Shown here piece by piece: positions 1-46,492 of a stretch of DNA of 46,492 bases. The stretch covers positions 1-46,492 of the forward strand of contig LXFE01004399.1 in assembly GCA_001929475.1 (NCBI GenBank), written 5' to 3'. The stretch comes from Neolecta irregularis DAH-3. Taxonomy: Eukaryota. The notes below the pieces were generated by a model. That model was not told the origin of the DNA and made no database searches. It worked only from the letters and a program-made list of their open reading frames with translations. The position numbers and the translations under genes are program-made. Position 1 is the stretch's first letter, and each line of letters opens with the position of its first letter.

Positions 1-50
1 CTTACTTGATCTGGGTATTTAGTACTTGCACTCTTGAACAATAATGCATT

Positions 51-2189
51 CTATTTATGTTTTAGTATTGGTGCTCTCTCTGCAATTTCTACTTCCTCTT
101 CCTCGTCCTCTTCTTCGTCCTCTTCTTCGTCCTCTCCCTCTTCCCCGTCCTCTTCCTCCTCTTCCTCCTCGCTCTCCCCCTCTTCCTCCTCACTCTCCCC
201 CTCCTCCCCCTCACTCCCCCCCTCTGACGTCGCATAAAAATCATCCAAACTCTGCATCCCAGTACGAACACTCTTAACCAATCTCGAAACACCAGGAGAA
301 ACATTCATCTTGTCTTCAACAGCCGCCACCTCGTCACGAAGTTTGGCCGATAAAGTCTCGCCGGCCCAGTCAGGTAATCGCGTATACCCAACAACCTCCC
401 TCTTCAAACACAACGACATACTTCCAATCGTATATTCCCCACCACACACAAAAGTAAACGGAGAAACAGGCTTATTCGTGAAAAACACTTCTTTCGATAA
501 AAGCGACGGCGAAGAAACAAGCGCTTTGTAAAATCTCGCACGGTCACGTATATCGCTCGACACATCAAATCGGGATAACTGGAAAATATACTCAAACAGC
601 AAAACAACCGGATCTTGATCAGGATGCAGACAGTATAATTTTGACGCAAATAGCAATATCTGCAATTTAACCAATCTCGTTTCTTGAGGAAATGATCTCG
701 CACACAGACGGAGCAGGTCCCTCGCGATTTCAGGGACCAGGGAAATATACTCGCCCATCATCCAAATTATATTCACGCGGGCTATATCGGGTTTCACACG
801 CGGCAATGCGCGGCCCAGTCTTTTGAGCAGCGTGCGATGGTTTTCGGGGTCCAGTTGAATTATTCGTCGGATAACTTGCATCGATTCAGAAATTAAAATG
901 CAAGATGTATCCAAGGAGATGTTTTTGACTAGTTTAAAGAGACATGTTTGCGATATCGAGGGGACGGAGAGCGCACAGCGGCCGATTGCTTTTACCGCCA
1001 GTCCTGAAAAGTCTGTTGACGACGATTTCGAGTAGTACTGCTATTAGAATAGAATCTAGATGGCGATACTTGTAGTTCTGTCAGGATTGTGTCCACGTTT
1101 TGATCAGTCACGAGTATCGCCAGGATGTCCAGTTTGAGTTCTTGGATGTAAGCGGGGTCTAGCGGCCACACGAAGAATTTAGAAAGGTGCGGATAAAAGA
1201 TTTCCTAGCTATTAGGCGATTCCGGCAGGTGGATACAGGTGTTGATGCAGCGATTGCAGAAATGTTGACAAGTGCTACGTATTGAATCTCGGGTGATTCG
1301 CGGAGTAGGCGTACGAGGGATGGGGCGATTTTGTAGAGGTCCTCGGGCGGCGCAAGATGTTTATAGATTTTGACAACAGCCATGAGGACCTGGGATGAGC
1401 AGGAGAGCTAAACGATGTATACTGCAGAATTGTTGCTCTCTACAAGGGAGAGGCTGGATCTAAAGAGTAGGTCGAGGTCCATGGTTAGCGGGGCGTCGAT
1501 GGGGGACGGAAAATGGTTTCTAGCGTAGAGTAGGAGAAAATCGAGCATGACGAGTTGATCCCAATCGCTCATGTCCACCAAGAGGCCGCACCAGCGGCGG
1601 TAGTGTTGATGGCACAGATCCCACCGGTGAGGCGCAATTGCAGCGAGCGACCCGACTGCCGGAGCGACGACTGAGTGGGCATGGTCTGCGAGAAGGGGAA
1701 TCAACAGATCTGTCAGAGCGGCCAAATGACTCGGATCCAGACTGTATTTAGCAATTAGCAAGGCCGAGAGTACCTGTGGCATCTTGGAATTGCGCGTGCA
1801 GCGGCCGCTCTAACTATAGGGCTTGAATCTGAAATAGACTTTGATATCGCGAGAAGGACTATGGGTGCGATAGCGGGGACGCGGATGGAGGCGATGACTC
1901 TGAGGGCGAGTGCTCGGAGGATTGGGTTTTTGTGGGAAAGAGCACGCTGGACGGCGTTTATCGAGAGAAGGGCGAGATCCGGCTCTTTTTGGGCGTAGCG
2001 GAGGAGATAGATGTAGACGCATCTGCGGGCCTGGATGCTTGTAGAGGCGACGTTTTTGACGACTGCGGGAAAGTGCAGCGAAAGGTCTTTGCCCTGGGCG
2101 AGGAGCGTGAGTAGGCGGCGAAGGGCGGTGATGCGTTCGCGGAGGAGTGAAGAGGATAGCATTGCATGCAGCTCCGTGTCTATATCCAT
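51..2189 (-). CDS. APL6: AP-3 adaptor complex beta subunit (4 introns of 32-33 nt)
   Basis: Adaptin-N motifs FPAVVKNVAS, VYIYLLRYA..EPDLALLSIN, RALALRV...IRVP and DIRDRARFY, plus an acidic C-terminal tail. Introns at 1742-1773, 1390-1422, 1205-1236 and 1038-1069 join the ORF fragments in frame. The start at ATG 2189 is inferred. Confidence 0.9.
90..225. repeat. Low-complexity (TCC/TCT/TCG)n tract encoding the acidic E/D/G tail of AP-3 beta
   Basis: Pyrimidine triplet run; minus-strand translation EEEEGESEEEEEEEDGEEGEDEEEDEEED. Confidence 0.8.
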
Positions 2190-2513
2190 GGTGGTTACGG
2201 GTGTGGACGTGGGTACTGTGGATGCTGGTATATCTTGTAGATATGGTGGTGAAATGGATATGGGTGGTGAATGGGATGGGGACAAGTGTTTATACGAGAT
2301 GGTATGCTTACGAGATGGGTGCCAAGGTGGTCGAGAAGGGATATGAAAGGTAATAATGATAAAGGTAATAATGAGTACGCGTGGATAGAGGATAGAAGTG
2401 GAGGAAACTAAGAGTGACAGCCACAGTAAGACAGACGAACAGTAGAATCGTAAACTACTCTACCCATCACCACTATCCATCAAGAATCAACTACCCCATA
2501 TCCACACTAGAAC

Positions 2514-3677
2514 ATGCCTCGCCGCCTCAATATCGCCCTTGTTGGTGCTGCTCCCTCAATATCCTGCTGATTCCAGGCCCCGGACTAGTCGGCACCGCCT
2601 TTATCCGCCAACTTGCTTCACTACCACCACGGCCTGTCCAGTTATGCCTGGTCGCCCTTGTCCGGTCCAATGCTGCGATTCTTGCCAAGGACATTAATGC
2701 CCTCGACCCAATGTCCTCCCTCTCTTCTCTTGATTCTTCTGCGTCCTCTGTTTCACCCGCTGCTCTCGCCTCATTCCTCTCGTCTCTCCCTGATCCCGCT
2801 ATTCTCGTCGATGCCACCGCATCAGATACGCTGCCTCAGGCCTATCATCTATTTCTCGCCCGCGGAATCCACATCGCTACTCCAAACAAGCGTGCATTCG
2901 CCTCCTCTGCCGCTCTCTATGCACAGATCCACGAAGCAGCCACCCTCGGAAACGCTAATCTCTTCCACGAAAGCACTGTAGGCGCTGCTCTCCCCGTCAT
3001 CTCTACCCTCCACGATCTCATCGACACCGGCGACTCTGTCCTCAGAATAGACGGCATCTTTTCAGGCACCCTCAGTTACATCTTTAACCATTTCAGCCCC
3101 GCTACTCACTCCTCCGCTCTATCTTTTTCACAAATCGTCACCCAAGCAAAACAACTAGGATACACGGAACCAGATCCCAGAGACGATCTCAATGGCATCG
3201 ACGTCGCTAGAAAACTCGTAATCCTCTCTCGCATCCTCGGCCTCAATGTAGACTCCACCTCCTCCTTTCCCGTAAACTCTCTTGTCCCAAAATCTTTAGA
3301 ATCAGCCACTCTTGATGACTTTCTCGAAAAACTACCCGACCATGACTCTTATTTCGAAAAAATAAGAACTGACGCTCAACAGAATGATATGGTTGTCCGC
3401 TACGTCGGTAGTATCAACGTCGCCACCGGCGAATTAAAAGTCGCCTTAGACTCATTTCCAAAATCACATCCTTTTGCAGCTCTTCAATCATCGGACAATC
3501 TCATCTCCTTTTGGACAAAAAGATACGGAGATAGACCCTTGATTATCCAGGGCGCGGGGTTTACTTTCTCTTTTGGCCTCTTTCAATTGACGTTCTAGAG
3601 CGGGTGCTGATGTTACTGCTATGGGTGTTCTGGCAGATGTGATCAGAGCAAGTCGAGAGATTATACAAAATACGTAA
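2514..3677 (+). CDS. HOM6: Homoserine dehydrogenase (2 introns)
   Basis: After removing introns 2545-2576 and 3559-3598: MPRRLNIALVG|GPGLVG Rossmann start, IATPNKRAF, ESTVGAALPVI, GYTEPDPRDDLNGIDVARKLVIL, IQGAG|AGADVTAMGVLAD. Confidence 0.95.
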
Positions 3678-3878
3678 TATTTTACTTTGTGATTCTTCAA
3701 TCAAGAATAAAGTGATTCGATGTATAGCAAATAGATTATCAAAACAAGTCAGAATTCATACAAGTGATTCTTCATTCCATAATACCCTTACGCCATATCT
3801 ATAATCATTCCCAAATCACTGTGCAAATATATCCTGTACATATCAATACGTCATCCTCCTTCCCCTCCTCCCGTCATC

Positions 3879-4365
3879 CTATTGATCAGAGCGACTTCCA
3901 CTCGCAGTTCTCTCATTCTTGTTCGCCTGTATTTAGCCCATTTGCTATAAACTAATTTCATACTTCTCGGAATTTCTCAAGGTAGGGTTTTAATGCGTCG
4001 CCGTACTTTTCAAAGCCAAGCGTATTCAAAGAAAATACAATATCATCTCCATTAATCGTCTTTCGTTTCTCATTATGGCATTTTTCAGACGCTGGCGTCA
4101 GCATCAAATTATATAGATACGACGTACCCTCGCTAGTTACAAACGAGATGAACTCGCTTACGCTTTCCTGGATGCATTCTTTGGCGTCTTTGGCTATTTT
4201 TGCGTTGTCGGGGAGAGTTGATTTCATTATACGGGCGATGTTTGCGATTGGGAGGACTTGGTATGTTGGATCGAAGCGCGAAGTAGACGGTTCTAGATAT
4301 TCCTGCGGCTCATGATGGGTATCGGCCGGCGGGATTGCATGTTTCTGTACTGGAGAAGAGGACAT
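3879..4365 (-). CDS. HAP3: CCAAT-binding factor subunit NF-YB/Hap3 (histone fold)
   Basis: [56 protein letters not shown]. Introns 4092-4127 and 3927-3963. The exact 3' end is less certain. Confidence 0.92.
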
Positions 4366-4423
4366 TGTAGTTGGTTTGTGTATAATACGATAGTGGGACG
4401 GCAGCGTATATAAGGAGTATGAC

Positions 4424-5434
4424 TCAGAAATCTAGTTTATCCGGTTGTCTGTCCTCGGTGCCTTGTTCCTCTCCCACTACTCCAAAACTCCACGTTTCCA
4501 TGCTAAATCCCCTCCGTGACACCCGGAATTCATAGTGTTCATCGCTTACATTCGTCTCTGGCAATTTCAATACCCGCACAACACCCTGAGGCCCATCTCC
4601 GGCCGCCGGCAGCGGCACAAGTTCAAGCACCCCGTCTGCAAGAATCTCCATCCAGCCAACTATTGCGCTCGTCCGGGGATATAAATATACAGGCAGCGTC
4701 ATCATAACAGCCAGTCGTGTTGGATATCGCTGCAGTAGCAGGCGGAGCGAATGCAGAAACCGCAATATTCGTCCTGGATGACGTGCCGTTTGATCATACT
4801 GCAACGGTGATAGCAAACCTGGTAAAACCACCCGGTGGACATGTGGCCTCGCTTCCCCCATCACCTTTTCAACATGTGCCAACACCTCTTGAAAATCAGG
4901 TCGTAAAATAGTGACGTTTGAGCAAGTCGTGTCAAGTCGTCTAGTTAGATCAAACGTGTTGCAATAATCCCCTTGTTCTCTTTCTATTCCTCAGCGCAAC
5001 ATAAAAAAGGTAGATTTACTACCTCGCCCAGTATCCCCCGATCCCAAATCATTATACCGCCATGCGATCTTCATTTTTTCTACAGAGTGGTTTGCACGTT
5101 GCAGTTTTTCATTGATCCCTGGTAATTCGCCTACCCAGGATTTTTCAACCCCACAAACAATGAGGGCGTGTTCATGTACCACTCCCTGTGCCGCAAAGTA
5201 TCTCAATAAAGCACTCGCGAAATCTGTACTCCCCGACTCTTCGATTAATAAACATGTTCCGAGGGCAAGACCTCCCCCTACCAATATCGCATCGAGAGAT
5301 GGACAGCCGGTGCTTGTGGTTGCTTTGCCGTTAATATACGATGGACGTACGCCTTTGGGAAATTCATATGCAGATTTAGAGGTTTCTGGATATGCGGACC
5401 CGGACAATTTGACTTGACGTCGCTGAAATGACAT
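4424..5434 (-). CDS. ELP4: Elongator complex subunit Elp4
   Basis: GVRPS...[55 protein letters not shown] and E.LADGVLEL; one intron near 4984-5022. Confidence 0.92.
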
Positions 5435-5527
5435 CTAAAGTCGGTGAAGTTGATTTTTTAAAAGGCAACGCCCACATTCATTTCCTTCTCAGATTATTAA
5501 TTTAATCTATCAGACAGACGCATAAAT

Positions 5528-6684
5528 CTATTGTTTATAACCGGTATACGCCCACCTTCCCGCTCCCACGTTTCTCCATTTCCCACTTTTTAAAAGCATA
5601 TCTTGAATAATTTCACCAACGACCCCTTTACTCACTCCTCTCCACGGCCCCCCTCGTCCCGTAACTTGAGCCCATACTTTGGAAACGCGTAATGTCAAAT
5701 TTGGATGATTTTTACTCTTTCTTTTTGCTTCGGCTGCTTGTTGATTGATTATTTCGCCAATGTTCCATTCGCCTATAACTATGTATACTTGATTTTCCAG
5801 TATGATGTTGCCGTCGTGTATCAGTGATTTGAGTACTTGACATAGTGTATAGTGGACATTGGCCGATGTAGACGGCTGTGCCACAAGTCTGGCTCCATCT
5901 TCAATTTCTGGAGTGCTTCGTAAATGGGAAATTGTAAAGTCATGCAAATCGTTTGTTTCGAGGTATTGTAGAATCAAGAGTTTCAGGTTTGCGGGTGTTT
6001 GTTCAGTTATCGGGAGTTGTTTGAAATCAAGCTTTCGCTGGACGAGTTAGTAGAAACTAGCAGACACTGACTGTACTTTTTGAGAGCTAGTCTCTCTGCC
6101 CTTTTCAAACTTGATATTGATTTCATCTTTAATAACCCATGGTTTCAAAAGGACTTTTTCCTTTAATACCACCCGTTCATTCCATCCTTTGATCTCTAAA
6201 TTCCAATCCTGTAGAATTTCTCTTGGTCAGTTGGAATTCAAGGGAAAGAGGTACCAATAGTGACAACATCTAGTTGTCGCAAATCTCTAAATTGTACGAT
6301 GAATCCCCTCGCTTTAACAAGATTCCCAACATCAATCTTCTTTCGTATTCCCTCATCAACCGGTTTTTGACCGTTTAGACCCTCGGATCGAATGACCAAG
6401 TCTATAGTAATGCCACTTGAATCGTCGACTCCAAAAATAAGTCTTCTTCTCTCTTTAAACGTACAATCATAAATATGAAAATGTTGACGGTCTTCGATTC
6501 CAACTATGATTCCCAGCAACTCTACGAATCGGATCGGATGGTTCAACCAATGCCACACATTCGAATTGTCGTATCCGGGTAGTCGGTGCAATGCATAGAT
6601 ATCCTTGGAAAACAACTTTACCCACGACTTGTATACTTGCGACAGGCAAAAGTACTTTGGAGGGTAGAGTTCAGGCGTGGACAT
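5528..6684 (-). CDS. STN1: Telomere-capping CST subunit Stn1 (OB fold plus winged-helix-like C-terminus)
   Basis: NHPIRFVELLGIIVG...DDSSG and VKARGFIVQFRDLRQL match the fungal Stn1 OB-fold pattern. Three short introns connect ORFs 6238-6684 and 5528-5977. Confidence 0.8.
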
Positions 6685-6931
6685 TCATTTAGTGTTGATT
6701 GCAGTGGACAGTTGTAACCACATGGGTTGACCACCAGAATGGAGCTAACCTTGGGATTAAGAGGCAAGGGTTAGCAAGAAATGTTTATATAAAGGACAAT
6801 ACCAGCTCTCTTCTACGTGTGGTCTTGGCTCAATGCACTCTGGTTCATAAGCTATTATCATACAAGACCTGAATGTCGGGATAACGCAAGAATATCAAAT
6901 CACCACAGCACTCTGACAGCGTGTTTTTCCA

Positions 6932-7903
6932 ATGAAAGTTTTTAAAACAATCGACCAGTTTCGCCAGTGGAGACGAAATGAATTCCTTGAAGCAAGATCG
7001 GTTGGATTTGTACCGACAATGGGCGCATTGCACGCCGGTCATACTGGTCTAAGTAAATATACCAGAAGAGCACCATTGACTTTTAGTCGACCATGCAAAA
7101 TCCGAAAATGATTCAGTGGTCGTTTCAATATTCGTGAATCCAGCTCAGTTCGCACCCACAGAAGACTTTGACTCGTACCCTAGATCATGGGAGACAGACA
7201 AAATTAAATTACAAGAGAAAGGGAAAGTGGACGCTGTTTTGCTGCCTTTGATAGCTGAAATGTATCCCTCGGGAATTACTCTAGATGTTTCTCAACAACA
7301 AGGAACGTTTGTCCATGTACAAGGCCTTTCGCATCAAGTAAGTCTCGTTAATAATTCTACCAACGTCAGCTTGAAGGAAAGGCTCGTCCGCATTTCTTCA
7401 GAGGAGTAGCCACTGTCGTATCTAAACTATTCAACATAGTTCAACCTGAAACCGCGTATTTCGGTCAAAAAGACATTCAACAAACGGTCGTACTCAAGGC
7501 TCTTGTGCGAGATCTGTTGATCCCTACTACAGTTCGAGTTTTCCCGACACTCAGAGAAGATGATGGACTAGCTCTGAGTTCGCGAAATGCATATCTTTCT
7601 CCAGATCAAAGAAAGCATGCGAACGCGCTATGGAGAGGATTGTCAGCTGCCCGGGACGTTTATTTGAGCCATAAAGATTCTAGTCGAGATGAGATCCTGG
7701 GAGCTGCACAAAAGATCATTGACGAGGTATCACAGTTGACCCAGTGTGAAGTGGAATTGGAGTACATCAGTATGGCTAGCCCTGAGACGCTTTTGGAAGT
7801 AGGCAAGGCTGTAGATGGAACGATATTAAGCGGAGCAATGAGAATTGGAAAGAAGGGACAACTTGTTACAAGAATTATTGACAACCTAATACTTGAATCG
7901 TAA
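6932..7903 (+). CDS. PAN6: Pantoate--beta-alanine ligase (pantothenate synthetase)
   Basis: [74 protein letters not shown] and RIIDN; introns 7053-7086 and 7338-7369. Confidence 0.95.
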
Positions 7904-7953
7904 AGTTTGCACTGAAAAAGTGGGTACGAGGATTATCAACATGATACTTGTTT

Positions 7954-8653
7954 TTACTGAAAATCGCCCCAGGCGTCATCATCAAAAGCCTCATTTACGG
8001 CTTCTGATTGTGTCCTATTTATATCCATGACAGAGGGAGGAGGCGGAATGAAGATTTCGTCAATTTCGCTGGCTGTCGCTGGCCTCGAAGCCACTGTCCT
8101 TTGCTTTTGCTAAAGTTGTCTAGTTGAGCCAGTGCTCTAGAGGCTTACACCAATGTTCACTGTAATAGTCTCCCCCTCCTTCAATGAGTAATCTTTTGGT
8201 GGTAAAGCGACTTTCTTCTTAGCCTCCTGCACACCTAACTGCCGTCTCTCTCTTTCAATAGCTGGTAAAAGAGGCATCATACTTTCTAAAGTCCTGTAAT
8301 GCAACATTGAGATCAAAAGCATCCGTCTTCTCCTGAAACCCAATACCCAAATATGCCCTCCGTCCTTGGTCAACCACTGTAATCACAAAGAACCTCGAGC
8401 TGTCTAGCACAGGCTCCACTACGTGTGTCGAGATATACGGACAGGCGGCAAATAGTTCACCTGTATTGGAATCTTCAAGTCGGATTTCGCATTCTGTGTC
8501 GGTTTCAAGAATGCGAAGACGACCCGACCACAATGATTTGTCTAGATCGCCCCAGTCCGAGGCTCTATGTCCTTTTGACGAGGCACGAGGCGGGATCCGA
8601 TAAACTTGAACTGTTGACTGGAACTGAACTGTGCATTGTGAATCATCGAGCAT
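7954..8653 (-). CDS. Adaptin ear-binding coat-associated protein (NECAP/DUF1681)
   Basis: VYRIPPR.S.KGHRASDW, W.GRLRILE, GELFAACP, VEPVLDSSRFFV and RAYLGIGF; spliced C-terminus IPPPP...DDDAWGDFQ*. Confidence 0.9.
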
Positions 8654-8764
8654 CGGCGGTGGAGGGGAAACACCAATGAACTATTTATAATTCTCATATT
8701 TATCATTGGTAAATTTCAATTTCAAACACCTGGAAACATCCAGTTTCCCGTTTTTCAGTTGAAG

Positions 8765-11700
8765 ATGTCTGTGAAATCCTCACTTTCGCCCTCTCAAACC
8801 CATTTAAAACCAGTTGGAGGCATACATAATAGTAAGTCATGGGTCACCCCACAACCCAGGGCCCAATGGTCTGAATGGCCTGAACTTTCCATTGAAGTCT
8901 ACGATACTCCGCCAAAGTTTACCAGCTTTGATTTATTTCTTGCATTTCGAGAACAGGGAACTATCATTTGGGCAGAAGTATATGAAAGAAATGCGGACGT
9001 TGCCAAACCAGACAAAGCTAGAGGAATCTTGCGTTTTAGGTATTATTTGTCGGATTTGCTTGGAGTTGACATCATCAGGCCTGTGCCTCGTACTGACTTT
9101 TGGAACCAAGAGCGTATGCGAACTGATGGCACAGAAATCACATTCAAAATACTTCGTTATTTCCCCAGAGAAATCACTTATCTCGGAACCAAACTACCGC
9201 AAAGCGAGACCTTTATGAGCTCAGAAATTGGGTTTGGCCAGTTGGCTGGAGAGCGAATCGCTCATATATCTCATCGAGTCCCTTCATCGACCTCGATCAC
9301 CTTTGACAATCAAAAACGACAGTTTTTATTTGAATTTTCGTTTCACTACGATACCCGTCGATATCGTTTGCGGTTCGATTATACTCAGTTGACCGGAGGA
9401 ACCTTTTACATGCAACCCATTCCAGGAACTAGAGATTCTTACCTGGTATTTACCGTTAAAACTCCGCCGTTACTTTCCCGGAAGATTCAAGACGACCCGT
9501 TGAAGATACATGCCAAAGAGATAGAGCGGATCCAAAGTCGCCCATGGGAAGACAAATTCCAGTGGGTTCGTGTAAGTAGGATCGCCAAGGAAGGCTCGAT
9601 TCGTGCGAGGGATGATTGTAAGCCTGAAATTATTCAGATCGGTATAAACGGCATTAAACTGGGTTAATTCTACAGGAAGAAGACTGACTTATTGTCTGCG
9701 ATTATCAAAGGGCATTCGTGACTCGAACCGTCTCGCTAACTTTTTGCGCAGTGTTAAATGTCTAAATCTGGATGTGAACGAAACGGCCGTGTTCGACATT
9801 CTGCTCGATAAGCCAATCCATCTTCCTAATCTTGACAATGTGGCTTTTAACGTCCGCTACCTTTTACAATGCTGTTTGACGTTTAATGTCTTCACGGAAA
9901 GTTGTCTTTGCGAAGAATTCGTCAATGTCTTGACTCAATTAGCGCCAGGCGACGCTTGTGAATATTTGAAGGGTCTAATTATTCTTCGTAACACTGTTTG
10001 GAACCCTCTTGAACATATTATCGAGCATGCGACAATGAAATCTACCCCACCGAAACCGTTACCTATTTATTGTGTTGAGATGCGACATTGCACTATTACC
10101 CCGACCTGTATAACTGTATGTCCGGCCGATATCGAAACAAGCAATCGTATCACTCGCAAGTTCAGAAAGTATACCGAATACTTTATTCGAGTGCAATTTC
10201 TTGACGAGGTCCACAAGGTACATTTTGCCCTCTAAAGCAGTCACCTAATTGCAGGGCCGCCTACAATCAGATATGAAGGCTGATCTGATGGGTGCATACA
10301 ATCGTATCTTTGATGTCCTGAACGACGGGCTCGAGATAGAAGGCCGAAAATACGAGTTTTTGGCATACTCCAACTCGCAACTTCGTGAACATGGCTGTTA
10401 TTTCTTTCATACTACACCAGAAATGAGTGCAGATGAAATAAGGAATTGGATGGGTGACTTTTCCAATGAATATACAGGTCAAGTTTGTCCAAATACTCCA
10501 GTTAATCTCTAGTCGCTCGATTCGGTGCTCGAATGGGGCAATGTTTTTCAACAACAATGGACGTCATAACCGATTTTGATATACATGAAATCCCAGATAT
10601 TAAAAGGGGTTCCAGTTGTTTCACAGACGGAATCGGAAAGATATCGAAAGAAGTTGCAAAAGAGGCTGCTAAAGTTATACATATGAGCTACCACTCGGAG
10701 CCTTCTGCTTATCAGTTCCGTCTCGCTGGTTCTAAGGGGGTCCTCACAGTTGATCCAACACTTGAGGGCCGACAGATACATGTTCGGGCTAGTCAAACGA
10801 AATTCGAGAGTAAGCATAAAATTTTGGAGATCAACAATTGGTCAAGATATGCCATTGCCACCTTGAGTAGACAGGCCATAATTGTCATGACAGCGCTTGG
10901 AGTTCCAAATATCTCGTTCATTGATATGCAAGATGCACAAATTGCAGAACTCGATGCTATGATGATAAACGACAGGACAGCGGTAGCCATATTGTCGAAA
11001 AATGCAGATGATTTTGGTGAAATGGCAATACAGGCGAATTAAATAGTCAGTGCTAATATTCCTAGCGAATTATATCGGATTTGCTTGATGCCGGTTTTCG
11101 CGAAAGAGGAGATACATTTGTCTCGAATTTGGTACGCTTATACAAGAATTGGTGTCTCCGCAACCTTAAACAAAAGGCTAAAATTATCGTTCCGAATGGA
11201 GTTCATGTTTTTGGTTTTTTATACATTACTAATGAATCACACTAACGTTAGGTGTCGTTGACGAGACACTTTCTCTCAGAGGCCATCAAGAGGGTGCCGA
11301 AGATGACTTGCCAGAGATTTTTTGCCAGGTTTCCGAGCACGCCGAGTCATCTAATTCTCGAGTTATTAAAGGGAAATGTATTGTTGTAAGTTTCTTTGTC
11401 CGTTATTTTCGCCGATTCATTAGTATCGTAATCCACTATTGCATCCTGGAGACGTCAGGGTCGTCAATGCAGTACACTGCGAAAAGCTGATGCATCTCCG
11501 TGATGTCGTCGTATTTCCAGCAAGAGGATCACAAGATATACCGAGCATGTGCAGTGGAGGTGATCTCGATGGTAAAAAAATAATGATTGCGCTCTCCTGC
11601 TGACTTTCAAAAGGTGATACCTTTACCGTAATTTGGGACCCAACGCTTCTTCCAAAAATTGTAAACTGTGAGCCAATGAACTCTACCTCTTCCGAAGCAG

Positions 11701-12725
11701 TAACGGAAACAAAAGAGAAGAGAAGACGAAAGAAGATACCTACCGTTAAGGAATTAAAGATGTACTTTGTTCAGTATATCATGGTATACAGCTTTCATAA
11801 TCCAAAAGGATGCTAATTAGTTCCATAGAACGATAACCTTGGGTTGATAGCACATTCGCATCTCGCTCTGGCGGATGCCAAACCAATGGGCGTCTTTGAT
11901 GAAGATTGTATGCATATATCGTTTATTTGCTGAATGTACAGGTCTGCAACTGGCGAGGTTACATTCCAATGCTGTGGATTTCCCCAAGACTGGGATAGAG
12001 GTGGCACTTCCTTCCCATCTTCGACCGAGAACATATCCTGATTACATGGAAAAGAAACCTAGGATGACCTGTTTGTTCCTGGATGGGAAGAGGCACTCAT
12101 TTCAAGATCAGTCACATGGTATCCTGGGTATTTTATACAGAAAGATACATATTGAAGATTTTTATCCACTTCTGGGTACAACTTGAACACGAAGTTTGAC
12201 TAACGAGAGCCCCTCATTCCGATCCGCTTCTCAAGGTCAAATGTCAAGAAGAGCACTACAACTTTGCTGTTGCAGAGAAAGTAGTATATGATCTGGCAGT
12301 GCATCATTTGATGATTAAATATGGAATCAAAACAGACTATGAAGTCTTCACAGGTTTCATCATCTCTCCGTTATCAGTGTCCGGAAAGAAGGAATACCAA
12401 CTTAGAGAAACGATTTGGAGAGAAGCATGCCACTCTGTGTTTTAATTATTGACATCTTAGTACAGTGTCGTGAGAGATTTGACTCGTAGACGCTTGTACA
12501 GCTATGTTGAAAGTTTGTCTGGAAACCTTGCCGAAAACTTGCGCAAAGTTGTTTCGGCTACGTATTACATTACTGTACAAGAGCAGACTGAGAAATGGCA
12601 ACAAGAAGAGCAGGTTGCATCTAGAGTATCGTTTCCCTGGGTATTTCACGACGTATATTTCATGTTAATCAAATTGCTCACATTAGACCTTGATTGATAT
12701 TGTAAGAGGAAACAAAAAAGGGTAG
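8765..12725 (+). CDS. RNA-dependent RNA polymerase of the RNAi pathway (Rdp1/QDE-1/SAD-1 family), about 14 introns
   Basis: YEFLAYSNSQLREHGCYF, ARMGQCFSTT, FTDGIGKIS, PSAYQFRLAGSKGVL, RNPLLHPGDVR, catalytic SGGDLDG|DTF (intron 11572-11613), LHSNAVDFPKTG and SFPW. Reading frame traced through all exons. Confidence 0.93.
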
Positions 12726-12809
12726 ACACCTGCCTGACCGTTTGTGGGATCTTGCCACGAATCGTCGGGCTGTGGATGAATATATTATGAGGTGGTATAT
12801 GGCGATAGC

Positions 12810-13500
12810 TTATGAAAGGCTTCTTTGCTGATTGTTGCATTGTTCAAACCAATCTTGCCATGAACCAACGTAGTTTCCAATTCTTGAAGTTAATGTTGAT
12901 CTTGGTTAAACATGATTTACTTTCTATAACCTGCTTGTTCAGCAGATATTGATGCGAGGGTACTTCGAACGCCGGCCTGACAGTAGAATACAAGCTCCTT
13001 TAATCATCTAGCATCGATCAATTCACCTGGAATACCTTGTCTTTGTCGGGTTTCTCGAATCCAAATCTCTCCTGGAATTCTTCAGGAGATAACCGCCACG
13101 CGTCATGTATCTTTGTGAGCGGCAGATTAACTGATGTGGGAATGGAGCCGGAAGCAACCTCGCAGGGTTCCCGAACGTCTGACAGGGGTGAGTTTAGACA
13201 ATTGATTTGTATAACGATACCAATTAAGATTATGTTATCATCACTCGATATTCGAGAGGAAAGTTCCTTTATCTACATTTCAGGATTTCAGAATACGGGC
13301 GGGAGGACCTTTGGATAGTCGTATAGCGTTGTCTTGGATTCTGACTGACTTTGCTTGGCAGTGCGATGGGATGACGAGAGGCTGAATTTGCGACATGCAA
13401 CGACTCTTGGCAACAGTATTCCGGACCGCACTATGGGCTGTATGCGTTTCCTTATGGCTGGATTGGCCCTAGAGAGACGCGCGAATGGATGGAGATGCAT
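12810..13500 (-). CDS. Mitochondrial single-domain rhodanese / thiosulfate sulfurtransferase (Rdl1/Rdl2-like); mostly missed by the ORF track
   Basis: Arg/Ser-rich presequence, then spliced LID|VREPCEVASGSIPTSVNLPL, LSPEEFQERFGFEKP, LVFYCQAGVRS and GNYVGSWQDW*; 4 introns. Confidence 0.88.
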
Positions 13501-13731
13501 TATGCCAATTAGGAGGAGTGTTGAAGCACAGCCCCGGGACAAGTCTGTTATATTCAGGCTGCATAAACACTAACCCACCAGTCTGCAAATATTTGAGCTC
13601 GCAAAACTGGATTACAAGATGGTGTTACGGGTCGATTTGGAGAATCGAGACATCTCCTGCGGATGCCAAAGTGCTGTTTTCCACTGCCTGCCACTTAAAG
13701 AATACTCCTGCCGTCGTCGATTCGCGCTACT

Positions 13732-16700
13732 ATGGCAAAACGGCTCCGGTACGGCTTCCTGACTCCTGCTGTAAACAAAAGACGCGAAGTTCCGCAGAGA
13801 GTGTCTCGGACGTACGACGAGGAAGCCGTTCCAGGCAGCGAACGAGACCCACTGCTCCTGTCCTTTGCCGCCCATTCGCTGGACAACATACCTGTATATC
13901 CTCTGACACACGCGTTGCGGGATGAGATACACACTGCTGTTGATACCACGTTGACTTGGGAGCAGTTGAGAAGTCCACAGGTCAACCAGTATCTGTCTAG
14001 CTGAAAGGGAAACGTTGACATTAACAGATTTCTCGTTCGACCGATTTTGACAAGGTGTAAAGGGAAGAACTCTAGAGCCATTGTCTTTGCTCTGCTCGCA
14101 AATTGCGTTCAATTCCGAAAGGAAGCCGTGGAAAATGCGTCAAAGACGGGAGCATCAATATCACGGGGCTTGATGTGTGAATTGCTAGCAATCAAGATTC
14201 TCAAGGACTTCTCGCCGCGAGAACTGGTATTGCTCCTTGTCGGAGGTACTGTCGTGATATCTAGATTGATGTTCTCTCATTCGACTTTTGGCCCTTGCAA
14301 GGCGACCCAAGTAGCAAACGCAATGGCCTTCCACCAAGATGGCAACGCATATCTGCTCTGGAAATAGCAATCAGAGCTGAAGCAAAGCATTTCCTCGCGA
14401 ATCCTCTTGTTGTTCACGTCCTAGAGAACATATGGGCTGGCAATATTGTTTTTCACTTGGCAGCTGACAAGCACGACTTTTCAGATCATTACATGCGGAA
14501 GGCTGCTTCTATATATGATGCCCGAGAATCCAGCATTTTCAAACTTAGTCGTCTACGCGTACCGAGATATAAGCACTACATGCAGACTACGAGTTTCGCA
14601 ATTGTATGCTTTAAATGATGATGATTCATTCATACTGTAGCTCTTGATCCTTTATATCGCAGTTCTCGTTGAAAGACGGTTAGACGTAGGACCTCTAGAA
14701 ATTTTTATGGTTCTTTGGTCTTTTGGATTTATGCTTGATGAAGTATGCCTAGCCTTGTGAGACATGGCTGATGATAAAAGGTTGTGGGGTTTTTGACCTC
14801 TGGAACATCACTATATTTATTGAACCTCTGGAATTTGTTTGATGTGTTTTAATGGTCTCAGCTGTTGCCGTCTCTGACAGAATATAGGTATTCATTCTTC
14901 TTTTCTTTTCGGCCTTTGTGGGCATTCGAATTTATGGAGTTCTTACCGCCCAAGATGGTTCATTACAGCGAGCAAGTACGGCATATGATGTTCTCGCAGT
15001 CAATGCAATCTTCTTGCTACCCCGTTTGTTTACCGCATTGGGTATAGGCGTAATGTTGAGAAAATGCTGACCTGCCTAGATCATCAGCGCTATTTCTCCC
15101 ACATGTTAGTTAGCTTTCGTAAAATGTGCTACGATCTTATTGTTACGATGTTATTCGTGGTTATTTTCTTCTCAGGTTTCTTTTTGGCGTTCTCGGCAGG
15201 GTTTGGTGTGCATGAATATCGTAGACATCAACTAAATCTCTAGCTCGCGAGACATTTTCGCCCGGAAATGTTGCATATATGCTTGGAGTATGTCTCCAGT
15301 ACAAATTCCACTTGTTTAATAGTCAAGCAAATCTTTCTTGGTTTCACGCTACCCGCCTGGAATACAATGCATCAATATAACCTCCTTGGCCAAATATGCA
15401 TGCTGGCATTCGTTGCCACATCACATTTCCTTGTTGTCACGATTCTCGTCTCGGTACTTAGTAATACTTTCTCTCATGTAATTGATAATGCTCATGAAGG
15501 TATTCAGTTCACTAATGTTCCTTTCTCACGTTTTCAAGAACACCAATATCTCTTTGCTGTAAATACAATCACAGCCGTCAAATCAGATGCCCTTTTTCAA
15601 TACCAATCACCCTTCAACCTCATCGAATGGGCAATACTCCCTCTCATTTATGTTATGCCACGATACAATTTCGTGCGAATGAACCGTTACGTTATTAAAT
15701 TTACACACTTCCCGATTCTCTTTACTATTTACTTATACGAGCGGTTCTACCTTTTGTCGAAAACGTTCGAACCGAATGATCTGTTGCTTTCCCGCACTCG
15801 TAGTTTCGATACTCTCGCGAATGGATTTTCCCCAGTCGGTAAAGCCGGCCAATTGAAGACTAAGAATTTGTTATTGAGGCGCTTCCGTCGCGAATCGATT
15901 GCAACACAAGGGCATGAGGTTATTCTTGATGAAATGTTTAAACGTCTTTCCACTGGAAAAAACAACAATGCAAATGCACGTAATGGTAATGCTACGAATC
16001 CTGTGATATCAGCGTGGATTAAATCAACTCCAGTGCCCGGATCTCCGTTAATCAGTGAAATTCCCCGCAAAACCTCACACTTCGGTTCTGTGGTCTTCCA
16101 AGGCAAGTCTCCTTACCAATCTCGTGTTGTCTCACAGGCGTCGAACGCAATGGATAAACCTCTTGTCCTGTCAGACCCAGAAAACTTTGTAGCGTCAACC
16201 CATTTTCGGAAGCGGCCGGTTCACAATACACAAAGTGATGTCGAAGGCTCTGACCGCACTATCGAAACTGAGGAGGAGCAAGGAGATGATGAAGACCCTG
16301 GAACGGATGCCATTAACCAAGATGATGATGATGTCCTGCGCCCATATACGGTGCATGACATTTCCACTCCAACGCCTTCGAATACTGGTCAATTTCAAAA
16401 TGACATGACACCCAAAAGACCTACCTTGTACGATCGAACAAAGTCTGGTGCAACGGTTCGTCGAGCTGATGATCGCAGAGTCTCTTCAGCAACAATGTCT
16501 TCCGTAAATTGCATTGGAGAAATGTCTGATGTTCCGTCCCTTCGCGTATTTCGTCCTCGACCCCCTAACGGCATAGAAATTCAACCAAGGGTCTTTTCGG
16601 GTGCCTCAAGTGAAGGACAGTTGCATCAGTATGCACCATCGAGCTTTGCAACGCAGTTTGCTTTGCATAATGATGCCAGTTTGCCTGAAAGAAATTCTGA

Positions 16701-16872
16701 TGAGATGATAGCCTCAATCTTATTTGGAAGGCTGGACAATATGGAGAATTTAGTCAAGGAGAGGGTGGATCGAGTTGAAAGTGCATTAACGCAAATGCTG
16801 CGAGAAGTAAAAAGATTAAGGAAGGCAGATCGAGGCTCGAGTCAAGTAAGACTGACGGCGAACAGTCACTGA
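13732..16872 (+). CDS. Fungal TRP-like cation channel (Yvc1 family), about 9 introns
   Basis: DTTLTWEQLRSPQVNQFLVRPI, SALEIAIRAEAKHFL, SRLRVPRY, several hydrophobic TM exons (14641-15470), PFNLIEW and a long cytosolic tail with a terminal coiled coil. Confidence 0.82.
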
Positions 16873-17022
16873 CGATGTGTTTTGAATATTTTCTCCCCGA
16901 ATCTGGATATTCAGATGATTTTTTCCATTGATTAAAGTATAAGCGCTGGGTAATGCGCCAATTTTGAATTGAATTGAATGTAGATGACCGCAACTAACGA
17001 GCCTTAAATTATTTCATCTGAA

Positions 17023-17779
17023 CTACCAGGACTTCGAGATCTTGAAAGCCCAATGGAAACGGATATGTTCCATACAGTCATCGTCAACAAAGGCCGACGT
17101 AGCCTCATAGTCCCCCCTCGCCATCATGCCCTTTGGTGCTTCTTCTTGATTGACTATTGTTATCAATCGCATGGATGAGGGGTATATGCATTTTCGCTCA
17201 TATGGCTCAGAATTTGTATTTGGTCCATATGATCCAATCATTTCCTCGCATTTATCAACTCGCACGCCCAATCGTTTGACAGTTTGGATGTATCGCAATC
17301 CAGAAACTACATCGTGTTGAATTCGAAACTTGACTTTTAGTTGATACATAGTTCCTTCCTTGATCGTGAACGGTGTTTTTCTTAAGTTTTCAATTGCCGC
17401 TATATAGTTGGATCACTCAGATAGCCCAGGGAGACTTACCTTGATTGCTCATGTCTAATACAACATCATCCCGACCAGCGACTTCCATAGCGAGTGAAAT
17501 AATGACGACCTAAATGTCAGTTCGGTTACTGCCAGAGAACCCCTGCCTTTCTTGGATCATTTGGGTCAACAGCAGGAGGTGGGCCACCACCTGGTTTGAT
17601 TCCCAGTGACTCCTTCCACCTGGCTAGCGACTCATCCTCCTTATCCAAATTTGCGTATTCGTCTAGAGTCTTTTTCTGTCCAGGTTTATAGCTAGATTTC
17701 AATTGAAAATCTATAAAAGGGACTAGTACCCCTCAGCAAACGTTGGTTTCAAGTCGTCGTCGTCCTGGTTCGTGGTCAT
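17023..17779 (-). CDS. RDI1: Rho GDP-dissociation inhibitor
   Basis: LDKEDESLARWKESLG, PFTIKEG..YQLKVKFRIQHDVVSGLRYIQ.VKR.GVRVDK..EMIGSYGP and EEAPKGMMARG.Y.ATS.FVDDD; 4 introns. Confidence 0.95.
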
Positions 17780-18496
17780 CAAAACTGAGAAAGGAGTAAC
17801 GAGAAAGCTGAGTTGATACAGGCTTAACCACAACTGACATTGGAATAAAAACCAATCCGCCAAAATGCCAACCAATACAATAAAAATTGAGTGCTTATAG
17901 TGTTTCAGAATTTATTTCGTCAGACCATGTAATTGGGTTTCGACGGCGAACAGTCCATCAAGGGTCAAAGTGTCAACTTTGACAAGTTTAACATACTCTA
18001 AAAGTATTCTCGAGAAATTGACTATGGCAGAGGCAATACAAACTCTATATCTCGTTTCTTCTTTTTCTTTTGATGAGGCGTTTAATCCCGAATTGCGGCT
18101 GAGCACTACGTCATCCCGGAAGAAACATCGACTGGCTGGCAACCTGCCAAGCCAATTATATACCCTTTGTAACAGTAACTATAAAACATCTATACAATCT
18201 GGCTTCATCACCTCACCAATAGTAACATTCTGACAGATTTGTTGAATTTTAATGGTTCATCAGAATGGCCATGATAACGTCAAAGCAACTGGTTGATAGG
18301 TGATATGCTGTTGGGTTAGTAGTACTGGAGGTAGAAAAGACATTTACATTGGGAAAGAGTGCAACAAGATGAGTCACGATATGAAAAATATGACAATGAT
18401 ATTGTGTGCAATCTTTTATAACAAATATAATCTGGACAACACCTGGTGGCGTAGTGATACTTGCTGCTATTATGACAACTTAGGGGTTCTGAAAGA

Positions 18497-19034
18497 TCAA
18501 GTTTGTATCTTATTGTCTCCTGGCCCTGAGAAGAATTTCAATGGATGATGTATACCTTTTACTACGGCAGCATAGGAAGGAGGTAGAGGAGCCCCGCCGA
18601 CAGTGCCTTCGGTCATACTGTTAGACTGTAGATGCTGCGAGGAGGCGTTTGCTGGACGAGAACCAGACTGGTAATTTCCAGGTGGAGGAAGCGACTGGTA
18701 ATGATGAGGCTCAGACTGATAGTTGTATCGATATTGGTCGTTTCTCTCGATGTCGTTTCTGCTCCACTCTTGCTCCTCGTCGGGATACTTGTAGATAATG
18801 CTGCGAATTCAGACATGCTTGGCATATGGGGAATTTACTACAACGCGTGGACGACACCTGGCAAAAATCCGACGAAACTCAGAACGATGTTGATGAGGCC
18901 TAGCAGTGAGATTTGGCCGTGGATAGGATACCGTCTGCAGAACAGAAGCCGCGTTTGATCCACACCGGCAGCGGAGGCAACATAACCGCCAAGATCGCTA
19001 ACAGAAAATCGGACACTCGAGGAGAACCAGCCAT
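18497..19034 (-). CDS. Pmp3/Sna-family (UPF0057) small membrane protein with PPSY motif; absent from the ORF track
   Basis: Spliced translation MAGSPRVSDFLLAILAVMLPPLPVWIKRGFCSAD|GLINIVLSFVGFLPGVVHALY|IIYKYPD...PPSYAAVVK..GDNKIQT*. Confidence 0.85.
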
Positions 19035-19126
19035 TGTGGAGTTGGTTGTGGTGATGTCACACCGCCGCTATTAGCCGCATCGGGTGTCGCAGGAATCCTC
19101 ACCGCCCGCGCCTGCTGTGATAAACA

Positions 19127-21147
19127 ATGCGACTGTTCCCGCGGCTGCCTCCAGCAGTGCCGCCTGATTTCTATTCAAGCCGCCAAGACCGCGAATGGGC
19201 TCAGGGCAGGCGGTTTGGGGTTGTTATCGATGCGGGATCTTCGGGTTCGCGGGTGCAAATCTACTCTTGGCTGGACAATGCAATTGCGGCCCAGGATGCA
19301 ACAGGCGAGGAGCTGTACAGGACGCCTGCAGTGGAAAAAGGACAGCGCAAAGGAAAAGAATGGACATTCAAGATGCATCCTGGTATGGAGAATATGTTGG
19401 TTTGGCGTGACTCGTTCCAGGAATCTCGACATTTACTTCTCGTCTTGAAGATCTCGGCAAAGAACATCTCAAACCGCTTCTGGACCATGCTTTGCAGCTT
19501 GTTCCTCCGCCTGCTGTTGCTACTACGCCCTTGTTCTTGCTGGCCACTGCCGGGATGCGCCTCCTGACCCCAGACATGCAACGCGCTATCTTGTCTGAGA
19601 CCTGTAGATACGCACGGCAATACACAGAGTTCCTGCTCCCAGACTGCGACCTCCATATCCAAGTTATTGATGGCGAGACAGAAGGATTGTATGGTTGGGT
19701 GGCTCTCAATTATCTCTTGGGCGGCTTTGACAATCCTCAAGATCTCGCCTCAACAGCTCGTCGTAGCACATATGGGTTTCTCGATCTCGGCGGAGCAAGC
19801 GCACAGATTGCTTTCGCCCCAAATGCCACAGAAGCAGAAAAACACAAGGACGATCTTATCCTGTTACGATTACGCTCCCTCGATGGACACTCAAGGGAAT
19901 GGAAGGTATTCGTGACAACTTGGCTGGGTTATGGAGCAAACGAAGCCAGAAAAAGATACATCGAGCAACTAGCCAAAAGCCAACCAAAGGAGGAATTATT
20001 TACATCGGATCCGTGCCTTCCAAAGAACGCACAGGAGACTTTCTCGCCATCTCCAGAAACTTCACCGGCAGTTTTACTCGTTGGCACAGGTGATTTAAAG
20101 TCGTGTCTCCTGTCGCTGGAGCCTGTTCTTGGAAAACATTTACCATGTCCAGACGATCCTTGCTTCTTTGGAGGAGTTCATACACCTCTTATCGATTTCG
20201 ATGTCAACCATTTTGTCGGTATCTCAGAATACTGGTATTCCAGCAATGATGTATTTGAATTAGGCGGTGCATATGACTATGTTACATATTCAAAGAAAGT
20301 AGCCGAATTCTGCACTCAGAACTGGCCAGATACCATGATTGAAATTGAAAATGGAACATATGGGAAGCATGTATCCCCTGATAAAGCTCGCAAACTATGC
20401 TTTAAAGCTGCCTGGGTGATAGAAATCCTTCACGACGGCTTTGGGTTTCCCAAAATCCCTCAAGAGGAATTATCGAGTTACAACGGTACTACTGATCTTA
20501 TCCAAGGCGCGAACCGGAAGGGCTTTGACGTCCCTTTTCAAAGCGTCAATGAAATCGATAAAGTAGAAATTTCATGGACCTTGGGAAAAATGTTGCTCTA
20601 TGCATCAAGCGAAGTTTTGTCTGATTCACCCGACCCCGTTGGATTTGGTCCATACATCAACAACGGAAAGGCTTCATTCCATCTCGCTGGGGAATCTCAA
20701 ATCGCATATCCTTCAAACCACATCGACTTTCGTCGACTTTCGGGTATGCTACTATTTATGATAATGTTTGCAATCGTGATTTGGCTACTTATCGGTCGTA
20801 ATCGACGATCTTGGATTTTGACAAATGTCCGATCGTGTGGACTCTGCCGTCAACAACGCAAGGTCATGAATGCCTCGGGCTATTATGAGCGCATCCTCGA
20901 GGAAGGAAGCGAGCCATCAATTGAGACTATCACAGGGAAATTTGAATTAAGCGAAATGCGAAGAATTCCCGTCTCCCAAGAAAATTTAAGCCGTCCTCTC
21001 TCCGAGCGAACAAATTCTATCATAATGGGCCATGATTCAAGCTCCTTGACAATGTCGGCACAAACTAGAGCAAATTCAGAGGCTTCCTTTCTTCGTGATC
21101 ATGAGGGACACAGATCGCGGAGTCCGTTTCGACAACTTCAAAATTGA
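19127..21147 (+). CDS. YND1: Golgi apyrase (GDA1/CD39 NTPDase)
   Basis: Apyrase conserved regions VIDAGSSGSRV, ATAGMRLL, IDGETEGLYGW, DLGGASAQI and SWTLG; C-terminal TM helix; one intron near 19383-19420. Confidence 0.93.
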
Positions 21148-21679
21148 AAAGCTAAATAATGGCATTACACCTTTCAATTTAGAATTTCAAGAGTCTTTTC
21201 GATATAGGATCGATCACAATAGAACTGCATTGTTGGTTTCTTCTAGAGGATAATTGATACATGTCCGGTATCGCATCACCCTTGATCAGTGACGCAAGCC
21301 AAAGGGATGTTTATATGCTTGTCTCCCCTGCGAGCCCAACATTCCCTGTTGCCTTCACTGTTCAAAAAAAACAATTCACTCAAAGTCGGGAATATTCGCA
21401 TCATATATATCATATAATAGAATAATATAACGAAAAAAGCTTCAACTCGCAGAGTACTTCTCTTCCCAAAAGATGCGCAAGTTATCACAAGAACTCCGAG
21501 ATCCTCAATTAGTAATTTGACAGAATGACAAACTTGGCAGCCAAAAACCAATGAATCAGGATCTAGTTCAATACTTTCATTCTCAGATGACTCTCAGTAG
21601 AGTGGGTCTCGTTTGTATTTGATTGTGAATGTCAGAAATCAAGGGTCTGTAGTAGAAGTTTTTGTATTATTTCATCTTC

Positions 21680-22419
21680 CTAATCACTCTCTCGTTCTAT
21701 GAACGTGGGATCTGCATTGAGCCGAGACAAAAGCCTTTCCTGCCAATTTTTTAGCGCCCTTAATGGCACGTAACTAATATTTGGATCGATCATGGCTAAT
21801 GAAATCGTTCCCTCGGGCAAATTTTCAGTTGTAAAGCTCGTCATGTAATTGTACAAATTCTTTACTATGCGTTCTACAATGACTGGGATCGACGTAGAAA
21901 TAGATGTTAGCGCTCTTGTGGCTGTCTGTGTTGAAGATGTGGGGGGTTGAAGACGTTCAATTTGAGATTGGACGAGATCAGTTGATTCCACGCTGATACC
22001 AATTTTGATTGACGGAGAGGACACGAATGGATTTGGAGTGGAGCCTGGAAACTGTCCACGAAGTCTAAATATAGCTGAAGGTTTCTACGTTCGTAAGAAA
22101 GGAGGGTGTTGGAGATGTATTACTGAATTCATTATCGCTCCGAGTAGTTGAAACGGTCCATCTTGCCATTGAAAATGCACAGTTGCAGAAAAACCTTCAG
22201 GAAAGGGATCTGTTTTGTCGGTGATCCTGGAATTTAAGGTATAGAGATACTTGATGGTAACAGAAATATTACAATATGGTTTATTGCAGCACCATCCTCG
22301 AGATTGAACAGGAAATGAGTCTGGTCTATCTGAATTCATAAGAAGAATGCAGGGTGTAACAAGTATACTTGCTCAATATTCGTTTGAACAAGACGGCCTG
22401 CAACAATACAGCCGAACAT
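21680..22419 (-). CDS. OPI10: Hikeshi/Opi10-like protein (DUF775)
   Basis: MFGCIVAGRLVQT, NHIVIFLLP, FQLLGAIMNS|KPSAIFRL, IGISVE, RIVKNLYNYMTSF and YVPL..L.NW...DPTF; 3 introns. Confidence 0.88.
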
Positions 22420-22517
22420 TAGAGGAATCAAGATTATTTGAGAGTGACATGCTTCGAGATCACGTTCATTTCGTTTACTCGCGAAAATCTTGTCGCGACG
22501 TAATCTCGGTAACCACC

Positions 22518-24935
22518 ATGACATCGGAAGACGTTCTTACCGCTTTAAAATCTCTTAAGATTTATGCTGCTACAATTGCCCATGATACAACTCCGAATGC
22601 GCAAGCTTGGAGAGAAGCCCTTTTGTCGCATTCGACCCCGTTTATTCTCTCAAAAACTCTAGCATTCAAACCAAAAACGCCAAAGTCAGACACCCCAGTT
22701 TTGATACTCGTCGTCGCACTTGAATCGACAGATACTAATGCGGCCGCGGTCAACAAGGTTATGAATGTCAAAGATTCGAGGTTTGCTACCCCTGAATTGG
22801 TTAAAGATCGTCTTGGAGTCGCACCGGATGATGGTGACTCCTACGGTTTGTCCTTCACTGAGCAATGCAGTTTCACCTTTGTCTATCACATCTGCAAATG
22901 CTTCTGCTATCCGAGTCGCCCTTGATTCTAAACTGGTCACATCAGCTAAACCAATTGCTTTTCATCCATCGGCTTCCAACAAGACAGTATTTCTGACTTC
23001 CGCACAGCTACAGAACTACCTCGAATCGACAGGTGTCGAGGTAGTCACTGCTGAATTTTCTGCTGCTACTCTGTACATGCCTTATTCAAACTTTGATTGA
23101 ATATCCAGTGCTCTGGTTGCTTCTTCAGAAGCCACAAAGGCATCATCGAAGAAAGTCAAGGAAGATGGTTTGTGTGTCCTTCAAATTAAAGGGTTCATAA
23201 TTAGCCAAAATTGAAGGTGCTGCGTTAATTGGCATTGACGTGAAGAAGGAGCAGGACTTCCCCAACTGGTACCGACAAGTGTTAACCAAGGGCGATATTG
23301 TGAGTACCTTTTCAAGTAATTACAGCTGAGCCGTATAGTTGGATTACTATGATGTTTCCGGTTGTTATATCATGAAGCCCGGTTCATATCATATCTGGGA
23401 GACTATACAGAGTGCAATCCGTTCACGTCTACAGCATTAATTGCAAGAATTCTTTGATGGTGAAATAAAAAAGCTGGGAGTTGAGAATGCTTATTTCCCC
23501 ATGTTTGTCTCTTCAAAGGCCCTTGAGAAGGAGAAGGATCATGTTGAAGGGTTTGCCCCAGAAGTTGCTTGGGTCACTAGAGCGTACATGATCTAAACAC
23601 CATGCATATATTAATTTAATTAGTGGTTCGAGTGATCTGGAAGAACCAATCGCTATTCGACCAACTTCCGAGACTGTCATGTATCCGTATTATGCAAAGT
23701 GGATTCGAAGTCATCGGGACCTTCCTTTGAAAATTAATCAGTGGAATTCTGGTAGGTGAATGAGTCATTTCCTCTCTAAAGTATTAGTTGTACGCTGGGA
23801 GTTTAAACATCCTCAACCTTTCCTTCGAACTCGTGAATTTCTATGGCAGGAAGGTCATACAGCTTTCCTTACAGAAAAAGAAGCTATGGAGGAAGTCTAC
23901 ACTATCCTTGATTTATATCGACAAATATACGAAGATCTTCTTGCCGTTCCTGTCATTAAAGGCATCAAATCCGAGAAGGAAAAATTTGCAGGAGGACTCA
24001 AGACGACTACCGTTGAAGGGTTTATTCCAACAACTGGCAGAGGGATCCAGGGCGGTACATCACATTGCCTCGGGCAAAACTTTTCAAAAATGTTTGGAAT
24101 TACCGTCGAAGATCCAAAATTCAACGGGGAAGGCGAGAAGCCCAAGTTACACGTTTGGCAAAACTCGTGGGGAATTACAACTCGAACCATCGGTGTTATG
24201 ATTATGACTCACGGGGACGACAAAGGACTAGTATTTCCGCCTCGTGTTGCAAATACTCAAGTCATTGTTATTCCTTGCGGAATCAATGCAAAGGTCACAG
24301 ACGATGATCGAAATGCTGTCGAGTATCGAATTTCGCGGATTGTCAGCGATCTCTGTGCTGTAGGAGTTCGCGCAAAAAGTGATATGAGGGATCTTCATAG
24401 CCCGGGCTACAAATTTAATCATTGGGAATTACGCGTAAGTTTAGTTTTAGGAATTACTGACATCCAGGGTGTTCCTCTGCGAATTGAGTTCGGACCGGGC
24501 GACATGAAGAAATCTCAAGTACTCTCTGTTCGTCGAGATAACGGCGTCAAAACACCCATTGCTTTATCTAACGTCGAAATAGAGGTTCCGAAGCTCCTTG
24601 AAACAATTCAATCGGATATGTTCATTAAGGCTAAGACGGTTTTCGATAGTCGGATAAAGCAAATCACCGAATGGGAAAAGTTTGTTCCCGCTCTTGATAG
24701 CAAGAATGTTGTCCTGGTTCCTTGGTGCGAACGAGACGATTGTGAAGACAACATTAAGGAACGCAGCAGTCGACAACCGGATGATACCGCGGTCGATGAA
24801 AAGGCGCCAAGCATGGGCGCCAAGAGCCTTTGCATACCTTTTGATCAACCTGAAGGAATTGTTAAAGGTAAAATGAAATGTGTAGCTTGTAACCAGGATG
24901 CCTCTGTGTGGTGTTTATTCGGTAGAAGTTATTAG
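22518..24935 (+). CDS. Cytosolic prolyl-tRNA synthetase with N-terminal YbaK/ProX-like domain, 8 introns
   Basis: [70 protein letters not shown] and C-terminal LFGRSY*. Confidence 0.96.
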
Positions 24936-25008
24936 ATAAAGGAGTCTGTGATTTTAATACATTATACAGGAGAGTCTTGTAGACTATTTAAATGTTGCTG
25001 GTCATAAG

Positions 25009-25806
25009 TCAACGAATATCAGTTGAAATTTTCTTGGTGAGTCGCTCGTACATAAGTTCGTGAGATTTCAAACAGAACCCACGAGCTTGACGTAAACATA
25101 ACGAAAACTAAATGTTAGAGGCATTCAAGTGGCGTATTACCTCGTCCCAAGAAAACGAGCCGTTGCTTTCGGAGAAAACCGCCCTGTCCTGAACGTTGTA
25201 ACATACAACATGAGTTGATTTGGCATTTAATAAGGCCGTCTTATCCGGATTTTCCGATATTACTCCATCTGCCGATAAAGCAATCGCTGTAGCTGATATT
25301 GTTGAATCCAATGAGATACCAGCATCTATCAGAGCGAGACAAGTTGCATTTAACGCTGCAGCGAGAACTAAGGGCATCTAGTCTCAGCTTCTGTAATATA
25401 CATCATTAATTACTCCAAGACAATCCGGAGCTCCCACAGATATGACTTGACAGACGATTTGGATCAATGTGCGGGGGTGTTGATCAACCAATATGATTGG
25501 AGCGATAGCTTTTCGAACTAATCGTTCCATCAATTTTTCTCTTGTATCAATATTGTCAGCTTTGAGTTTTCCTATCACAGGCTATACTTGGAACCCCCGT
25601 GGCAGGTATAATAATAACCTCCAGAGCTGCTTCTCCAGGAAGTTCATCCCTTTGTTTAACTTCGATCGGGCCGGCGACAGAGCATATAACCTCCGTCACA
25701 TCTTTTTAAGTTCAACAATATGACTTTCATAAGCTCTGGTACCAGTTTTCCAACATGCCGAACCGTCTGCTTTGTGGAGTTCAGGAAATTCTGCAGATAC
25801 AGTCAT
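25009..25806 (-). CDS. RRP46: Exosome RNase PH-like subunit Rrp46
   Basis: LHKADGSA, VICSVAGPIEVKQRDELP, TREKLME, HPRTLIQIVCQV and AAALNATCLALIDAGI; 4 introns, one with a problematic acceptor (see findings). Confidence 0.88.
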
Positions 25807-25992
25807 CAAGATCAAGTGTGAAACTTGGTGTGGAGCCGTGAAACAAAAAATTGTAGTTAGCTTTTCAGGATGATATATATACATGAACAAAAATAATAAT
25901 TATCATGTAATGATGAAACAGTGTTTCAAGTCCATGGCGACGATAACTTTGACCTTTCTCAAATTTGAGCAAGTCAGTTGTATTCAAACTCT

Positions 25993-28022
25993 TCACATAA
26001 ATAGCTCATCTTTCCTGAACATTTGAAGCAGTGTTTTTGTCATCGGTTCTATACCGCAAAAGGTATCGAGATTATTGATGATTTCCCCCCTACAATTTCT
26101 CTCATTGTTAATTGTTTTGATTACCCAACATGCCATTTCAGCACCCTTCAGAACTTGGAATTCCGGAGCAGTTGATAGGATTTCATAAGCGTGTCCTACT
26201 AAAGACCAGAGATTTTCATTATCCTTATCCAGCTTGACAAGTGCAATTGACATCACTATTGTTGCCAGCAAAGGGCTTGTGAGTATCCAGATTTGGCCGT
26301 ACCAACGATAACTTATGGTTTCCAGGGCACAATCATTAAATTTAATCAGTGAGCGAATACTCCTTTGCGCGACTTCGAGGGTGCGTTTGCAAGAGAATTT
26401 GTTCATTTTGCGAAGAAATGGGATCTGCACACAGAGATAAAGTCGACAAAGTAAGACTTCGAATGCGAGCTCGCGGAATTGACTCTCGATCGTACCGGAT
26501 TCAAAGTCAGCAGAGAGCATTTCGTATGTTTTGAGTTCAAGTTCTTGGATTTGACGGTCAAGTGCTCCTGCTCTGTAAACGCAAGTACGTTTTGTACAAT
26601 AAGCCTCTCGGTAAATTTCATTGAAATACAAGAGCATTTTTGACATTTGAACACTCCATAATGTCCGAAATCGAGAATTTTCATCCGCCCCATCGAGCTC
26701 CGGTAGATATGCAGGATGTATGCAATCATAGTCGCCGGGATGAATCTGAGACCGCATACCGTTATACCAGGCGGTAGTACTGCTCAAGTTCAGCAAAGTT
26801 AATCTCAGCAAACTGAATCACTTTTCATAGACCAAAATAGCAACCCACATTCGCCTACGTAACTCGCATTCTGTACCGGAGAGTCCAATCTTTGAAGGCT
26901 CGCGATGTAACCTATTTCATCTCAGTCAAATCCTTAATTCAAGCGGAAAAGTGCGACCCAATGCTTTGTGCGGCATAAATCAATACGCCACTATTCATCC
27001 AGACAACAGCTAAATATGGATCAAGAATATGATGGAAATAACAAACTTACAACTAGAAGCCATATCCGCGTTGAGTTGATGTATATTGAGCGCTCTCACG
27101 ACATCAATGTCATAATTTTCCATGAAATTGCCAGCAAAGAGTACTTCCTTCACCCCAGCTTTTAATTTCAGGCGGTATTCGTAGCGATTCAATTGAACTA
27201 CTGAAAGTATTCGCTCGAGATCTGGATGGTCCTCGTTTATGTATGTTCTCAAGCTTGCACAAAGCAAAGCCAGAAGTATAGCAAGCCAGAAAGGACGATT
27301 AGGTTCAACAAGGATGTTGCCATGAGTGATTTTGTGTCTCCTCCAAAACGCGCTATATTCTTTCCGAAATGAGGGAAGATGTAGAAAAAATTGTGTTCCC
27401 GGATTTGCTATCTCGTATCGATCAATTAAGATATCTGCTATCGTCTTTGAGGGAATTAGCTCGTTAAGTAATGTTTCAAATAAGTCTCTGTGATATTCCT
27501 TGACAGGGTGCATCCCACAGTCCGACCATATATGACATGGTGTATGGTTCAAAAGTACGGACTTTTTTGTTCAACGGAGGAGAACCCAAGGCATTCTTAC
27601 ATTATTCGATGATAAGTAGGAATGGTAACGCAGACGCCCTTCCTGCAGGGCAAGATTTCCGATTTCTCTTTCTTTACTGGGGCCAGAGTTCTGCTCTCCA
27701 GGGTTATCAGAAGAACTCTCGATAGATACAAGATGGTAATTTGACTTCTTCGAAGAGGAGAGAGTTTCTTCAAGTTTCTTTAATCGTTCTATTTCTCGTT
27801 CTGCGCCGTAGATGCGACTCTCGATTTCGCTGTTATCTTGAAGAATGGCACTTCTTCCCTATCACTTGGGTTTCCCCGAGACGACGCTTACGGATTATCG
27901 TAGGAACATTCTTTTCCTGTAATAAGACAGCATTCACAAGGCAGCTTTCTGTCGCATTTCGACTTCCTAACTCGACAGCCTCGACAACTTTGTGGAATGC
28001 GCTTCCGCTTGTTGGATAGCAT
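25993..28022 (-). CDS. Zn(II)2Cys6 transcription factor with fungal-specific TF domain (copy B); zinc-cluster exon absent from the ORF track
   Basis: Exon 1 reads MLSNKRKRIPQSCRGCRVRKSKCDRKLPCECCLITGKECSYDNP; later GLHREPSKIGLSGTECELRRRMW. The 3' end may include one more exon. Confidence 0.85.
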
Positions 28023-28406
28023 ATTTTGCATTCAAATCACGACGCAATATGTTTGATAGTTATAGCCGGATTTACGTGAACGAATTGATGGTGAAACGAG
28101 TGGCATGTTTGAATTGTAATGCAATTTGGATAATTTGGAACATGCGTGCTCGCTTCGATCACCGAGGATCATAGCCCGACGTTTCTATAGCAAGCTCTTG
28201 AAAGGATTATTCATAGATCTAGCACGATCTTTCAATTACGTGAGAAAGTTCTAAGAGGGACGAATAGACATCAAGTGCGGTCTGTAAGAAGTGGCAACAA
28301 GAATTGGATAATGTGCTGAAGCATTTACTATAAATTTGGACTTAAAGATAGTAAAAATGATATTGCTTCATGTTAGGCCCCTTCGACGTTTCACGTTCTC
28401 AAATAT

Positions 28407-30335
28407 CTAAGGGCCATGATCGGAATTATTTCCGTCCTTCAGATTGTTGTGAATATATACTTTCAGCCAAGGCCATGATAGTGTTTCCACCTTTGAAAAA
28501 ACATCCAGTTCCTCCATACTTCCATCGTCGAGTATTTTCAGATCCTTTATGCGGCAGATGAGACAAAGAGCTTGCTGATAAATGCTTGAAGTCTGCAGTT
28601 CCGGAAGTGCTTCCATAGCGATGTATGCTCGATTCACTAGTTCCCACGAAGCTTGGTCTTCTAATTCGTACTTGATGAGATCTATAAGAAGCAGGATGGT
28701 TGCTAAAAGCGGACTAGTCATCATCCAAGTTTGGCCGTACCAGCGGAATTTCTCGATTTCTTGACTTCGAGTTTCGAACGCAATGATCATCTGTAATGTG
28801 CGACGCGCCCCCTCTAAACACCTTTCACGAGAGTATGGATACCGTTTGTGGGCGAAAGGTACATTGAGGCACATCAGTATGCGGGAAATTGCATATTCCA
28901 TCAGTAATGCTTGAAAGAAAACTCTAGGATCTGGATCGTTAAAAGATAGATGGAGTGCTATTTTGATCTCAGCTTCCAGTTCACGAAAGGATGAATCCAA
29001 TACAAGAATTCCTTCATGCGTCGGGGGTGAATGTGAATAGGCAAGAGCGTACATATCGGGTAGAAAGAGGGCTATTTGACATTGGTAAACAACCCATTTC
29101 ATACGATCTCGAATTCGGGGCTCATTCCCGTCCAAATCGGCATTGTAGCTTGGCCCTGGACAATCCAAATCATCTTTGCGAATTCTGGAGGGAAGGCCTT
29201 CGTGCCAGGAAGTAGCGCTGTATATGGTCAGAATAGGGAGAGTTAAACACTTTTTGCCTTTCGTATATACGAATTACTGTCCACATTCGGCGTCGAATTT
29301 CACATGCGAGGGGAGACAGGCCAAACTGAACTGGATCTCGAGGAAGGCTTCGGATTAGGTTTCATCGCGACCTTTGGAATGTATACCTCAAGGCATGGGC
29401 CATTCTAACCATGAGACCACTATGCGTCCAGATCATCGCTACTAGTTAGCGCATTGACTTGACATAAATCTCACGAGGAGGTATGATATCAACGTTGAGT
29501 TGATTGACGCAGTGGACCTGCATCACATCCATGTCGTAATTTTCGATATACTTGCCGTGTCGCAGACTTTCCATTAGACCATCCTGTAATTCTTTTCTGA
29601 GCTGAAGCAGAGGCCTTTTGTAATATTTGAGTAATGGCTGCAAGCCCAGGTCATCCTCTCGTATGAATGTTCTGAGTGTAGCACAATAAACTGCCAGCAG
29701 AATAGAGATCCAGAATGGGCGTCCAGGTTGGATCATGACATTGGGAGCGGTGTCAACATACCTATTCCAAAAGGCAAGATGTTCTCCCAGGAATGTCGGA
29801 ATATGTATATAGACAAGAACCTCAGGTATTGTATCAATGAAACGACGAAGAAAAAGATCTGATATCTCAGGGGTCGGGATGAGTTGTCGTATGGGTTCGG
29901 GAAGCAAGGGAAGCAAACTGGGGAAGTCTTCTGTAGATTGAAAATCCTGTTTATCGGTTGACCGAACAGCCCCATGAATTGTTGCCTTCCCTAGTTACAA
30001 AGCGCCGACTGGTTAAGAAGAACCGTACGGGAAGCTGCGCGATTTCTCTTAAACCCGCAATATCAGTAGAATTTTCCTGAGCTTCTGATTGGAGTCTTGC
30101 CAACTCTGCTTCTGCTTCCCGAAGTCTATCAAGCAATTGGTCTGAATCTTCAATAATCACGCTCCTAAGAAAGTCAGCTCCCTATAGTAAAAGAAGCACC
30201 CTACGGATCATCATAGACACATTCTTCTCCCCGCTTCACACATGTCTCGCAAGGTAGTCTGCGATTGCACCTCATCTTTTTGCTTCTGCATAGTTGACAA
30301 CTTTGAGGTATCCTACGTCTCTTGGCCAAATCCAT
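28407..30335 (-). CDS. Zn(II)2Cys6 transcription factor with fungal-specific TF domain (copy A)
   Basis: Exon 1 reads MDLAKRRRIPQSCQLCRSKKMRCNRRLPCETCVKRGEECVYDDP; later RDPVQFGLSPLACEIRRRMW and FRWYGQTWMMTSPLLATI. Confidence 0.87.
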
Positions 30336-32911
30336 GAGAATAAAGAGCGGACATCCGGAGAGGGAAAACGCGGTAGATAAAACGAAAGGCTATAGTTTTA
30401 GACGCGAGATCCTATGAAGTCATCACAAGCTCAGTGTATCCTTAGTTCTTGGTCGAGTCCTTGTAGAATGCCAGCCTGTTTGTCATGGTCGCGGCAAGCT
30501 CCAGCTCAGAATGGATTCGGAGGCCGAGACTTTATCCACGTACAATCCTTTCAGGGCTAAACAGGACATCTCATTGATCGTAATGGTCTACGTGAATGCG
30601 CCAGCATTGGGTGTAATTATATATCACGATATATTCATGTGAAGAATATAATCAGCGTAAACGCTATTAACATCCTGGAAAGCTCTGAAGTAAATATCGC
30701 TTAAAGGGCAAATGACAATGCGTTTTCAACTCTTGTCGTAAAGTAGAACGCATTGCACCAATTTGGGTGACTTCGCCTCCTATACGAGGATATTTTTAGC
30801 TTCATTTTGACAATGTGTCAAGAAATCATTCAGAGACGATAAGAGAAGGCCATTAGACATAATTTCTCTCAGTATAAAAGGCAAGTTCTCTAAATGTGAT
30901 AGAAATAACAGAAAACTGTCGCAAGCAGCTCCAATCCGGAGGCATGATGTTCTCAGAATTTCATCCGGCTAGGTAATGCGTTAATAATCGCTGCCGGAGG
31001 CCTATTATGGCGTTTCCTAACTAGTGTTTCCAAGTATTTCTGGCTTAACCCGGTTGTCTGAATTATCAATGACGTCCACTTTGAGTGAGGTGGGGTTTGA
31101 AATCAATGAGAAATGAGCTCCCGAAATCATGGACGTGAGTTTACGTGCAATGAAACGTATGAGCGAAGAGGCAATTTTAAAATGACGACATATTCCATTT
31201 ACAGACTTTAATTGAAACCACGCGAATTCTAGCCTCACCCGAAATCTCAGTAGAAAAGGGGCTTTAGTCGATCGACCATTGAAGCTATGTTCAGGTGTAA
31301 AACCATTCTAGTAAACCCTGTCCTCAAATAAAGCGTTATAATGCCTACAGGGATACTGCGCAAAGGCCTGATTCAAACAGTTAATTGGCCGCATGCCTTG
31401 GAAGACTGACAGATATGACGGAAAAGAGACAGTAATCTCACATGGTCATGACGACATCTTCCTAAAAAAAAGATTTCTTAGAGGCGACAAGCAGTGTTTA
31501 TGCCACTTCAAATACCGTTTAATATGCATCGCTATGGCGTTAACAGTTGTTTCACATACCCCGCTTTATCACAATTTCGCTTTAGTGCCAATTCATCTTA
31601 ACAGTCAGAGGCACTATGGCGTTTATTGCTTTATTTATCGCTTTAGTCGCTCTCGTTGAGGAGACGCCCGTTATTGCTGCATCCAACAACGACGTTTCAG
31701 AAACTAAAACTAGGGTCCAGCGTAGAGATCCGGTCGTGAAGCGCCAAATATCAGCATAGAAAACCGGGAGGACAAATGTTGCTAGAGATTCAAACTTTCG
31801 TTCAACGTCATAGTGGTGAAGCATCAAATGTCAAGGCAGAAATCAGGAGAGGACGAAAGGTTTTGCCAAACATCTTTCTTCCACCCCCAGTACTAGCTCG
31901 AGCGGGATGAAGGATACTACCAGTCATATACAAAAGTAGACTGAGATTTAATAGAACAACTGTTTGATTGACAATTCGAACAAGTCAACATGCCCCTTCG
32001 ACTCCCACTGGGGCATTGCTCATCAACACCTCTCACGAGTAAAAAATTCCAGTCTTTGTCGGAGAGGAATAGTTCGACATGTGGTTTGTAAGTGTGCAGC
32101 TAGCGGTGTTGTACTATATATTCAAGTCTGTTTGCCAATGAATCAGTGACTAGGCCTGTTATATACAATCTTGACGTGCCATGCATCTGCTTTCATTATC
32201 ATTATCATTATCACTAGCACTAAAACTTTCTTATTCCCTTCAGTGTATCGCATCGCGGGGATAATACGTGTACCTTCCTCGTACGATCAAGTGAAAATTA
32301 GGATGTCCTTATTCTTAAACTCTTTAGGATGTACAAATATGTCTATGAATATTTGCTCTTTTTTTCAGTCAAGGGTTTCTCATCTTGTCGAAGTGCGGAA
32401 ATTTTTCCTGCTTTCGAGGTGTAAGCTATGCGCTTAGAAGTACGATAAGACCAAGTGTTATAACTAGCCTAAGTATTCGTACTTGGCTAGGAATATCCAA
32501 CTTCCGCCTTTATATACTTCCCGTCAAGCCACCTTGCCGTATTGGTAAGATATACCCTAGGCAGTTCGAAAGCTAGAATTTTCTATGACTCTGGGAAATA
32601 GTCTCCATTTTGAACCGACTATCCCATGGTAATCTCGCTATTTGGGATGACCTGTTAGTCTTGGTATGGAGGCATGACCAGAGATTAGAAAACATTGACA
32701 TAACGATCTAGCGGTGTGAAGGCATTCATACTCTTTGGCAACCTTGAATCTTTTCCAGTAATTAAAGGAATTCAGTAACAAGGCTGCAGAATCTGTCTAA
32801 AGTGAGGGTCATAAAACACAGATAAAAATTCAGATATGATATACAAATACCGCACTGGGTGAAAAAAGAAAAAGCACACAAGCGCATCCAATGTAATAAA
32901 GAGGACATCGA

Positions 32912-33307
32912 TCAGTATTTCGCGACTGGAGGATAAGCTGGAGCTTGATAGGCAGGCTGTTGTTGTCCGTACTGTTGTTGAGCGTATTGCGGGCCTTGAT
33001 TATACTGGTACTGGAGCTGAGATGGCTGTTGATTCTGGTTGAACTTGTTCATGCCGAATCTTCCCATGAAACCACCTGCTTGTGTGGACGGTTGACCCTG
33101 TACACAAAGGCGCCTACGTCTCGAGCGAATTGCGCAAAGAGCAAATAGCACTGTGAGTGTAACAGCTCCACCGAGCAAAATCCATCGTCCAAAAGAGGAC
33201 CAGCGGCTTTGATAGTAACATCGTCCAAATGAATCACAGTAGTATCCGTATGACCGAACAACCAAATGCTGCGTTGTGGCACCGGCTATCTGGGCGAGAG
33301 CAGGCAT
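32912..33307 (-). CDS. Small single-pass membrane protein, RCR (chitin regulation / Congo red resistance)-like
   Basis: YYCDSFGRCYYQSRWSSFGRWILL, a TM helix, an RRRR stop-transfer segment and a Q/Y/P-rich tail ending APAYPPVAKY. Confidence 0.7.
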   Translation of the reverse strand: MPALAQIAGATTQHLVVRSYGYYCDSFGRCYYQSRWSSFGRWILLGGAVTLTVLFALCAIRSRRRRLCVQGQPSTQAGGFMGRFGMNKFNQNQQPSQLQYQYNQGPQYAQQQYGQQQPAYQAPAYPPVAKY

Positions 33308-33656
33308 TTCCTTTCGGTGCGGTTGAAGTTGAAATGTGCGGAAGTCGGTTATTTTATACAACACTGCGCCTTGTTACCTTTATTGGCAGTTTACATGAAC
33401 CAAATTTGATGATAGCTATTATTAGAACTAATCTCAGTATTTTTCACTGATTATTGATGCAGTTAATGAGAACTTTAGGTCTGCTTCTTGCCCATCAAAT
33501 TTGAATATTGGATGAAAAGCGTTATTATAATATTTCATTGGATACCTCAAGCCCTACCATATTTTCCCAAGCTATTACGGCGATGGAGCACCAACGTTTT
33601 GGATAGAATACTATACGCACTTGGATTTGAGATAACCCCAAATCACTAATGAGATA

Positions 33657-36410
33657 TCACGAAATCACCTCCCAGTCCTTTCTTTGGATAACCTCAAACT
33701 GCGTAGGATCCATTACAAGCTCTAGTTCTGTAAGGATACAGGGTATATTCTTACCAATACAGCAAGTGGCTTTAGTGATATTGACAGCATTAAATAAGAG
33801 GGTATATAAAGAAGGGAACCACATATACCTAACCTGGGTTACATTCATATAACTTAGGTTAGACAATTAAACCTAGTCATATTTGTACCCGAAGCGAACC
33901 ACTTACAAGTTCCCTAGAAATCCATGTCATGTTTCTGCTAAACTACCTGGCACAAGCACCTCGAATATCGACAAGTAATTTTGGACACCTGTTATGATCT
34001 ATATTCCCTCTAATTGCAAATCTTGCATATTCGCTTTGAGTTTTCTGAAGTTGATCAGACCCTTCCAGGCTCTCATTTTTACTCTTCATTATACAAATGA
34101 GTCCTTTGAAAGACATCCACATAAAAGTCCGGCTGGATGACATCAATGAGTAGTCTTTCCTGAGTTTCGATAACTCTTGACCCTTGGACCAGATGTTCAG
34201 AGCATAATGTTGAGACGTCCTCCCAGGTCGAAATTTCTGAAGTCGGTGGATTGGCAGTTAGTGACCCAGAATGTACAATGGACACTGCAGGCATCGTACA
34301 ATCAAGAGGCTTACTAATAATTTCAGTAGATCTTTCAAAGTCAGCAATGTTTACGAGAAACGGCCTCTAGGAATAGTTATCCGAATATACTGGCAAACTT
34401 TGAACAATGCAGCATTTTTTATTGTTCGAAGTACGTCCTGGCTATAAATACTTTCAGTAAAACCGGGTTGTTACCTTGGTAGATAGTCGCATGGTCCATT
34501 TCATGCCCAAGCCACTTTTACCAGCAATGACATGCTCTTTGTCCGTTTGAGCACCTATCACTAACTCAAAGACTTGATTATCCGGAGTTGTCGATGCTTC
34601 TCCTGGAATCTCGGCCTTGCCGCGCCTGTCACCATATAGGGTGACATTATTAATCAACTGCAACCGAACTCTTGAAATCTAGCTGTAATTAGTTTCTTCA
34701 ATGAGCAGGACGGTCCTTTTTTGAACTATTGTTCTCTATTCGAATATCCACTACAACATCTTCCCCAGATGGAATTAGGGGTTGTTCAATCTTTGCTGAA
34801 ACAAAAACTCCATGTTCAGTCGTTGTCATTCGAAGTGGTTGTTGATATTCTGCATTGCGCAGGTCCCAGGTTCCTACAACATCCACTGATTCGGATTTTT
34901 CAATAATCTCTGTGGTTCCAAGCATTCTAACTTTGGTGTATCCTGTTATAACGTATTTGATCCTCGCAACTTCGACTTCCGTACTAGATGGACTATCTTT
35001 TGGAAGATTAAAGGTAAAAGGAAATGAATGTAATCCTTCTTTAGCTTTACGGTAACCTTCAGAATCAGGTGGTGGATGAGGGAATGAGACTGCCGATGTG
35101 ATACTTTCAAAGTTACGACAACGAATGTATGGCAAAGTTTGCGAGGGTAATTGGAAAATATGGCGAGATTGAAGGAATACAAAAGCGCGCGAAGGATGAG
35201 ATGGCCGAGATTGGACTTCTTTGATAGTTCAGCATTTTGAAAGGGCTCGAAAGAAACCTTCATAACCCAAAAGTTCGATTCCTATCTCCCCAACAGTGAA
35301 AGAACCTAGCTTCTTGGAACCGAAACTTTTACTGCTTTTAACGACAAGGTCCATTCTGCCAAATATTTCGCCTCCTGCTACGAATGTAGTTTTGTGAAGT
35401 ATGATTTTAATCTTGATCATACGAAGATGCGCAAATGTGTTAACCGTCGGATGACGTATGGCTGGAAACGATAACTCCGGATGTCTGATTGGAGGAAAAG
35501 GTAAATGGGTTAAAGTTATCAAAGGGTCTGATTTCAAAGTGGAATAAACCCCAGCAGACGACGGTATATGTTGGAGAGAACCATGTGGGATTTTAGGGAG
35601 AAGCCTTATGTTCGACTTCTCTGTCGAATGCTGGCTCCTGAAAGATTGTTGGTAGTCCGAAAAAGAAAGCGTCGGCGAAGAAGATCGATTTGGAGTAGTT
35701 ACGAATTCGGAGGAAGATCTTAGAGTTTGGAGGGATCTCCCATATTGACTTTCAATCGACGTATGATAGGAGGGACGAAATGGCTCTGTTTCTCCGGGAG
35801 ATATAGACGGAATCAATGAAACTGGAGAGAAATGGCTTGATTGCGTATTATGCCTTCCAATACCAGAATCTTGCTGACTTGGCAGAGAGGTCGTGCTACA
35901 GCCTGGATTTCCGTCGAATTGTCCGACATCCAGAATCGCTGGTGCATCTGACCAGTCCCAAGCATATGAAGGATAGAAGTCCGAAGGCTGTTCCTCAAAA
36001 TTGTTCAAGTTAGAAGAAATAAGCGAATGATATTTTCCGAAACCTGGTCTGGCAGAAACGTGCGGAGGGGCGATTATGCACGAATTTCGATATGATTCCT
36101 CCCCTTTGTGTGGAGTCAGGGGAACTCCAACTTGATGATCCTGGGAGAATTGAACGGGTACAAGTTCTTTCGGAATCACAGGGTAGAATTGTTCATTTCT
36201 CTGGGATATTTGTGTTGGACTGTCGAGACAATCTGAATCTGGAGAGGGATTTCGGAAACCAGGGGTTGACAGATGCTGTCTAGTCACGGCAGGACTTTTA
36301 TATTGGTCCAATGCCGGAGATGGCTTTGCATAGCCAGAATGGGCTTCCCCGGGTGGTTCAAAACCATCATAGGAGCAATAGTCTGGCATCCAATTGCTTT
36401 GATGGTTCAT
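33657..36410 (-). CDS. Arrestin-fold protein with a long disordered N-terminus
   Basis: IILHKTTFVAGGEIFGRMDL, GLHSFPFTFNLP.DSPSS....ARIKYVITG and GEDVVVDIRIENNSSKK (arrestin N/C domain patterns). The 3' exons are less certain. Confidence 0.72.
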
Positions 36411-37884
36411 GGAGTGGGACAGGAAGGAATTTAATTAGCGGGCCGGTCTAAGAAGGGAAAGTGTGTTGATGCGAGATGCATGTTGCAACCCGCGGGAACA
36501 AACTGCCGACTTTGTGGTCTTATCGGTGAAGATGCGAGTTTGTCAGACACCCACCGCACGCCACTGACGTAACCCGATACCCGATGGCCGATCTTGTTGT
36601 TTTGTCTGAGGTGTCTGATCCCGTATCATTCTATTTGCACAAACAGCAACAGACAACAGAAACTTGTCCCTTAGTGATTTTCTTGAGCTGTGCATGAGAA
36701 CATCGTGTATTGCCGCGAGGCTTTGTATCATGCCGAGTACATCTGCGGTGCCGGTTGCAGTTCTCAGTATGAGCAGGGGCATGAGGACTATTCCGAAAGA
36801 AGGTGCTTCCCAGAATGGACTGTGGCAGAGAGTCTTTGGCTATCCGCCCAAAGTCTGCTCAAAGCAACACAGAGGAAATCTTTGGGGTAAATGAAAGAGT
36901 CGTCAATTCTACCGAGTCGGCTGGAAGTCGAACCCTTATACCACCAACGTAGCCAATTCCGCTTCCGTGGAAAGGTCGAATCGGCCCTGCGTATGCAACT
37001 CTATATGCTCCAAGTTCAAACTGACCTCCTCTAGCTACTTGAACACTATCCTTTGCGGATTGGAACCTCCAATTTTCTGCTAATATGCTGGATGGAAAAA
37101 ATCAACAAACCCGAAAATAAGGACCTAGACATGATGATCTCTCAAAACTCATTGAATGGAACGAACGATTCGGAATCCGGTTTTTAAGAATGTCAAGCGA
37201 AATGTTTCCTTTTGCCAGTCATAAAATCTCTGGTGATATTCTCTAGAGCATGCAGACAAGGCATTGAAAGAAGCTGGCAGACTCGCTGTGAAATATAGCC
37301 ACAGACTGACCACTCATCCTGGTATTGAAACTATGTGAATTATATCTAATAGAGAGGCCAGTTTACTCAGATTGCTAGCCCCCACCCAGATGTCTGTAAC
37401 ACTTAGAATACCATGTGGAAATGATAGAACGATCTGCCCTAAGCCTATGCCACTCACTGGCAAAGCTGATCTCCACTCTACAATGGCGGCCTGCTCTTCT
37501 ACTCCCTGCCGCTCTTTGCTGTTGCCAGTGCTTTCCTCTGCTGCTTGTCTCCCCATCCTCGCCTCCACCATCATCCCCAGCTAGGCTTTGTCTCTGCTTA
37601 CGCTGTATTGCAAGCTCAAGTGGGCCAGCTACAACCTATTCTGTGGAGGGCCAAAGCCCATGGGCTTTTCAGAGAACTGGGCTTTTCAAAGGACTGGGCT
37701 GGCCCATGGGCCCAGGTGAAGCTATTCAGATTGCTTATTCCAAAGTGTTATGGATTGGAATACTATCTAGACTTTGTAATAGCAGATTGTAGAGTACCAA
37801 TTGTTCCACACGGGTATTGTGGGAGTGGGACTTAAGCGATTTTTCCTCTCTGGTGTCATTGCGTAAAGAGGATCCTCACCCAAT

Positions 37885-38080
37885 AATTCGAATTTTAAGA
37901 GAAGCCATATAAATGTGGTGCACACCAAACGCGCGCTGAAAATTTGAATTTTTAAAAAAAAGCCAAGTTTTTAAAATGTGGAGCGCACCAAGCTCGAGCT
38001 CAAAATTCGAATTATAAAATAAGCCACATTTTATGAAATTTGGTGCGAAGAAACGCACCCTTAATTCGAACTTGTAAAAT
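37885..38080. repeat. Degenerate ~60-bp tandem repeat, about 3.3 copies
   Basis: Units start at 37885, 37941, 38004 and 38063 and share AATTCGAATT..AAGCCA..AAATGTGG.GC.CACCAA. Confidence 0.7.
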
Positions 38081-38236
38081 TTATTCATTGGAAACACTAG
38101 CGCATTTAATTTCGGTATAACATGGTTTGTTAGCTTGCATAGTACCAAATTAGTCGTCTCGGGACTACCATAAACACTATTCAAGACAATGAAACACTGG
38201 ATCAAAAAAAGCCTCCTTCCTCGAAATTAAAGCACC

Positions 38237-39064
38237 ATGTCTTTCCTATTCCCTCGTCCAAAGTCCTACTGCTCTATAGTGTCAGAACCCTCTGCTCGCC
38301 ATCAAGAACACCATTTTGAAAACCCCCGTGTGATCAGTGATGTTATCATCGGTCTTTCAGACGGGTTGACAGTCCCATTTGCATTGATGGCCGGCCTATC
38401 GTCACTTGGAAACGCGATCGTTATAGCCGGTGGAATGGCAGAGTTGATTTCAGGGGCTATCAGTATGGGTTTGGGAGGCTATTTAGCTGCCTCTAGCGAG
38501 GCAAAGGTACCCCATAATTTTTGGGTCAGATATTTACGACAGCACTACGCAAATGAACGGAGGAGAGAGGAAAAAGAGATCGTTGAATGTCCCGAGGAGG
38601 AAGAGGAGGAGATATTCGAAGCGCTGGCTCCTTATGGTGTCACGAGAGAAGCATGTCAACCTATTATCGAGTGTTTGAGGAAGAACCCAAAGGGATGGGT
38701 TGACTTTATGATGAAGTTCGAACTTGGATTAGAAGAGACGGGAATGAGAAGGGCTTGGGTGAGCGCTGGGACAATTGGAATTAGCTATTTTCTTGGCGGA
38801 CTGTAAGCTTCCTGCTTCTTGTATGATTCATTCCGACTGTTTAGAATCCCGATGCTGCCTTATTTCTTTATCAAAGATGCTTTAAGTGGACTTTGGGTAA
38901 GTATTGTGGTGACTGCAATTGCCCTTTTGATATTCGGATACGTTAAGAGTAGTTACATTGTTAGCCGCCGAAGTGAAGCGGTCATGGGATCCTTGCAGGC
39001 TTTAATTGTTGGTGGAGCTGCTGCATTGGCTAGTTGGGGAATCGTTAGATTGATGGAACATTGA
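38237..39064 (+). CDS. CCC1: Vacuolar Fe/Mn transporter (VIT1/CCC1 family)
   Basis: DVIIGLSDGLTVPFALMAGLSSLG, AELISGAISMGLGGYLA, DFMMKFELGL and YFLGGL|IPMLPYF; 2 introns. Confidence 0.95.
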
Positions 39065-39113
39065 AGAATAAGACATCTGGGATACTAATGATAATTGAAA
39101 TGGCTATTGTTCT

Positions 39114-40487
39114 CTAGTAGAATATGCTCCTAGTTCTATGGCATGGGATTGGTTTCGTCTCGTTCCTTGCTTGTATCTCTTTAGCAGTATCCCAGAGGAA
39201 AAAGTCGATCAGGATAGCATTAATATTAGTATATCCGAGCCTTACAATCTCCTGACGAATCTTTTCAACACACCAGATTGATGCGCCGCGAAGCTGGATC
39301 TCATATGGATGACCAGGTTCTATCACAATTTGGTTTTTGATTACGCTCTCGAGACGAGGTGAATAACGAATACAATTCAAAGTGTGGAGTATTTGAGGTA
39401 CCCTATGAACTAAGCGCCTCGAAGTTTGAGTGCCTTACCGATAGTCTGCGAACATTGTGATATGATCTATGTCACAGAAGGATCCGTACGACTCGCCGTA
39501 GAAACAAGCCCATATATCTGCCACCAATATTTGAGCGCGTTTATAAAATTTCACTACCAATAAGAACATTTACATGGACGAAATGCCTGTTCGATTCTCA
39601 AACCTATATTCATCTCTAAAGCAAGGAAACTCCTTCACAAGGTTTTCGATGAATGATATCACAGACCCGTTTGCCAATTTGAGAAAGTTCACGAACGATC
39701 CATTGTATCTCTATGGAATTAGCAAAGGTAGTGAATCTTAGATTACACCTCGCATAGGACGGACCCAGCTTGCCGCAGGCATTCCACCCGCTCCTTCCTT
39801 CCAGTTGGTTGTTAGGGCAACAATGGTTCTTACAGCATGGGAATGGGCTCCGTCGAGTCGCTTCTAAATATTCTTTCGATATCCTCATCAGAAGATTCAA
39901 CCCAGTAACTCGGAGTTGTCATTGGGATCTCTGCTGGTCAGCAGAGGGTTTTGTGAACAAGTTTCCTTCCAAGAGAGCTCTGTTAATAGCTGCACAGAGG
40001 CTCCAGTAACCAGTCCACTTCGTTCCATTTTCGAGAATACAGTAACGGTCAGGATGTGTTCCCGTGTCTTCAGAGTCAAAGTCTGACCAGAACGAGAAGT
40101 TGAGAAGGTCGATCAGAAAAATCCTGATCAATTGAGGTTCATAAGTGGTTAGAATACCAATTCAGACTTGATTCGTCCTTTGACTTGGGGTTCAAAGGAT
40201 GAGAAGCCCATGTCTCCACAGTAAAAGGTGTTTCCCTCATTGCGGAAGAAATCTAATAATGAACGAATCAGTGATAACGAGGACGTACTAACTTTGCTGC
40301 AGCTACGCATCCATCTCGATCAATAGCTATATCGAGCATGTTCTGTATATCAGCACATCCCTTTTCTGAAACATACATCACTGATGAACTCTGCCGACTC
40401 CAAAACTCCTGTTGAGTTCACTTTTGGTTTCCCGAACCGTTGCAGAAGGATCTCGCGCAACTCGGGGACCAGTTCATCCTCGCTCAT
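39114..40487 (-). CDS. QNG1: Queuosine salvage protein (QNG1/DUF2419), 8 introns
   Basis: [81 protein letters not shown] and [10 protein letters not shown]. Confidence 0.93.
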
Positions 40488-41154
40488 GGTAGAGAGGATG
40501 TAAGAGGAACTGGAAACGTCAACTTAAAATATCGCGGAACTCATGCGAATCGATCATTTCTAGAATATTACCAGGGTAAATATCACCAACGTTAATCCTT
40601 GTCACTAGCTGAACAATGGCACACCAAAATCCCTTTATCCTTGTCATACGCTCGCGCTTACTAAAATGGAAGATTGTAAGTGGGAAATTATACGCTTGGG
40701 AAGACACGAAAGGTATTGACTGGAACGCAGTATCATAGTATTCGCTAAGATCGCTAAGATCTGCAAAAAATAGTCGCGCTACGAAAATAATCGCGGGTGT
40801 ACATATGACACGCAGCCTGACGTGACTCTTGAAAATTATACGTGTCACATGAAAATGATACACGTAGTATCATAGCGGTTATCTGATGGGTTTCTCTATT
40901 ATTATACGCCTCCTTGGTTTACTACAATGACGTCGCTCATACTTGTAAAACTATAAAGTGTCCTGCGCGAAATATAAAATCCGCGAAATATAAAGGGAAA
41001 TAACCACCGCCACCACTACCACTCCAACGCTTTGCTTATACCCACCTAGATGCCTAATTATCTTGCAACCGTTGCTTCTCCACCTTAAGTCTTACAATTT
41101 ATTTGGTTCACTTTACATTAAACCTACAGAATCTCATCCTCCACAACCTCTTTC

Positions 41155-42003
41155 CAGTGTTCCTAATCGACTAGACCATAGACTGGTCTAGACGGTCTAG
41201 TCCATCATATACATGTGAACCAAATACTCGCTCCTTGGGAGTTAGATTGCTTAGCTTTTGTGGTATCTTTTATGTATATAATGATGTATCTAGTTCAGTG
41301 TGGTACAAAACATATTTTTCACACTCACCCGCCCACCTCACCCTGCCTGTCCTGTCTGCCTGTCCCGTCTGCCCGCCTCTTTCGTCCGCCCCTCTCGTCC
41401 GTCCGTCCCGCCTCTCTCGCCCGTCCCTCCCTCCTCTCTCGCCCGTCCCTCCCTCCTCTCTCGCCCGTCCCTCCCTCCTCTCTCGCCCGTCCCTCCCGCC
41501 CGCCTCTCACGTTCTGCCTTTCCGGTCCCGCCCGTCCCTCCCACTCTCTCTCCCTCTCTTTCCACCCGTCCCTCCTGTCCGGCCTGGCCATCTCTCCCAC
41601 CTCCTTCATCTATCTCTCCCACCTTGTCAGCCTGCCTCTCCCATATGTCCAGCCTGCCCTCTCACCTGTCTGTTTGTCCTGCTTGCCAATATTTAAATAA
41701 ATATAAAGAATCATAGACATAATACAACAATTTATACTTGATTTTTATTTACTTCTTGGGCTTTTAAGCCCATAGACTTTGGCCCATCCCCAACACTACA
41801 AATACATATTTCCTACTTCTAAATGCTCCAAATCATTGACTTTTTATAAAGGAAGATAGAATAGAGACTTAGACCACTTAGACATCCAGACCGACTTGAT
41901 GTTTGGTCTGGTCGGTCTAGACCGATTTTAGCTCCAGTCTGGTCTAGTCTATATAGACTGTCTAGACCGACCGTCGATTTGGTCTAGTCGATTCGGAACA
42001 CTG
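41155..42003. mobile_element. Inner non-autonomous element with hAT-like CAGTGTT termini
   Basis: 24-bp inverted repeats at 41155-41178 and 41980-42003 (23/24) and many subterminal CTAGACC/GGTCTAG motifs at both ends. No clear 8-bp TSD. Confidence 0.72.
41414..41497. repeat. 22-bp minisatellite (CTCTCGCCCGTCCCTCCCTCCT) x ~3.8, inside a pyrimidine-rich tract at 41325-41685
   Basis: Perfect copies start at 41414, 41436 and 41458; a partial copy starts at 41480. Confidence 0.9.
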
Positions 42004-42929
42004 GTTGATCAAAAAGGATTGGTTTCTTCGAATTGGCCACATAGTTCTCCAGGTACTGCTCAAATGCTTTAATAGTCATGTCTGTGAATAGTGTTGCTGG
42101 TTCTCTTAGAGGTGGATCACGGATAACAGGCATCTAGGTGGGTATAAGCAAAGCACTGGAGTGGTAGTGGTGGCGGTGGTTATTTCCCTTTATATTTCGC
42201 GGATTTTATATTTCGCGCAGAACATAAGTAGTCATGTAGCTGCTCTTTAAACGGCGTTGGATAATGCTCTATCCATCCATACAAAGAATCAAAGAAATGT
42301 TTTCGCTTCATGTCATCTAAGAATCATTTTCTGATATATATCAGAACCCCCTGCAAAACTCTACAACCAGAATCTGCGCGACAAGCTACGTCATTGTAGA
42401 AAACCAAGGAAATGTATAATAATAGAAAAACCCATCAGATAACCGCTATGATACTACGTGTAGTGTGATATGCTTCTTTAGGAAGTCATTGTTACTTTGG
42501 CTGTCAATCATCTCATAGCGTCTAAAATATATAATGGAAGGCCTTCCATCGGTTCAAGTTATCTACACACCCCAATACGGGTCTGAAGGTTTTCCATGAA
42601 ACAGATCTTCGGTGATTCTCGGTTCAGTGGTGCGACTGTGAATTCAGCAACACAAGTTCATGGCAATCTCTTCTGGAATGGGGAGCTAGTAAGAATTTTG
42701 GACGAAGAATCATGTAAATTTTATTAATAACTCCATGGAAAGAACAGGCATTCAACGCTGTCTCTGTCTCATCTTCTCAATTCCTACCGCTCGGATAAAT
42801 TCTTTGAAAATATCTAATATAGTTGTCTTATTTATAAACGAATGTATAAACTCATATTTGTCGCGACCTCGATTCCATTCGGAGTAGGGCTCTAACTTCA
42901 CTCTTCAGTCTCCATTTCTTTTAATATCA

Positions 42930-45173
42930 ATGTCTCGTGATAAACATGTTCAAATTGCTCTACCGAATATCTACGACAAGATCAAGTCGTCAAAAGTCCT
43001 TATGGTCGGAGCCGGTGGGATCGGGTGCGAGTTGTTAAAAAATCTTGTTCTGACTGGCTTCGGAGAGATTCATATTGTATGTCATCTGGAGCTGTCCGCC
43101 TTAATTTCTCCTCAACAGGTTGATCTGGATACAATCGATCTCTCAAATCTCAATCGGCAATTTCTGTTTCAGAAACAGCACGTTAGAAAGCCAAAGGCAT
43201 TGGTAGAATTGTTATAGCGTGATTTATCAAATAATCCGGTATAGGTTGCGAAGGATGCAGCAGGATCTTTCAATCCGAATGTTAAACTAGAAGCTTACCA
43301 TGCAAACATCAAAGATCCAACCTTTCATTTCCAATGGTTTCAAAGCTTTGATATCGTGTTTAACGGCCTCGACAATTTGGGTACCTCGAGATCATGTTCT
43401 CGACACTAAGCTTACCCAACAAGATGCTCGTCGTCATGTCAATAAAATGTGTCTTGCTGCAAATGTTCCGCTCATAGAAAGTGGAACAACAGGTTTTCTA
43501 GGTCAAGTTCAAGCGATTGTAAAAGATCGGACAGAATGCTACGACTGTACCCCAAAGCAAACGCCTATAAACTTTCCTGTATGCACTATTCGAAGTACGC
43601 CTTCTCAACCTATCCATTGTATTGTTTGGGCGAAGAGCTATTTATTTGTGTAAGATTCATTATAAAATTCTCGCAATAAGAGCATTTAGGCAGTTATTCG
43701 GCGTTGATAAAGATGAGATTAACGATATGGATTATTATGAAAATGTAGACAATAGTACGCTGATTCCTAACATTAAGCGGTCCTGACTTTAAAGCGGAGG
43801 AATTAGGCAATCTGAAGCGCGAAGCAGATGCCTTAAAGAATATGAAAAGTGCAGTGGGAAGGCCTGAATTCGGCCAAGTGGTTTTTGACAAAGTCTTTGG
43901 AGAAGATATTTGTCGATTGCAGTCGATGAGCGACATGTGGAAATCGAGGAAACCGCCGGTTGCACTGAACTTTGCAGACATGAAGAAGAATGCAGGTCAA
44001 CAAATGATAGATTCTGCCGCAATTTGCAGTAATGATCAGAACATTTGGACACTAGAAGAAAATTGTGCCATGTTTGTTGACAGGTTTGGGCAAAAGCCAC
44101 AATCTGTGGATTCAGTATTCACTTGGTAGTTTGCAGAGACTAAGCGATCGATTAAAGAAAGAGCAGAGCACCAGACAAGAAACGGGGGTTGCGCCTATCT
44201 TGAATTTTGATAAAGACGATGCTGATACCTTGGACTTCGTGGCGGCAACCGCTAATATTCGATCTCACATCTTTGGAATTGAGAAGAAATCAAAATTCGA
44301 AATCAAACGTAGGCCTTTAATGAACTGATTTAAATAACGGCGTAGAAATGGCGGGAAACATCATCCCTGCAATTGCAACGACTAATGCTATTATTGCCGG
44401 AGTTTGTGTTCTACAAGCTTTCAAAATTATGCAAAATAAATTGCACGAATCAAAAATGGTACATTTCCAGGATATCTCGATTTTCTTTTATTCTTAGGTA
44501 TTCTTGTCTCGACGGCCAGAACATGTCTTCAATACCGAAAGACTGCAGCTGCCAAATCCTCATTGTGATGTATGTGCTGTCACGCGATGTGCCTTCGAAG
44601 TCGATATTTTTCGATTGAAAATCGGGAAGTTTGTAGAGAGTGTTCTACGACAACTTCTTGAATATGAAGAGGAACTTTCTCTCATGACTGACAAGTTAAT
44701 CTACGATTTTGATTTTGATGACAATGCTTCAAAGACTTTTGCAGAAATGGGTATCAATGATGGAGCCTTTTTGACCGTGATCGACGATGCTGAGGATGAA
44801 GACCATATCAAACGAGTTAATCTGGTCTTGTTGATTACTCACAAGTATTACAAAAGTGTTCTACAACTAATAATATAGAATATTCGAGCCCTCTCACATA
44901 CCATATAATCTCCCATTATTGCCAACGGTCAAAGCCAGAGTTCTAAAAACAGAACCACAAAAAGACATATCGTCAGATGAAACGGCTGTCCTTGATTCTT
45001 CATCCTCACATAAAAGAAAGTTTGTTCAGAGCAGCGAACCACTTTCGAAGAAACGTAAAGTTTCAGAGACCAGTCATCTCAACGGCTATGCAGCCTATGC
45101 TACAAAGCTTCTGGTTGATAAAGATATCATTGTCATTGAAGATGAAAATCGGGATACCATAACTATTGATTGA
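42930..45173 (+). CDS. UBA2: SUMO-activating enzyme E1 catalytic subunit, 9 introns
   Basis: [38 protein letters not shown], catalytic [48 protein letters not shown] and a C-terminal NLS and SIM-like IIVIED. Confidence 0.96.
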
Positions 45174-45220
45174 TTTAGGCAAAGTCCAGGGAATACACTA
45201 TGAAAAGGATCAGCCTTACT

Positions 45221-46177
45221 TTAATAAAATGATAATCCACCGTCTATGGTAATTGTGCTTCCATTTATATAAGTGTTTGTTGCAACCATGAATGCAGCTT
45301 CAGCTACTTCCGAAACTGTTCCTGGTCTTTTTAGTGCTGATGAAGATCTCATGGCTTCCGAAAAGCCTTCCGATTAACGAAGTTGTAGAATAGGCCCACC
45401 TGCAATCATATCAGTGTCAATGTATCCTGGAGCAATCCCGTTTACACGAATTCCAGAGGGCCCAAATTCCTGTGCAAGTGCTTTGGTGAAGCCTGAAGTT
45501 TTACTGACTTGACAAAATAATATGTATATAGACCTAGTACACCAGCTTTGCTGGCAGAATATATGGCACATCCTGACGAACCTCTGAGCCCTAAGATTGA
45601 CGAGATGTTGATGATAGAGCCTTGGAGACCTTAATGAACAAATGGAACGTTTAGAATACCTGTTTTATTCTTTAACATATTTTTTCCAATGATCTGGCAG
45701 CCATATACTGTCCCAATCAAATTGGTTCGAATAATCTGGTCAATTTCTTCTTCTGAGGTGCGAACAAGAAGCGTCTGTTGCCCAATCCCTGCAGTTTAGA
45801 ATAAAGTCTTCTAAAATTCATACCAGCAGAATTGACAAGTATATCTACGTCTTTAAACTGAGAATTTCAGAGTCCACCGGATGAGAAAGTCGTACCTCTT
45901 TGCCTAACTCTACCCAAAACTTTCTCTCTCCAACATCCCCGAACCGAGCTTTATGATCCAATCCGGGTAATCCTGCACAGGATTTCTGTAATTCGACCAT
46001 AGACCGGGAAACGAGGATACATTTTAACCCTTCCTGAGCAAATCTCTGGGCTATGGCAGCACCAATTCCTCTGGAGCCGCCTGTTATTAGACAAACTTTA
46101 TTTTGAAGTTTTGAGAAACTGCGTTTGTTGACAAGGGTGGGGTTCCTTGCTGATAAAAGACCAAATTGTATAAGCAT
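45221..46177 (-). CDS. Mitochondrial 3-oxoacyl-ACP reductase-like short-chain dehydrogenase (Oar1/CBR4-like), 5 introns
   Basis: [45 protein letters not shown] and ITIDGG; N-terminal presequence-like segment. Confidence 0.88.
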
Positions 46178-46287
46178 ATAGGGCACCTTGTTCTTCGAGA
46201 AGGGAGTTGTTTAAAACCAATGCTTTTGCCTGGAGAACAAAAGTACTTTCATAGTACGTTATAGCCGAATCAATTCGTGATCTACAT

Positions 46288-46369
46288 GGCAACATGGCCG
46301 AGCGGTTAAGGCGTGAGACTAGAAATCTCATGGGATTTTCCCGCGCAGGTTCAAATCCTGCTGTTGTCG
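46288..46369 (+). tRNA. tRNA-Ser(AGA), intronless, long variable arm
   Basis: GGCAACA/TGTTGTC acceptor stem, D loop TGGCCGAGCGGTTAAGGC, anticodon arm TGAGA-CTAGAAA-TCTCA, T arm GCAGGTTCAAATCCTGC, discriminator G and a downstream T run. Confidence 0.96.
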
Positions 46370-46492
46370 ACATGTTTTTACTCAATTCAAGTTTGAGAAT
46401 TTACACCTTCGCAGGCGTCGAGACCGGGGCCGCGCTCGCCCGCCTGTTTCGCGGATGCGCATCCACGGTCCTCGCTCGCCCGCCCTCCCGAA

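Follow-up and report, generated by a model that had tools for sequence, protein, structure and literature searches.

In the 46,492-nt window, which spans an entire contig of Neolecta irregularis DAH-3, an ascomycete, and is the single window examined, genes are split by very small introns, and a few percent of these appear to be spliced at ends other than GT-AG. We rebuilt 101 introns across 23 genes, and non-GT-AG ends were assigned to seven of them (4 GC-AG, 2 GA-AG and 1 GT-TG). The reading that we favour, with a probability of about 0.7, is that odd ends are tolerated in a few percent of size-locked U2-type introns in which a minimal donor, the branch site and the length are recognised. 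In this gene-dense contig, about 100 introns, of the ordinary U2 type and confined to a very narrow size range, would probably be recognised as whole units. The signals would be the length itself (fixed at 30-46 nt), a donor reduced to G, T and A and, a few bases upstream of the 3' end, a CTRAY-like branch site. Because so little of the donor would be read, a few percent of introns could do with C or A at donor +2, mainly those that follow an exonic AG and have A at +3, a context in which U1 pairing, together with U5 contacts, could compensate. The 3' cut would be set mainly by the distance from the branch site, and this may permit one TG end.

A first, sequence-only reading of this DNA had proposed about 100 tiny introns of roughly 30-45 nt, and their existence is confirmed: 100 of the 101 introns measure 30-45 nt (range 30-46 nt, median 38, SD 3.3), and the four APL6 introns are indeed 32, 32, 33 and 32 nt long in ascending window coordinates. 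Retention would cause a frameshift or a stop in 92/101 cases, and the spliced models of Qng1, the RNA-dependent RNA polymerase (RdRP) and the RRP46-like RNase PH align with homologues over their length. Removal of the introns thus restores an open frame for conserved proteins, and a branch motif lies near the 3' end, as in U2-type introns. The basis of 76 of the 101 introns is our own gene finder alone, and the other 25 come from homologue or paralogue alignments, spliced X2 contigs, a public model or inspection by eye. The count omits finder introns that lie beyond the 23 gene spans or run on the wrong strand. The census is a lower bound, the finder having missed the in-frame, stop-free introns 9040-9078, 38507-38542 and 43077-43118. 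Among finder introns that were dropped, the GT-TG intron 39802-39833 is really the GT-AG intron 39798-39833 according to the Qng1 homologue alignment (Table 1), the intron 30234-30270 sits inside a zinc-cluster motif, and the odd introns 25191-25223 (+) and 22921-22958 (-) lie on the strand opposite to known genes. The X1 and X2 contigs were compared over 20100-40099, a region with five odd sites, and 15 of 50 joints were listed. X2 contigs lack seven canonical introns exactly as predicted. One X2 joint, 39788>39826, carries an extra letter and disagrees with the third canonical Qng1 intron of Table 1. The window also holds a UvdE remnant that resembles a pseudogene.

Table 1. Introns discussed in the text, with window coordinates (a slash marks the exon-intron border)
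Feature	Position	Strand	Length (nt)	Donor; branch site	Status or basis
Census span, 101 introns in 23 genes	1038-45895	.			94 GT-AG, 4 GC-AG, 2 GA-AG, 1 GT-TG
GC-AG, Qng1 (DUF2419, queuosine salvage)	39554-39586	-	33	cag/GCATTT	firm
GA-AG, Qng1	39931-39965	-	35	aag/GAAACT; GCTGACC	firm
GC-AG no. 1, RdRP	11025-11065	+	41	atg/GCAATA; GCTAATA	firm
GC-AG, RdRP (second site)	12425-12460	+	36	gaa/GCATGC; ATTGACA	probable
GC-AG, Zn2Cys6 factor TF-A	29218-29257	-	40	aag/GCAAAA	probable
GA-AG, arrestin-like gene	34679-34715	-	37	aag/GACCGT; ACTAATT	probable
GT-TG, RRP46-like RNase PH	25548-25587	-	40	caa/GTATAG; GCTGACA, 8 nt before end	probable
GT-AG, TF-B, positional counterpart of TF-A GC-AG	26780-26821	-	42		paralogue alignment; X2 piece ends at 26779
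GT-AG, Hikeshi-like gene	22085-22123	-	39		X2 joint 22084>22124, CT..AC on +
GT-AG, Hikeshi-like gene	22210-22250	-	41		X2 joint 22209>22251
GT-AG, Hikeshi-like gene	22330-22368	-	39		X2 joint 22329>22369
GT-AG, RRP46-like gene	25108-25140	-	33		X2 joint 25107>25141
GT-AG, VIT1/CCC1-like gene, in frame	38507-38542	+	36		X2 joint 38504>38541, cut +2; missed by finder
GT-AG, VIT1/CCC1-like gene	38803-38844	+	42		X2 joint 38802>38845
GT-AG, Qng1	39403-39438	-	36		X2 joint 39401>39438 (cut +1) and homologue alignment
GT-AG, Qng1	39711-39748	-	38		homologue alignment
GT-AG, Qng1	39798-39833	-	36		homologue alignment
GT-AG, Qng1	40124-40157	-	34		finder and homologue alignment
GT-AG, Qng1	40253-40288	-	36		finder and homologue alignment
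GT-AG, Qng1	40343-40376	-	34		finder and homologue alignment
GT-AG, first of four in APL6	1038-1069	-	32		census
GT-AG, other APL6 introns	1205-1236, 1390-1422, 1742-1773	-	32-33		census
GT-AG, short-chain dehydrogenase gene, last of census	45858-45895	-	38		gene finder only

The splice signals only partly agree with the earlier view that donor positions +3 to +6 have almost no consensus. This holds for +4, +5 and +6, with 0.17, 0.09 and 0.08 bit of information, but not for +3, which is A in 77 of the 95 GT donors (81%; 1.03 bit). The proposed NAG acceptors are borne out, with T 44, C 31, A 21 and G 4 at -3 among 100 AG acceptors. The branch site is CTRAY-like, at a median of 9 nt from the 3' end, and its commonest cores are CTGAC (14), CTAAT (11), CTGAT and TTAAT (6 each), and TTGAC and CTAAC (5 each). 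It is present in six of the seven odd introns, the Qng1 GC-AG intron having a weak one only. All six non-GT donors begin with G, and five of them, including all four GC donors, have A at +3. As had been noticed, they tend to follow an exonic AG, which precedes 4/6 non-GT donors versus 16/95 GT donors (Fisher p = 0.013). The GC donors otherwise stand in a strong donor context, as in the GC-AG subclass, with G at exon -1 in 3/4, a final AG in 2/4 and donor-context scores of +1.7 to +3.7 bits; the two GA donors are AAG/GAA at 39965 and AAG/GAC at 34715. The proposal that intron ends may be set mainly by length, branch point and exonic AG is partly supported, by the tight 30-46 nt range, the motif close to the 3' end, the minimal donor and the AG enrichment, and has to be amended in that +3 is not free.

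Odd ends appear to be needed, as had been anticipated, but in 7/101 introns and not in the eight or nine first counted: three of them are firm, and at the four others in-frame GT-AG alternatives exist. That conserved proteins require removal of a segment at each of the seven sites is plain from the gene models; that splicing occurs at exactly the ends given here is probable to different degrees. The three firm predictions are the Qng1 GC-AG, the Qng1 GA-AG and the first RdRP GC-AG introns, where the homologue alignments admit no usable GT-AG reading. In the Qng1 GC-AG case there is no GT-AG pair at all that would be in frame and stop-free, and the spliced length equals that of 8/10 fungal homologues, with one extra residue in the other two. 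A metagenome scan for a close Qng1 relative yielded only one of 53% identity, which was left aside. The Qng1 GA-AG junction is gapless against 10/10 homologues, and its GT-AG alternatives would remove 5 to 25 conserved residues. At the first RdRP site, the sole GT-AG alternative (83 nt) drops 14 residues held by 14/14 homologues.

At each of the four probable sites there are in-frame GT-AG alternatives that change only 0 to 4 residues. Splicing at the second RdRP site gives the same gap pattern as in 12/14 homologues, and three alternatives there (24, 27 and 36 nt) alter the protein by 0 to +4 residues. The TF-A intron has a GT-AG counterpart in the paralogue TF-B, where codon position and phase are identical; the GT-AG alternative in TF-A (31 nt, GTTTAA) adds 3 residues. 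An X2 contig piece stops at 29217, where the record continues, and this is the acceptor side, common to both readings. In the arrestin-like gene, the upstream exon ends at position 35/137 of Pfam Arrestin_C, and the GT-AG alternative (43 nt) drops 2 residues and passes over two nearer AGs. A Pfam search gave no match for the exon downstream of this GA intron, nor for the TF-A exons, and a search for relatives with the arrestin-like exon recovered this gene's own public model and nothing else. Splicing of the RRP46 GT-TG intron produces GVPNTREK, matching GVPTTREK and similar stretches; three columns that a 49-nt GT-AG alternative would delete are filled in 15/15 homologues. Two more alternatives there are an intron of 28 nt (+4 residues) and the 37-nt intron of the public model.

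These alternatives are the substance of one rival reading, in which all introns are GT-AG and the odd sites are an artefact of fitting to relatives, the Neolecta proteins simply carrying small indels or truncations. In-frame stop-free GT-AG alternatives do exist at 6/7 odd sites, with the small effects just described at four, and public models use such nearby junctions. Against it stand the Qng1 GC-AG intron without any GT-AG alternative, and the 5-25 (Qng1 GA-AG) or 14 (first RdRP site) residues that would be lost although they are present in all aligned homologues. Context scores, computed without the end dinucleotides and with matrices trained on introns chosen by the same finder, also argue against it. 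Ranked among true introns, six of the seven odd introns fall between the 49th and the 83rd percentile, and ranked among random GT..AG pairs they reach the 98.6th or higher (the first RdRP intron at the 63rd and the Qng1 GA-AG intron at the 67th percentile of true introns), and the Qng1 GC-AG intron is at the 9th. All eight close in-frame alternatives scored, at five sites, are background-like, none exceeding the 2nd percentile of true introns, and three of them are outside 30-46 nt (83, 24 and 28 nt). The 83-nt alternative and the two scored at the second RdRP site (24 and 36 nt) score lower than any true intron, and the TF-A alternative is at the 1st percentile. With the removed length fixed, shifts of -12 to +12 nt gave no open GT-AG intron at any of the seven sites. 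The public arrestin-like model, moreover, ends at position 35/137 of Arrestin_C. We consider it very improbable that all these introns are GT-AG.

The exact ends and the size of the excess call for more caution. When an equal penalty was put on all non-GT donors and non-AG acceptors, the finder kept five odd introns of 81 (GC-AG, CC-AG, TC-AG, GT-TG and GT-CG), and at the second RdRP site it picked CC..AG 5 nt further on; it thus places the need for an intron, but not the exact ends. The excess of odd ends over the usual 1-2% that had been suggested appears if all seven are counted (7/101 versus an expected 2% non-canonical, Poisson P = 0.005) and disappears with the three firm sites alone (3%, P = 0.33). 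It is significant only when the four less certain sites are counted.

Another possibility is that the odd ends are copy defects, i.e. assembly errors, one-haplotype mutations or decaying copies, and that the working alleles are GT-AG. Extra divergent X1 contigs do lie over 38.7-40.1 kb, where the two Qng1 sites are, with a depth of 833-1634 versus about 435 and many other letters, and the pseudogene-like UvdE remnant is found in the same window. However, X1 pieces with 0 other letters and normal depth cover 4/5 odd sites within 20100-40099, among them the RRP46 GT-TG site (piece 25269-25606), the arrestin-like GA-AG site (33861-37687) and the Qng1 GA-AG site (39639-40099). X1 may be the source of the assembly and hence not independent of it. 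Among the rows listed, with 26 more beyond them, no other letter is seen at any odd end. In every other respect the six genes that hold odd introns are intact from end to end, and the odd donors are non-random in their initial G, their A at +3 and their enrichment behind AG. Copy defects therefore seem a poor explanation, to which we give little credence. The Qng1 GC-AG intron is covered by none of the X1 pieces listed; X2 depth is 0 at 39558 and 39588 versus 114.2 at 39544 and 39602, and the uncovered part carries no weight. Among the X2 joints listed (15 of 50), none spans an odd site.

Neolecta is a key species for the origin of fungal multicellularity. As the sequence-only reading had predicted, standard gene calling errs here: the public models P0121, P0142 and P0187 differ from the homologue-fitted reading at 4/4 odd sites compared. 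The RdRP model P0121 uses the 83-nt GT-AG intron at the first site, with a 14-residue deletion, and avoids the second GC-AG site at the cost of an insertion plus a deletion. The RRP46 model P0142 uses the 37-nt intron, which yields an unrelated 12-residue stretch, and the arrestin-like model P0187 runs into the intron and stops, truncated inside the Arrestin_C domain. The protein clusters of all three are singletons. For this genome, gene callers have to allow GC and GA donors and to use an intron-length prior of 30-46 nt. If odd ends hold genome-wide, the public gene set would contain systematic errors (deleted segments, false insertions, truncated domains), and these would feed into orthology, intron-evolution and gene-family studies using the annotation. 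The annotation was used in two studies, as passages of PMC7940399 and PMC8476143 indicate.

Tolerance of odd ends, as we propose, has to be weighed against a changed machinery (U1 5' end, U6 ACAGAGA box or m6A, U5 loop 1, Prp8, U2AF) that relaxes GT-AG genome-wide as in larvaceans. Nothing in the window bears on the machinery: an Rfam search of it gave no snRNA gene, only a tRNA, and none of the 23 genes codes for a spliceosomal protein. In other organisms, unmodified spliceosomes process GC-AG and rare GA-AG introns, so that a few percent of odd ends need no new parts. A genome-wide change of this kind seems unlikely, even if it would agree with donor positions +4 to +6 nearly without information, with 7/101 odd introns if all are real, and with the larvacean Fritillaria borealis, where, according to PMC13326754, non-canonical splicing goes with U2AF duplication and re-patterned snRNA m6A. 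More tentatively, N. irregularis could be the first fungus in which GN donors (GC and GA) are routine for the major spliceosome, with an occasional non-AG acceptor, at about 5-8% of several thousand introns. Its introns would then be measured by a ruler of 30-46 nt together with the branch site, a considerable share of its published proteome would be mis-modelled, and its machinery might have U2AF or snRNA changes resembling those of larvaceans. If odd ends hold genome-wide, Neolecta would provide a fungal and experimentally independent example of a relaxed GT-AG rule, and would show how far a spliceosome can rely on length and branch site with a barely specified donor.

Among known systems, U12-type introns are a source of non-GT-AG ends, with an RTATCCTT donor and a TCCTTAAC branch box. 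They are rejected here: none of the seven odd introns is AT-AC, the odd donors GCAATA, GCATGC, GCAAAA, GCATTT, GAAACT and GACCGT lack RTATCCTT, and the branch 7-mers lack TCCTTAAC. Paramecium, Stentor and the Bigelowiella nucleomorph have size-locked introns of 15-25 nt with, as far as is known, strict GT-AG ends. Their very narrow length spread likewise suggests recognition of the intron as a unit, whereas the Neolecta introns are 30-46 nt long and have a clear branch motif. A close match is with GC-AG U2-type introns, which also have A at +3 (4/4 here) and an AG-ending exon (2/4 here), together with an ordinary branch site, length and acceptor; the difference is one of frequency, 4/101 here, an excess that hangs on two less certain cases. 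In fungi, all non-GT-AG ends together amount to about 2% or less, according to passages of PMC7072748. The same passages describe in the copepod Eurytemora affinis and the tunicate Oikopleura dioica a GA donor with AG upstream and A downstream, which both Neolecta GA donors resemble in following AAG and one in being GAA. GA-AG outnumbers GC-AG in those animals, in contrast to the Neolecta window, and Neolecta is a fungus with far shorter introns and two cases predicted from the DNA. Finally, Fritillaria borealis resembles Neolecta in that the major spliceosome appears to handle many introns that break the GT-AG rule, but the scale differs: 95% of introns escape GT-AG in the larvacean, according to PMC13326754, versus at most about 7% in the Neolecta window.

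The window appears to carry at least three introns, and probably seven, whose ends differ from GT-AG (odd introns, of which three are graded firm and four probable). That these seven segments must be removed is shown, as are the intron signals described here. Neolecta irregularis is an early-diverging ascomycete. The window has a G+C content of 40-49%, each of its strands is broken up into numerous short open frames, and in homologue searches public N. irregularis DAH-3 proteins match its exons at 99-100% identity. As far as the main text of the genome paper goes, a 14.5-Mb assembly with 199-fold coverage and 5,546 genes was reported, both DNA and RNA were sequenced, and the words "intron" and "splic-" are absent (PMC5309816). 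Searches on N. irregularis introns and Neolecta splice sites retrieved no paper describing its splice sites, among the texts available.

Genes were reconstructed with our own gene finder, which couples codon log-odds (trained on nine long open frames) to a dynamic programme with intron states. Restricted to GT-AG ends, it returned 45 introns, the source of the local signals: a GTA donor, lengths of 31-51 nt (two outliers apart) and, close to the 3' end, a CTRAY-like branch site. With other ends permitted at a cost it returned 75 introns, five of them odd, and a looser run gave further ones. Because the finder is weak at short exons and misses in-frame stop-free introns, its output was corrected in five ways: by homologue alignments for RdRP, RRP46 and the DUF2419 queuosine salvage gene Qng1, by comparing the tandem zinc-cluster paralogues with each other, by the spliced contigs of sequencing run X2, by a public model (one intron only) and by reading by eye. 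The final census comprises 101 introns in 23 genes, 76 from the finder alone and 25 from other evidence, and excludes finder introns on the opposite strand or outside the 23 gene spans.

Odd introns, introns removed in X2 contigs and the tRNA gene of the window
Feature	Length (nt)	Positions	Strand	Grade	Evidence
GC-AG intron, RdRP	41	11025-11065	+	firm	homologue alignment
GC-AG intron, RdRP	36	12425-12460	+	probable	homologue gap pattern
GT-TG intron, RRP46-like gene	40	25548-25587	-	probable	homologue alignment
GC-AG intron, TF-A	40	29218-29257	-	probable	paralogue comparison
GA-AG intron, arrestin-like gene	37	34679-34715	-	probable	Arrestin_C match
GC-AG intron, Qng1	33	39554-39586	-	firm	homologue alignment
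GA-AG intron, Qng1	35	39931-39965	-	firm	homologue alignment
X2-removed introns, Hikeshi-like gene		22085-22123, 22210-22250, 22330-22368	-		X2 joints
X2-removed intron, RRP46-like gene		25108-25140	-		X2 joint
X2-removed introns, VIT1/CCC1-like gene		38507-38542, 38803-38844	+		X2 joints
X2-removed intron, Qng1		39403-39438	-		X2 joint
tRNA-Ser (anticodon AGA)		46287-46371	+		sole Rfam match in window

The tiny introns of the window are real. They measure 30-46 nt (median 38, SD 3.3; n = 101), 100 of the 101 lying within 30-45 nt, and retention would lead to a frame break or a stop in 92 of 101. Among the 95 GT donors, position +3 is A in 77 (1.03 bit), positions +4, +5 and +6 hold 0.17, 0.09 and 0.08 bit, and the last exon base (-1) is G in 46. 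The sequence-only reading had described tiny introns with almost no donor consensus from +3 to +6; size and the near-uninformative +4 to +6 bear this out, but +3 is well conserved. Acceptor position -3 is T in 44 cases, C in 31, A in 21 and G in 4, and the A of the best branch-like 7-mer lies at a median of 9 nt from the 3' end (interquartile range 7-15).

Contigs of runs X1 and X2 were compared with the window over 20100-40099, 15 of 50 joints being listed and none of these 15 lying at an odd site. The X2 joints take out GT..AG (or CT..AC) segments of 33-42 nt, in a run that is on record as 'DNA?', and seven of the eight listed coincide exactly with predicted introns. Three listed X2 contig pieces stop at 26779, 29217 and 35258, each of which is a predicted exon border. 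A joint at 39788>39826 (one intervening letter, depth 141.7) does not fit the GT-AG intron at 39798-39833; the net removal is likewise 36 nt. The X2 word share of 0.82 fits transcripts without introns and spacers. A single X2 contig (38110-39536) runs through the VIT1-like gene (+), both introns out, into the 3' end of Qng1 (-), last intron out; either the two convergent transcripts overlap, or assembly joined them.

Several other features of the window may be recorded here. The stretch 54-240 (-) is low-complexity and forms the long acidic tail of APL6, and 41281-41700 (+) is a low-complexity Pro/Ser-rich open frame without gene model support. At 37121-37243 (+) there is a match to positions 45-74 of 275 of Pfam UvdE (UV-damage endonuclease). 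It lies within a remnant at 36900-37500 (+) that has a 2-nt frame slip near 37232, with conserved blocks further on short or absent by eye, and is probably a pseudogene. A repeat of about 140 bp (32420-32557) reaches an X1 word depth of 21781 versus about 435 nearby and an X2 depth of 1684, with numerous loose ends, and matches no Rfam family.

The firm odd introns were judged on conserved protein sequence. For Qng1, aligned with 10 of the 120 matches listed, removal of the GC-AG intron gives a length equal to that of eight of these ten fungal homologues, the remaining two being one residue longer; the site has no in-frame, stop-free GT-AG alternative. At the Qng1 GA-AG intron the spliced model is gapless against all ten (homologue stretch RALDEGIPITS...), and GT-AG alternatives cost 5-25 conserved residues. 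At the first RdRP site, the sole GT-AG alternative is 83 nt and loses 14 residues held by 14 of 14 aligned homologues (14 of 20 non-self matches, short or differently built ones left out).

Each of the four probable odd introns has an in-frame GT-AG alternative that alters no more than four residues. The second RdRP intron gives a gap pattern shared with 12 of the 14 homologues, and GT-AG alternatives of 24, 27 and 36 nt change the residue count by 0 to +4. TF-A (28407-30389) and TF-B (25993-28031) are tandem Zn2Cys6 transcription-factor paralogues on the minus strand with intron positions in common; TF-B carries a GT-AG intron at the codon and phase of the TF-A GC-AG intron, for which a 31-nt GT-AG alternative would give three extra residues. 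The exon preceding the arrestin-like GA-AG intron stops at Arrestin_C position 35 of 137, and the 43-nt GT-AG alternative drops two residues and passes over two nearer AGs. Removal of the RRP46-like GT-TG intron yields GVPNTREK. The columns lost with its 49-nt GT-AG alternative are filled in all 15 aligned homologues (full-length, chosen from 44 non-self matches), and a 28-nt alternative gives four extra residues.

With the removed length fixed and shifts of -12 to +12 nt, none of the seven odd sites offered an open GT-AG intron. A context score without end dinucleotides combined the contexts of donor and acceptor with branch site and length; its weakness is that its matrices come from training on canonical introns picked by the same finder. 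Measured against the finder's 81 introns, six of the seven odd introns fell between the 49th and 83rd percentiles, and measured against 6,874 random GT..AG pairs they reached the 98.6th percentile or higher. For the Qng1 GC-AG intron the two values were the 9th and 86th percentiles, and none of the eight scored GT-AG alternatives exceeded the 2nd percentile of true introns. With one equal penalty for every non-GT donor or non-AG acceptor, the finder retained five odd introns among 81 (GC-AG, CC-AG, TC-AG, GT-TG and GT-CG); this run locates the need for an intron and leaves its exact ends unfixed. The exact odd ends rest on homologue alignments and a required G at +1. Non-GT donors sit behind an exon-final AG more often (4 of 6) than GT donors do (16 of 95; Fisher p = 0.013), and GC donors are GCA in 4/4.

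Assembly error at these sites was considered using X1, a run that may itself have been the source of the assembly. X1 pieces with no other letters span four of the five odd sites inside 20100-40099, the RdRP sites lying outside this range, and no other letter occurs at any odd end among the X1 rows listed (26 further rows exist). The Qng1 GC-AG site lies within a region of several divergent X1 contigs and is without a listed X1 piece. Over the VIT1/Qng1 region (38700-40099), X1 has extra divergent contigs at 2-4 times baseline depth with dozens of other letters; these contigs represent either another haplotype or a close duplicate.

Non-GT-AG ends make up about 2% or less in fungi, according to the part of PMC7072748 available. 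Seven odd introns among 101 exceed an expected 2% (P = 0.005), and three, the firm sites only, give P = 0.33; the claim of an excess therefore hangs on counting the four probable sites, and on a single window. Against an expected 0.1%, two GA-AG introns give P = 0.005 and one gives P = 0.10.

The public annotation mis-models the odd introns, as had been anticipated for standard gene callers: all three public proteins compared avoid the odd ends. P0121 (RdRP) takes the 83-nt GT-AG intron at the first odd site and shows a five-residue insertion and a seven-residue deletion versus homologues at the second. P0142 (RRP46) uses a different GT-AG pair, which puts 12 unrelated residues in place of a conserved stretch, and P0187 (arrestin-like) runs into the GA intron and then a stop. 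No public model of at least 168 residues containing the last exon was found for Qng1. The public RdRP model also has a further intron near the C-terminus, within 12461-12697 (+) (SFPWTLIDIV...); read-through here gives SFPWVFHDVYFML, which matches SFPWVFHDVLGKL of a Peziza homologue.

The introns are most likely of the ordinary major-spliceosome type. Length and branch site probably define each intron as a unit, with a donor of three letters; C or A may be tolerated at +2 where an exon-final AG and A at +3 preserve enough U1 pairing, and the 3' cut would fall at a set distance after the branch site. We infer that splicing in RNA occurs at exactly these ends and that recognition follows this mode. 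A modified U1/U6/U5 or Prp8 recognition system, as proposed in the sequence-only reading, is a hypothesis. Work on fission yeast reportedly points to a role of U6 m6A and of contacts between U5 and the exon at such donors. In Fritillaria, non-canonical splicing is tied to duplicated U2AF and altered snRNA m6A, according to the available part of PMC13326754. An excess of GA-AG introns is described, in the available part of PMC7072748, only for Eurytemora and Oikopleura, where the GA is preceded by AG and followed by A.

Follow-up and report, generated by a model that had tools for sequence, protein, structure and literature searches.

Intron 4 of the queuosine-salvage (Q-salvage) gene of Neolecta irregularis is a real GA-AG intron, and it is precisely spliced. 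This is confirmed because three kinds of evidence support it: the genomic DNA, a transcript-like sequencing run and the introns with GT donors present at the same place in other fungi all agree with the GA-AG interpretation made in an earlier note on this DNA. The window analysed is the whole stretch of 46,492 nucleotides of contig LXFE01004399.1, and all positions refer to it. Very probably, this is an ancient phase-1 intron of the U2 type in which GT was replaced by GA at the donor in this lineage, and the ordinary major spliceosome still removes it accurately to give the main isoform. Taken by itself, this intron is a well-supported case of a rarity that is already known, the GA-AG type. 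The coordinates of the features are displayed in Table 1.

Table 1. Features of the Q-salvage gene, its GA-AG intron and related elements (a slash marks an exon-intron boundary).
Feature	Position	Strand	Basis
Q-salvage gene (Qng1/DUF2419, PF10343), 9 coding exons, 363 aa	39114..40487	-	Spliced model; 8/8 introns skipped in X2
Exons 1-5 of Q-salvage gene	40487-40377, 40342-40289, 40252-40158, 40123-39966, 39930-39834	-	Model
Exons 6-9 of Q-salvage gene	39797-39749, 39710-39587, 39553-39439, 39402-39114	-	Model
GA-AG intron, phase 1, intron 4/8 of Q-salvage gene	39931..39965	-	Sequence, HMM ranking, X2 joint, X1 DNA, orthologous GT intron
Donor AAG/GAAACT	39960..39968	-	Pairing with U1 of the same genome
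Branch-site-like GCTGAC, putative branch A 39938	39937..39942	-	Sequence; A 7 nt before intron end
Upstream AG of CAGCAG tandem acceptor	39934..39935	-	32-nt in-frame alternative, +Ala, 497.7 bits
33-nt GC-AG intron, CAG/GCATTT, Q-salvage gene	39554..39586	-	Model, X2
Second GA-AG intron (inferred), 37 nt, AAG/GACCGT, arrestin-like gene	34679..34715	-	Inferred from X2 record 11 piece lengths
Prp8 fragments	Genome contigs (G000) C1324, C4303, C2568, C2227, C3910 and others		

The host gene encodes a member of the Qng1/DUF2419 family, and two of its exons match PF10343 with 48.8 and 109.7 bits, above the Pfam cut-off of 25 bits. The spliced model runs from the ATG at 40487 to the stop at 39114 with no internal stop, and the statement that the rest of the gene is intact therefore stands. 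The other seven introns are six GT-AG and one GC-AG, and the GC donor of the latter is also present in a captured gene copy that is 87% identical. The last exon has 163 relatives, the best of them 62% identical; no close relative was found among these protein relatives or the metagenome loci, and no protein from Neolecta's own gene was found among the matches of 168-2000 aa. The product has the motifs of the queuosine-5'-phosphate hydrolase Qng1/DUF2419 (PDB 7UGK, 7U07; PMC9881137), i.e., those matching K199, D231 and Y232 of StQng1, together with the C-terminal Tyr motif; K199 and D231 have catalytic roles in StQng1 according to the same report. The catalytic HhH Lys and Asp are present, and nothing appears unusual in the predicted Neolecta protein when compared with known Qng1. 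The motifs matching K199, D231 and Y232 all lie downstream of the intron. Judging from the reading frame, splicing of the intron would be needed for the function of the gene, because translation of a transcript that keeps the intron ends after 154 aa, upstream of the residues matching the catalytic Lys and Asp.

The junction reads, on the minus strand, TTG GAA G/GAAACT...GCTGACCAGCAG/AG ATC CCA ATG, and the intron (39965-39931) starts with GA and ends with CAG. The coordinates, length of 35 nt, GA start, AG end and strand given in the earlier note all match the window sequence. The note had also called 35 nt the modal length; local intron lengths run from 33 to 43 nt and include this value, but 36 nt is the most frequent one in the 16 supported introns. 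Regarding the donor, it is complementary to the 5' end of U1 at 6/9 positions, with mismatches at -3, +2 and +5, and it is without G+5. The branch-site-like GCTGAC was compared with CTRAY, the fungal branch-site consensus. U12-type introns have an RTATCCTT donor and a TCCTTAAC branch site; a minor (U12-type) intron was ruled out, since neither the donor GAAACT nor the branch GCTGAC matches them.

Two sequencing runs of one study, X1 and X2, contain the region; both are labelled 'DNA?', X2 has no library entry, and their sample and organism codes differ. They were compared over positions 29400-40900 of the window (11.5 kb). An X1 contig (39639-40880, depth 487.8) matches the window across the intron with no other letters and no variant at 39964. 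The GA donor is present in the DNA and is not an assembly error, because this contig, at a depth of ~488, matches the window across the intron, and the GA that the note proposed to check at 39964 is seen there in the DNA. X1 is possibly the source run of the assembly, and its match excludes an assembly error, not a specimen-specific allele.

X2 has a joint from 39930 to 39966 at which exactly 35 nt are skipped (plus-strand ends CT..TC, depth 82.3). The joint has 98 letters on its shorter side, slides by 2 and is marked 'between: not known'. All eight introns of the Q-salvage gene are skipped in X2, and the contig with the focal joint, with its depth, is also the one in which four canonical introns are skipped. 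In addition, 14 listed intron-sized pieces in four genes are skipped in X2 and none of them in X1, and the X2 depth is 0 in one intergenic bin. We infer that X2 is cDNA, because it skips intron-sized pieces that X1 keeps and has this intergenic depth of 0. The transcript evidence across the junction, also proposed in the note, is thus provided by a cDNA-like run with the exact 35-nt joint. In the bin 39768-40151, X2 has a depth of 60.9, and the spliced contig by itself would give 61.1. There is no retention contig, but contigs drop rare forms and this depth is not a splicing efficiency. No joint using the upstream AG of the tandem acceptor, which would give the 32-nt alternative, was found among the 15 X2 joints listed.

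Three alternatives bear on how these runs are read. The sequenced DNA could carry a splice-damaging GA allele, the spliced transcript coming from another individual with GT. X2 does have another sample and organism code, and its contigs are without intron letters, so the +2 base of that individual is unseen. However, this is very unlikely: over 11.5 kb, X2 departs from the window at only 3 places, of which two are shared with X1 and none lies in the Q-salvage gene, the gene is otherwise intact, and the nearby second GA intron described below would require a second private allele.

Less probable still is a joint that is an artefact, by template switching of the reverse transcriptase or by assembly, or a +2 base that is edited before splicing, in a gene that is retained or dead. 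Template switching and editing are given as general alternatives for GA-AG introns in PMC7072748, and neither run is on record as RNA. Against this, the direct repeat at the joint is only 2 nt, as at the neighbouring GT introns of the same contig and depth, the joint is at the exact orthologous position, and X1 has no such joint. As for editing, A-to-I editing reads as G, and would give G, not U, at +2.

The least probable alternative is that another register is removed, GG-CA (39966-39932) or AG-GC (39967-39933), which would leave the same mRNA, as allowed by a joint that slides by 2. Seven registers were tested, and three of them (GA-AG, GG-CA and AG-GC) yield the observed X2 product. G+1 and a terminal AG are kept only in GA-AG, which is the register of the orthologous GT-AG introns in 34/34 cases, and the GA..AG register is singled out by this orthology.

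Alternative cuts were also scored. With a profile built from 91 homologues, every deletion of 20-100 nt near the site that restores the frame and leaves no stop was ranked, 1310 in total. The top 15 places are all 35-nt removals. GA-AG reaches 501.7 bits. The highest score of all, 502.4 bits, belongs to the AA-AG register (LLEGIP), which was rejected since its product differs from that of X2. The register is thus not fixed by the protein score by itself. GT/GC..AG ends occur in 11 of the 1310 deletions (4 GT-AG, 7 GC-AG). The best GC-AG alternative (50 nt, 484.1 bits) has rank 326 and the best GT-AG one (50 nt, from the internal GT at 39958 to the AG at 39909, 480.1 bits) rank 426, and conserved residues are lost in both. 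The earlier statement that the internal GT cannot restore the frame goes too far, because GT 39958 with AG 39909 does so, at ~21 bits below GA-AG. This leaves the GA-AG interpretation unchanged, and canonical GT/GC-AG alternatives were rejected by their lower score and by the observed X2 joint.

The orthologous position was surveyed in 80 fungal-type metagenome loci. Apart from 12 duplicates, 11 loci in which the anchor motif is missing and 6 unresolved ones, an intron is present in 34 and absent from 17. The intron is at identical phase and position in 34/80 loci, always with a GT donor (34/34); these introns are of phase 1, lie after RAL-x-x-G and are 48-162 nt long. The orthologous intron anticipated in the note was therefore found, in 34 fungal metagenome loci of which none is from a close relative. 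The split codon encodes G in 18 of the 34 orthologues, D in 13 and E in the other 3. The Neolecta product has E at this codon, where G or D is usual in the family, which corrects a detail of the match with the family pattern RAL.EGIP.T.P..W given in the note. The intron would be an old GT intron whose donor was changed in place to GA, because all 34 orthologous introns have GT. A GC intermediate between GT and GA is possible, and the 34 GT orthologues include no close relative. Moreover, public fungal Q-salvage models (P0028, P0032, P0034, P0067, P0076 and P0093) have residues broken or skipped at the same intron position, which suggests that the orthologous intron is mis-annotated in several other fungi.

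Other copies and neighbouring genes were noted in the window and the assembly. The paralogous Q-salvage copies on six other contigs begin at 39876 or further 3', leaving the intron outside. An inverted-repeat family lies upstream of the gene (40958-41063 and 42087-42235). The same repeats on other contigs (L002 1198-2467; L003-L007) enclose a decayed copy of the 3' half of the Q-salvage gene that is 87-90% identical and contains introns, and the enclosed segment also holds a piece of the neighbouring VIT1/CCC1 gene; as judged from this arrangement, the repeats with captured parts of both genes would represent Pack-type gene capture. One X2 contig (38110-39536) covers VIT1/CCC1 on the plus strand and the last Q-salvage exons on the minus strand, which suggests that the 3' ends of the two convergent genes overlap; the contig is not proof of a single transcript. 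By eye, an RNA-dependent RNA polymerase-like gene (8760-12690, plus) has two sites that look like GC donors, near 9711 and near 11035, and its GT donors are very weak; a tRNA-like sequence is found near the contig end (46286-46370, plus).

GA donors appear to recur in this fungus, because a second GA-AG intron was inferred ~5 kb from the focal one, giving 2/16. The 16 introns counted are those in 29400-40900 that X2 supports and that have coordinates, of which 14 are listed and 2 inferred from piece lengths; six X2 joints were not displayed, and these two are among them. The 16 introns are 33-43 nt long, with 13 GT, 1 GC and 2 GA donors. The second GA-AG intron is inferred in an arrestin-like gene with an Arrestin_N match, and its removal restores the frame SSKK/ISRVRLQL. 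Both GA sites are preceded by exonic AG; A at +3 is present in the focal donor (AAG/GAA) and not in the second (AAG/GAC). In this small sample, non-GT donors follow exonic AG in 3/3 cases versus 4/13 of the GT donors. U1 matches among the 16 introns are 4-6 of 9, and the focal donor (6) is at the top of the range.

GA donors make up ~0.01% of introns in plants and humans (PMC10668435, PMC5714493). The local frequency of 2/16 has a 95% interval of 1.6-38%, and one of the two introns was chosen in advance. Without the focal intron, 1/15 GA has a probability of 0.0015 at 0.01% (the plant GA-AG rate) and of 0.046 at 0.31% (the rate of all non-GT/GC types in Fusarium). These values in 11.5 kb would favour an adapted spliceosome (e.g., with a second-step-biased Prp8 or another changed fidelity factor) that accepts GA donors genome-wide. 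Such adaptation would refine the best explanation, and it is possible but on the unlikely side. A genome-wide count of AG/GA followed by a branch site and YAG gave 176 at intron spacing, 257 at off spacing, and 351 and 398 when reversed. There is no excess, which counts against adaptation, although the same pattern with GT gave 401 versus 466 and the count has no power even for GT.

The snRNAs were considered as another source of tolerance. A single U1 was found, and its 5' end is canonical (41/209 candidates scored; assembly possibly incomplete), and U5 loop 1 and U6 ACAGAGA are canonical as well. No variant U1, U5 or U6 compensating for GA was found in the genome contigs, and no variant U1 complementary to GA was seen among the 41/209 candidates scored. 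Because U1, U5 and U6 are canonical, the preferred reading is that the ordinary spliceosome tolerates the GA donor. In the U6 gene (L021, G000:C1963:269-417, minus), an mRNA-type GT-AG intron of ~50 nt lies immediately downstream of the ACAGAGA region; its donor and branch site are strong. Introns of this kind in U6 are also known from fission yeast.

Tolerance by the ordinary spliceosome could work as follows. The tiny intron may be defined from the 3' side and by its length, the branch site and YAG being placed ~35 nt from the donor. Exonic AG, G+1, A+3, A+4 and T+6 may then give U1 and U5 enough grip, and the cut could be placed without U+2. Since GT donors of the genome would themselves be weak, a change at +2 could be nearly neutral and drift to fixation.

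Prp8 was examined because, in yeast, second-step prp8 alleles relieve U2A, which blocks exon ligation (the second step), and relieve 3' site changes too (PMC12707134). T532 touches the GU backbone and D1556 touches +3 (PMC9723624), and the general location of suppressor alleles is given in PMC4045393. In Neolecta, T532, D1556 and Q1522 (at the 3' site; yeast Q1594) are unchanged. In the linker/endonuclease part, 11/251 near-invariant columns differ, with a maximum of 5 in any of 120 homologues, which include few ascomycetes. S. pombe shares at least 4 of the rare residues, and A1431I, Y1432M, P1496Q, H1563N and S1588N (human numbers) differ from S. pombe too. M1432 recurs in a degenerate copy. 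In the literature searched, no link of H1563 or Y1432 to splice-site choice was found. Decayed Prp8 fragments were also observed (21 PROCN matches, 7 of domain IV and 4 of the U6-binding domain), and small contigs each hold only a part of the main copy.

The odd Prp8 residues could be relevant to GA tolerance, as a lead only. The number of deviating columns and the five changes not shared with S. pombe are consistent with adaptation, as is the improvement of U2A and non-AG substrates by yeast second-step prp8 alleles (PMC12707134). However, the three contacts are unchanged, the rarity of the residues was judged with few ascomycetes and is partly common to S. pombe, H1563 and Y1432 are without a splice-site link in the literature searched, and the assembly has the gene in pieces, next to numerous degenerate copies. 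Furthermore, a GC-to-GA change in a plant is functional without adaptation (PMC10668435). A broader proposal is more doubtful: that this is the first known fungal lineage with regular, percent-level GA donors, in which ancient GT introns were converted in place with U1, U5 and U6 unchanged, and in which the checking of +2 and of the 3' AG was relaxed by protein changes, e.g., in Prp8 at human positions 1431-1432 and 1563. It is kept as a tentative and rather improbable reading.

Comparison with known GA-AG systems places the ordinary-spliceosome reading in context. In the copepod Eurytemora affinis, ~12% of the donors in ten genes are GA or GG, with obligate exonic AG (PMC5714493), and GA-AG introns are also described in Oikopleura dioica (PMC7072748); the S. 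pombe row of the latter paper appears to have no GA-AG. The focal intron has in common with them G+1, exonic AG, A+3 (AAG/GAA) and a normal acceptor, whereas the second Neolecta intron has C at +3, unlike the copepod/Oikopleura type with mostly A. Those of the copepod have been described as recent acquisitions (PMC5714493), in contrast to the focal one, which is fungal, 35 nt long and apparently a converted old GT intron. Moreover, a C8U change in U1 has been proposed in the copepod (PMC7072748), and no U1 variant was found in Neolecta. In Eurytemora, automatic annotation breaks gene models at GA/GG introns (PMC5714493).

Another comparable case is intron 12 of SYMRK in Trema orientalis, where GC changed to GA and the intron is functional, GA-AG being 0.01% of introns (PMC10668435). 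In both cases, the donor of a conserved intron became GA by mutation, and the intron works without a known spliceosome change; the Trema ancestor donor was GC, whereas the donors orthologous to that of Neolecta are GT in 34/34, none from a close relative. Rare GA-AG introns in Fusarium graminearum, where all non-GT/GC types are 0.31% of 2604 introns (PMC3577648), provide the fungal precedent, and these and human FGFR1-3 resemble the focal intron as GA-AG sites used by the major spliceosome. The FGFR1-3 sites, as cited in PMC7072748 and PMC5714493, are alternative and reportedly need a canonical site 6 nt upstream, which is absent at the focal Neolecta donor. In the literature searched, with few subscription journals, no description of GA-AG introns in this fungus was found, including the available parts of PMC8476143 and of PMC7072748 with its supplement.

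In these data, an intact enzyme requires the splicing of a GA intron at a position where 34 other fungal loci have GT, which would mean that an existing intron can escape the +2 rule without moving. If GA donors are as frequent genome-wide as they are locally, annotation limited to GT and GC donors would disrupt many Neolecta genes, and the tiny introns of this fungus would be ready substrates for testing what enforces U+2. The lineage-wide reading, if true, would be a natural equivalent of the yeast second-step prp8 alleles.
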